63,835 bases of DNA, filler included, from Perkinsus olseni (GCA_013115125.1; 14 parts of 14 records of this genome joined end to end with filler, not necessarily neighbours in it), one strand, 5' to 3'. Shown: positions 1-63,835, numbered from the whole stretch's first letter. The notes: generated from the sequence alone by a model not told the origin. Translations and numbers: made by a program.

Positions 1-70
1 CTCCATCGCAACACAATGAATGCCTAACTCGAGATCGCACGTCTAGCGGCTTTGCTGCGAGTGTGCCTAG
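1..70. repeat. End of an interspersed repeat, likely a transposon terminus; second copy at 63765-63834 in opposite orientation
   Basis: 1-70 is the exact reverse complement of 63765-63834; both copies run into a contig end and meet unique DNA at CTAG. Confidence 0.85.
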
Positions 71-335
71 GTCAACTTCCTAACCGCATCAGACTTGGCA
101 GCTTCAAGAACAGCCAACTCTTCAGCAAGCTGCTTCTCTAGAGGCTTAGTAGTATCAGCCAACCTCCAGTTTTGACCTTCAGGGTAATCACACTTAGACT
201 CATACTCTCCGTAGTTAGAAGACTTCTTCTCTTCCTGACCCTTGGTTGATGGAGTGAACTTAGGATCGGGGGTAGTCCAGCTAGCATCCCACTTACCAGC
301 ATCCTTAGAGCACGATGAACCACCATACCCAGGAG
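67..335 (-). pseudogene. 3' part of an ORF interrupted by the hAT element; the 5' part is at 4430-4542
   Basis: Removing 336-4429 and one TSD copy gives a continuous frame ...DNSKAAVDTEGTPG|YGGSSCSKDAGKW...VRKLT*. Confidence 0.75.
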
Positions 336-3300
336 CAGAGATCGGCGTTTCTCGGGTTCGGGACCCGAACGCTGAGCCCGAAGTCCCAGAGCTGGCCTCC
401 GAGACCGTCCGATATGAGATAACGGGTCCCGTTCGGGTCCCGTCGGGCCCGACCCAAATTTTTCGCGCGCGCCCTGCGGGCGCGCAGGAAGTCCTTTCGT
501 GCACGTCCCGATAGTTCTCGACGAGAACTTCTCGTTGCCATACCATATTAATCTGCGAGCATGACGTGACGTACTGATCTCAGAGGTTATTTGCTTGTCT
601 CCTTCGTTTATGGCCGATACACAACCTGGCCGTGGGGGATCTTCCTCGTCGAGTTCATCTCAAAACCCTCCAGGGCCCTCATTCCCTCTGGTTCCGCCAC
701 CGTCTAGACGCTATAGCCGGCCATTCACTCCTGGGCCTTCGGACAGTCGAACCTACTCAACGGACTCTCAGCGTAGTAGCTGTGGGAGTTCCATGCGTAG
801 CGCATTTGGCGATGCGCGAGCCGACACCCTGCGCCGACTCAGCACCAGCAAGAACAAGGCCACGCCAAAGCTACCCGTTCAGAGTTTCTCTCGCTCATCT
901 CCTCCGACTAAACGCAGCAGAGTCGCTTTCTCGAGTGTCGTGAAGGAGAGGGGCAGCGAAACGATTGATGTAGGCAGGGTATTAGATGACTTCAGTCTGG
1001 ATGATGGAGACGTCGAAGCGCTAGAGGAGGGCATCACCAGTGAAGATGGCGAAGAGAGAGCAAAGGGCACGGGAGTATCGGAACCGCTGATTGGAAAGAA
1101 GCTCAATGAGTCTCTCTTCGACACGTTCATTCCTAGCCGCTCAAGGTCGGCAATCTGGTCGGCTGATGGGTTTCTCAAAGTGCGAGTAAGGGCTACAAAT
1201 ACAGTTTGCAAAGAGTACGCTGTCTGCAGCAAGTGCAGAACGGTGTTTAAAACGAAGCAGGGCAATACTAGCACTCTAACCCGCCATCAACAAGCGTGCC
1301 ATTCTAGTGAGGGAGTCCCGTCAGTTCTGCAGTTCATCAAGGACCCCGCTCCCCTAGCTGCTGAGCAGCGTGCTAAGCTTTATGAGGCATGCGTGGATCT
1401 GGTCGTTTCCCAGTGCCTCCCGTTCACTGTGACTGAGTCCGAGCCGTTCCAAAGACTAGTCCAGCTCGCCAGTGACTTGGGTGCGAGAAACGGTCGGCCT
1501 TTCGACGCCACCCGCTCCTTGCCAAGTGCGAAGAATGTTGCTGATAAGGTGAATAAGCTCTACGGTGCTGTTCATGAGAATGTCAAAGAACGGTTGAGGT
1601 CTCAGAATCGCCCTCTCCAGGTAATTCGGATCCTTCGGCTTCAACATTCTTCGCTCAACTGGAGAAGCGCTTTTTCGCATTGAGTTTAACGATGATATTG
1701 CGGTGGCACGTTTCGTTCTTCAGATGCAATTTGATGCCTGGAAGACGTGTCACAAGGGCGAGGAGGTCCTCGCTGTGACCGTTGCCCTGGAGAATCAAAA
1801 CCATGATAATGCTGAGCCCGTACTCTTAGCACTGAGAAAACTCGAGTCTGGGCAAGGAGAGGATATAGCAGAAACACTGCAGTCGGTAATAAGGGCTCTG
1901 CTGGTGAAGGCCGCATCTCTCTATGGTCGGCGAGACTTCCGAGTTCGCGTCTTGAACAGGTTCTCGACGACTATGGAATTGACAGAGATGAAGTTCTATT
2001 CCTGAGCGATTCGTGCCAAGCCAATATCAAAGCTCTAGCTTCTTTTGGTGCTGCAAGTGTGCCATGCTTTGCGCACCTTCTACAGTTAGCGGTAAAAGCT
2101 GCAACGTACCCCTCGACTGGAGCTGCGGCCGCCGGAGGCAATAATGAAGCTCAGAGACAAGCCAGGAGTAAGCGGTCTTGCGTGCGAACTGCTCCAGCCG
2201 TAGCACCGACCAAAAAGGGTGCCATAGCTGAGGGGAACGCAGAAACCGGCGAGCTTAGTCTGTCGGACCCTTCACTCCGTCTGAACGATATGATGAGGCC
2301 GCTACCAGCCGAGAGAACCTCGTCAATCGCGGGGATCCTGACGACCGTGACGAGACTTGTCGCTGTAGCGCGTCGCACCAAGATGAACAACGAGATCGCG
2401 AATATCGAGAAATGCACACGGTAGGTCCGGGAAAAAATTCTGAGAGCCGCAGGGATGAGCCAGTATGAGTCACACTGTATGACTTAGTCCGAGCTTCGCT
2501 CAGCAAAAACTTCCTGCGAGCACCGAGGCTGACAACACAATTGAGAATTCAGGCTCAGTCTCCGTAATGAAACCCGGTGGAACTCGACCCTCAAGATGTT
2601 GCGCTCCGTGCTGCGGTCATGGCAAGGCATCATCAAAGTATTTTCACAGCATGACAGGCTAAGGTGGGTCTCTCTCAGCCAGTTTCATCATCGCGGCAGC
2701 TCCTCGTCTAGGTCCTTCGAGGGTCTGCTCAGCCGTAAGTCTCTGCTGGAGGCCATCGACGAGTTGTTGCATCCATTCGCTATCGCGACGGACAGAATGC
2801 AAGCGGTGCGACCATTCGTATTCATGGATACCATAGCGTAAGTTATAGTTGGTAGGTCACAGTTATTGGATTTCTGTTACAGGCAGCTTGAGAAGTGCTG
2901 GAGACTCCTCAATACAGAAGGCGAGGAAGACATGCCAGAAATCATACAGGCGAGGCTACTGATGCGCGATGCCTTCCGCTTGCGTGATACTATCCATATT
3001 TTAAATATGGATAGGATGGAATAGGGTAAATATGATATTTATATTATCTTTCGAATTTGTGATAGGTAATTTGGCGGCTCTCCACAGACAGCCTCATCGG
3101 CTGTCTTCTTGACCCGCGGATGAGAGTCAAGGGTGTCGAGAATCTTCTAATTGTTAAGGAATTCAGAGAAAGCGCGCCTGGCAATGTTCAAGATCCTGAT
3201 CGACTCAGCAGAGAGAACATCGAATGGGTCCTTTTCAACTGGGGGTTCTTATCGGGGTACCGTAAGCAGGTTACCGCAGATGTTGGGGCGCCGAGGGATG

Positions 3301-4429
3301 GCGAGTCCTCGCAAGGCACAGAGGCCAACATCTCCAGTACACCAGAGTCGAGCCACCCGCAGTTTCAGGAGAATATCTGGGACGATGTCATCGATATCAC
3401 TGCCTTGCCTGTATGGGAAGAACCACAGCAGCCACAAATGGATGCTGACGCCCTGACTGCAGCGGTTACCGCGGAGTGCGAGGAGTACATGAAGCTTGGC
3501 CAGCATCAAGTAGATTATGATGTATTTTGGGAAGACGCTCGTGACAAATTCCCTAATCTCTATTTCGCTTCTCGAATAACCAAATATTTTACCCTATCAA
3601 CGGCCAGGTGTGAGTCGGTCTTTTCGCAAGCTAAGTCAATCATAGGGTTGAGAAGGGCGAACCTGAAGACAAGTACGCTGGAGCAGCTTCTGGTATGCAA
3701 GACGACACAGAAGATACTGTAACGCCGAGCTTTTATGGTGTGGTGGACAGTGACCTCCCCCATATATTATCACTAATGAACTACCAACCCACCCTCTAAA
3801 GACTGATACGCCCGACGTCTACGTTCAAAGCTGGAGGCTATCGCTCTCTTCGTTCGCATCGTATCTATGTTGGTATCATCGAGATAATCCTTCTCTCATA
3901 GTCGTGCACTGTATTGCATATTATCATGGCTAGTAGCTGCATGAGTCATGCAGCATGACATTACGCGCCCGATCTCGCTTGAATGGTTGTGTTGAAAGTC
4001 TATCGATGATGGGAGCGACGGATTTTTCGACGCGACAGGGTTACATGATGTAACTTGCATCTCAGTGAGACGATCTCACTGACCACTAGTTCTGTATCAC
4101 CAACTGAGCGCGACTCTAGATACGTTGGAATCAAAGCTCGATTATCAGAGACTTGAGTCACCTCCGTAAAGTGAGAATGGTGACAAACAACCTGCACTCG
4201 TCGTAAACAGCATGCAGGAACTTGTATCATACAGTGGGCTGAAAGACCGTCACAACGAGGAGTAATGCGTAATGCCTCAGAGTCAGGCTTTCAATCAGTT
4301 CGGGCTTTTATCGAACCCCCGAAGCCCGACCGAAAAAGCTCGAAAAAAGCTGCTGTTCGCCCGAAACCCGGCCGAATTGCCTTCGGGCTTCGGGCCCCGA
4401 CTTTGTCGGGACCCGCCTGCCGATCTCTG
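336..4429 (+). mobile_element. Full-length hAT-superfamily DNA transposon
   Basis: TIR CAGAGATCGGC (336-346) / GCCGATCTCTG (4419-4429); 8-bp TSD CCCAGGAG (328-335, 4430-4437); subterminal CCCGA/TCGGG motifs; internal transposase. Confidence 0.96.
610..3722 (+). CDS. hAT transposase, multi-exon (about 6-7 introns)
   Basis: BED zinc finger (CSKC...TSTLTRHQQACH), LPFTVTESEPF, QFDAW, SDSCQANIKAL, CFAHLLQLAV, ETRWNST, LLDPR, C-terminal dimerisation FW...FPNL...STARCESVFS...RRANL; GT-AG introns such as 1621-1723. Confidence 0.93.
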
Positions 4430-4542
4430 CCCAGGAGTACCTTCAGTGTCAACAGCAGCCTTGCTATTATCTTGCTGGTCACAACCACCTGACTCCTTAT
4501 CAACCTTAGTAGCGTCAGAGACCTTAGAAGAAGAACCTTGAG

Positions 4543-4642
4543 NNNNNNNNNNNNNNNNNNNNNNNNNNNNNNNNNNNNNNNNNNNNTTAATTAATTAANN
4601 NNNNNNNNNNNNNNNNNNNNNNNNNNNNNNNNNNNNNNNNNN
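4543..4642. other. Artificial contig spacer (first of 13: also 9178, 13788, 18392, 22969, 27532, 32092, 36646, 41192, 45734, 50269, 54803, 59320; each 100 nt)
   Basis: N44-TTAATTAATTAA-N44 repeated identically; puts stops in all six frames; contig lengths fall monotonically from 4542 to 4416. Confidence 0.98.
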
Positions 4643-4722
4643 TCTCGTTGTTCTCGTTGTTCTCGTTGTTCTCGTTGTTCTCGTTGTTCTCGTTGTTCTC
4701 GTTGTTCTCGTTGTTCTCGTTG
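4643..4722 (+). repeat. (TTCTCGTTG)n minisatellite at contig start
   Basis: Direct tandem repeat. Confidence 0.9.
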
Positions 4723-4730
4723 TTATTCAG

Positions 4731-5010
4731 GCCTACCACATGCATTCAATGAGATAGGACTCGTTGGTGGTATCATCATACTGTCTCTAGTTGCTCTACT
4801 AGCCCTTCATTGTATGTTATTATTGGTGCATTGTCAAACGTAATAATGATACCAACCTTCCGAAGCATCATCATGACTATAAGGTATCTAAGAGATACTA
4901 GATCCAAGCATGCTGTGACCTATGGTGATGTTGGTTATTATGCTTTTGGCAGGATTGGCAGTATGCTGGTTGATATATGTATCATACTAACTCAGGTAGT
5001 AGGCTACGAG

Positions 5011-5056
<46 letters not shown>

Positions 5057-5909
5057 TCATCATCACGATAGTGATAGGCTTTGTTATTACTAGTATTTAG
5101 ACTGGCTTTGCAGTGGCATATCTTATTTTTATCTCCCATAACGTATCTGATATAATAGATGATTATTACCTGGACGACAAGAAGGATAGTATAGTATCCA
5201 GAGGCTTGATATTAGCCGTTATTCTACCACCATTGGTAATAATACACTAGGTATTGCTACCATCATTATCATTACTATCTAATACAGTGCATATTATCAT
5301 TCTTATCAGGTCATATTATCGTGGTTACGGTACTTAAAGATGTTAGCGCCATTCTCGTTACTAGCTGAGATCGCTGTAAGACTACTCCGACTACCACAAA
5401 TCCCCCAAATCATTACCATCGTGCATCCCCAACGCATCGTATTGGTGGTAGTAGTGGTATCTTGTCGTCGGATATTTCAGATTCTCTTCGCCTTGTTCGC
5501 AGTGTTTGCTTACGATATACAAAGTATAATAACTAGAGCTTGGTCACCAGTATTGAGTACCAAAACATCATCATCACAACTTCAAGATGATGATCCCAGT
5601 GGGGGCTCATCATTCATCAGTACTGCCAGGTACTAGTAATAATAACGTCGTTGGTGATGTATCATTCATGTTTAGTAATAAAAGCTTATGGCTGAATCTA
5701 TCTAGACTACCCTACTTTTTTGGGATATCAGTATATTGTTATGAAGGTGTTGGTATGGTAATGCCCGTTAAGAATAGGTATTATCATGAAGGCTTGCAGA
5801 CTTATCATCATTCTTTTCCTCAGCATGCAGAACCCATCATCATTCAATCGTATATGGTCATCCTCGGTGATACTTGTTACGACAATGTAATCTGCTGTCA
5901 CCACTACCA

Positions 5910-5952
<43 letters not shown>

Positions 5953-6890
5953 GTCATTAAACTAGTAGATACTGTGCCTTCGGTGCTCTAGGGTTATTGG
6001 CCTTCAGCGATCTGCCGACCATTGATAGTATTATAACTAGAGCCCTACCACATGATACCATCCTTACACCTTTCATACGGGTAGTAGTGGTGCCAATAAC
6101 GGTATCATCGATTATCTCGTACTAGTATTACAATAATGGTCGTCCGTCATGATGGGTATGTTGTATGGCGTTGTATCAGGTATCCTTGTGTATTGGCCTG
6201 TACTTCACGTATCCGTTGATGCTGTTCCCAGTCTATGAGCTCATTGATACATTCTTCGACTCAACTCTGAGGTTCTATCAACAACAACAACAACACTATT
6301 CCTATAATAATCCATTAACCGCCTACTGCCCTTCAGGCCTCATCTCCCAAATATAACACCCACAATGTTTCATATTATTACCCATTACATCTTTCGATTG
6401 GGGTAGTAACGAAATAAAGAGGCAAACGCCGGTCATGTTAATCATAGGCTGCGAGAATTATAGTCTCAGTTACGTAACTCTAACGGCGATATTAGCAGCA
6501 TCCATCCCGAACTTCGGAACCTTCATCTCACTTGTTGGCGCCAGTGCTAGTGCTGCACTAGCCTTCGTAATCATCTCGCCTACTACTACTGCTACTGCCC
6601 CGGACGCAACGGACTATTCTCCACTGTTAGCGCCTTCTGCTGCTGCCTTATCAGATCCTCCCGGCTGCTTTTCATCTCAAGCTACGGGGAAGGGAGCTAT
6701 CAAAATGGCAGGTGAGAAGCATTCTCATCTGCTGTTGCTGTTTATCTTCCTATCCTGCTCCTTTTTGTTGTTCTGCTGGACCTGGTGCGTGAAGCTTGTT
6801 GTTCAGCACGTTCGAGAGTGGATATGCATCATCGTGGGACTTCTGGGAGGGATTATTGGTACAGTAGAGGCCTGCCGAGACGCACTGTAA
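4731..6890 (+). CDS. Amino-acid transporter (AAAP/Aa_trans family), multi-exon, 5' end missing
   Basis: GLPHAF..GLVGG, TYGDVGYYAFGRIG, TGFAVAYLIF, FFGISVYCYEGVGMVMPVKNSM, FTYPLMLFPV, IPNFGTFISLVGA; introns carry (AAC)n and (ATC)n microsatellites. Confidence 0.9.
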
Positions 6891-7382
6891 TGACACGAGT
6901 TTTGTTTACTTTCTCTTTGCTCATACTGCTAGTACTGTACCATCCATTAACCTCATCATAGTGTGTGGGTATGCTATTATCTCAGGCGAGCGATACGAGG
7001 AGAGACCATCGAAGGGCATTGAGTGTCTATAAGATAATGATGATATTCTTGCTGCTGCTACTGCTCTAATTTGATGCGTGTTACTGATTGAAAGTTTCTT
7101 CAACACTGGGTTGTTCAAGGAACTCGTCATGACCCTGGCGACCGTACGACGTTCGGTTCCCTCGCCGTATTCCATCTCAGCAAATGTTTCTTAAATGAAC
7201 AGGTTACGGCTGCTCATCCCCCCTCTACCGCGGATACCCATACTGAGCACAGTGGCGAGTTCAGGTGCTCCTACGCAGATGAGAACGATTCTGCCGGAGA
7301 TAAGCAAGGATAATCATATCGTTGTAAGGAGTATTATGTTGCATCACGTACCGATCATCATTAGTGAACTGCTTAGTCTGAA

Positions 7383-7454
7383 GCCACCTTAGCTTAGTGG
7401 TAGAGCGTCTGCTTCGTAAGCAGAAGGTCGTCGGTTCAATCCCGGCAGGTGGCT
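7383..7454 (+). tRNA. tRNA-Thr(CGT)
   Basis: Acceptor stem GCCACCT/AGGTGGC, D-arm TAGCTTAGTGGTAGAGC, anticodon stem TCTGC-TT(CGT)AA-GCAGA, T-loop GGTTCAATCCC, followed by a TTTT Pol III terminator. Confidence 0.96.
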
Positions 7455-8363
7455 TTTGCTCCGGCTCGAATTGTGTGCTTAGTGTCCCGCTCGCAGTAGC
7501 TTCGTGCACCTTGTCTCTTCTCGCAGGACCCTCCGTGGGAAAAGGACGCAAAGGACCCCGAGCTATTTCGGAATAAATGGGAAACGATCAAGCATCTTCG
7601 CGCTACCGCTAGAATTTTGAGGCGGCAACGTCTACTCGACAAGTATGACTTCACGACGATCGAGGGTTGGAATATGATGTTTATGACTAGAATGGAAGAA
7701 TTTGTAGGACTATCGAGAGCAAGTTTTGTTGCCTCTTATCGCTTGTGTTCTCTCCTCGTCTCAGTGTGCATATCACACGAAGAAGGACATGGTGCCGGAA
7801 GATCGTCAGGATTTAGCCACTTCCATCGCTATATCGGTGATGATGCATCCTCAGCATCCTGCAATAGCAGCAGCAGCACGTCTTAGGCCTGGTCACAAAT
7901 AAGACCTCGCAATATTACGTCATGGACTGTGGTTCCGTACGAGTCATCGATAATACAGGCAAGGCTTACGACACACCATGGGCATACTTGGTATCAGTAT
8001 GTAAGTCCTGGGATATTCCTCATCGCCCGGAGGGATGACCAGGTACTCCAAGTCGACGTCGAAGAGCTATTGACCTTCCACAAGTCAAAAAAACAGCTTG
8101 GCAGAGTCAGTCGAAATTATGTTGTTTTTGAGATGTCTGTAAGCAAACTCATGAACCCCAAAGGGAGTATGGCCGGTGGGCGACCCTCTCGCTTCAGTTG
8201 GGTAAGCCTGGAATATTCCGAGTTAGCGCGATACGTCCCTTCCGAGAGAGTGATGACTGAGGCATGTGTACTGAACATAACGTTTCTGCTCTCGAGTGTT
8301 ATTGATTAGCGGTTTTGGAGATAAGGCGCAGTAGTTTTTCTCTCAAGCGTTGCCGGTGTACAC

Positions 8364-8649
8364 ATGTCTTCCGTCAAGCAACAGCAGCCAGCATCATCAT
8401 CAGCAGCAGCTTTGGAAAGTAACGATACTTTGCCTAATCAAGTCCTCTACGTCTGCGGTAACTGCGGCAATGAGCAAGAATTGAAGCTAATGGCGGTACT
8501 GCATGGGATGGATATGGCTGCGTCCGTCCCATCATGAATGATAATATCCTTTCTGTCCTTCTCAGGATGCTATAAAGTGCAATCGTTGTGGTCATCGTAT
8601 CCTCTACAAGAAGCGTCAACGCCGCGTGATGATATTCGACGCCCGATAA
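8364..8649 (+). CDS. RPB12: RNA polymerase I/II/III shared subunit RPABC4, 2 exons
   Basis: VLYVCGNCGNEQELK...DAIKCNRCGHRILYKKRQRRVMIFDAR* after removing a ~70-nt intron. Confidence 0.93.
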
Positions 8650-8959
8650 TAACAAGTTACTAACTGCTTAACACTTTCGGCATCGACGTTAATACACTTA
8701 ATAGTCAACAGAGTATTGAGTTGAATCATTATCGGGGAGGTGGTCGGATGTTAACGTACATTTCTAACATTGCGAATGCTCTAATGATCTCTTCATTAAC
8801 AATTGTGTTGTAAAAGAAAGGACGTGTGGTTGTAGGAGCGATAGTTGTGTATATACGCCTGGTCCTCGAACCGCCACTATGCCCGACACAACAGTCATAA
8901 GTAGTTTACGTAATGATGTTATTAGCGTTCTTGTTGAGTCAGTAATAACGAAGATCTTA

Positions 8960-9067
8960 TCAGTTACCATCATCATCGATACCAATCCATCTGAATGCTT
9001 CACGTTCATTAAACTCCATAGTATTCTTCCGTTCGAACCATCTACGCTCGTAATTACTACCACGTAC
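8960..9067 (-). CDS. BUD13: Last exon of a BUD13-like (RES complex) splicing factor
   Basis: VRGSNYERRWFERKNTMEFNEREAFRWIGIDDDGN* resembles the BUD13 C-terminus (GVDRSNGFE..WF...AYKW..ED), recognised from memory; AG acceptor upstream. Confidence 0.65.
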   Translation of the reverse strand, partial: VRGSNYERRWFERKNTMEFNEREAFRWIGIDDDGN

Positions 9068-9106
9068 CTTGAAAGGTAAAGACCATGATGATATTACAGC
9101 TGCAGC

Positions 9107-9107
<1 letters not shown>

Positions 9108-9176
<69 letters not shown>

Positions 9177-9177
9177 G
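9108..9177 (+). repeat. (GTT)n microsatellite at contig end
   Basis: Direct tandem repeat. Confidence 0.95.
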
Positions 9178-9652
9178 NNNNNNNNNNNNNNNNNNNNNNN
9201 NNNNNNNNNNNNNNNNNNNNNTTAATTAATTAANNNNNNNNNNNNNNNNNNNNNNNNNNNNNNNNNNNNNNNNNNNNTACACCCTTCGTCAGCAGTCTCT
9301 CGTATCTTGCGTTCTACGAGTACGTCTCTGCTCCACATTAGTTGCAACATGCGAGTGCTTCTGCACGCATGCTTCGGGACGCCCCTCTCATCCGCACAAG
9401 GCTCTCAGTTCGGTACACAGTACAGTCAGGGGTAACCCCATGAATAGCCTGCAATTTATTGGCATGACGAAGAAACAGCTCAGCCAGCGCATTCGACGAT
9501 GAGCATAGCAAGCCAGGAACGGCTATTCATCTTTCTTCGTTATGTTAACCTTGTGCGCCGAACCAAGCATCTGTTGAGGGCCTGTCTACTTTGTCGTCAG
9601 AGTTCGGCCAACGCTGGCTGCATCCGAGTCATCAATTTCCGCAGGGTCGTCT

Positions 9653-10435
9653 ATGCCGGTGCTGAAAATTCCCGTGCTCATCGCTCTTGTTGGCGTCTAT
9701 CAACTCATGGTTTCTGCTGGTGTTCCCGAAAGGAAGGATATGTTCAGCAACAAATGCATCGAACCTATTCCTGGTCCATATCCTTTGTATGTCGTGGATT
9801 ACAAGCCGCCTGGGTGTTTCAAGGTGCCGAAGTGGAATCCGCCTCCCCCAAACTACTGCTTCTACCTTCGGAGGAATGCTACTTTGTTCAACGCTGGGAT
9901 CCTCATCATCCCCAACCCCGGTGCGCAAGTTCAGGCGATGGCCGCCCTCGAGTTGTTTATGATATTCTCCAAGACCTCTACGTACCCAGTGGATGTCGGG
10001 ATATGGGGAGAAGGCGTCAACGCGCATGACATCGATCTTCCTATGGGTATAAAGCTGTCCGTCCAATTCAGCATCCCTCCATGTCTCAAGGTGGGAGGCT
10101 ATGACGTATACTCTGGGAAGCAGATCAATGCCACAACGATTTTGACTACTAAAATTACGATCCCTGATATCGGGACAGTGTCAACTGTGGGGTATGGGAA
10201 TTTGAGTGGTTATGTGAACTTGAAAAGCCAGAACCATCACCTCATATCTCATACAACTGCATCAGGCCGCGCTGGTACCATTACGTCCACGGTGAGTTAC
10301 GATTTCTTCAACTATGCTATAAGTCCCACCCGTTATGATTTCTACGCCTTCATTGACGTGCAAATCTCTGCCATGAAGAACGGCCTACTCGTATACTACG
10401 AGAAAAGACATCCCGTTTTCGGAGGTGGTTATTAG
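9653..10435 (+). CDS. Intronless secreted hypothetical protein, 260 aa
   Basis: Hydrophobic N-terminal signal (MPVLKIPVLIALVGVYQLMVSAG); Cys/Pro-rich N-terminus and beta-strand-like C-terminus. Confidence 0.7.
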   Translation: MPVLKIPVLIALVGVYQLMVSAGVPERKDMFSNKCIEPIPGPYPLYVVDYKPPGCFKVPKWNPPPPNYCFYLRRNATLFNAGILIIPNPGAQVQAMAALELFMIFSKTSTYPVDVGIWGEGVNAHDIDLPMGIKLSVQFSIPPCLKVGGYDVYSGKQINATTILTTKITIPDIGTVSTVGYGNLSGYVNLKSQNHHLISHTTASGRAGTITSTVSYDFFNYAISPTRYDFYAFIDVQISAMKNGLLVYYEKRHPVFGGGY

Positions 10436-13400
10436 AGAAGGTATGGCTCCGGATCAATGACTGGTGGATCTTGCTAAAAATCGCTCATGATCATTTCCCC
10501 CGGCCGAGTGGCATGCCTCAGGTGACCTGAGTCAGGTCCACGGCCAAACGTACTCCAGAATGGGAGCATTTCATTAGACTGTCCTCCGAGTACAGATTGG
10601 AAGATCCCGTTGATGGCTCAGTACCATTTTCATTATCATCAAGAGTGCTGTTGATCGTCGTCTCTTCTTGTTCCAGCCGGCTTTCACGGACTTCAAAGGG
10701 AAAACACCTTTTCTCTGATTTCTGCGTACGATCTGTGTTCATCAGTGTTCCGTGCATCGAAGACTTCACCAAGGGCGAGCAGTCACCCCGCCCATGTGTG
10801 GACTTCCCCGCGGAAATGTTGGACTCGGCCGTTCTTTTCTCGAAGTTTCGTGAGTGCAATTGAACTGCATAGGCCACCGTCACGGTAGCTCCAACTGTGC
10901 AACAATCAGCAATCTCATTATATCATACCGCACACAAGGCTTGGAGACTCCGCGGCTTTCTGCAGGTCGCTTCAGGAAGGAGTCCTCTGGGGATGCAGAA
11001 CGTGGAAAAGTCCTGAAAATAGCTGCGAACTCAAGACAGTGTCACAACAAGTTACCCTCAACAGGTCTCGGTCAGCTGAGCACGTAACGTTTCGGTGAAG
11101 CGAAGGTGTCGAGTGCGGTGAGTGGCGGGGTCAAACGGCCTGCCGGACGCGGCGTCAACGCTTCTTGAGACCACCACGTAAGCTTCCGTGACTTGAGGTT
11201 ACTCAACGCAAGTTCAGCAGAAGACAGAAAATGTGTCCAGTTAACCAATCTTTCGCCCTCAAACAAGCCTTGGGAAAGTTTCACCGCCTACTACTCCACC
11301 TCGGAGCGATCGTTGCACTACGAAACCGAATTGCCGACGGTCCGTCCGTAGAACCTGAGTTGTTCTCGCGAATCATCCAGAGAAAGATCGGCTCACCTCG
11401 GCTGCCTCCTTGTTTAACGGGTCGTTCGGGTTGGGTTCGAGAAAGAGATAGAGGAGACCGTAACTGCAGACGAGAGTTGCTGGAAGCAACGCGATAGTCG
11501 CGGAATGTTACACAACAGAAGAGATACTCAGAATTGGTTTCCAGTCTTCACGCAAAATGTTGAGGCAGACGTTTCCGTCGAGATCGATATTGGGATGATA
11601 AATCTTCGTTTCGCACTTTACCTGATAACCAATTGCCACCGTTAGTTCCGACCAGAATAATCCACGCGAACCTCGTTACTTTAGGGGCGTCGTGTGGGTA
11701 TAATGGCTTGATGTTAAAGGAGAATCGGTACTTTGCTGAGAAAGAGCTAGAGCATGAACACCACTTGCGAACTTTGGACCAGAACGCATTAGTTGTGCGG
11801 CGCAATTGCCGTAGAATTAGCGACGGAGCGGTACGACTAATACAGATTCGTGAGAGCTCTATTTACGATGCCGCACGGCGTGCCGAACTTACCTCCTTTC
11901 CAGAATCCCTCATCCGGGGAAATAGTTATAAAGAAATGCATCAGATTGTTGCTGTTGGGGAACTCAATACGGCACTGTGAAGGCAACTCCAACTCGTCCA
12001 ATTCTGACAAAAAAACGTTTCCTCCTTCACAGGGAACGACAGGGTGGGGCGATGCTGCAAAATTGACTAAGTCGGAGAGAAGAGGGATGATTCAATTTTC
12101 TTTTCATACTCGTTATAAGCTTCGAGCAAGCAAATAGTACTACAACCAGCTCCACAGCTTCACCCCGCAGTTGAGATTTGTCTAACTGACAGCGTACAGA
12201 GGGAAACAAATCAGCAGAGAAATGATCATCATTGATCATTTACTAACCACGATCTGCTCAGCCAGGAACAGCATATTCTGAATATACTATTCTGAGGGAA
12301 CCGCATGCAGGCAGGACGGGACAACGAAGAAGCTCGTGCATGACTACAGGTGGGATAAATCTTGCACGAAAGGTCGAACGAATCCCAGTCGTCCGAGATG
12401 ACCCGGCGGTCCTTTTGTGTCACAACTCCATAGTGCTTCATAGTACGAGGCCCGGGAAAGGTGCACGTTCCGCCGTGCCGTGTGGCACTCTTAGCCCATT
12501 GCTGGTCAGAGTCCAATATGTAATAATTGCCTACATTGCTCAGTCGCCAGCGAGTCTACTCTGCGAAAGGGTCTCTCAAAGATCGCGGACGTGGCTATCA
12601 GAAATCGCACGCTAAAGACTCTTTGAGGCCCATACTCGGCGTCACGACATCACAGCTTGTTACGACAAAATTCGACGCCGGGACCCTCGGAAAACCCAGG
12701 GGCACGGTAAAACCCCGAAAGCGCTATTCTAGCAGCGCCCACCCGCCTTCTACAATATTGTAGTGATGTTAAACTCATTCAGGCGGAGTCAGAGGCTTTC
12801 CGGCTTTCCTTGTGAATTTCGAAACGAAAATTCCTGAAAATTGCGAAACTTCACCAGGATTCAGCACTTCAGCGCTGTTTCATGCTACCAACCCCACAAG
12901 AAAAACTATACTGTTTCGAACGATGATTGATCAGAGGACTGCGTACCACCGCGCCCCCTGACATGCTAGCTCCAACTACTACCTTTTTGTAATCTGATTT
13001 CGCCAGGCTGCTGCTTCGGTTTCGTTGACGTACCGTTGGCTGCCCCCGGGGACTGCTGCTCCGCCCTTTTGCCCCGACCCACGCCGAAGACCTTATACAT
13101 AGGAAGCGGTGATACAAACTGCAAGCTGAGGACGTCATTCTCACAGAAGGCAAATTCACACAGCTTCACTTCACGCAAATGACCCTACGATTCAGAGGAA
13201 TGGCAGTGCAAAGGACAGTCAGGGAAACATTGAACTTACGCGGACAGTGCTTCAGTAGAGAGTTCACACGGGGATATGAGTCAGTTTCTACTTATCGCGA
13301 ATAATCAGCTGATACTGTGTCTGGTGATTCAGCACTTATAGACTTACTGCAGGTCGTGTTGGGTATTAACCACTTTCATCGCGATTATGAACTGTGCGCA

Positions 13401-14218
13401 GAAACCGGCAAGACCGTTTCATTCACAGGCATCAGATTTCGAAGGTTGTCGCATACGAAAGTACCACGGAAAACCACACGAAACACCGAGGAGGAAGCCC
13501 AAGGGTCAGGGGACCCGAAGAAGAATGTCCGAGTGGAGTTGAATCGACCCGACTTGAAGTTGACTTAACGAGATCGTTGTTCGATGTTGGTGCGTTCGCG
13601 ACGATCAAGAAAGGTACAATTTTCTTGCCTTCCTACCTTCCAGGCGACTGAGTTACTACAGAGCCATGTGGCCGCCAGCCAACCGCCAAGCTGGTGGGTG
13701 TTCCTGCCAAGCTCATACAGTACCCGCCATCTAAAGACAGGTAAACTTTCAACGGGGCTCACGCAATCAATTTTTAGAGTTTGGGCANNNNNNNNNNNNN
13801 NNNNNNNNNNNNNNNNNNNNNNNNNNNNNNNTTAATTAATTAANNNNNNNNNNNNNNNNNNNNNNNNNNNNNNNNNNNNNNNNNNNNCCAGAGGTTGAGC
13901 GTGACTGTAGTGGGATAGCTACTCGCGTGTTGACCACACAGTCATCTCATCTCTAGTCCCTCAACATAAAGGGATTACCTTGAGAAAGAAAAAAAATCCG
14001 TGCCGAATGGTGCCGAAGGGCACCATTAGCTCAATAAGACGTTGCGAAGCCGTGCCTGGAGCTTCCGGAGGATTCCTACCTTCGCACCATTCATGCGTTT
14101 CATGCCCGAATCCAACTTAGCGCACGCCCGATATCCAACCAAGTTCGCCGACAAGCCAGGGTTCTATCCCCAGCTAATCGATTTCTCCTCCAAGAAACCG
14201 TGCCGTATTTCTCTCTAA

Positions 14219-14962
14219 TGTAATCTAACCCTCTTCCTATTCATCCACATCCCTCAGGTGGTGCTGGGACAGCATTATGTTGTTACCGCCGATCATCCCA
14301 AGGGTTGCAAAGGCGGTCCCGGCCCGGGGAAGGGTAGTTTGATACCTGTGCTATGGGCAGGTTCCTGCATTTTCAACATGAGGGGTTATAACAGAAGTCT
14401 GGTTCACCAAGAGAGCGCCGGGTTCATTCTTAAAACTAACATGCCTGATCATTCTGGTAGCTTGAAGTTGCAGATCAAGGTCGGAGGTGATATGGTACAC
14501 ACATTCGAAACGCCGAACATCAGCGTGGAGATTTCTGGTTGGGCTCACGGTGAGCCGCTCACCTGGGTTTCGATCATGGGGATGCACATTTTTGGTGGAA
14601 CCCAGCCTCCAGTACTAAACATTACCGCCCCAGTGATGAAGGGGCGGTACGTGCCGCCCTAGACTCTATATTCCATGTCAGTTTCACAGGCGGCCAGAGA
14701 GGTGACACTGATTGGCACACTGTGGCATACTGTCAGTATCTCGGGCTCCGCTGTGAGCAATGAGATGCACCTCTATGCTCACTCAGAGCAAAGAAGGAGC
14801 AGTGCTGTATCTTTTCAAGTCGATTTCAAAGTGAGCGTGGACAGGGTTGAAGAAGGATGGAATTTCCATGTGGGCTTTGATGTGAGAGGTTCCTGTGGAT
14901 CGAAGGAAAAGTCCGTGTATCACGATGCCGTGGATTTCATCAAGGGCGTTCTATACGGTTGA
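14219..14962 (+). pseudogene. Secreted beta-rich hypothetical protein with a damaged start; internal TAG at 14660 is either intronic or a nonsense codon
   Basis: Signal-like CNLTLFLFIHIPQVVLG lacks an in-frame ATG; ORFs 14258-14662 and 14675-14962 share a frame. Confidence 0.5.
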
Positions 14963-15890
14963 GCCTTGAGAGAAATCCGTGGAGTTTTGGTTGTACTTGA
15001 AACCATCGGGTAATTTTCACTACGTGTATCGGCCTTTGATTTATTGACCTTACATCATGAAGTTGAACGACGCAGTCATTGCAGCGCCGTTCGCATCTTG
15101 TTGATGATTTCACAATCATAAGCTACACTCTTACCAAAAATCCGATTTATGTCCCGACTCCTACGAATTGGCCGAGTCCAAGCATTAACAACTTGGGCGA
15201 TAATCGTTCAACTCGATTGTTGGATGGTTGACGGCGGCGTGCATTTGGTTGGGTTATAGTGCCTCGGACTTCGAGCCTTGAGGAACCTGCAAACCCTGCC
15301 AGGCTTACCCTGGCGCGAAACTCGGAGGCTGATTCTCGTTTCATCGCGCAGATTATGTGCGAAAGGACTGCAAGGACGACGAAGACACGACTTCGGCGAA
15401 GTCACTTCGCTGAAACCTTTTTGAAGGGCAGCGCTCTCAGAGCGCGTGAAGTGTCACTACTGAAGTAGCGCTTTTAGAAGTAATGGCCAAAAGCACACAA
15501 ATTAAATTGGTGTAAGCCTGAAATTGTAGTCCCAGATATTGGGGATCGATAGCAATCGAATTGTGATCGATGATATCGCTGAGAACCGGCATCGACAGCT
15601 CCCTGAGTAATCCTGTTGGGAGCCGGAAGCACGCACTGAGTTGTTGTTGACACTCTCAACTTGTCAACCCGAACGGCTGTCAACTTGACAGCCGTTCGAG
15701 TCCTATCTGCGGATGACTCAGAGTTACGCCCATTATCAGTAACCATGACTAATCAACACAATAACCAGTTCTTGTAACCAATGACCAATAGATACCTCAG
15801 ACTCTGAGGCTCAGAGGAATGAGTGACACTGTATAGACAGATAATAGGGTGAGTGGCAACTGGTAGAGTGACAACTGGTACACCCTCGGA

Positions 15891-16160
15891 TCCGTACAGG
15901 CTTTATTTGGCACACCTTTTATTCATACAGGAGTATCTCTTACAGTTTCAAGCCGTACAGTGACGAGTCGTGCAGTGACAGTACGTACAGTCTCCAGCGA
16001 TACAGCTCCGTTCAGTACTACACTACAGATAGGCCTGTAGTACTGATCTGTAGTACCTACAGATATAGTGACACGTCGTACAGTATGCAGCCGTACACTG
16101 ACCATTCGTACAGTACCCAGCGGTACAAGCTTTATTCGTACAGTGTTATTCGGTTCAGCT
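15891..16160 (+). repeat. 15-bp-periodic (CG)TACAG array
   Basis: TACAG-like cores at 15926, 15941, 15956, 15971, 15986, 16001 and at 16079, 16094, 16109, 16124, 16139, 16154, with variable spacers. Confidence 0.85.
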
Positions 16161-18683
16161 GCCTCCACACGAAAATCGCGGCAAATTTGTGCACGAGTTA
16201 TTGCGGTAGCTAGAATTCCTTGAGGAAGATTGTGCCACATACGTGAAAAACAGCAGTGCAATCGCTCCTTTTGTGGAGTCCGGGCAATCCCATGGAGCAC
16301 TCCTACGGTTAAAGTTTAACCGTTAAACGGAGGCAGCTTGTTATCCAATGTTAAATGCGGGGACGCGAGCGGCGCCTTGGCGTGGGGACTGACCGGGATA
16401 CATCGACGTTTGCGCACGCGTGCAAGATACGAAGATACGAAGATAGATGCGAGATGCGAATTCCAGTGGAATTCGGCCCGTTCTATAACAATATCACCGT
16501 GGAATTATTCCACGGTGATATTGTTATAGAACGCGCCGGGGCTACTAGCCCCTACAGAGGTTAGGGAACCCATCTCGCGTATACGCGACCAAGACGTGTA
16601 GAGACTCTCGCGTTTCCTTATCTTTGTACGAAAGGGCGATTCGGGCAGACGCATGAGCGAGAACAGCGGATGAGCGCACAGCAATATTTCGAGAGTCGTC
16701 TACTTCGTGGAGATCCCCGCTGTACATTGGATTATGAATACGAGTTCTACGCCCTTGGCGTAAAGGAATATAGAGCGGTGGTCGAGAGCGCTGGTATCGC
16801 GATGAAGAAAACGAACTCTACGGATGGAGCGGCAGGCCCTCTGACGGGGGCCCACGAGCACACTCTCTGGTCAGATAGTCAGTATCGACCTCAGCAACTG
16901 CTTTTCCACAATGTCGATTACTCTCGTCGGCACATACTCGATGAGAGTCACTCTCAGAGAGTGACGTTGATGAGGGACAGCATGGTGGACCACGCGGGAG
17001 CCGGATAGGTAGCCGACCAAGTCCAACTGCTGCAAAAACTCATGCGGTCCACTCGCCTATGTCATTCCCGTTGATATCCTCGTGAATTGAATGACTGCCC
17101 TGCCGAGCCCTTAAGAGTGGAGGGGGCCAAGTATTGCTCAGATCATGATCCGGCAGCGGAAGCTTACTCAGCGTTCGAGAATGTAGCCATGAAAAGCTAC
17201 TAGGCGCAGTCCTCTGACTCCCCAAATAACTACACCATCACCGAAATACTGTTTTGCAACCTCAGCAAGCCTCTCTCCACGCAGCATCGGTTAGTGTGAT
17301 GATTACAATAAATTTATTTACTTAATAAATTTATTATAAATCTAATTAGAGGTAACCTGTAGCAGGTTGTTACACAATACTGTGACTACTCCGGCGCGAA
17401 GGAGGACCAATATCGGTATTATTCTCCTCACACGGACCTATGTTGGGTTCCTCCCGTGTTCCGGATCACCGATGAAAACGATAATCAATAAGGAGCATTC
17501 TATGTGGCATTGAGCTCGTTATATAGGATTGAAATTTTACCGCCGCTCACTGTACCAGTCACGAGCGTGACAGCCACCGGTGACACATACCAAGCCACAG
17601 CAAGCCTGCTTGAATTGAATTTCTTTGTGAGACTGGAGGCCCGCTATCTGCGAAGCTATTCTCTGCATTACGTCGAGTTAACAGATGCTTTCGGCATGTC
17701 GGGGAAATTCGTTTTACCGCCGATGCTCGGCTGCCCGGCGAGATTGATCTTACTAACTTGTACCAATTTTAGTGTTCACTCCGTTCGAGACTGAACTCAT
17801 CACTATCTCGGACTACAAAATGGACTAACTTCAAAAGTGGGGGTGATACCCCATGGAGTATCTCAGACCCACTATCAGTGGATCTATCGCGGAGGCCCGG
17901 GGCCAAGCCTCTTACAACCCGTCAATGCGTCGAGTAAGAAAGAGCGGTCCTTGCCCGGCAAGCGAAACAGTGCGCGTGCCAACGAATATACAGAGGCACA
18001 CTGAGGAGCCCTCAGCGGGGACAGAAAGAGACCGGCGAGTCAGCGACCACAACTGGGCGCGCAACCGATGCTCAGGTGCTATAAGCGAGATATAGTGCTG
18101 ACCACTAATTATCACCGCGTATTGATACACAAAAATGGGTAGGATCGAGTCCTAACCTCGCACAAGGGGGCAGCTGCCATGGCCTTATGCATAACAGATG
18201 CTACAGAATACTTCGAACGGCAAGCTCATGGTGTTAGACCAACCAAAGATCCAGAGGTAAGTAGGCCACGGAGTTGAGCTCCTTTACTTGAATTTGGTGA
18301 GACGAAAGCTGAAGTCTCTGTTGAGTTACTTAAGTGCTTCTTGTGTTGCGTAATAAAACTAATAACACAACTCGGGATGGATACCAACAATNNNNNNNNN
18401 NNNNNNNNNNNNNNNNNNNNNNNNNNNNNNNNNNNTTAATTAATTAANNNNNNNNNNNNNNNNNNNNNNNNNNNNNNNNNNNNNNNNNNNNGGGTCAAAG
18501 CCTCACAAATACGGATTTTCTCGCCCTTCACCATTTTCAGGATTCACCATTTTCAGGCGGGACCGGTCAAATGCAACTTGAGGCGACTCAAGGCCGGTTT
18601 CCAACACGTAGATAGAGTAACGTCATTCGGGGGCATAGTTGCGTATAGATCTCAATGATTGGTACAGTTCACTCAGCTTGCTC

Positions 18684-21555
18684 ATGTCTGCCAGTGGAGA
18701 GGCTCCTTTGGAACCGCCGAAACGACAGCGATTAGAGGCAGAGGAGGTCCATGTTGCAGTAGATGACTCTGGAGAAGTTAAATTGGATAATAAGACCTTC
18801 AGGGATATCGCTAAGAAGTACAGGAAGGTTGATGGATTGGGGAAGAAGGGTAGTAATGGGCAGTAGACTGGATGAGAGGTGACGGATCCAAAGTCAGTTA
18901 AGGACTGAGTGAACCCGAGACCCCTTCTCCGAGGAAGCTTCCAATCGGGCTCGACAGTTTCGTACGCTAGTCCTTTCACATGGTTTATTAACGCCCTAGG
19001 TTTAGACCTATCGGGAAAAGTAGCTTCGGGATCAACAAAGACGAGGTGGCTCTAACGATGGAATCCTGGCATCATAGATGAGCTCTGACTGGGCTCGTGA
19101 GTGCTGGTCCGAATTCGGGTTCACTGGCATCGTCAGCTCCCCTCCTGTGCGTCCTCGATTGGTTTCCAACTCGAAAGGTGTTAACCGCCCATGAGGCTTG
19201 AGCCCTTTCTTGCATACTCGTCCTGAAATTGAGCTGCGTTCAGCTGTTGCCTGGTACCGTGTTGGGGTGTAACATGCACGCTGCCTGCCGGACCGGGTCT
19301 CGCGGTTCCTGAGCATGTCGGCCAAAGACAGTGCAACAGTGTGAATGTCGTCCCCTTCAGGTGTAAAGAGGATGGCCAAGTCGTTGAAGCAGAGGCGGGA
19401 TCTCCGTCACAAGTCAATGATTCAAGAGGCTGATGAGGCACAGCTTGTTGCTACCGAAGTAACTCTTGCCGTTTTTGTCGGTAATTGATGAACGATCTTG
19501 GTAGATATTTGCGAGGAATGATGACGCTGGTGGCATTGAAATGGACGATGGAGTCCGCAAGTCCTACAACCTCTCGCAGAAGGAGCTCGCCTCCCAGGTA
19601 CTGTGGGTAGTATACCGCTGTAGTAATCTATATGTGCAATAGGTCGATATTGGAACCCAGCGCAAGCTCTTCGACTTCAACCTTCCTGGAGGTCCCTTCA
19701 CTGTCAACACTAGCACCAATGGCCGGTACATGGTCGTCGGCTCCCGTGGTGGCCAGTTTACGGTAATACCGGGCGGCTCGTGAAGCTCTCCTCGTTTTGC
19801 CATTATAGACGTACAAATCTGCTGATTTGCGCTTACGTGTAGGTCCTAGATCGACATAGTATGAATCCGCTTTGCTCGGAGCAGCTCGACGAGCCCATAC
19901 TAGATACCACATTTCTCCATGATCATACTCTGTTCGCAGCCGCTCAGCGTAAATACACGTAGGTCATCGGCAGCATGAGAAGTGATGAAGCCGTTGGAAT
20001 CAGGTACATCTATGACTCAGCTACCGGTGCTGAAGTGCATTGTTTGAAGGACCATCTCAACAGCACTCATTTGGAGTTCCTACCGAGGCATTATTTGCTT
20101 GTTAGCGGCTCGGAAACCGGCGAGATCCGATACAGGGATGTGGTAGTAAAGGAGGGATGGTGTTAGTAGGCGACGCAACCGCTTGTCCCACAGCGAGTCC
20201 AAAGTGTGCAATCGCCTGCACTGTGGGGATATTCGATATTGGGCATTGCCATCCTAAGAAGGGGGGCCTCCTGTTTGAATATGGTGATTGTATCATTCGC
20301 ACACTGTCGGTACACGACCTTGGTGACTTTAAGGGCATTTCGAGTCCATTTCGAATGGCTGCTCGACCAGAATGGATTGCACCGGTCCTTGAAAACTGAG
20401 TTGCGTGGTTCTCTGAGAAGTGGATGCACTGAGCTCCTATGTCAGTCCACTGGCCAACATGTTGCTAAGATTGTCACGAGGCAAGGGCCGATACAGTCTA
20501 TGAGGCAGAACCCCGCTAACGCTGTTATGGTCACCGGTCACGCTCGGGGTCATGTCTGCATGTGGACTCCTAACATCAAGGAACCAGCCTTGAAAATGCT
20601 GGCTCACTTTGGGCAGGTAAAGGCTTTGATGTAGCGACTGGGGGTCTCCTTCTACCACTCATAATCGCAGGTCACTGCTCTGGATGTTACAAGTGACGGA
20701 AAGTATCTCGTCACATGTGGTTCTGACAGCAAGTGGAAAGTGTAAGCGTTGACAACCTTAGCGCCTGCCGTTGTGTCATCCCCCCGACAGTGAGAATCAG
20801 GTACGATCTACGGAAGCCGTCTGAAGAACTACAGCGTTGCAGCTTTTCGGGTCGAGCACCCACATCTATGGACATCTCGTTCGGCGACGCTGACCTTGCT
20901 TTCGGCTTCGGCTCTAGCGTCTCGGTCTTTAGAGGATCAGACGTGTTTCGGAGTGGAAAGGCGCCCAGCACTTACTTGAAGAATAGTTACAACGGTCAGC
21001 AAGTACGTCGCGTTATGGCCGGTGCTAGGTGTTCCCGCCAGTTCATCTACTCAGGTATCGAGTGTCCGATTCGTCCCCTACGAGGATCTTCTTCTTGTCG
21101 GTACGAGTGCAGGGTTCAACTCGATGCTCGTGCCGGGAGCTGGTTACACGCAGTTCGACTCTTATGTGGCCAATCCCTACGAGACTACGAAGCAGCGGCG
21201 GGAGACTCAGGTGCGTAGCTTGTTGGAGAAGCTACAGCCTGACATGATCGCTCTCGATGCCAACTTCATTGGCCGAGTGCAAGCTCCGAAGAAGAAGAAG
21301 GTCACCAAGCCGCTATCGGATAGTGAAGAGAGTGAGGCGGAGGAGGAGTCCTTCGCTGCTAAGCATAAGATGCGAGGGAAGTCCAAGGCTGGGAAGCGTC
21401 AGCAGAGGATGAACAAGATGCGGGGCGAAGCGGAGCGCAAGAGGCGAAGCAGGAGAGCTGGCGAGAGCAAGGTGGATGTGGAAGAGAAAAGTCTCGAGTC
21501 GGCCAGGGCAGAGCACGGCGCACTAGCCCGGTTTTACGTAAATAAGAGTGACTAG
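18684..21555 (+). CDS. UTP7: SSU processome WD40 protein UTP7/WDR46 (BING4), multi-exon
   Basis: RKLFDFNLPGGPF, AAAQRKYTYIYD, LEFLPRHYLL, MRQNPANAVMVTGHARGHVCMWTPN, FVPYEDLL.VG, ANPYETTKQRRETQVRSLLEKLQPDMIALD (BING4CT). Confidence 0.95.
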
Positions 21556-23726
21556 TTCTTCGCAAGAACTGCCACCGTAACACACGTTTCGTTCCTCCTT
21601 TCCGAGCTTTGAGTTGAGTCGTTAGTTAGATTTCTACATTACTGCGAGTTTGTGGGCGTGCATTCTTATTAGGCAAATGCAAAACACCAGTATACGAGTG
21701 TATACTGGTGCATACACTCAAAAGTGTGCGATTTATTGATATATAAATCAACCGTTTCAGCGACCGTTTCAACGCTATATGGCGCGCGGCGTTAATTTGG
21801 CGCGGCCGAAGGTCGTATGCCCTATAGCAGTGGAGTTGCCTAAGAAACTTGCACACTTCGGACGCCCAACTTAAACGTCGCGCGTTCTATAGCGCTGAAC
21901 CGGTCGATGAAAAGGTTGATCTATATATCACTAAATTCCACACTTCAAAATGTGTAGACCACTCAACTTTCAAATCCAAACGGTCTTTATGAACGAATAA
22001 AACTTCGTTTTCCGGAGTTGCCTGAGAAAAATGGACGCTACTTACGTGACAGACCTCGGAGTACAGCGAACGGCTCATTTCGATGATTCACTGATAGGAT
22101 GCAGCGCTTCCACACCGTCTGCTGGGACTTCCTTCATGTGAACTTCACATTGAGAACAAGTTGAAAGGCAACGGCTTCTACGAAGTATCCCCTATCTGGG
22201 ACTCAATTTTTTATGATTTGTGAATCTAGCTGAAGAAAAATATTCACGGATAGCGGCACCTCATGTGACTCGGCTCATACTTGCAAAAAGAGCCGACGTG
22301 ATAGTGCTCGCAATTCTCCAAATGCACCAATACGTCGCTTTTGAAGCTTCTTTTGCCGTGGGCAACACGTTGTTGCCGATCCCCTGCTCAGAACTCTTCT
22401 CACTTTCTCACCCTCATCGGGCACCAGTTATTGATAGAGCGGGAAAAGCACTGGTTTTCAATGTAGCATTAAGAGCTTACGAACCCCGTGGAGGGCATCC
22501 AAGTACTTCGTGCGAATAAAGGGTGTTTGAAAACCTCGTGAGCACTTTTGAGTACACTGAACTCCTGTCCTTGGACGTTTTCGTCATTGGGAGGTAAGGA
22601 ATCAATTATTCGTCAAGTAATTAATCTATTGATCAGCAATTGATATAAAAACCAAAATAATGACTTTTTTATACATCACCTGATCGATTGCTCAATGGAT
22701 CGAGGCCGATGAGCCATGAGTCATTAGACCAGCATCGAAAGTTGCGCCGAATCTCCCATGAAAAACAAGAAACTCCACTGAGTAGTGAGGCCAGCAATGA
22801 TCGGTGTCACGAAGGGGCTAGGGCCGACGCGGACACTTTCACGACCCCCTACAACTATTCACCTCCTACCCCGCATAATGTTGATTCCTGCTGTGAGTGC
22901 GTCTTTCGTGGTTGGTAGGTAGCGCCGTACGAGGGATTGGGAGTAGATAAATTACCAGCAGCCGTTCGNNNNNNNNNNNNNNNNNNNNNNNNNNNNNNNN
23001 NNNNNNNNNNNNTTAATTAATTAANNNNNNNNNNNNNNNNNNNNNNNNNNNNNNNNNNNNNNNNNNNNCGAGATAATGCACTAGTCCTGTGTCTAACTAT
23101 CTCTGTGATATTGAGATTGCTGGGAGATTTGCGCTCGTCTCAAGTCTCTCGTTCGGTCTCAATCCGGTGGTGGCCTCTACTGAAGTATGTCTACTGTCCT
23201 ATATTCTCCCCGGGTCTGAAAATTTGGGCTCCTTCTGGCAACTAAGCGAACGCCTTCTTCGTAATGATAAAGTTCAACTTAAAAAGCTTTAAAAGCTTTA
23301 CAACTTTAGAAGTTGTACTTGGGGGAGACTGCAATGCTTATCATGATGCCTAGAACGTCGTAATGAAGCTGCTATCCGTATTGGTAAATTGTTGATGGCT
23401 TGCTTTGGTAAGTCTGTTGGAGCGTACTAATGATAATATGGCGATGAGTCCTACGCATAAACACGTAGGATACCAGGACGGTCATCCTGATTCCATTGTC
23501 GATGTTACCCTTAATGTCACTAGGATTGGTATCTCTGAATAGAAAGTTGACTATGAAGAACATTCAAGTGTTCGTTTTGCCATTATGGTGCCGATGACCA
23601 GGGACTGAGGCGGAGTTGATCGACGACGTCGACAGGACGTTGGCAGGATGTCCAGTGGAAATTGTTCACACACAAGAGTGAAAAGAACCGAATCTTACCA
23701 CGAATTGAAGAGCAACAAACTCAGAA

Positions 23727-26217
23727 CTAACAGTAACGGGAGACTAGACAGTAAAGGAACTTGGCGTCAAAGTCAGGCTTGCTCTCTAGAAATGCTTTTT
23801 TCTTTCTTTCTCAGGTCCCTCAGCACGTGGTCAAATCTAACCAAGAACTCGTCCAGCTCCTGTTGTTCACATCCGATAGCGCACGCGCAGGTCACGTAGC
23901 TTTTCGCCTGAGATCAGACAAAACTATTGCCAGTCAGATGTCTCTGCATCCCAACACGACCTACCGCAGAGTAATTCTCACTATGACTCCCATAGTTACT
24001 GAAGACCATGCCACCGATATTCTTGCTCGGGCCGTTTTCGCAGAGGACGACACGAGGACCACTCACACGGCGCGTGAACAGTGCGCTCCCGATCTGAAAG
24101 GTTGTCAACAACAACAGCATCAATCTTAACCGAATCCACCTCTGTTGCTGCCGTGCCCGAGTCCAAGTTCAGTGACGACAAGTCGATAGCGAGTGATATC
24201 CTATTCCATGGAACCTGAGAATTTATAATCTGCGAATCATCTTCGGAAGGCCAAGAGATGCGAAAATTTCGACAACAGCACTCAGAAGATGTGGTTTGAT
24301 TTCTTGTGACTCATGGAGCGGCCTGAAGATACCTCTAAAACTCTGAGGCCCCTCTGAACAGTCCACTGCTGAAGCTTCGTCTTAAAACTCTTGAACATAT
24401 CTCTCCTCTTCTTCAGCATCGCCATCCACCCAGACTTGCCCAAACTCAACAACGTGATGAAGAGGTCCAAAATCGGGGACATGCTCGCTCGACCGGGGTA
24501 TCTGCCAAAGCACTGAATGCGGGGGTCCATTTATATCGTCCACGGTCACTCACCCAGCTCCGACATCACTGACCAAGTCGCTCTGACCAATGACTATTGA
24601 TCCTCCTATGGGTACGAGGAAGTTCTTATCAGTGCTTTGCACAACAGCGTCCACCTGACCAGCAGTTCAACTGACCTCTTTTACAGAAAACTCTTACTCT
24701 AGCGTCCGAGGCCCTACTGGTCTCCTCGATAAGTGAGCAGCATTTGGTACACTGTAATCCGTAGGCGTTGTTCACAACCAGAGGGACCTGGATAGTGAGA
24801 CTCAGCCAAATCAGGACAGCGTAGCAGATGGACGACACCGAAGACTAGTTCTAGTTGGTTGAGGCGACCTCCATAAATCGGGGGACGCATCCCTACATCG
24901 AATTCTTTAGCTATTCTTCCTAAGGCAGGGATATTGTCGGGACTCCGAGGGGCAAAGGTGGACGTTGTTCCGACTATAGCAACCACTGACTCAGCTCCTT
25001 CAAGGGAGCGAACCTGAGGGAGGTAAGTCGAACGCCGCCGCGCATACCACAAACTCACCTTCTCCCGAATGGCTTCGACATCAGTGACGAGCCCTTGCTC
25101 CGCTGGTGAGTCCGTCTGCTTCTGTTCAACGCTAACAACCTCCAACCCTGCCAACTGCATGGCCTTCAGACAGCTCTTTTGATCTATTCGGGACCACACC
25201 ACATACCTGCAGCGTGACGATAGCAAAGATAGAACGTCGGAGCGCTTCCCCACTTAGCGTTTGGATGTGCCGCCCTCTGCCGTTTCATAACCGCTAGGAG
25301 AACCAAAGTAATAGCCATCCCGGTGGCCACTGGGAGGAGGCAGGGCGATCCCTTCGGCACATCACTCACCAGAGATGGAATACCTGACAGCAAGTCAATC
25401 GCCTCTCACGAGCGCACAAGTGAAAGTGGGGCAAGTAACAGTAACGAGAGAAAGCACGAGGTGAGATTGGTGTGGTACCGGGCGTGCCTCTCAGTCACTC
25501 CTAGCGAACGAGCAAGACACTTAACGAGGAACTAATATACTGGAAGCAGAGCAATCGCCCACTGATTGGACGGAAGTGTTCAGGATTGCGGCCCCCTCTG
25601 CTCACCTGCGAGTCGAATAGCATCGGCAGCCAAGTAACGAGTAAGGCGGAGAATCAAACTGCTGCCTGCTGCTTTGGGCTGCACAGCCGCAATATCCTAA
25701 GGAAGTTTGAATGAGTGGGTGAGATCTGAGTTGCTATTCTGGAGCAAGCTATCGTCCCTCAAGGCTTACCCCACTGCGACCTATACCGTGCATGAGACCG
25801 AAGTTGCGCTCATAAACCAAGTTGGAGGCGTAACGACCTTCGCGCTCTCCGACTCCGATGTTGCCTGAGGACAATCACGCGACGCATCAGTGAACACTAT
25901 GTGTCTCGCCGAGTGTAACTTCCACCTGGATAGCTCAGGGGCCTTGGACACATACGATGGTGAGTGGGGTACCTCTAAAGTTGTTGGTGTCCCACGAGGA
26001 TATGTTGAGCAGGAAGGATTTGATCTCCTGGTCCGTCCAAGGCTCGGGAGGAAGCCTTCGCTGTGACAATAAGGAAGACACCAGACGGGCTTCCGAGTTC
26101 ACTGAATCGCGGGCCTGCGAGAGGTCATATAGAATAGCTATTAAGCTGGAGCAGCGATGATGATTTGATAAGGGGGTTTAGTAGAGAGCATACAACTTTT
26201 TCTGTTGCTCAACGCCA
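23727..26217 (-). CDS. SEPSECS: O-phosphoseryl-tRNA(Sec) selenium transferase, multi-exon
   Basis: [124 protein letters not shown]; start codon position approximate. Confidence 0.95.
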
Positions 26218-27003
26218 TCGTAATGCGATTACATTTTGTTATGTGGTCGTCTCGACGTCACAACATCACTACGAGTCCAACGTCGCAGGAAAGTGAACGA
26301 GTTTTTCAGCGAAGTGGCTCCACTGAAGGAACAATCAACCATGCTTCAGGTGCTGGACTACTGCTGAACACGCGTATCCTGCTGCAGGAATCCTGTGGCG
26401 CCGCTATTCAAAGGTTCTCTTCACTTTGCATCGTGCGATTAAATCACCGTCATGACGCTGTTCAGGATGGGAACAGCATTTTAGTAGCGAGTCCACCGGG
26501 CGAACTACCCGAATAATAAGCCAAACGCTGAGTCATTGAAAAACTTGGAGGAAATCGTTCCCTGAACGCTTACTGTGACGCATGCGTACTCACCTGACGA
26601 CAATAACTCGAAGGTATAATATCATCACAGAGCATGAAGTGACTTGGGTCCGTGTTCATCGTCGAGCAAGGGGAAACAAAAACTACAACATTCCTTCAGC
26701 TTCGTCCACGACCTCGTCAGGGATGAACAACGAGCATGGATGACGATGATGGAGCGATTGAGCCGTCAAATTCCCAACTTGAACAAAACACTACTGGAGG
26801 TGGGTCAAGAGCAGAACCGCCGCTGTTTGACATACAACAACGCGTTTCATATGGTTGGTGAATTGTCCAAGCTGCCACGAGAAAAGGATTAATCAACAAG
26901 AAAGTTGGCATAGACTCGCAGCACGAGAGAATCTTCGGTGCATCAGATGAGGTCCCATGGACTCTAGGGCGAGAGTAATACGGAAGAATTGGAAGACAAA
27001 GCC

Positions 27004-27420
27004 TCAAAATTTATCAGTTGTGAGAACCACAGTAGTCACACTTCGTTGCTCGACATCTTTTAGAGCAATGGTCGAGTAGCGTCCCCCTCCGAGGTCTAGT
27101 TCGATAAGTAGCTCAGCAACGGTCGCGTTACTCTCATGGCGATCATCGCACAGGACCTGGACCCAGGACATTGGAGGGAAACACTTCTAGAGGCATCCCT
27201 ACCACAATGACGATCTCAGTTCTCGACGGGTTAATCGCTGCCATTGCCTCAATCCCGGCTGGGAATGTACCATCAGCTTGCTGGCCAGGGTTGATGACGT
27301 TGAGTGACGTCAAGACAGAGTAACCCGGTTTGAAATATTTAGTTATTTGCCCAAACGTGTAGTAAGGTGTGTTCAACTGAATACGATGGGATGGCGACTC
27401 GCCATTGGCGAGGCCTCCGG
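27004..27420 (-). CDS. C-terminal exons of a glycoside hydrolase family 30 (glucosylceramidase-like) protein, partial
   Basis: TPYYTFGQITKYFKPG...IEAMAAINPSRTEIVIVV...RSVTTVV matches the GH30 pattern (YY..GHFSKFI.PG...AF.NPDG..VVVV). Confidence 0.7.
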
Positions 27421-27823
27421 TGAGGATGACACCAATGGATGCACAACACAACGCTCGACTACACCTTTTCCCGAGCAAATAAAATGTTTTTTCGTTTGAC
27501 TTAAAAGGGCACGGAAAATCGAATTTCATTTNNNNNNNNNNNNNNNNNNNNNNNNNNNNNNNNNNNNNNNNNNNNTTAATTAATTAANNNNNNNNNNNNN
27601 NNNNNNNNNNNNNNNNNNNNNNNNNNNNNNNGCTAGCTCAGGGTAATGAACCGAACCGGTAACTCCTCCCATACCTACTCTCCAAATTTCAGCCTCATAC
27701 CTGCCGCGCACTAAAAATAAAGTAAATAATACCAAAAATCACGATTTGCTTCAACTAGTCTATGGGTCTTGCGGGGTCCGTGGGGTAACTTTCGCGCTCG
27801 CCCGGGCTATATCCCATATATCA

Positions 27824-28022
27824 TGGCTATATCGGACAGGCTTCCCATCGGCTACTTGCTCGTCCCCCCCGTTCGTTCGGTTATGGCGGTGATTCTCCTC
27901 TATCGTTTCGTTTCTTAGGCAAGCTGCCAGGAAATCTGCTCCAACACTCCTTTTTGCAAAGCGTCTTATTGCAAGTCATGGCAGCATCCTCCCGTTTGCC
28001 AAGGCCTGTAAGTCTACAGTCT
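27824..28022 (-). repeat. ~195-bp repeat with a second copy at 31894-32091; probably fragments of a decayed retroelement
   Basis: Near-identical direct repeat within one contig (two substitutions seen). Confidence 0.85.
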
Positions 28023-28175
28023 CCCCTCGGGAGATTTATCTTCCTTTCTCTCCCAGATATTATATATATGGCCCGTCCCGGCCAGATGACGTTTGCTTCT
28101 TCGACGGAGTTCACAATTGTTCGGACAAAGGCACTGTACCAGTACCCTGCCCAGGAGGCAAGACAACAATTCATC

Positions 28176-28310
28176 CGACACAGCCACCTTGCCCTACGAC
28201 GACATCGTGCCCGATACAGCCACCTTGCCCTACGACGACACCGTGCCCGACACAGCCACCTTGCCCTACGACGACACCGTGCCCGACACAGCCACCGTGC
28301 CCTACGACGA
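28176..28310 (+). repeat. 36-bp tandem repeat (about 4 copies; reads DTATLPYDDTVP), followed by low-complexity CAA/CGA sequence
   Basis: CGACACAGCCACCTTGCCCTACGACGACACCGTGCC units. Confidence 0.9.
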
Positions 28311-28895
28311 CCACAACGACGACTACAACAACGACGGCTACTACTACAACCACAACCACAACGACAACGTCATCTACGTATCCGCCGTGCCCAACGACTA
28401 CACCGTGCCCTATTTGATTTCGTATGCTTCGGAATAACTGATAGTAGCTCCGGCGCTGCTGAGCCCTGCGCTCCAGTCCTTCTCGTAACCTCAAGTTGTT
28501 CTTTGCCACTTTCCTTATGAACTCATCATTTTTCATGAATCTGTCCGACGCTGCAAGATTATACCCGCCAAGTTTCCCAAAATCTCGCCCAAGGCTGCGG
28601 GCTGACACCATTTGGCCGCTAGCAGTGGGGGTATCCACTTTCATTCATTACATTCCTTATTGTCGAGTACGTAATTGTTATCCGGAAAGTCGTACGTAAT
28701 GTGCGTTGCTTATAGAGTGGATGGTGTCGAGAGGAGTAGACTTGGTGTTGCCCTCGACCATGACAAATCTGTCATTCAAATGTCGATGGGTCGCCGAGTA
28801 CGAGTTGAGTCGGCAGCCTACGAGTGTCTGGAAGGATTTCCTGCAATTTCCGGAAGGCCTCCGTGTTTGGTGTTCTCCGAGATTCCCCAACCTCG

Positions 28896-28937
<42 letters not shown>

Positions 28938-29827
28938 CGACGGCGTCATTGATTGCTGCTCGCTGTGAATGGCAGTATGGTTAGATCATACCTTATGTTG
29001 AGCCGGGTATATGGTGAGTCGGTGGCATCGACGGGAGCACCCACGGTACTCCCAGTCGCCGAAGTGAGTAGTGAGATGTGCTAGCATCATTAGAAGAGAA
29101 TCAGAGAATCCCCGGGGCCCACTTGTTGGTAGAAGGCTCACTTAGGTCACGACTGCTCTCGCGTACTGTAGTCGTTCTCGTGAGTTTTGGAATCGATCTA
29201 CTAGAAACGCCCAGCAGGGCTGCAGGCTAGCTCAGACGGCGCCTTGCCGACGCATCAGCTTCTGTAGATGATAGCTGCAGATTTGACTTGCACCCATCGC
29301 TTGTGAGAAACATTCTTCGTTGGGTTAGGTCCGTTTATCACGTAGTATAATCGTGGTAGACACATCGAGCCCACAACTCCATTTTACTCGCAGCAGTGTC
29401 GGATCTGGCAGATGGAAATTTCCTTCTCGTGCTTGGAGGTGAACAGAAGTCGAATGAGCACGTAGAAGAGTGTCCGGGAGTCCCGGCGGAAGAGAGGACC
29501 CAGGACTAGTCCGCAACACATTGTCACTCCAGTTCTTGTGGGTGAGCGAACTGTGAACCAAATTGAACGCCATCCTTCGGGTCGTGCTGGTGCATGGCAG
29601 TTTGATGTCGATCCTTGGCCATCCTTATGACGGACTCAAGACAACTCGAGACTCTTTGCCGTCGAAAATTTTGACGGCAAAGAGTCTCGAGTTGTCATTT
29701 TGACTCAAAACTATACTAAGGTTCTAGGTGATGAGCTCGAGGATAAAGTAGATACCAAAATGGACCCATAGGAACGCTAATGACATCAACAACTTAATAA
29801 CAACTAATGGTTGACGGAGTCCACTTG

Positions 29828-29915
29828 CTCGAGGCTGTTCGAGGCTGCTGTTCGAGGCTGCTGTTCGAGGCTGCTGTTCGAGGCTGCTGTTCGAGGCTGC
29901 TGTTCGAGGCTGTTC
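29828..29915 (+). repeat. GAGGCTGCTGTTC-type minisatellite
   Basis: Tandem 10-16-bp units. Confidence 0.85.
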
Positions 29916-30284
29916 AGGATGTCCACAGGAACTTTGTGTCGATCAGATCGTCATAAATGCCGTTCTCGGCATATCCTTTCTAAATCTCGATGAGCATGGA
30001 CAGTTACTGTGAACTGTACTGCAGTTTCGTCTACTAAACTGTTCCGGTGGTGTTTGTTATCATACAGTTTTTAACTCCGTTATCCCCTTGTTGGATTTCC
30101 TCCATGCTTCCGAAGCATTGCTTCGCGTTCATCTGCTTCCTTCTTCTACTCGTAGCTGCACGACTGTTCGCAGCTAGGAACTGACAGCCTGTCAGCTCGT
30201 TAACTCACAACATGGGGTTTCAAGTATATAGTTTATAGATGGATAGATAAATTCTCACTGCTCGTTGACGTTCTCGACACCTCT

Positions 30285-30460
30285 GACGGGCAGCGATCGA
30301 GCATGCGGGCAACTTCCTTCTCAACATTGGGAAAGCCGTAGTTCTTCTTCAGCGCAACTACGGTATCCGGAAGACCGATGTGTAGATGAGCTTCATGAGC
30401 TCCCGAGATTACCCGATCTCGGATGACCTTTGGGAGCCACGGGCGACCTCGATAGCACAC
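30285..30460 (-). mobile_element. Gypsy-type LTR retrotransposon integrase zinc-binding (HHCC) remnant
   Basis: RGRPWLPKVIRDRVISGAHEAHLHIGLPDTVVALKKNYGFPNVEKEVARMLDRC. Confidence 0.8.
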
Positions 30461-31149
30461 TAGATCATCTCAACTCCTATCGATTGGTTCGGGTCCACGG
30501 CATTCGGTGAACTATCGCCCTCAGCCTCCTGTGCTTCTTCTGGGTCTTTGGCTACCGGCCACCAACAGTCTCCGCCCCCTCGAGCACAGCAGTAGAGTCA
30601 GGTAGGTATAAAGGCAGTGGCCGTGGTGTTTTGATGGTCGCCGATGGAGTGCCACTAGTGTGCGCTCATCCTCTCAGCCGCGGGAGAGCAGTTAACCCGT
30701 GGCTGTGCCTTGGCTGGCCGCAGTCACTGAGGCTTAGTCAAGACCGCTCGCTGGCAGATAGTACCTGCATGGCTCAACTTTTCGTCCAAAGTGTATCACC
30801 AACCTGGTGACACCTGGCATCAATGACCTGTAGCAGTAATGCTGGGAAGTGTGGCTAGAGTCTAGCTACACTTTCTCAGGAGTCTCTGCAGCCATGCCCT
30901 CCGAGAGGCCCTCCATGCCTTGGACAGCACGAGATCTGCTTCACTGCCCCTCCGCTATCCGGAGCGTTATCATCGGTTAATGGAGGCAAATCGGCAGGAG
31001 CAAAGTGGTCCACGCTGGTTTCCACCGTCGTCTCCATCCGGCCCGAGTGTTCTGTTAGTGATCTGTCCCTCAACATAGCACTGCAGTAGAAATAGTAGCG
31101 CGGAAGTGCTTTAGAAGGCCTGATGCAACTTGATCGTAGTAGATAATCT

Positions 31150-32091
31150 CTATAGCTTTAGCTCAGCGCCAGCCTTACTTTATCTGGGAGGGACGTATGT
31201 GTTGTGGGGGAGCGGGACAGCGGCGATGGTACGCCAGCGTTCTTCAGTTCTCTTATCGGTATGCCAAAACTACGGATCTTCACGTTTGATCTCCTCGACC
31301 GATCTCATCTTCTCTGGGGTGTCGGTTCCCGTACGCGGTATGATGGTACGCGTGCCCAGGGCCGGCGATAGTAACAATCCGCATGTGGCAGTATGTCCAT
31401 ATGAATGTGTGACTCCGGAATGTAGTGTGAGGAGCCGAGAGCAGCTACCCTCGCAGCTTGGTTATGGTTGTGGTGCCTCGCCGATAGTTATGAACCCGTG
31501 GAGGCGCTCGCCCGATATGGGACAAAGCTGGCTTGATCGATATTCGCCGTCACGCAGCGCGCGAGGGCCTCGCGGCGAGGGCAACGGTGAAACCCAGTAA
31601 CGTCGCATATGAAGAACATTCTGGACGAGGACGGGGAGCAAACGGAAGGGCTCGGAGAGGTCCACTTGAGGCTCATGCCTCCGTCGACCCGCACATCGCT
31701 GGCATGTCTCGAGGCTGATGGGCAGGTCTGATAACCACCGCTCCTCCTCACACTCTGCGGTGGACTCTCTAACCCAATGGTTCGGCTTCCCTTTCTAGCG
31801 ACCCTTTCGAGTCTACTGCTCGGCGGTGCCGCTCGAAACTTCGGCAGTTCCGCTCCGGTAAGATTGGCTATCACAACCCTACATTCCATCATCGCTATAT
31901 CGGACAGGCTTCCCATCGGCTACTTACTCGTCCCCCCCCGTTCGTTCGGTTATGGCGGTGATTCTCCTCTATCGTTTCGTTTCTTAGGCAAGCTGCCAGG
32001 AAATCTGCTCCAACACTTCTTTTTGCAAAGCGTCTTATTGCAAGTCATGGCAGCATCCTCCCGTTTGCCAAGGCCTGTAAGTCTACAGTCT
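31150..32091 (-). mobile_element. Possible highly decayed DIRS-like RNase H / recombinase remnant
   Basis: DIAMMECRVV resembles HINxLEL; CPISGERLHGFI and FWHTDKRTEER resemble PVTPERLVSFI and FHDTKTASREER in the element at 55341-56436; many stops and frameshifts. Confidence 0.35.
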
Positions 32092-32191
32092 NNNNNNNNN
32101 NNNNNNNNNNNNNNNNNNNNNNNNNNNNNNNNNNNTTAATTAATTAANNNNNNNNNNNNNNNNNNNNNNNNNNNNNNNNNNNNNNNNNNNN

Positions 32192-33083
32192 TCTCTTCGA
32201 GACGGGCTCCCTCCCCCGATGATACCGTCGTGTAATTTGCCCACGTCTTTTCTCTCCGTCATTTACCCATTCAGTTACGTTGATGGTGCTTTTGATATGT
32301 TCAACGTCGGGCATGCAACAACACTCGAGAAGGCGAAGGCACTTGGCACGTAAGGCGCGCCTTGAAGGACAGTCCCATCAGAGCGATCATCCATTATTAT
32401 ATCAAGCCTTAAGAATCGTTACTCTGTATTGCCATTGCCCGTTTCAAGGTACTTACTAGTTGGAATATTCGACGATGAAACGGTTAATAAAATGAAGGGT
32501 GGGAATTATCCTGTCATGAATTTGCTCGAACGGGTACGCAAATATGAGTCTCACCGGTATGACCTTTGTTCTCCCGGCTAGGTTTTGAACGTGAGTGCAT
32601 GCAAGCATGTCGATGAGGTGATAATTGGTGCCCCTGTGGAGATCACCGAGGATTTGATCAAGACCATGAACATCAGCATAGTCGCACAGGGATCGATAAG
32701 TCCGCCGCCCCCGCCGCCCTTCTGCAGTTGGGGGTCGTTACATCTCCGTGCGTAGGTTCTCGCCGACGGAGGTGTCCTTCGAGCGATGAGGCCGGGACGG
32801 TGAGTGATGCTTCCACGTTGATATTCTCGATCGGCCTCCTTCAGGTAACCCAGGTTAATGAAGTGCCGAAGCGTTTGGGTATCCTTCGTGAAGTCGAAAG
32901 TGAATACCCTCATTTGACGGCCGCTGCCGTCGCTGAACGCATCGCCACCAATCGGCTAACGTACATCCCTTCTCGTGGAGGCCCCTCCTTCAGACTCCCC
33001 TCAGGTACATCAGTCGTAATAGTAAACGTAGTGCACTCGAAAATGAATATTACTCCAATAAGAAGCACATCGCGGAGATGTAG
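32192..33083 (+). CDS. Ethanolamine-phosphate cytidylyltransferase, copy 1 (3' half)
   Basis: YVDGAFDMFNVGHATTLEKAKALG, YPVMNLLER, SACKHVDEVIIGAP, AERIATNRL. Confidence 0.9.
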
Positions 33084-33620
33084 TCGATAAATTCATCACC
33101 ATCAGCAGCACTTGTCAAGTCCGCATTTAAGATGCTCCTTAGTATTAGATATGATAGGTGATCATTACCTAGGTTGACCTCTCGTCCTACTCTCCAGACT
33201 TGTCAGGGGCTGCTCGTAAGGTCCTCCGTCCCCTATGCGTCATATTTTTGCAAATTATTAACCCGGGTCCTCCCTAGGAGCTCCCTCCACTGTTGGGTTC
33301 AGTGTTATTCACAAGGTGGATGTCCTTCCTCGAGTAACCTCTGAGTCAGGTAGAACACCCGCGACCATTGGGGAGCGTTCAGAAGCTATCGTACTTTTCT
33401 AGAATGCTGATATTGCTCTCGAGTGGGAGGATCGGCCATGAAGAGAGGGTTGCAAATTCTACTGCGCCATGGACGGGCGTGAACCGTTACAGCGCCCAGG
33501 GCGACCCGGACGCCCGGATACCGTACAGAAGCTCCTCGCAACAAATTATCGACCGTAACAAGCCGGCAAGTCACTTGTATCCTCCGTGTTTTGCAGCGTC
33601 TTGTTCTAATTGTCGTGGAC

Positions 33621-35491
33621 ATGCCTAGTCCCAACGCTACTGTGACGGAAAGGAAGAAGGTGGCTTCGCGTTGAACTCATCAATCCCTTAGAAGTGTCTT
33701 TCATGACAGGTTCGTGGGTACCTGGATGGTTGCTTTGATATCATGCACAGCGGCCACTACAGCGCTATGAGGCAGGCGAAAGGTAAAAGCAAGAGCACCT
33801 GGGAGTGAAGCCTCGTAGAGTCCTCTGGGCAGCTCAATGCGACGTTCTCATCGTCGGAGTGTACGCTGACGAGGATATCGTACCCGACAAAGCCTTGCCT
33901 GTCATGAAGCAAGAGGAGAGGTCGGTCCGTGCTGCTGCTGCTGCTTCTGCTGTTCATCGTGGTTGTAGCATGGCATAGGTATTCATTCTTGAAGCACTTG
34001 AAGTGGGTCGATGAAGTCGTGTATGGAGTGCCGGTGGTGCCGACTACGGAATTTTTGGACACCATCGAGGCTGACTTTTGCGTAGGGTGTCGCGGCCCGA
34101 GAATCGGTGAAGTATTACTATCAGATCCATGGCGACAACATGCCTGTCAATGGGCGTGGCAGGTGTGCTTATGATGATCTCAGAGACGCCGGTAGACTCC
34201 GTGTTTTCAAGCGTACGCTTTCGGCGGCCAAACCCTTCTCCAGCGATACTCACCTAGGTACCGAATGCGTCACGGTCACCGATCTCGTCGGAAGGCTTCT
34301 GGTCCAAACTAGAGATCATCTCACTGGTCCCAGGATTGACGATGGCCTTGATCTCGAAACACGGCAGATTCTGGCGGTAAAGAGAGAGCGGTTGGACCCA
34401 GGGTTACCGTCCGTCCCTCAGCAGGCTCCTGGCAGTCCCATCTGTCGTGCCACCGACCTTGCTGTTAACAGCGCAGTGTCCAGCCCTAGAATGGGCGCCA
34501 CTTCGCCGACGAGCAGTCGAAAGGTGATGCTGCTCGTTTGAACTCGGCCTGAGCTCGTGACCAGTCGTGGCGTTCTATGGTAGCTTCTCGTCACTAACAT
34601 GGTCAAGCGCATCGCGGAGTTTGTCTCACGAAGGCCTCCCACCGCTGATGACGTTGTTGTGTAAGTCACCACTGTCATGCCCTTGCTGATGATGATAAGC
34701 TCCTTTGCAGCTATATTGATGGAGCTTTCGACATGTTCAACGTCGGCCACGCCTCGACGCTCGAGAAGGCCAAGGCTGCTGGGACGTACGACTACTGGCC
34801 ACTGTCTCTCGCTACTGACCCGTCTTAGGTACCTTATTGTTGGCGTCTTCGATGACCGCACCGTCAATGAGATGAAGGGTTGCAACTACCCCGTCATGAA
34901 CCTGGGCGAGAGAGTGACGACGCTCTCCCGTGGTGTGTCTAGTCAGTACGCTCTCGCTGTGCAGGTCCTCAACGTGTGTGCTTGCAAGCACGTTGATGAT
35001 GTTGTTATTGGAGCGCCGTTAGAAGTTACCGAAGACTTCCTCAAGAGCCTCAACGCCAGCGTCGTTGTACAGGGCTCCCAGAGTACGTCCCGATTGTGCC
35101 CATTGAAGCTAGCGACACTCTTCCCTTCAGCTCTTCACCCATCCGCCGAAGTACCCTCCGATGAGCATGGAGTGAGGAATACGTCCAACTACTCGTCTGC
35201 CGCCTCTCATCCTCCGAGTTCTTACAGCAGCTTTCTCCGGGAATTTCGTGGCGGGTGAGGCTATCCGGACCTTGTGTTCTGCAGGTCCATCAGAAAAATG
35301 ATGTTCCGAAAAAGTTGGGCATCTTTAAAGAAGTCACCAGCGACTACCCTGCGTTAACCGTCACCATCGTGGCCGAGAGGATAGCCCGCAACAGGCTGCA
35401 GTAAGTGCTCCTTCACTCTCTCCTCCTGCTCGTACTCGCCGGTCACAGGTACATCGCGGAGCAGCGCAAGAGGGCCGAATCACAGCATTAG
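33621..35491 (+). CDS. Ethanolamine-phosphate cytidylyltransferase, copy 2 (complete, two CT domains), multi-exon
   Basis: YLDGCFDIMHSGH, KWVDEVV, IHGDN, FKRTECVTVTDLVGRLL, YIDGAFDMFNVGH, CACKHVDDVVIGAP. Confidence 0.92.
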
Positions 35492-36745
35492 ATTCTTCAA
35501 CATCGGCTAGGCCCTTTACCCCCTCGATTTTCAGAGTGTGCTCGTCCGGGCAAGTATGATGATGACGTAGTTGCTATCACTCATCACTCAAGATGAGTAT
35601 TCTTAGGTTAGCTCATGCTCCAAATTTTTTATGTGTAAGTCGATTCTTTAGCCTTTGGCTCCTCAGCGAGTTGCGTTCCTCAGTATCTAGGAGGGGTCCT
35701 CCATCCGTCCCGACGCTCGAGTCTTATTTCTACTACTTTCTCGGCGCTTGGGCTGCTGGCCACCCCCGAGGTTCCATCTGGCTGCCGTGAGTTAGCCTTA
35801 CACATCGAGTTGCCCAAGCAAACATTCACTTCGGAAATGCTTGTTTTATCTTAGCAATTGTCCAGTCCAGTGTGCAGCCCAGTGCCGGGTATGCGACCAG
35901 ATGCTGCTTGATATCGACTAGCGCCTCAGTAAATAGGGCCCTTCTTCCGGGCGAGGGCATGCGTTCTATGATGCGTTCAGTGTGTATTACTCCCCCGGGC
36001 AGGGTGCTCTCTACACGGATACTCGAGGTTGGTGGACAGCCCACCGCGTGCTCCTCATTTGTCCATGATGGTCCATGATGGTCCCCGCTTTACGTGGAGG
36101 AAACCAACAGTGCTGCCTTTTAGTTGATAATTTTCATCGTCAACGTGACGAGTGGGACGCGATGGCGGATGGGTACTTTTCACGAAAGACTACGAGGCGG
36201 CGCTGTCCCACAAGCGAGGACGCTGGATTTTTGCTTTTGGTTCAACTGTGCTAGCTAGTTAGCTCGGGACTGTATGAAACGACGTCACTCAGCGGACTCA
36301 CCCGCAGTACTCTTGGTGGCGTCTCCGGCCAACGTTTAAGCTGTCTTTGGATATGCTACGGAGTCAGCGCTGATCTCTTCATTAGTACCGCACATCACTA
36401 TGCTTCATGACAGCATTGTTGCACTACTCACTTCTTTTGCACTCCTCGTTGTCTCCATGAAGCCCTTACGATTGTGTTGTCAAAGTGATCACGCTAGCTA
36501 GATGGGGTTAGACTATTGTACCGGTACGAAGAAGCCGCCTATGACTGACTCGCATACTTGATCGCGTCCAGGCTCTGCGTCGTAGAGCGAATACTGTTCA
36601 CCATCGGACCGTATGCAGGGTACGTGGGGTCCACAGCCCTTTGTGNNNNNNNNNNNNNNNNNNNNNNNNNNNNNNNNNNNNNNNNNNNNTTAATTAATTA
36701 ANNNNNNNNNNNNNNNNNNNNNNNNNNNNNNNNNNNNNNNNNNNN

Positions 36746-36818
36746 CTACCTAGATCTATTCGGGGGGCGGGAGTATTAGCTATGCACGCATGCACAAGAT
36801 GATCGGCGCGCAATGAGT
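36746..36818 (-). repeat. 73-bp repeat identical to 38135-38207 (LTR-like start)
   Basis: Exact direct repeat. Confidence 0.85.
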
Positions 36819-36821
36819 GGT

Positions 36822-37656
36822 CAGGGTGGTCGGTGGCTGGGGAGTTATAATAAACCCCGCCCCAAAAAACCCCAATTACTGCACGGGGAGAAATGCCGAT
36901 CCACCCCCGGGGGTCTGTTGGGCTTTCTGGAGCGCGCGAAGCGCGCGTAGAAAATAACAAGATATGCAAGATTTGCAAGAATCTCGCCCTTCGCACGGGT
37001 GCTATGCAAGATGGGTAATTCCCAAAATCCAAAGGAGAGGTCACCTCACCTCTCCATCACCTCTCAGAGGTGATATCACTTAGACTGTCGTATGAATATG
37101 GGGTTTATAGCTCTTAGACAGCGGGATGAATATGGGATTGATAGCTTATCTCGGTCGGGTTTGCGGGGCATGCGTTACTCTCAGTAACTTACTGATAAAA
37201 TTACCGGACCCTGAGATCCCAAGCTAAACCGAAGGGCTGCTCGGCTGTCAAACTGTTCAGCTCAGTCACAATCACTCGAACGCATAGCAACTGCACTTGT
37301 AGGAAATTTGTACGAGTGCAATTTCTACTAGAAATTGTTTGTGTGAGAATTTTGTGACTCAAAAACTTTCACAGTAATCCCACGCCGTAGCGACATGACA
37401 GTGCCACAATCATGACGACGCGGCTCGTGCTAGAGACTCTACAAAGGTATCTACGGTGGAGAATGCAGACATGAACGCGCGCGAAGCGCGCGAAGAAAAT
37501 GCAAGAAATGCAAGAGTGGCAAGATTATTGGCTAATGGACGTGTTTTCCCACGAAGCACCATTCACCCCGTAGACCCCCGGTATAAACCCCATAAACCAC
37601 GGAATAACTCCCGGGGGGGGGAGTTATAGAATAAACCCCCAAAACCGACCACCCTG
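36822..37656. mobile_element. Non-autonomous TIR element (MITE, hAT-like ends)
   Basis: 13-bp TIR CAGGGTGGTCGGT (36822-36834 / 37644-37656); paired subterminal motifs GGGGAGTTATA..AAACCCC, GCGCGCGAAGCGCGCG and GCAAGA repeats; no ORF; no TSD visible. Confidence 0.7.
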
Positions 37657-38211
37657 TGTGATATATACTGTCTGGACCACAGCGTATGTCTCAAGCTGTC
37701 TCGATCGATCCGGAACAACGATCTGCGCCGATCTATGCACGCATGCACAAGACGAGCATAATGAGTAACACTCTCCCCTCCGAGTAGAGAAGTATGAGAT
37801 GTTGAGATGAAAAAGGAGAGAAGTAAAGAGTGCTGAGGGTTGACGTCGGTGATTTAGTTGAGGTCGCCGACGGTGTAAACTTGTAAGTAGTTGAGAGGGC
37901 TTGTTGGAGTCCTAGTAGGGTCGCTGTGTGTCTGGGGTCCAGTTGTTGTCGTTGGTGATGTTCTCGTTGTGGAGGTAGTCGAAGTTTGGGCGTTCCAGAT
38001 ATTTGATGAGCTCCTCGAGAGGCGTTGGAGAGGTTGTTGAGGTCTCAGGAGGTTTACTGGGGGTCTGGGCACCAGTTGTTGCTTCTCCGTTGTTGCTCAT
38101 AGTCAACGCAAGGCGAGAAGGAGTATAAAGTCTTCTACCTAGATCTATTCGGGGGGCGGGAGTATTAGCTATGCACGCATGCACAAGATGATCGGCGCGC
38201 AATGAGTAACA
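37657..38211 (-). mobile_element. Small LTR-like remnant: TGTTACTCATT start, short broken ORF (MSNNGEATT...), polypurine tract, second TGTTACTCATT...ACA block
   Basis: PPT-like GGAGGGGAGAG directly precedes TGT at 37770; the 38211 and 37770 blocks share TGTTACTCATT and TCTTGTGCATGCGTGCATAG. Confidence 0.5.
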
Positions 38212-38547
38212 GTCGCCCACACAGCTGGGACGCGGGTTCTTATGCCAGGAAGATTCGGATGAGCACCGCGAGACCCGAACTCACGCCGATTCACTAATCG
38301 AACTCGAACAGTTCCTAGCGTCGTCTAGGAAACCTGCAGTGTATTGAAGCAGTAACAACAAGTCTAATGTCGGAAAGCGCTCGTGGGCCCGCGAGTCATG
38401 AAACAACTTACCGGATAAGTTGGCACTGAAAGCAAAGAACATCAACTGTGCCACATCGTTGATATTGTGAGCCCTCGAAAAATCTTCTACAGTAATCTTG
38501 ACCGCTGGTGAGCTCCCGGAGCGTAGGAAGCAGTCGCCGGTGAAGTT

Positions 38548-38994
38548 CTATGTCACGAAGCTGGTATAACCAGAATCGACCGAAGCATCGTCCAACTCAG
38601 GCAGATTCTGACTGGCAGCGGCGTGATGTATCTGCCGCTGTTGTAGCTGCTCACGATGCTGCCCAACAGGCTGCTGCTCAACCAGTTGCTGCTCTACCGG
38701 TTGCTGCACCTGCTCTTGGGGCTGGTCTTGATGCTGGTCTTGATGCTGCTCTTGATGCTGTTGTTGGTGGTGTTCCTGCGGCTCCTGTTGCACATCTGGC
38801 TTCGGCTCACCCGGCTTCTGCTCATCCTGCTTCTGCTCATCCGGGTTCGGCGTCTCAAGCGGGGGATCCTCTGCCTGATCGTCATCGTGCAGCAGGTCAT
38901 TCTCGTCATGCTTAGAGAACCAGCCAAAGCAACTGGCGTTACCATACTCGAGGAATATCAGCAGGCAAAGCAGCAGGTATGCGACGCGAGTCAT
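38548..38994 (-). CDS. Secreted Gln/Glu/His/Pro-rich low-complexity protein, about 148 aa
   Basis: Signal MTRVAYLLLCLLIFLEYGNA; QEQHQDQHQDQ and VEQQ repeats. Confidence 0.7.
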   Translation of the reverse strand: MTRVAYLLLCLLIFLEYGNASCFGWFSKHDENDLLHDDDQAEDPPLETPNPDEQKQDEQKPGEPKPDVQQEPQEHHQQQHQEQHQDQHQDQPQEQVQQPVEQQLVEQQPVGQHREQLQQRQIHHAAASQNLPELDDASVDSGYTSFVT

Positions 38995-41548
38995 TTGATG
39001 TGGCAGATGAACAGAACGAGAGTGACAGACAACGTCCCACGCGTGCACACGCCGTGACGGTTTTTCATTGGCCGAGAACAGATGCACTATGGTGACACCG
39101 GGTGACAACAACCTTCGCGACTGCTGCGTACCATAGACCCAAAGGCCGCTCCTTGGCTGCTCTTTGTGCACATTTACTCTTTGTGCGTCCGATGATCTGA
39201 CTCCGATCGTCCCGGTAATCGCGTGCCGTGCACACTGTTAAAGGCATCCTTTCCACTAGCTCGCCTCGAGTGACTCGAGTCGAGTCCGGTTTCACTGTTC
39301 TTTGAGCGCGTCTCGGATAGCCACGCTGTACTGAGTTAAAAGTGAAGTAGTCATAGCAGCTACGCAGCAGCAGTGAACTCCACTGAGGGGAGGTAGTTGT
39401 CACAGTGACAACAAGCGACTATAGTACATGGGTGGAGCATGCATGCATCGTGAGCGTATGGGTGTAGCGCAAGTGAAAGCGTTCACGCTTACTCATTCAA
39501 CGTAAAGCCTGTTGGTTCACCCAACTACCTATCAGTGAGAGACTCCCGTTAATTGATCCAGCACAACTGAACACATTCCTTGTCTGAGTCAACTCTAACG
39601 CATAGTCTGGGTCTGTAGCAGGGCTGGCTACTTTCAGCCTTTGCGATCTGATTCGTCAGCTATAGACGATCTGTTCAATAATCGATGCGCGTGCAGCTCA
39701 ATATATCGATCGGGCAGTATCTGCTCGAAGTCACGAAGATAGCGCTTGTGTGACGACCGATGCGCTCCAGCTAACAAGCCCAGTAATTCGTCAGAATGGC
39801 TTGGCTTTACGTTGGTGCCTTTGCAAGTAGAAACAGATTATCGAACCCTGACGCCTAGGCTCGACCGCCGCCCACCATCCCCCTTGGCGAGATTAGCCGC
39901 CCATCCGATTGCAAGACAAGCACCTTTCCGATGTTTCTAGTGGTTCTGATGGATACACTGCGGGCATTCTACTACTGAACAACCTAGCCATGCTTGAAGC
40001 TCGAGTTTTTCAGCGAAAATGGACGTGCTCGATAGTCGACACTTACCCGTCGACCCTCACGTGCTCAGATGAGAGGCTTAGGATGAAGACGTGTGTTCCG
40101 GTGCTGGTCTCGAGCATGCCTCAGCTCAGTTCGTCGTATGTGCCAGTTTGAAGTCCAACGCCAACGACGTTACGCCACCGCCGGCTCAGTTACACGCGAA
40201 GCCCGCGCGCTAGCAGCTTGACGATGAGTTCTGTGTTGCGTGATTCCGTTGGAGCGAATGCCGCCATAATGGGTGCACAGAACCAACTCAGACAAGATGG
40301 TTCTACTCTTAAGCCTTTTGTAATCTATTTCGTGGATAAATCATCAAATTCGCCGAGATAAACGAAGTTGAAGGTCCGACTCTGGAACCGGTATATCTAT
40401 TTCGCACGTTGACCTTTCAATTTCGTGGTGAGACTCGAATTCCCACGCTGGTCCTTCGTAATATCGACTCATACACGATGGAACTTTCAAATTTTTGGCT
40501 CTGATAAAGCCAATTTCGAAAATGAGAAGTTCGATTGAAGTCTTCGTTTTCCGCCGCCTCTAATCGACTGCCGTCGTGGTCCCGTATGCATCGAGTACGC
40601 TCAAGTGTTCCCTGGATCAGACCATCGGGGTCTCGCGTGTCGATCATTCGACACAGAATGACATGTTGCCTCCCAGCGAAGCTCAAGTACTATCCGATGA
40701 TCTTGAATAATAATTTTGACCATATTGACGACATGAACGCTGAATGTTGATAAAACCGCCTCGCGTAGTGCATCAGTCGAATACTAATGTACTAATGGGC
40801 CGCTCGAAAAAAATCTAGCTCGGGCAAAGAATACCTACTGGGGAAACTAACCATACAACAACGGATGGAAAAAAGGTTGTTGATGATGTTGGAAAAATGG
40901 CGTTGACGAGAGAATGACACGACCAATACACTCGTGAGGCTGATGCTAACGAGGCTTCAAGACCCGGGAAACGGGTTGAGAGAGAAGCTTTGATACAGTA
41001 CTCAATAACACTGGACTGTCTTTGGGCGCTTCACGTCCGGCACAATCAACAGTCGAGGTTGGATAGCTTCGCTCGGCGAAGGAGGACTCGCCCGCTATCG
41101 CCATAAGCCTGCTCCTCCGGCACCGATGACAGACCGGCCTGAGCAGAATCAGGTGGCGGACCAGAGTCAGATGGCTGATCAGATTCAGATGNNNNNNNNN
41201 NNNNNNNNNNNNNNNNNNNNNNNNNNNNNNNNNNNTTAATTAATTAANNNNNNNNNNNNNNNNNNNNNNNNNNNNNNNNNNNNNNNNNNNNTGGTCTATC
41301 AAATTTATATTTTGTATCAAGATATTATTACATTCTCAATTCATGCATTTTCAAGTAATTTTCCACATAGGTTATACTTTTATACCGTTGGCCTTATTAT
41401 TCGCTCTTCGAGATTATAAACCACGTTCTCGTGGTCTGATAGTGTGAGGAATGTCGCAGGGCGTGGTCGACCACAACGATGGTAGATCAAAATGGTTGAT
41501 CTATAAGTCTGGGAGTACTTCTGAAGTGCACAATTATTCCAACTTCAA

Positions 41549-43211
41549 TATGCAGAGACTCTGTACTGAGTGGCCAATCGTAGATTTTGCTATTTTGCTC
41601 GGTCTTCTTGCTGTTCGACGTCTGCTGTTATTGTGTGTAACAATAAGAGTTTCTTCGTTACACATCGGAGATTTCTCCCTTCTCCTCGTGCTATCAGGTG
41701 ATAGGAGTATGCAGCTTCGTTCGGAGGGCAGAGCGCGAGGCCGTCTTCTCATCGAGTCCAACCTGGAAAGGTACTCTCGGGCCACTTGTTGGGGTCCTGG
41801 TTCTCAGCATAGCAGTCTTAGGAATGATGATGTTAGGGGTGTGGATAGAAAGGAAACAGAAATTCGTTCGAAGCTCGTACGGTGGAAGACGCAGGGGTTG
41901 GCTCCCGAAAACAACCGTGCACACTAGTACAGTCGTAGGGAGAGGCAATCGTGTGACGTACACAGATCGGAAACTGCGAGAGGCCCGATTTAAACAGCCT
42001 GTAGCGTCAGCAGGCCCAAACCCCGGCATAACTGGTGACAACTCAACCTGGCCATCTCTAGAAGATGGGGTCTCAAATAGATTGTGTGAGTTGGGCATCA
42101 GAAGATGGGAAATGGAAGGGTACACGATAGAATGTAGGATCACAGTCCTCAACTATGCCGGAAAAGAGTTGGCGATGATCGCCCTAGGAGTACGCGTACA
42201 ACAAACGGGACAGACTGTGCTTGCGTCACAGTATTGTACCGTATGTCGCGTGGACGGAGCACTGGACTCTAAGAGGAGCTCTGGGTGATTGACGGCCAGA
42301 CTCAGAGCCGATCACCCGGGATGGGCCAGGCCGTACACTGCAAGCCCAAAACTAGAATACTTAACTTTACTTTCGCTGGGGGTATAGCTCTGTGGGCTCG
42401 TGACGATCTGCTTCCCATGACAGATATATCCGCAAATTGAGGAAGAAGGAGCCAACCTTGGACTGTAGCACTGAGGTGATTATAGGAGCAGTCCCATACC
42501 ACTCCAATCGTAACTTTTATCATCCGCCCCCGGTGTTGCTCGATCCCTGTCTGCGTAGAATCTTAGGTCGGTGACAGTTTGTTACGGGTGTTCAGGATGT
42601 CTTCGTATCGTGGTTACGATACTTTCATAAGGAGTATGATGATGAGTGGTTCAGCAAGAACTACAAGCGCCTAGCTCACGGACCTTTCCGAGAGGTAGTG
42701 CGCGAGAGTGTTTTGGTAGTGATTGTCTTTCGGTGGTGCTGGGGCTTCATCGCAGTGGTTACTTTCTGACCACTGTGATAAACTTGCTGAGGCTTGCAAT
42801 CTTACGTCCACTTGACATTCCTCAGGTCTTTGATGCGTTCAACAACATCGGTGGTGATGCTTACTCTTCGGCTGATACTAGTGCGGACGCCGGGAAAAGT
42901 AATACGAACGATCTACTGATGTTTGAGGAAATCCAAGAGAAGCAAGATTCGCAAGTGAGCGCTCATTCTCACATGGAGCTTCTTTCATCAGTTTGTGGTT
43001 GTAGTTCGACCCGTTGATGCGTCCGAGTGTTTCACCTGGGAGAGATCATCCGCCCATGGCTCCTGCCGATGATGTGCTGGATTTGTCTCGAGTGAGATGT
43101 TCGGTGCTGCAGGAGATGCCTAGGTCACGAGTATTGCACGTTGGAGGTCGCAGGTTCGATCCCGGCCAGAGGCACCTTCTCCGCCGAGTTCGAATACTGA
43201 TGCATGTCTGA
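41549..43211 (+). CDS. Multi-exon membrane-anchored protein, possibly GT61-like glycosyltransferase, apparently truncated or degenerate
   Basis: GT-AG exons reading PYHSNRNFYH...DVFVSWLRYF...GPFREVFDAF resemble the GT61 N.YH...D motif; boundaries uncertain. Confidence 0.35.
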
Positions 43212-43308
43212 TTGACTTATAGTAGTTACTGAACGGCACTTGGCGTTTCCGAGATCTCCGTTGAGTGTTAAGTTCTTAATAGAGTTGGGGCATTGGCGTG
43301 GTGGGCGC

Positions 43309-45153
43309 ATGACTCTTACCGTGAGGTTCAGTTAGGTGGGGCGTGTGTACTCCCTGCATGCGGCGGTAAAGTCCAGCTGGCCACGTCGGTCGTAGGAGAT
43401 CTCGTAGTCGTTTCAGTTTTGCTCCTCTCCTGCTCTGTAGTGATGGGAGGAGTGATCTCAACAATAGATGGTACGACAGGCATGCTGGCGTTGATGGCCA
43501 ATGGTGTTATCATGAACATCCTCCAGCTGGCGGCCTATGGTATTATGACGCCGTTCAGTAGAGATGCCTTCAGGAAGCTCAATTGGTGAGGGGGGAGGAG
43601 GGGCACTCGTGCCCTCCTCATTCTATTGTCATCCACCTTCTGGCATCTGAATGGTTGATGTGTTGCTGTTGCGGCTGGTGATGATCGTTTGAGTTGGCCC
43701 CCCCTAGGGACTCGCGAGTGTGGCACGCAGGGAGCTACGGCGTGGTTGAGCTTCCTAACCAGGCCGTGACATCCTCAACTTTAGTACACAGGCTTCTGCC
43801 CCCCTCTGTCATCTGTCACCTTATTGTCGTCTTACTGCTTATCAGAGCAAGATAGGGGGATCAGCGGGATACTTTATCCAAGGTACATCTGTTACCTGTC
43901 TTGGGCCCCTTTGATAGCCTGGGGTGAGCGTACCACACGCTTAGTGATGCATGGCAATGCTCAGGACTGGGGACAGCTATCGAGGTAGATGGCACTGCTT
44001 CGAAGGGTTGCTGATAGTGGTGCGACCGTTCAGGGACAGGGCGCTGGTTCTGTCTAATCATATCGCGGGGATGGACTGGCTCATGATGTGGGCTGTGACG
44101 GAGAGGACAGGAGGACTGCCGGCCTGCAAGGCTCTACTCAAGGTCTTATTCACATACAGGGGTTGAAGTCGGAATATTTTGCGCACGATTATACTGTTGT
44201 AACCGGGGGGATGATGAAGTGGTTGCTGATGTTAGGAGTCTCTCCGGTTTCTCCCTTTCTTGGGGTGGTCCTGGGCGTGCGCGGATTACCCGTTTCTAGC
44301 ACGACAATGGGATAAGGATAAGAAGTCACTGGCAAAATCCTTTCAAAGATTACGAGAGTACGATGGGCACCTTGCAATCTTGCGGTACCTTGCATTTCCT
44401 TAATGCAGATATACCTCTCCGTACTTGCTGACTGTGTTTGCCGAAGGGACTCGTAGGACCGCAACCAAGTTGAGGGAGTCACAAGAGTTCGCCAAATCTA
44501 AGGGATGGAAGAGCCTTCAGAATGTGAGTTACGGGATGTCAGTGGGTGGATTCGAGCCGGGGACCTTCAGGTCTTGCTACCCAAGACTAAAGGTTTCACT
44601 GCGACTGTGAATGCGTTAGCGGACCAACTGGACAGCGTGTAAGGCGGACGTCCCTTCCGGCCTCTATCAAGTCAAGTTTGCTTGGTTGAATCCATCGTTT
44701 TGAACTTATCAATTTTTCTATCAGCTGTGATGGTTGTTACAACCTGCACATGATGAGCCTTTTAGGTTCGATGTCACCTTAGTAAGCCCGCCTGGACTGG
44801 AGCCAACCCTCGGTAAGTAGGCTGCTTGGGGGCCCAGGTCCTCGGCTGAGAAAAGTGTTAACGTAGTTTTAATCGTTAACGCATCGAAGGGTTGTCTCGA
44901 CGAGTAGATGGTATCTTTGCAGGCAGTGTCATCACTGGCAAAGACGCGGAGCTTCATGTCCTACTTGACCGTATACCAATCGACAAGATCCCTCTGGGCG
45001 ATGATACAAAGTTGGATGCCTGGCTCCGACACAGGTAAGTGGACTACCCCTAAGCCGCAGCAGCAGGGTCGTCTAGGTGGGCTGTCAAAGACGATAGGAT
45101 CAGCGGGTTTTTATCGAGTGGCAGCTGTACATTTCCTGGCGGGATTAAGCAAG
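43309..45153 (+). CDS. 1-acylglycerol-3-phosphate / lysocardiolipin acyltransferase (AGPAT/LCLAT-like), multi-exon, 3' end uncertain
   Basis: LVLSNHIAGMDW (NHx4D), LTVFAEGTR, SQEFAKSKG...NVLLPKTKGF, FDVTL, WLRHR. Confidence 0.85.
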
Positions 45154-45225
45154 TGACCTCCTTCAATAGGAGGATACTCCCGAGAGGTAACTGGCTAGCC
45201 ATGTGACCCCTCCTGATGGGCGCAT

Positions 45226-45637
45226 ATTCTCTATGGCTTCGAGACGACATCCGTCGGATCGAGAAGCTCGGTTGTGGCAGCGCGTTGGCTGCGCTGGGGG
45301 GAATCTTATCTCAACTCGGCCTTTCTCTCGAAAAATTCACGGAAAATTTTGAGGTGTCCCGGTTTTTTCGGCGAGTGTTAGGAACATCGGATTTGGTAGG
45401 CAAGTTGGTAGACTGTTTGAAGTTCCGATGGAACAGCAGTTTCATCAAAAAAATTCTCTATGGCTTCGAGACGGCAGACGTCGGATCGAGTAGCTCGGTT
45501 ATGGCAGCGCGTTGGCTGCGCTGTGGGGAATCTTACCTTCTTTCTCGAATAATGCACGAAAAATTCTGAGGTGTCGCGATTTTTTCGACGAGTGTTAGGA
45601 ACATCGGATTTGGTAGGTGAGGTGGTAGACTGTTTGA
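45226..45637 (+). repeat. ~227-bp tandem repeat, 2 diverged units
   Basis: ATTCTCTATGGCTTCGAGACG...GGAACATCGGATTTGGTAGG...GACTGTTTGA starting at 45226 and 45453. Confidence 0.85.
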
Positions 45638-45999
45638 GCGGTTTTAACAAACGAATGTTCTTTGTAAAGCACACCCATGAGATTCGTTTTTCCCATTCGC
45701 TCCTCATTGAGGGTTCCTCAACCTTGGTCTTCANNNNNNNNNNNNNNNNNNNNNNNNNNNNNNNNNNNNNNNNNNNNTTAATTAATTAANNNNNNNNNNN
45801 NNNNNNNNNNNNNNNNNNNNNNNNNNNNNNNNNATGATCCACCAAGTGTTTTAAATCAGTCTTTAGAACCTTCTCGAGCCCACCAGCCGGGAGGATCTGG
45901 GAATTTTCATCAACGAGAGTCGTGTATTGATCTCTGTGCATCCCAGCTCTGAAGTCAGCACTCGCCGGACCATCACTGACTGTCAATAGTGTCATACTA

Positions 46000-46893
46000 T
46001 TGTGCGGACGGAGGAGCAATACTGTGAGGTTTTTTCGCTACCACATGGTAAGCGGCACTCTCAACTTGGCGCTCGAGCTGCGCGCCTGCGAGCTCCAGTT
46101 CGGCAAGATGGGCCATCAGTTTGTCGACTCCTGCTCGTTCACCATGCAGTTTTTCGGGCGCAGAAACCCAAAGGGATTCCATATCCCGGACGAGAATGGT
46201 GAGGAGCCGAAGGAAAGCAAGTGCTGCGTTCATCCGGCCTTGTGGGAGGTTATTCCTACGTACGGCATGGATAGCAACAATCCTGCTGGCTTACGAATAC
46301 GATACGACTCGGGCAAGACGGACTGGGTGAGGATTCCGACTGAACCATCCGAGGGAGATGTACTAGTGAAGGGGTATGGAAACTACGCTCATAATATCAC
46401 GCGTGCTCTTGAGGGTCTGGGAGCCAAATGGGAGCTTTGGGAGCTCAACATACCAGCTTTGCAATGGAGAAAGAGATGGGACTTCACGGATGACCTGATG
46501 GATTACGGGGACATCGACGTTACCGTCAATGCGACAGGAGACATACGTGTAGCAGCTGTCGAGGATCGCCCGAATGGCAGCATAAAGCTGTGGGACGGCA
46601 TGTCTTCTTCGCGGTTGTTCAAGTGCTCCGAGGCACACGGTAACGTACGCAGCTTGTGTTTCGCCTCGTGGGAGGTGCTCCTAGTCTCAACTAAGAAAGG
46701 GTTTTCAGATGATGTAGGGGAGCTCATGCTGTATTATGTTGGGTTGGACGGGCCCTGTAAAATGTTGGCACGAACTTGGTGGGTCTCCAGCTCTGAGCCG
46801 CCGTTTTTTTGGATAAGCCGATGCGGACACTATATTCACTTTGACGAGAAGCTGTTGCATCCGCCGGTTCAAGATTTGAAGCTGGTCTTTTGA
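46000..46893 (+). CDS. Hypothetical protein (3' exon; beta-propeller-like Trp-rich segments)
   Basis: 297-codon open frame; GSIKLWD...VRSLCF resembles a WD-like blade. Confidence 0.55.
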   Translation: MCGRRSNTVRFFRYHMVSGTLNLALELRACELQFGKMGHQFVDSCSFTMQFFGRRNPKGFHIPDENGEEPKESKCCVHPALWEVIPTYGMDSNNPAGLRIRYDSGKTDWVRIPTEPSEGDVLVKGYGNYAHNITRALEGLGAKWELWELNIPALQWRKRWDFTDDLMDYGDIDVTVNATGDIRVAAVEDRPNGSIKLWDGMSSSRLFKCSEAHGNVRSLCFASWEVLLVSTKKGFSDDVGELMLYYVGLDGPCKMLARTWWVSSSEPPFFWISRCGHYIHFDEKLLHPPVQDLKLVF

Positions 46894-47837
46894 TTTTGAT
46901 GTAGTGTTTCTTCGTGCGGATCTTGTTTCAGCGCTGTTTCCAGAATTGAGTTCGGCGCAAGTTGGTAGAAGCTGAGTAGCCAGCAGGGGTCGTTAACGCG
47001 ACTCGAAGTATGGGAGTTATAGGCATTGTGCGCGACAATCGGAGAGGGCGGAGGATCATTGGGCTGCCCATCGTTGCTGACACGTCCCATCAGTGCTCCG
47101 TCATTGATACTGTATCAGTGATACATCACCGCCTTGGACCAAGTTCCTTTGTCACTCGCTCAGAGCCAGCTTAGCATATCCTATCCAATTCTCATGGAAC
47201 TCGAGATAGTGCCCAATCAGACTCTGATTATCAGAGTCAGGCCCGGCATGATCCAGATATCGCTTTTGCCCCTCGGAATGGCCAGGAAGCCGATGTCATT
47301 GTGTTTAGCGACGAAGTCGGCAGGAACGAACTAAACTATCGCAACTGCACAGCAAATAGAGGCTCTAGACCACACGATATGCTCGGTAAGAACTGTGAGT
47401 ATAATGATAGCTCAGAGCTATCGTTATACAACGTGTGCCCCACAGAGCTACATTAGCTCTAGTTCATTAGGCTCGGTTTAATCTACCTCATTAGCTACAT
47501 TAGCTACATGTGTATTAGCTCACATGATTGGTTTTGGGAAAGCAACCCCGCTGGATATCAGTGAAACAAGTTAAGACATATAAATCACATCACTCAGGCA
47601 GAGATGCTTGGGAGACCAGTACTGCCGGTACGATCGCGTTATCCTGAAAATCAATCCGATGAGGTCCACTGAGAACATACGATTCGCGATGAGTGTGTGA
47701 GGTGTACGGCGTATGAGTGTTTGAGTTTCAAGCTGAGTGGACCGATTACTCGGTTAGCTCGGATTATTCACGTGATGAACTGTGAATCTTTTGAGCACTC
47801 AAGCGCTAATGAGCCTGAGAGCCCTCGAACACTAAAC

Positions 47838-48413
47838 TTCAGACTCTGAAGTTCAGAGCAACCGCTATTGCCTGCCACACAAGCTACGGACCTCAAAGTA
47901 GTATCTCACCTCAATCTCACGTCCAAATGCCTTCCTCTCCCCGGTAATACACCGCCATTTCCTGAAGTAGGCTTTCAAAATATGCGTTGAGTTCCTCCAA
48001 GTCTTGAATACGGCAGCCAGCTCCGCGAGCTTATCGAACGACGCTCCTCGCTTCTTCGAGTTTAAAAGTAAATCTCGTTCTTCGAGAGCTTCCCCCATCG
48101 TCGAACAGGCCGAACCGTAGACGGCCTTTTTACGCCCCTTCGAAAGAGTGACCATAATACGACATATATAGCTCCCCTTGTTCCGTGTTAAATGATGCGG
48201 CAGCTTCGTAGGTCTGCGACGACTGCGCACGACTCTGCGAAGATCTTTCGGAGTACCACCGGCTTTCTTGATAGTTCTCATCACAGCCAGATCAGTGATG
48301 GCCTCCTCAGTAGATTTTCTTAGATTACCGTACACTCTTTGGCCATTTACAAACACGCAAGCGATGAGCTTTTTATTATTCACGTTGATCCCAGTTGGAA
48401 GAGGCTCGGACAT
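47838..48413 (-). CDS. Basic protein with two AP2-like DNA-binding domains, paralog A
   Basis: LPTGINVNNKKLIACVFVNGQRVYG...STEEAITDL and LPHHLTRNKGSYICRIMV...VYGSACSTMGEALEERD; 3' end approximate. Confidence 0.6.
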
Positions 48414-49345
48414 GATAAAACACACGAACGCTAACAGGATAAATTCACTGGTATGACGAGCATTGAGCTGATATTCAACCCCCTCCGCTCGATCCAACCC
48501 GAACCCGAATCTTTACAATCGAGGAGTAGACAAACTTAGAGGGAGTAATTCTCGGATGTAAACCGTGGCTCCACTGCAGAGCATTTATGTCTTGTTGATC
48601 AAACTTGTTTGTGCTGGGTACCGGGTATGGCACTTCGATTGAAGAAGATAGAGATGACCTCCCCGACGACGCTCGTCGTCCAGCTGCTGAGTGCTGTGGA
48701 ATCTCTGTCTCGACTATGGCTAGTGACGGGATGATACGCACAAACCATCAGAAGCCGGACGTATCTTCTTGTTATATAGTTTGGCGTTGAAGTGACTATA
48801 AGTTTGCTAATAGCAGAGTTGAAGTATACCCGAACCAGCATCATCACATCGCAGCATAACGTGTCAGAAGAGACGTTCAGTGCAGGCAAGCACGGTAATT
48901 TTGCCAATTCAAGCTGAACTCACTCATTTTCGTTCGCAATTTGATGATTTCAAATCATTGATCTACCAACTCGACGATTTTCTCATTTGTGAAAACCACT
49001 AGACGAAGGGTGGCTCGTCCACGATGAGCTATCATGCATGCATTCCGATACACAAAGTGCGCTTCCAGTGACGAATCTTCTTGTCACGATGATGAAATAC
49101 TGTACTACCTAAACAGACAGCCTTCACAATAAGCGGAAACGACGGAATGACCGCACAAGTATGGCTCCGAATACGGTCCGACTTGACAACGAATCACATC
49201 CTGTAGTATAGCGACAGAACTGAGGTCTTGCTACACCGTCACCACAGAGGGTAAACTGAGGTGTTGTGCACGAATATTAAATGTCTGCGACGTGCTCTTG
49301 GAATTTTCTCGTATAACTGACACGCCCACTTACTTGAGAAGCATC

Positions 49346-49985
49346 TCACGCCACCTGACGGCGCCGTCGTTTCGGACCTTGGTCCGGTGAGCCCTGCTCA
49401 AAGGATCGAATCGGGACCAACAATGTCCGGGATTTCTCACTTTCTCCAGTCTCCGTGATGTTGCTTCATTCACTTGAGCCGCCGCAGCCGCGTCGCGAAA
49501 TCTTGGAGCTTTGAAGCTCGTAACAAGTTCAACAAGCCGATCGTATGATGCACCTCTCTCTCGAGCTTCTAGCAAGGCTTCACGCTGCGCCCAGGCCTCG
49601 TCAACGCCGGTGCACCAAGATCCGTAAATGGTCCTCTTCTCGCCATTAACAGTCTTAAGAATGCGGCGAACGTAACCTCCTCTATTTTTCGTGATGTTAC
49701 TCGGCATTTTCGGCTGTTTACGTCTAGCGCTGACCATCTCTCGCATATCTGTTCAACCTCTCAACGACTCTCAGTGGCGTAACTGTGAATACCTTCCAAT
49801 GTTGTCCCGTCCTCTTTAGCTTTCTCGAGAAGTCTCCGATCTTCAATGGCGGAGGCCAATTGGCCGCGTAAAGCGCCGTAGACCCGAACGTACTTGCCAA
49901 TCGCTCCGTCTTTAACATATATGCTGGCTATGTACTTTCCGCCGTTGACGTTTATACCTTTCGGAATATAGGGTGACGAGACCAT
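49346..49985 (-). CDS. Basic protein with two AP2-like domains, paralog B (introns at 49749-49792 and about 49394-49440)
   Basis: IPKGINVNGGKYIASIYV...VYG...SAIEDR; splicing gives GTTLEDMREMVSARRKQPKMPSNITKNRGGYVRRI...IYGSWCTGVDEAWAQRE, colinear with paralog A. Confidence 0.65.
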
Positions 49986-50369
49986 ATTTAGAACTAAAAG
50001 TCTCTTAGTAAGAGAACTTATATACCTACCCTATCTAACTGAATATAACTAACCTTAAATTAACTTGAACACTTGAGCCGATTCAAAACAGGCAATGTCG
50101 TATGCTCGCGGAGGAATCTAAGTTACAGACTGTAAACATCCGCCCCACTTCCGTTCCACGGGCGAGCGCGAAGATAAGGGTCGTCGCGCAGGGTAATACA
50201 GGTTTCGCCAACCCGGATTTCGCCAAAATGACACCTAACGGATTTCCAGACTCTTGGACATGTTTGTTNNNNNNNNNNNNNNNNNNNNNNNNNNNNNNNN
50301 NNNNNNNNNNNNTTAATTAATTAANNNNNNNNNNNNNNNNNNNNNNNNNNNNNNNNNNNNNNNNNNNNC

Positions 50370-50441
50370 TTTATTAAATTGCTCTGGGGATTTACTAATT
50401 TGCTCTGGGGTTTTACTAAGTAGGTCTGGAAATGGTGTAGT
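50370..50441. repeat. 72-bp repeat, exact inverted copy at 54731-54802
   Basis: Both contig ends carry it; internal TTGCTCTGGGG..TTTACTAA duplication. Confidence 0.9.
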
Positions 50442-50470
50442 TGCCCGGTGGTCACTCAACCGCTGGCTAG

Positions 50471-51811
50471 GTGACGGTTGTTGGTCGGAGAGGCTTCCCC
50501 GAGGCTAAATTCACGAATAAGGAGCTGCGTGAGATCACTCGCATCGACGGTGTCACGGCGAGGGCCTTCAAGTCCGAGGTAACAGTGGAAAACGTCAGTT
50601 CCCCTCATCACATTTGCCTTGTTCAGCTAATAGGGAAGGAAGACTGGCATCTCGATCGCGCCAAGAAGCGCGGCTTGCATTTGGTTGAAGAGATGGCCGC
50701 TCATGGATCGCCGCCCACTGGCCGCCAGGTGACTGCTGTTTGCTGCAGTACAGGCTGATGCGATCGACAAGTGGAAGACAACTGCGGTAGATACTGCTGC
50801 GGTTCCATAGTGTCCCTAGGAGAGTGCTTACGAGTGCCGATGGCAGGACCCTGAAAGGGATCCTCGTGGAACATCCTGACGGCACAACTGAAGTGAGAGC
50901 GTTCAAGCGTATCCCACCGCGCTTGGCTGCTTCACCCTTCTTTCAGGCTATTCCCTGTAGCCTGCTGGTAGAGGCAGTGCGGTTCAAGGTGGTGCCTCCT
51001 GCGGTAACATCCCAGCCAGGCGTGGCATCTGATTGCGTCACGGATGACCTGCAGGTCGACTCGCGTAAGTGTGTTTTCTTCTGCGGTTGATACGATGGTT
51101 GCTGCTCAGGGACAGGCGGTATGGCACACGATGGAACGGGTAGAGTCCGCCCTGGTCTGTATCTAGCAGGCTGGGCCAAGAGAGGTCCGACTGGCATCAT
51201 CGCGGCCAACATACCGTGCAGCCAAGCCACTGCCAATGCTGGTAAGCCTTTTCTCTCGTGGGCATGGATGATGGTGTGTTGTCTGATGCCGGCCTATCCA
51301 CCACGGAATTGAATCGAGTATATTGTAGAATAGAGGCGAGTAACAGAAGATGCAGATTCTGCGTTGCAGAATCGGGTGAAGTGGAGTGAAAGAGTCGCTC
51401 TTTTACTCCACTTCACGCGACTCAACGAATCTCACCACTCTTTAAGAGTGTTGAGATCGTTGGCCGCAAAGAGCCGCACCCGACGGTAGAAGGTCTTTCG
51501 TATAACGGCTTCCTTTTGTGCGCAAGCGTCCCTTTCGCGGGGTGCGTGTGGCCCACTTGATTGGGGTTCGAAATTCAAATCGATTCAGAGTAGAGATAGG
51601 CTTGGAAGTTCCCGTGGAAACATTCTCCATTCCCATACTTCCGTTTAGTCGTAGAAGACATCTCGAAGTGGCGGATGCTCCACGGTGAAGGCGAAGAGGT
51701 GGATGAATCGGATGCTTGGATGGTAATAATTGATGAACACTCGCCCAGGCCAGCTCACGCTACTCCCTGCAGGTGCACGATATCCCGTCGGCTCGAGAAT
51801 GCAGATTCTAA
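50471..51811 (+). CDS. NADPH:adrenodoxin oxidoreductase (ferredoxin-NADP+ reductase), 3' exons
   Basis: [42 protein letters not shown]. Confidence 0.88.
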
Positions 51812-51891
51812 AAGATCTTCCCTACTGTGTGTCTACTAATCGTGTTTATAAGCAATTTACAATTGAATTTTCTTGTTGAGCTCAGTGGTGT

Positions 51892-52795
51892 ATGGAAGCT
51901 CTACGCCGTTTTCACCTTCATTGGCATTCTTCCATGTCACTGCCGTCAACGGCGCTCAGCACGACGTTGATGCGGGGCCTGCCCGCTCGCTTCCGAGATC
52001 TGGGTAAGCTACCAGCCTCAACTCCTGCTTTCGAGCTCTCTGTGGTCTGTCAGAGGCGTTGGCTAAGAAGAGCGCCTCCGATATCAATATCGTCCTGTGC
52101 CGTGCCCCGAGTGCCGAGGTAGCCCAGCAGGCCTTCGACCTCGGTGTGTGGCCTCTTCACAAGCAAACGGCTCGGAAGCTGTGGGAGATTATGGCGGTGA
52201 GTAGGGAGTAGACCCATACCACTCCTTTCGCAACTTCCCTCCCAGGCCCAGACCCAGGGTTTTGTGGTGTTGGTGATCGCCTTGCCGGCATCTGATTACT
52301 CTACTACCGGTCGGGGGCACTACCTTGCTTATGGAGTGGCCGTGTGCCCTGCCGAAGCTGAAGAAGTTGGAGCCTTCGGGGATGGTTTCCCTGAGGCTTG
52401 CAAGGTCAGAACCGATTGCTCCTTCACTGATCCATCAGCGCTTCATCTTCCCGACCGGCGTGTCGTGATGACACTGCCGTCCTCAGTCCATTGCCATCAG
52501 GTTCACTGGATTACGAAAGATATTAAAGTCCCCTACTCAGCGGCGAGTCGACTTGTTAATGGCTTGAACAACAACTATCGGATAGAGCTCACCAGAGATG
52601 GTTTTGAGGTTGATATTGAGTAGGCAACCCGATCTCTCCTTTGTGTGGTAGCGTGGTGAAGGAAAGGAGAGCAAGTTGGTTATCGGAGTTTCACCAGCCG
52701 TCCGTTTCGTGTTTCAGGAACGGTACCAAGCTACTGCAGATACTATCTCCTCGTTTCGAGGCTCGAGATTCTCGTCGGTAGAGATTGCTGGTTGA
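51892..52795 (+). CDS. Multi-exon hypothetical protein
   Basis: Short exons bounded by GT..AG that join in frame (EALAKKSASDINIVL..., VHWITKDIKVPY...); no family recognised. Confidence 0.45.
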
Positions 52796-53190
52796 CGACG
52801 CAGCGTTCCAGTGATCCAGTTTACGTTTGTGGTTTCAAGTTCCATCGTCCTCTTGAGTTGCTCAATATGATGTAGCCTAGCTAACTCGCACGAGCCTCAG
52901 GATGTCATGGCGCACACGGAGACGCCCTAATGCAAAACTGAGTTGATCCACGTTGAGTGATTTTCTGCCTGTAAATCACGGACGATGTGGGCCTTTTCGG
53001 TCGTCTGAGTTGAATGCAAATGAGCAGAAATCTAGCGCGCGCGCCAGGATTCAGAGCAGTAACGGTCGCAGATCCGGCCGTTTCTTGAGGACGCGCGTGG
53101 CGGGTATTCGACTGACCTCGCGTGAAAATACATTGTCGGATTTCCGTCTTGACACCATCACATAGTCAACTATCGCTTCTCACGATTACT

Positions 53191-54455
53191 ATGGTCATTG
53201 AGTGCGTGTTTCTCTTGGTTTCGGCTCTATGTCGAGTCTACTGCACTGACTACTGCGATATTACTTGCGCGATCACTCCCAACTGTATCTCCTCCTACTG
53301 CACGGAGTGGAAGTCCCCGGCTGTCTGTCACGGTATTCTCATGAGAAGTGACGGGTCTCTCTGCTCAGCTACCGACGGTGCACAGGACTGTAGAGGCTCA
53401 GCTGTCGGCTGTGACACGGTGTTCACCTCGAGCTACACGATTACCACCACCACGAGTAGTGTCTTAACGTCTACCTTTGGCGGTGGAACTACCGCAAATA
53501 CCTTCTCTACATCCGACACTACAACTACATCGGGCAGCAGCACGTCGCCGAGGACCACGGTTATGCCTTCATTCGACGACCTACGGGGCTCGTGGTGCAA
53601 CACCTACGCCGGAGTCGATCCTGAAGCTCTTTGGATCGTTGACTTCCTCACTTTTCATGATAATGGCGACCTCTTGCTCCAATCTCGAGGGGTCGCTTTC
53701 ATCATGCAGTACTTCTGGGAAGGAAATACCATGTACGTGTATGATTTGAGATCAGAAACTGGTGGCGACCCTGGATTCTCTTCGCTCCGTTTCACTTACT
53801 CTGTGGTCGATGGCATTGGCGAGCTGACTAGCTACCTCAGAGTGGAGTCCATGGGTATCTTCTATCCGTCCGGCGTTAAGAACGTTTGTGGCCCTGTTAC
53901 GACTCGTTTTCCTGGCCCTTCGACGGCGACGTCCACGAGGTCCACAACCTCATCAGGTCCAACAGTCACACCGACCGAGGATGCGCTCGTTGGAACATGG
54001 TGTGGTGAGGCCGGGGATACCTTCGATGCTATTGGCTTCTCTGGTAACACCCTCGCTATCCGCTATAATGGTGAGGTCTACTTTATGCAGTACTTAGGAA
54101 ACCGAAACCGAATGAAGGGAACCGAATATTCACTTACGATGCTGACCCTCTTCACGAAGCAGAGATATCCCTGGTCTTCTCCACAATCAAAATGAGCTAC
54201 TTCGTGAATATCTTGTCCGTCCAGTTGGGCAACGAGCACGCTGGCACTTACACACGTGATGGTGCTTGTGCCCCACTAGCCGGGGTAGCAGGAGTAACCC
54301 CACCCTCGGTGGCAACGCTCTCATACACTACATGGTTCACGACGCAACTAATGCTGAATCTCGCAGGCGAGGTCACGGTCAAGCAAAGACGGCGTACGCA
54401 CTCAGTGGGCACTGCTTTCGTTTCGGTTGATTCGGTTTGGTTCGGTTCGCCGTAA
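53191..54455 (+). pseudogene. Secreted protein: Cys-rich N-domain, Thr/Ser linker and two repeated 'G.WC' domains; frameshifted at 54097-54110
   Basis: Signal MVIECVFLLVSALCRVYC; C..C....C..SYC..W..P.VC.G domain; repeats LRGSWC...QYFWEGNTMYVYD and LVGTWC...QYL|NEGNRIFTYD. Confidence 0.75.
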
Positions 54456-54730
54456 AACCTAACCGAAATGAGACGCTCGATTTGGTTCGGGCTCTACACC
54501 GATTTCGGTTCGTCTTTTTTGTCGATTTCGGTTCGCTGTCGGCCGATTTCATGCGTGCTGCATCCATGCATGCATGTATGCTTGCAGTAGGTGTGACCTC
54601 CTATTTAGCACCGTTAGTCTAGCAACGGTGCGAGGCTCACTATAGAGCTTCCAGCGATGTGCGATGGCTGCACTGAGTCCTATGATTGGGCCAGTCGAAC
54701 CGAATCAGACGAAACGAACCAGCCGAATTC
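54402..54730. mobile_element. Probable MITE remnant with TTCGGTT/AACCGAA subterminal motifs
   Basis: TTCGG(TT) cluster at 54415-54545 and oppositely oriented CCGAA/ACGAA motifs at 54696-54728. Confidence 0.45.
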
Positions 54731-55340
54731 ACTACACCATTTCCAGACCTACTTAGTAAAACCCCAGAGCAAATTAGTAAATCCCCAGAGCAATTTAATA
54801 AANNNNNNNNNNNNNNNNNNNNNNNNNNNNNNNNNNNNNNNNNNNNTTAATTAATTAANNNNNNNNNNNNNNNNNNNNNNNNNNNNNNNNNNNNNNNNNN
54901 NNACTTCGGGCCAGCGGCCAATACAACACCGCAGTCACATTGCCTGGCACGCAAGCACACAGGCAATGTCTCCCATCACTCACCCAACAATCCACACGTG
55001 ACTGTCCCCCTGGAGCACTACCCGGGATCGCCAACCCGACAAACCCTACCGTTAAACCACCCGGTGGTTCCCACCGCAAGGCCAGCAATCCGAGGCCACA
55101 ACAACACTACTAGTGCTACACTGCTCCTGCGCTCAGGACACCGTTCAAGCAAGCGGAGGTCTAAGGATGTGTCAGAGAGCAAGCACAACACCCAAGTATT
55201 GCAAACACTATACTCCGCACAGAAGCATCACATGATGCGATGTGAGTCACATCCAAAGACACAAAAGCCCATCACTCCGCACACGAAGCATCGGTGGTCC
55301 TCAGAAACGGGAAGCACAACACCATGATCGCACCAGCAAG

Positions 55341-56436
55341 TTACGCAGGCGAGCCAAGAATTTCTGCAGCATGTCCTCTGCACTGCCGCTTTATCTCAGG
55401 AAGACCATACTCCTCCCAAGCTCGTGACCTCCAGTTGCCCGCAACCCGAACCTGCTCCGCCGGAACATTGTTAGCCAGCAGAGCGCAAGCACCCGAACGC
55501 CTCATGCTATGGCCGGTAATGTTAGGAATATCCCAAGACAAAACCTTCGAAGGAAACTCGGCAGATAAGAGGGCTCGTAGCTCCTTCCCGAAAGTGGCGC
55601 TCTTTAACGAAGGAAAGATACACTCATCCCCACCCTCGGCGCGTGTTCGACAAGCACTGACCAAATAATGAGCTATGCACCACGTCCTTCTACAAAATAT
55701 CCCTTCCGCACATAAGGTCTGCCGCTCCTCGCGAGAAGCAGTCTTGGTATCGTGGAAGATTACAGAGACCAGCAACCCCTCACAGCTCGACTCCCAAGAA
55801 ATGTCCGCACGAATATGGCCGGGCAACTGTTCGAAACGGAGCATGCTTCATGCTGCATGAAGATCGACGCCACCAACACGGCAGAACGAAGCTGATCACG
55901 CAAACCACCGGGAGTGAGCTTCATATCCGCGAGAAATTGAAGTCATTCCTGACATAAAGGCGCGGCCTGCCTCTTCGGCTTGTCCTTATCCAAAAGGATA
56001 CGATCAGCACTAGCCAGAGCTCGAGAAATCAGAGCCTCCCCTTCTGGTGGGATGCTCTTGCCAGTTCGAACCACACCCATCGTTCGCACCGCCGAAGTAT
56101 ACTCCCGTACTGTGCCAGAAGTGATCTACCGGCTCCCAGGGAGCCCCCTGTCAGCCCACGAATAAAAGAGACTAATCGCTCGGGAGTGACCGGGTTCGAA
56201 GGAGATATAGTACCAGACCCCATCTCGTAAAAACGCAGAGGTGTCTGATAAGAGGCCATAGTACTGGGTTTAAGAGAGGACTCCAGCAGACGGGAGTTGG
56301 CTCTCGCTCGATCCTCCGGAGTCGCCGCCGTCTCTGCCGCATAAACTCGAGCAAATGAGAAGGAAGTTGGGACTTCTTGGGCATCAAATACAGAGGAGCC
56401 TGTGCAAGACCCACAATGATTGTGGCACAATCCCAT
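55341..56436 (-). pseudogene. Tyrosine recombinase of the retroelement (frameshifts near 56130 and 55850, TGA near 55943)
   Basis: SSLKPSTMASY N-domain; FMLR, DTKT, ITGHSMRRSGA, AGNWRS.AW..Y catalytic set. Confidence 0.9.
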
Positions 56437-56484
56437 TCAATCGAGTTCCTCCCCGCCAAGTTGGCGGCGCCAACCCAAGCAGTA

Positions 56485-57340
56485 CTACGTCAGAAGCAGC
56501 ATGATGATAATACTACGAGCCGCCGTCAGGACAATGTAACAGGTTCCTGACAGGTACGTCCAGCCTGACGGGGCACTAGCAAGAACCGACGCACGGGCAG
56601 ATCTGCTAATCACATCAGCAGTAACATTGCGAATCCCGGCAATAGGGGGGGGGGAATCTCGCAGGGCTAGAAACCGACGCTCTAACGGATGCGGCTGCAG
56701 AGTTCTAAACGCAGAAGTCACATCGAATTCGGCCAGAGCCGATCCCGGACCCACTTCGCGCAGTAACAGACGTATCTGGGGAAGGCCCGGGTACAACGTA
56801 GCCGTCAGCATGCGTGACGCATGGTTGACCCCCGACGTCCTGTAGTTCTTGATGATACGAATCTTGCTGTGAGCAGGGTCTTTCCAGACGACATTGGCTC
56901 GGACGGCCTTCGCAAGAGCCAAGGATAGCTTCTCTTTCCGTGGTGAAAATGCGGTATCTCCATCCCACTGAGAGAGGTCAGGGAACCCAGTACCATCTAC
57001 TGGTGGGATCGACTCAGGAGGAAAAGAAACGAACACGTCAGGAGTGTTAGCCTCCCAGGGGTGAAGTGTAGAGCTCCCACCTACATCGTCGTGTTGTGGC
57101 GAACCGGCAAAAGAGGCGACCGGCAAGGGCGGGATCGGCCGATCAGTCTCCGACGCCCTCGCGCGCTTAGCACGATAACGGGCACGATTCTTGCACCTGC
57201 CCTCCACGGAGCGTTCCCCAGGAACCATGCGGAACCCAAGCACAACTAACGACGAACCTGGGGCATTGAACTCCACTCGCTGAACTCAAACCGGGAGTGC
57301 ATAAAAACGATCGTAAGTAGAGTCGGAATCAATTAAAGAT
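56485..57340 (-). pseudogene. Reverse transcriptase / RNase H with a large internal deletion
   Basis: KIRIIKNY..SGVN and LAEFDVTSAFRTL...ERRFLA join directly to IAGIRNVTADVISR (RNase H end); no YxDD. Confidence 0.85.
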
Positions 57341-57441
57341 GCGAGAAAACCAGCGCAGCTCAGTGCCGCTGCTTCTTGCCGGGAGGCTGCGGCTTTGAAT
57401 CCGCGCCATCTTTTTCATGGCTTCTCGGGGGCCACGGGCAC

Positions 57442-58433
57442 TTACGGATTTTGAGCAGCGGGCACTGACCACGAGTATGGGGGGCAGTCGCCTGGCGGGA
57501 CATGCTTCCCTTTCTCATCCGCACTTGGTGAAGATGTCGAAGTAGAACTTGTGGTGGCACTACCAGGGCTACTTTGCGCTCCAACGGCTGGGGTCAGCGT
57601 TCTCGTAGCCTCATTGAGAGCTTCCTGGTCCACCGCATTCCCAAGCAAACGGATGGTTGCCAGGGACAGCGAGATCTTCTCCCTTTCCGCCAAAGCGAAA
57701 GCTCTACCACTCAACGAGCGGCGAAAAGAAACATCACAACCCACCACCGCGGCTTCTCCATGCACCATGCAGATCCTGCATAGCTGCTGCACATATTGGA
57801 GGATCCAAGGACCCGCCTCGAGGCCCACGCTCACGTCAACACAAAGTAATACTGGTAGTAGTCCGTACAATAGTTCACAGAGGCGCTTGGGCTGACGACC
57901 GGCAGTCGCCGTTTCTGGAATCCACTGGATAGCACCGTTGACATCCAACACTGGTTTCTTGCCCAACGAAGCACAGTCAGCACCTAGTTTAATCTCCCGG
58001 TAGGTGGAAGGGGACTCGGCAATCAGCTTCACAGTGGCCTGGTCTGCTACCAGCCCCGGAGAAGCAGCCCCACCGTAACGCTTGGAGACCCTCCCCATGT
58101 ACTCGATCAGATCGAGTCGATCTGGCCGTACGCAGTTGGGCCTTGCTTCCCCAAGGAAGCCTTGGCCGCTTCCTGGAGAGCGGCTTCAACCCTCAGCCCG
58201 CGGACTAGGCGTTGCTGGGTTTGGTCAGCCGTCTCGTTCTCAGCCGGCGGGCAAAGGACGTCAACCACCGTCCTCTTCAACACCTCTGGCTTGGACACGA
58301 GGACAGGGATGTCCGATACAGCCATATCGATGGCCTGAAGCCTCTCTATGATAGCATCACGCAGAACCACTGGGCAGCTGGCTGGCATGATCGCGAGGAA
58401 GGCTTCGGTTCCTCTGGCGTTGGCGTTGGCCAT
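57442..58433 (-). pseudogene. gag-like ORF1 of the retroelement, frameshift at about 58105
   Basis: Two consecutive ORFs (58107-58433, 57442-58098) upstream of the RT. Confidence 0.65.
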
Positions 58434-59489
58434 GGGAACGAGCGGAGGACAATTAAAACTGAAATGAGGGCGGCATTTAGACAAGAAATTCCTAGCGAAA
58501 GTAATTCCGAGCACGCTTGAATTCCGAACTAGCACGAGGAAGCACCATAGCTGTAACACAGCTGCGCACTGTCCCACCCTGCACTCGACATGAGTACCAT
58601 GGGGGGGGCTCCGACTCATGGGCTCCGGCCGCAGAGTTCGACGTGGTGAAATCTCCTGAGGAGGGTCCCGCTCCCACCACGAGACACCGAAACTTGCACG
58701 GACCTTCAGGAATCAACGCTCTCGGGCGTGTTTCCTCGGTCAACTACCGAGTGCAGCGGCTGCACTGTGGCCCACACTGAACCTCGGTCAGTATCACGGG
58801 CTGCTCAGAGCTTAAACGAAGCCCATCCCAAGCCTATCCAGGCACCGGGGTCAAGCGAGAGGACCGCTTACTCCCGAGTCGACGCTCAAGGGCGTGTCTC
58901 AGAGAGTGAAACCTCCCCAAGGGGACCAGTAACCACCGTCTGTGGTCTACAAACAGCTCGCTCCCGAAGCTGGAGAGTCATGACAGATCAATCCTGTACC
59001 GGATGCGAACGGCAGTCCCCTCCCACAGGACGTCTGACCAAGTGAGTCAAGGTGTGACAACCAGCGAGCCACACCTTTGCCACCACAGTGCGAAAAAAAT
59101 TGATCGAATAATTCCTGAACACGAGAGACGAGACGTACAAGAAACACGAAGATTCAGCGAGCAACGATGTCAACAGGTCTAGGCGAAGGCGACTGGACGT
59201 ATAGGCGCGGCGAACATTCAACGAGCAGCAATTCAACGAGCAGCAATTGTCACAGTGTGATGACTACGTGCAACTTGCAAGACTCTGACGGTTTCAAGAT
59301 ACCGTCTCTGCACCACTGANNNNNNNNNNNNNNNNNNNNNNNNNNNNNNNNNNNNNNNNNNNNTTAATTAATTAANNNNNNNNNNNNNNNNNNNNNNNNN
59401 NNNNNNNNNNNNNNNNNNNCGGCGTGCCTCTATAAAATCAGGCGTGTCGCTTGGGGTGACACATCCGGCGCTAAGCTAGAGCACATTGC

Positions 59490-59532
59490 GTGTCGTGTCG
59501 TGTCGTGTCGTGTCGTGTCGTGTCGTGTCGTG
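59490..59532 (+). repeat. (GTGTC)n microsatellite
   Basis: Direct tandem repeat. Confidence 0.9.
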
Positions 59533-59656
59533 AACGAAGGGCGGCTCAAGTATCAAGTCGTCCTTCCGTCCCATCGCTTCACCCTCTTAACTCTTTTTGG
59601 CCCGCAGCCCCCTGACGAACTAGCCCGTCCGAGCCAAGCAGAAACAGTCATCACTG

Positions 59657-61210
59657 TCAGCTCACAGGTCGTGGATCCCAGCAGTAATGCACTTCGTCAT
59701 GCATATCGCTAACCTCTCGCAGGAGTTCATACGGGAGATGATGTTCAAGGCAGCTGAGATTCCGCCGAATTCGCAGTCGATCCTGCGACTTGACAACCAA
59801 GGAGTCACAACAACCAGAGAGAAACTGCAAGAGGACGTCCGCCGTACTGCTCTTGTCTACACCCAGTTGCTGGCTAGCATAAGACAGTAAAGGCGCTCCT
59901 ACACTTCCGAAAGGACCATACGCTTGTAAGAGAATCTTGCGCTCTTTGCAGTACCTGAGGAGCATGTCGACGTCGACTCACCCTCACGGAGACATGATGG
60001 ATGAGGAAAAACCCGAGTTTGAACGGTCATGTAACTATGGAGGTCGGACTCAAGACTCAACCCGCTCGAAGGACCCCAGCTCAGGAAGAATACCATCAAG
60101 CATGGCTCTACATCGGTGCTAACTCCATAGGATGTGCTCACTCTCTCAGATCCCTTTGTTGACATCTGGCATGCATCTCCACCTGGTTGATGGCGGGAGT
60201 CTCGTACCAGTCCTCACACGAGAGATCCTCTGCGAGTAACTCGAGATGGTAAACGTTAAAGTTGGAAACTCCGACTATATCAATGAAGCCGTCGTGCTTC
60301 AGGTCGCATAAAACCTGAATGAGTCCGAGGCCGTGTCTACCTCATAGGTATCATCATTTCCACCTATCTCGAACCGAAATTGCTCACCGACTGATATACT
60401 TAGGTTTGAGATTGTGTGGGTTTTACCCTATGTCGCGATTTCGTTCGCCCGCTCTGTTGAACTTGAGTAATGTCTTATCACTAAATTCAACGGCCAATCG
60501 TTGAATGTTTATCATTTCGGACCGAGTGCCGAGCAAGTGGTCACTCCCAATTGAACCCACCACCGTATAGAATCCCGAGATGACCAGTCCGGTGCTCAAC
60601 CCCGTAAGGAGATATCCATCTCCCGTGGAGATAGCCTCTGGTTACCTTCCATGCTGAGTTCCGTGCTTGTCGGTGAATGGCCATGTCGTGCTTTTTCCGA
60701 GCGACCCCTGGCCAGTGTATCAACAATACTTTCTGTATGGTAGAAGGGAGGGATAAACGCTCGAGGCAGGCCACAGAAGCTGCTCTCGCTTGAAGAAGCT
60801 CATAAGGAGATATCTGGCGGTGGCGCAGCTGACTAACTCTCGTTGATGCCGGACCTACTTTCGTCGTCACGGTGATCCGAGTCGTGTCGGCATTCTGCTC
60901 CTGGTCCAACCACCGGCGTACTGCTCGGCCCACCTCTACCTCGTTCTTGTAGACAGATGCCGTATCAATCCATCGGTAACCAGCTTGGAGAGCTTCGTAG
61001 ACGCTGGTCTCGCACGTCTCACCTGGGGAATCACAATATACCGAGGGCGCGAATTACAAGCGAAAGAGAATCTAAGCTCTTTCGTTCTCGCCGAGTCCGC
61101 CGACGCGGCAAACATCGGCTCGATCGCACGCCCCGGGACCTACCGGTGATTTTGAATGTCCCGAAACACGCCTTGGGTAACGGTCTGGTACTGCATCGCG
61201 GCGAACCCAT
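59657..61210 (-). CDS. Aldo-keto reductase, multi-exon
   Basis: FGTFKI, IDTASVYKNEVEVG, VTTK, LLIHWPG, IGVSNF, NQVE.H, LQAYGPFG, CWDP. Confidence 0.9.
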
Positions 61211-61891
61211 ACTGCAACGTGTTGAACTGCCTTGGGATGAACTCAAAACAGCCGATCGAATACTCAACAATGCGCACGACAAAAACTGCGAGATAATCCG
61301 ACCATAGCGAGACACATTGTACTCAAGACCCCCCAACATTCGCGTGCTGCACCGGAGAAGGTGGAAGAATTTCTCCCGAAGAAGTGCCTCGAACGTCGCT
61401 GGGATGGACTGTGCCGTCAATGCCTACATGCGAGCTGGCAGAGCTTGACCAGCCTGATCGGACTCTTAGAGCCGGGTTTCGGGGTCCGGGGAGTTACCAT
61501 CCAAATGAGAGGCTCACTCAAATCGTACTTCGGCCCATGAGCAGTGCGCCGAACGCTAGTACAGCGAGCAAATGCAAATCGACATTGCTTGCTTCATCGC
61601 TTTACCATTGCCCTAGCCATCTGGACCTCATCTCTACTCGACGTCAGGAATTCCCAATATCAAGACGATCCGAGCCCGCCGTTGCTAGTTAAGGGCTATT
61701 ACAGAACGCACCAAGGCATTTGCAGGTAGCGCATGATACCCCCACCAGTGGTGTGATCGTTATGATATCCGTTCCCAGGGAACAGTGAGCCGTATTACCT
61801 GAATTCAACACTGGTCGAATGCCGCCGATCGATTTCAAACTCAAACGCAACAGCATCCACTACTCCGGGTACACACATTACAAGTACATCA

Positions 61892-63387
61892 TCAATCCTG
61901 CTTTGACACCATCGCGTCAAGGTCGGAAACATGTCCAGGCATTCCCTTGTTCCGCTTTTTGTGTGCCTCTTTTGTAACTCCTCTTTCGGCCCGCTCCTGC
62001 AGTTCTAGCGATAGTTGTAGCCATGCCTCCACAGCACGCCCTATGTTCGTAACATTCACGTCAATGAGCTGCCTGTCCCCGTCTTGTACACCCCTCGGAG
62101 CTTCATGAATAAGTACCCTCACAACGTCGTAGGGATCCGGCTTAGTACTGCCAATGCTCGACATCAGCGCAGCTGCACCGCCCACCAGAGCCACAGCCGC
62201 TCCGCCGCCCCGGAAGCGTAAAGAAGAGTAGCATTCACCCCTCACTGCCCCAGCTGCGACGCTAGAGCTCGGTACCGCCAAAGGTATATAATGACTGTGC
62301 TTTGAGCTGGAGTATAGCTTCGTGGGATCCTCGAGGGTTGTGGAAGCTACACAGAGCATTCCTAGTTTGTTCATTGCGAGGTGGCAAGGAGTGACGAGAT
62401 AACTATCGAATGTCATGTTCCGATCAGCAGCGGTGACCAGTACCAACGCGCCACTGTCAACAAGCCTCCTAGTGGCTTGCTTATGGAGCATGTCCGTATG
62501 TTTGTTGGACTCAGTGACATAGGGGATGATTGCGACATCAACTTTTTCGACTTGCATGATCCTGTTAACTCCTCGCAAGGAGCACTCAAGTTGGTGCTCT
62601 CCGTTACGCCCGTGTCTACCTTAACAGGAAAGAGCTTCACCTTCGCATTGTTACTCTCATGATAGCGACGATTGTTACCAATGCCGTCTACGATGCTCAA
62701 CATGGCCGTACCATGACCATTGATATCACTGACATTCTCGGTGTCACGACTAACGGCGTTGTATCGCGAAATAATCTCTCCAGCCAAGTCACCATACTCC
62801 GTGGCAGCCCCGGTGCTAAGCACGGCGACCGTCACCTCTCGTCGAGGCAGTCTCAAGTTCTTCACGAGTCTCCAAGCTCGCCCAAGGTCGAGTTCATCGA
62901 ATAAACGTTTCTGATCAGCTGCCAGTTCCGCGGTGGACGGGTACAAGAAGGCTGGATCCGTAGTAGAACCGTCGGTGGAGTTTCCCTGCACGATCTCTCC
63001 ACTACGAAGCAAACTCACGTCCCTGCTGCACGTCGCCTCGAAGCCACCTTCATCAGCAGGGATGGAGTTGACGAGGTCACAAATGCTGTCAATGGAGACT
63101 GGGCAGGACTCAGTCTCCGGCTGGATGATGAACGTGCAGATTTTAGCCAGGACCTCATGGCGGGATGGTTCCTTGAGGCACTTGATGCGCTCCCATGATA
63201 GGTCTTGCTTCCCATCCGACTTGTTGGCCAGAACTTTGAGAAGCCGCGTGAAGCTCAGTGGTCTACGATCGATTGAGGCGTACAATACGACAGCACCAGA
63301 GTTTGCAGCGCACGCCAGCCTCGGCAGGGAGTTCGCGAGGAGCAACGGCACAAGTACACGATACACGGCACGACGGAGACCATGCAT
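61892..63387 (-). pseudogene. Subtilisin (S8)-like secreted protein with substituted catalytic residues and a frameshift at about 62580
   Basis: Signal peptide; LGRAW...VTVAVLSTG (D to S), DINGHGT (H kept), VTAADRN (for AAGN), GGGAAVALVGGAAAL (for GTSMA.P.VAG.AAL). Confidence 0.8.
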
Positions 63388-63835
63388 GGCAGCAGGGCAA
63401 ATGCTTGAAGCTGAGGAGACTCTACGCTTGGCGAACGCGAAGTGTAACGAGGTATTTCACTATGATATGGACGATTATGAATGACGGCTACAACCAGCTA
63501 TGCAGGACGAAGCCGCTGACGCAACGAAGCCGCCGTGTTCTCGGGAGCGCGACAGGATCGCGGTGAGATTCGGCCCACGAGACGCTCATGCCGCAGACTT
63601 ACTCATTTGGTCACAGGCTGGTGGTGGAATTCGGCGACCGCACGAAAAATGTGGGCGGGCGAGAAGTGCATCGAGATATATTCAAGTCGAAATGACGAAT
63701 AGAGGTGGGCGACCGTACTAAATTTTAGGAAAGTACGGTACGGAGTACGTCTGAAACCGTAGATCTAGGCACACTCGCAGCAAAGCCGCTAGACGTGCGA
63801 TCTCGAGTTAGGCATTCATTGTGTTGCGATGGAGG

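What the first reader, a model, noticed from the sequence alone, without database searches (positions are those of the whole stretch)
3936..58117. Window-wide excess of palindromes centred on one nucleotide, mostly A-C/G-T
Seen in many independent contigs: 3936-3954 GCTGCATGA-G-TCATGCAGC; 15670-15698 (14-bp arms, centre C); 15795-15809; 16305-16323; 29640-29696; 29698-29710; 30181-30195; 37056-37074; 37319-37337; 47220-47238; 47399-47429; 47835-47853; 55846-55862; 58101-58117. They sit in intergenic or decayed transposon DNA. Established: hAT transposases (Ac, Tam3) leave hairpinned flanks that resolve into inverted duplications around a central base. Inference: this genome records a pervasive hairpin-opening or snap-back end-joining process, possibly a characteristic break-repair mode.
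Basis: partly seen in the sequence, partly recalled or inferred. Interest (0 to 1): 0.75.

Follow-up and report, generated by a model that had tools for sequence, protein, structure and literature searches.

The report
Transposon excision scars in Perkinsus DNA
The many short palindromes with a single central base in these Perkinsus (mollusc parasite) contigs are most likely scars left where a hAT-type jumping gene inserted and later cut itself out, so they give a countable record of past transposition.

Summary
Perfect inverted repeats with arms of 7 or more bases and a 1-base spacer number 61. Markov shuffles give 4.0 +/- 2.2, and every other spacer from 0 to 12 gives 2-10.

The palindromes are not independent. 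32 of the 61 form 16 overlapping pairs whose centres lie exactly 7 bases apart. Each pair is a 22-base unit: T(1-7), then the reverse complement of T(1-8), then T(2-8), where T is a local 8-mer. This structure occurs only for word length 8 (16 sites; none for 6, 7, 9, 10 or 11). It never appears in 40 shuffles at 0 or 1 mismatch, against 28 observed.

Three more sites have two separate palindromes that share a perfect 8-base word.

This is the scar expected from a hAT transposon: an 8-bp target duplication, flank hairpins with one complemented apex base, hairpins opened far from the tip, and joining through the complementary 8-base tracts.

An intact hAT element with an 8-bp duplication lies at 336-4429. 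A close relative of a gene broken at 58102-58123 lacks the 14-base insert.

The organism is Perkinsus, 99% identical to P. olseni. I found no paper describing this.

The parts
514..535 (.). Perfect 22-base scar, T(1-7)+rc(T)+T(2-8), T=GTTCTCGT; lies inside the hAT element
3938..3959 (.). Perfect scar, T=TGCATGAC; inside the hAT element
10517..10538 (.). Perfect scar, T=CTCAGGTC
14542..14563 (.). Perfect scar, T=GGCTCACC
15389..15410 (.). Perfect scar, T=GACTTCGC
15795..15816 (.). Perfect scar, T=CCTCAGAG
16307..16328 (.). Perfect scar, T=GGTTAAAC
16942..16963 (.). Perfect scar, T=TGAGAGTG
27391..27412 (.). Perfect scar, T=ATGGCGAG
30104..30125 (.). Perfect scar, T=ATGCTTCG
39265..39286 (.). 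Perfect scar, T=CTCGAGTC; upstream of the start codon of the secreted Q-rich protein gene
47215..47236 (.). Perfect scar, T=AATCAGAG
47837..47858 (.). Perfect scar, T=CTTCAGAG
56411..56432 (.). Perfect scar, T=CCACAATC
56453..56474 (.). Perfect scar, T=CCGCCAAC
58102..58123 (.). Perfect scar, T=CTCGATCT; frameshifts a coding frame, and a close relative's protein lacks the 14 extra bases
2462..2483 (.). Scar with 1 mismatch; inside the hAT element
4040..4061 (.). Scar with 1 mismatch; overlaps the next scar by 4 bases
4058..4079 (.). Scar with 1 mismatch; a second event at the edge of the previous scar
15292..15313 (.). Scar with 1 mismatch
31560..31581 (.). Scar with 1 mismatch
37174..37195 (.). 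Scar with 1 mismatch
39187..39208 (.). Scar with 1 mismatch; upstream of the Q-rich protein gene
47104..47125 (.). Scar with 1 mismatch
49994..50015 (.). Scar with 1 mismatch
51350..51371 (.). Scar with 1 mismatch
55055..55076 (.). Scar with 1 mismatch
55840..55861 (.). Scar with 1 mismatch
2990..3041 (.). Unannealed scar: palindrome with 12-base arms, 12-base filler, then palindrome with 7-base arms. The two share T=CATATTTA (8 of 8)
16457..16533 (.). Unannealed scar: palindrome with 9-base arms, filler GCC, then palindrome with 27-base arms. The two share T=AATTCCAC (8 of 8)
37037..37074 (.). Unannealed scar: palindrome with 5-base arms, 8-base filler, then palindrome with 9-base arms. The two share T=GAGAGGTG (8 of 8)
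29640..29710 (.). Probable complex scar: 28-base arms (1 mismatch, centre A) followed by 6-base arms (centre C). It fits the two-palindrome rule only if two base changes are allowed
   Evidence: parsing by eye
328..4437 (+). hAT transposon: 4094-bp element at 336-4429, 11-bp terminal inverted repeats CAGAGATCGGC, and an 8-bp target duplication CCCAGGAG at 328-335 and 4430-4437
3066..3722 (+). Open frame carrying the hAT C-terminal dimerisation domain (PF05699, 29.1 bits; cut-off 21.4)
565..1683 (+). Open frame with sub-threshold zf-BED and Hermes DNA-binding-domain matches, and BED/ZBED1-like neighbours in the Atlas
57442..58712 (-). Perkinsus gene of unknown function, split into two frames (201 and 247 codons) by the scar at 58102-58123

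Best explanation
The palindromes are excision scars of a hAT-type transposon.

- Step 1 (inferred from the anatomy). An element inserts and duplicates an 8-bp target word T.
- Step 2 (established for Ac/Ds and Hermes, inferred here). On excision each flank is sealed into a hairpin whose apex is one unpaired base, the complement of the flank base next to the element. The left flank then reads T1-7, complement of T8, then the complement of T7 back to T1. The right flank is the mirror image.
- Step 3 (inferred). Host enzymes open the hairpins far from the tip. The three unannealed sites show distances of 5 to 27 bases. This leaves 3' tails that carry inverted copies of T.
- Step 4 (inferred). The two tails are complementary over exactly 8 bases. 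They anneal, flaps are trimmed and gaps are filled.

The result is T(1-7) + reverse complement of T + T(2-8). This is a net 14-base insertion containing two overlapping 15-base palindromes whose centres lie 7 bases apart. When the ends are joined without annealing, two separate palindromes with filler between them result.

The A-C/G-T centre bias reflects the target preference (T at position 2, A at position 7, G/C at positions 1 and 8).
For: Enrichment:
- Spacer-1 palindromes number 61 against 4.0 +/- 2.2 expected.
- 41 of 61 have arms of exactly 7.

Pairing and the 8-base word:
- 32 of the 61 form 16 pairs with centres exactly 7 apart.
- The 22-base structure is found at 16, 12, 11 and 22 sites with 0, 1, 2 and 3 mismatches. 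Forty Markov-3 shuffles give means of 0, 0, 0.65 and 6.15.
- A perfect structure exists only for word length 8: 16 sites, against 0 for lengths 6, 7, 9, 10 and 11, and 3 for length 5.
- Of 18 sites with the inner 6-mer geometry, 16 also have both outer bases complemented.
- Three separated palindrome pairs share a word at 8 of 8 positions.

The hAT link:
- An intact hAT element with an 8-bp duplication and CAGAG... termini lies at 336-4429 and carries a Dimer_Tnp_hAT domain.
- hAT is the only transposase family found among the 62 open frames scanned.
- Across 32 target words, T2/A7 occurs at 26 of 64 positions (p=0.004) and G/C at 45 of 64 end positions (p=0.001). This matches the Hermes 5'-nTnnnnAn-3' preference (PMC10368747, passage).

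Presence/absence:
- Protein P0122 reads straight through the site as ...GQIEYM....
- The window reads ...GQIDSI-stop, then resumes in another frame at ...LIEYMG....

Literature:
- Ac/Ds footprints are palindromic insertions centred on the complement of the base next to the element, with arms up to 20 nt in yeast and frequent microhomology (PMC5873905, passages; PMC1978519, passages).
Against: - No allele still occupied by an element was seen.
- Only one hAT copy and no short non-autonomous copies were found. The relaxed scan gave 1 hit, against 0-4 in 5 shuffles. About 40 scars therefore stand against a single element.
- Classical short footprints are not enriched. Spacing 8 gives 0 and spacings 9-13 give 1-5 each. 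Every experimental hAT system I read about gives heterogeneous footprints, so this uniformity is unexpected.
- The target preference is weak (41% against 25%).
- 14 of the 61 palindromes fit neither the paired nor the decayed form, against about 4 expected by chance.
- The transposase frames are split. The BED and Hermes-domain matches are below Pfam cut-offs. A sequence search of solved structures with two of the frames found no transposase.
- The DNA behind P0122 was not seen.
- The one-base offset of the first nick is recalled (Zhou et al. 2004), not read.
Confidence: 0.8

Rival explanations
1. The scars come from another cut-and-paste superfamily that also seals flanks into hairpins and makes 8-bp duplications. 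The leading candidate is a Mutator-like element (Muta1 makes 8-9 bp duplications).
For: MULE, hAT, Transib and RAG all form flank hairpins, and Muta1 has 8- or 9-bp duplications (PMC5499845, passages). The scars themselves carry no element sequence, so the superfamily is inferred.
Against: - No MULE or other transposase domain was found in the 62 open frames scanned, whereas hAT is present with an 8-bp duplication.
- No scars were found for word length 9.
- More than 90% of Muta1 excisions in yeast were precise (PMC5499845).
- The target words fit nTnnnnAn.
Confidence: 0.08
2. The palindromes arise from transposon-independent repair or replication errors. Examples are snap-back synthesis on a 3' tail (polymerase theta-type templated insertion) or template switching at stalled forks, producing inverted copies of local sequence.
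For: Such processes do make short inverted duplications (recalled). The fillers in two unannealed scars look locally templated.
Against: - They predict variable lengths and a loop of several bases.
- They do not predict a fixed 8-base word (16 against 0 for neighbouring lengths).
- They do not predict a 1-base centre (spacers 2-12 are near chance).
- They do not predict complemented outer bases at 16 of 18 sites.
- They do not predict a forward-reverse-forward triple.
Confidence: 0.04
3. The palindromes are artefacts of library preparation, amplification or short-read assembly.
For: Contig ends share 72-76-base overlaps typical of a de Bruijn short-read assembly. No reads were available to check.
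Against: - I know of no artefact that copies exactly 8 bases as forward-reverse-forward inside contigs (this rests on recall).
- Sites decay gradually: 16, 12, 11 and 22 at 0-3 mismatches. That looks like age, not error.
- The palindromes are absent from the three contigs 8, 10 and 14 (count 0 each). Contig 14 holds the Peptidase_S8 and aldo/keto reductase frames, and contig 8 only a weak cytidylyltransferase-like match.
- The contig with the UTP7/BING4 gene has 1 palindrome and the contig with the SepSecS frame has 3.
- An independent gene model (P0121) carries the same sequence, while P0122 lacks the insert.
Confidence: 0.05
4. The palindromes are due to chance or base composition, or are functional palindromic motifs such as protein-binding sites or RNA hairpins.
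For: One palindrome (356-370) lies among the subterminal repeats of the hAT element and may be an element motif. About 4 of the 61 are expected by chance.
Against: The shuffles reject chance. The arms are all different sequences, so there is no shared motif. The 8-base linkage between the two palindromes of a pair has no role in a binding site.
Confidence: 0.02

Closest known systems
Ac/Ds excision footprints in Saccharomyces cerevisiae and Arabidopsis (hairpin model of Coen; Yu et al. 2004 and Lazarow et al. 2012, as cited in PMC5873905)
   Same: Palindromic P-nucleotide insertions are centred on the complement of the base next to the element. Arms reach 20 nt in yeast. Joining frequently uses microhomology (PMC5873905 and PMC1978519, passages).
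   Different: Those are heterogeneous footprints recovered experimentally from one donor site. Here the scars are a natural, many-site record dominated by one product, the full 8-base annealed form. Short footprints are not enriched.
Hermes / Ac-family hAT transposition chemistry and target choice
   Same: Both show an 8-bp target duplication and a 5'-nTnnnnAn-3' preference (PMC10368747, passage). Both form flank hairpins (PMC5499845). The element at 336-4429 has CAGAG... termini and a hAT dimerisation domain.
   Different: The preference here is weak (26 of 64). Activity of the Perkinsus transposase is not shown. The Buster-type nnnTAnnn pattern (PMC3499496) is not seen (1 of 32).
P nucleotides at V(D)J coding joints, and Transib
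   Same: A flank hairpin is opened off-centre, leaving an inverted copy of the flank.
   Different: As I recall, those hairpins have no offset and give even palindromes. Here spacer 0 is not enriched (5 against 3.4-3.7), and the tracts are much longer.
Mutator-like element Muta1
   Same: It forms flank hairpins and makes 8-9 bp duplications (PMC5499845).
   Different: Its excision in yeast is mostly precise. No MULE domain was found in the window, and no scars of word length 9.
Introner elements of Amoebophrya (a related alveolate)
   Same: They combine short inverted repeats (8-20 nt) with short direct repeats (3-5 nt) and spread through genes (PMC7789003, passages).
   Different: Those are whole introns belonging to sequence families, with the repeats at their ends. 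The scars here are 22-base structures made purely of local target sequence.

Membership tests
hAT excision footprint | Remnants of both copies of an 8-bp target-site duplication | tested here: met
   A perfect structure exists only for word length 8 (16 sites; 0 for lengths 6, 7, 9, 10, 11). Three separated pairs share a word at 8 of 8 positions.
hAT excision footprint | Inverted (P-nucleotide) copies of the flank, centred on the complement of the base that adjoined the element | tested here: met
   Both outer bases are complemented at 16 of 18 sites with the inner geometry. The feature is defined in PMC5873905.
hAT excision footprint | hAT elements with 8-bp duplications in the same genome | tested here: met
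   The element at 336-4429 has the duplication CCCAGGAG, 11-bp terminal repeats, and PF05699 at 29.1 bits (cut-off 21.4).
hAT excision footprint | Target words follow the Ac/Hermes preference nTnnnnAn | tested here: inconclusive
   26 of 64 positions fit, against 25% expected (p=0.004). The bias is significant but weak.
hAT excision footprint | Empty and occupied alleles exist at the same site | tested here: inconclusive
   An allele or relative without the 14-base insert is seen at protein level (P0122). No occupied allele was seen. The DNA collections that could show one were closed or hold only prokaryotes.
hAT excision footprint | Scar produced by observed excision | not testable with these tools
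   This needs an experiment.
hAT transposon (element 336-4429) | C-terminal hAT dimerisation domain | tested here: met
   PF05699, E=8.5e-07, above the cut-off.
hAT transposon (element 336-4429) | BED zinc finger and RNase-H-like catalytic core | tested here: inconclusive
   zf-BED (E=0.024) and DBD_Tnp_Hermes (E=0.016) are below the cut-offs. The Atlas neighbours are BED/ZBED1 RNase-like clusters, scoring 0.92-0.93. A sequence search of solved structures with two frames gave no transposase. No fold was predicted.
Polymerase-theta-type snap-back templated insertion | Variable insert length, a loop of several bases, and no fixed unit | tested here: not met
   The unit is fixed at 8 bases and the centre is 1 base. 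Spacers 2-12 are near chance.
RAG/Transib-type hairpin scars (even palindromes) | Palindromes without a central base | tested here: not met
   Spacer 0 gives 5 observed against 3.4-3.7 expected. The even-palindrome expectation is recalled.

The most novel reading that the evidence does not exclude
In Perkinsus, nearly every hAT insertion-excision cycle is repaired in one way: long hairpin opening followed by annealing of the two 8-base inverted target copies. Each cycle therefore leaves a recognisable +14-base scar.

This would imply an unusual hairpin-processing and end-joining repertoire, with little or no opening near the apex. It would also make transposon cycling a major, countable source of indels.

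These contigs carry about 0.67 scars per kb. The flat decay series (16, 12, about 10, about 16) suggests roughly one scar per 200 point substitutions.

The scars occasionally frameshift genes, which annotation (or possibly the cell) bridges with tiny GT-AG introns.
Probability: 0.4. Interest if true: 0.75.

Novelty: new variant of a known kind. Interest (0 to 1): 0.62.

Why it matters
Cut-and-paste transposons normally leave cryptic, heterogeneous footprints, so their past activity cannot be counted from a genome.

Here the scar is a fixed, self-identifying 22-base structure. That would allow four things in an alveolate parasite whose repair pathways are little known:
- insertion-excision events could be counted and dated by their decay;
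- target preference could be measured without any element present;
- the way the host opens and joins DNA hairpins could be inferred;
- frameshifted genes and gene models that hide a scar inside a false intron could be flagged.

Tried and rejected
Chance or composition. Rejected by Markov-1 and Markov-3 shuffles.

Presence/absence among the window's own contigs. A self-BLAST found no paralogous copies, only end overlaps and simple repeats.

Further hAT or miniature copies.
- The strict scan found only the element at 336-4429.
- The relaxed scan gave 1 unconvincing hit, against 0-4 in 5 shuffles.
- The terminal-repeat word with 1 mismatch gave 4 matches against 1.49 expected, of which 2 are the element's own ends.

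Classical short footprints. Not enriched, and the listed cases look like chance.

Removing scars in silico to look for hidden genes.
- Only the site at 58102-58123 merged two long frames (247 and 201 codons, giving 418).
- At the other 15 perfect sites the longest frame through the site changed by at most about 40 codons in either direction.
- In the per-contig test the largest other gain was 229 to 269 codons, in the contig holding 39187-39208. That site lies upstream of the real start codon.

Naming the transposase.
- The Pfam BED and Hermes-domain hits were below threshold.
- A sequence search of solved structures found nothing relevant.
- No structure was predicted, because a single sequence without an alignment was unlikely to add anything.

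Names and sources of P0121-P0123.

Yu et al. 2004 is not held in the library.

Not used: complex prediction, the RNA tools, and the phage, plasmid and E. coli collections (not relevant to a protist). The one genome-contig scan was not spent, because that collection holds only bacteria and archaea.

Full report
WHAT THE WINDOW IS

It consists of 14 contigs of 4416-4542 bases, 62,535 bases in all. They are sorted by length and joined by N44-TTAATTAATTAA-N44 linkers.

An exon-like open frame at 20980-21555 is 99% identical to a Perkinsus olseni UTP7/BING4 protein and 92% identical to the P. marinus one. A second gene matches another P. olseni protein. The DNA is therefore from Perkinsus, an alveolate parasite of molluscs.

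Contig ends share 72-76-base overlaps, as in a short-read de Bruijn assembly.

- All 14 listed palindromes are present. Twelve are perfect and two have one mismatch.
- Perfect inverted repeats with arms >=7 number 61 at spacer 1, against 2-10 at every other spacer from 0 to 12.
- 100 Markov-1 and 100 Markov-3 simulations give 4.0 +/- 2.2 at spacer 1, with a maximum of 12.
- Arms of exactly 7 account for 41 of the 61.
- The palindromes lie in 11 of the 14 contigs.
- The A-C/G-T centre is the commonest class, at 21 of 61 against a 14% background. It is not a majority. The centre base is G or C in 44 of 61.

THE KEY ANATOMY

The palindromes come in pairs.
- 32 of the 61 form 16 overlapping pairs whose centres are exactly 7 bases apart. 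No other short spacing recurs.
- Each pair is a 22-base unit: T(1-7), the reverse complement of the 8-mer T, then T(2-8).
- Scoring every position of the window for this unit gives 16, 12, 11 and 22 sites with 0, 1, 2 and 3 mismatches.
- Forty Markov-3 shuffles give means of 0, 0, 0.65 and 6.15.
- The perfect structure exists only for a word of 8 bases: 16 sites, against 0 for lengths 6, 7, 9, 10 and 11, and 3 for length 5.
- Among 18 sites where only the inner 6-mers are required to match, 16 also have both outer bases complemented.

Of the 29 palindromes without a perfect partner:
- 7 match the expected third arm at 6 of 7 positions and 4 at 5 of 7. The background rates are 0.3% and 3.1%.
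- Four others belong to three sites where two separate palindromes share an 8-base word at 8 of 8 positions. Their arms are 12+7, 9+27 and 5+9 bases, with 12, 3 and 8 bases of filler between them.
- Fourteen remain unassigned, against about four expected by chance. One of these (356-370) lies in the subterminal repeats of the transposon described below.

WHAT IT IS

The structure is the one predicted for a hAT transposon that inserted and later excised.
- Insertion duplicates an 8-bp target.
- Excision seals each flank into a hairpin whose apex is the complement of the base next to the element. This centring on the complement is described for Ac/Ds footprints (PMC5873905, passages). The one-base offset of the first nick that causes it is recalled from Zhou et al. 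2004, which I did not read.
- If the hairpins are opened at least 8 bases from the tip, the two 3' tails carry complementary inverted copies of the 8-mer.
- Annealing of the tails, flap removal and fill-in give exactly T(1-7)+rc(T)+T(2-8), a net gain of 14 bases.
- The three unannealed sites show the same intermediates joined directly.

The opening distance and the annealing step are inferences.

INDEPENDENT SUPPORT

(a) Contig 1 holds a 4094-bp element at 336-4429.
- It has 11-bp terminal inverted repeats (CAGAGATCGGC) and an 8-bp duplication (CCCAGGAG).
- It has an open frame with the hAT dimerisation domain above Pfam's cut-off.
- It has weak BED and Hermes DNA-binding-domain signals.
- No other transposase family was found in the 62 open frames scanned.

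(b) The 32 target words are enriched for T at position 2 and A at position 7 (26 of 64, p=0.004), and for G/C at the ends (45 of 64, p=0.001). This matches the Hermes nTnnnnAn preference (PMC10368747, passage). It also explains the A-C/G-T centres.

(c) There is a presence/absence case.
- The scar at 58102-58123 splits a coding frame into pieces of 201 and 247 codons. Removing 14 bases in silico gives 418 codons.
- A library protein, P0122, is nearly identical on both sides and reads straight through as ...GQIEYM.... The window reads ...GQIDSI-stop, then resumes in another frame.
- P0121 is 100% identical to the window and skips the scar with a 41-base GT-AG interval.

WHERE THE SCARS LIE

- Only 1 of the 16 perfect scars merges two long frames when removed. 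The rest appear to lie in non-coding DNA.
- Palindromes are absent from contigs 8, 10 and 14 (0 each). Contig 14 holds the Peptidase_S8 and aldo/keto reductase frames.
- The contig with the UTP7/BING4 gene has 1 palindrome and the contig with the SepSecS frame has 3.
- They are dense in contig 4, with 15 palindromes in 4.5 kb.
- They are also dense inside the hAT element itself and upstream of a small secreted Q-rich protein gene.
- Counting the 39 sites with up to 2 mismatches (0.65 expected by chance) plus the 3 unannealed ones gives 0.67 scars per kb.
- The roughly flat series across mismatch classes is what steady formation plus neutral decay would give. By inference only, it implies about one scar per 200 substitutions.
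- These small contigs may not represent the whole genome.

AGAINST THE READING

- No occupied allele was seen, and no miniature element was found.
- Only one hAT copy stands against about 40 scars.
- Classical short footprints are not enriched, unlike the heterogeneous footprints reported experimentally (PMC5873905, PMC3499496, PMC1978519; passages).
- The target bias is weak.
- Fourteen palindromes are unexplained.
- The transposase frames are broken, and only the dimerisation domain passes a curated threshold. Searches of solved structures by sequence found no transposase.
- Reads were not available, so an artefact cannot be formally excluded.

RIVALS

- Another hairpin-forming superfamily with 8-bp duplications, such as MULEs (PMC5499845), is possible. 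It is not favoured: no such transposase was found, there are no 9-base scars, and Muta1 excises mostly precisely.
- Snap-back or template-switch repair explains neither the fixed 8-base unit nor the 1-base centre.
- Chance is excluded.

NOVELTY

hAT footprints with palindromic insertions are well known. A natural, many-site record dominated by one full-length annealed product is not something I could find. I searched for:
- Perkinsus with palindromes (17 papers);
- Perkinsus with hAT and transposase (6 papers);
- P. olseni with genome and transposable elements (6 papers);
- transposon footprints combined with palindromic, genome-wide and hAT.
None was relevant.

One P. marinus paper mentions transposable-element-dependent integration of transfected plasmids (PMC8062965, passage).

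I consulted no supplementary files.

Noticed in passing
58060-58170 (minus strand): Gene model P0121 is 100% identical to the window. It bridges the frameshifting scar with a 41-base GT...AG interval, dropping 9 codons. This may be an annotation patch or a real tiny intron. No RNA evidence was available.
   Followed up: partly
57756-57815: The relative P0122 reads this stretch in a different frame from the window's open frame (segment RVLGSSNM...WCME). Its own source sequence therefore probably carries other indels, possibly scars of its own.
   Followed up: partly
4040-4079: Two one-mismatch scars overlap by 4 bases. A second insertion-excision apparently hit the edge of an earlier scar. Contig 4 (13888-18391) holds 15 of the 61 palindromes. 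Both observations suggest local re-insertion.
   Followed up: partly
1-76 with 63759-63834; 50370-50441 with 54731-54802; 36746-36818 with 38135-38207; 27820-28022 with 31888-32091: Contig ends repeat other contig ends or internal stretches over 72-204 bases at 97-100% identity. These are unresolved repeats or graph overlaps of a short-read assembly.
   Followed up: no
38548-38994 (minus strand): A small gene for a secreted-looking, glutamine-rich protein (signal-peptide-like start MTRVAYLLLC...). It is 70% identical to a P. olseni hypothetical protein with a different repeat number. Three scar-like sites lie just upstream of it.
   Followed up: partly
29640-29710: A palindrome with 28-base arms and one mismatch, followed by a palindrome with 6-base arms. 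The pair fits the two-palindrome scar rule only if two base changes are allowed. A 7-base direct repeat (GACTCAA) also brackets the large palindrome.
   Followed up: partly
whole window (e.g. 16055, 23308, 22369, 21562, 7416): Palindromes with a 3-base spacer and arms >=6 are also in excess (36 against about 12). Only 9 of them are decayed 22-base scars; the rest are unexplained.
   Followed up: partly
24714-25253 (minus strand): An open frame with a SepSecS domain (selenocysteine synthesis). The organism therefore has selenoprotein machinery.
   Followed up: no
4643-4724, 5006-5065, 9085-9177: Trinucleotide-period simple repeats in contig 2 match each other in direct and inverted orientation, including at both contig ends.
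   Followed up: no
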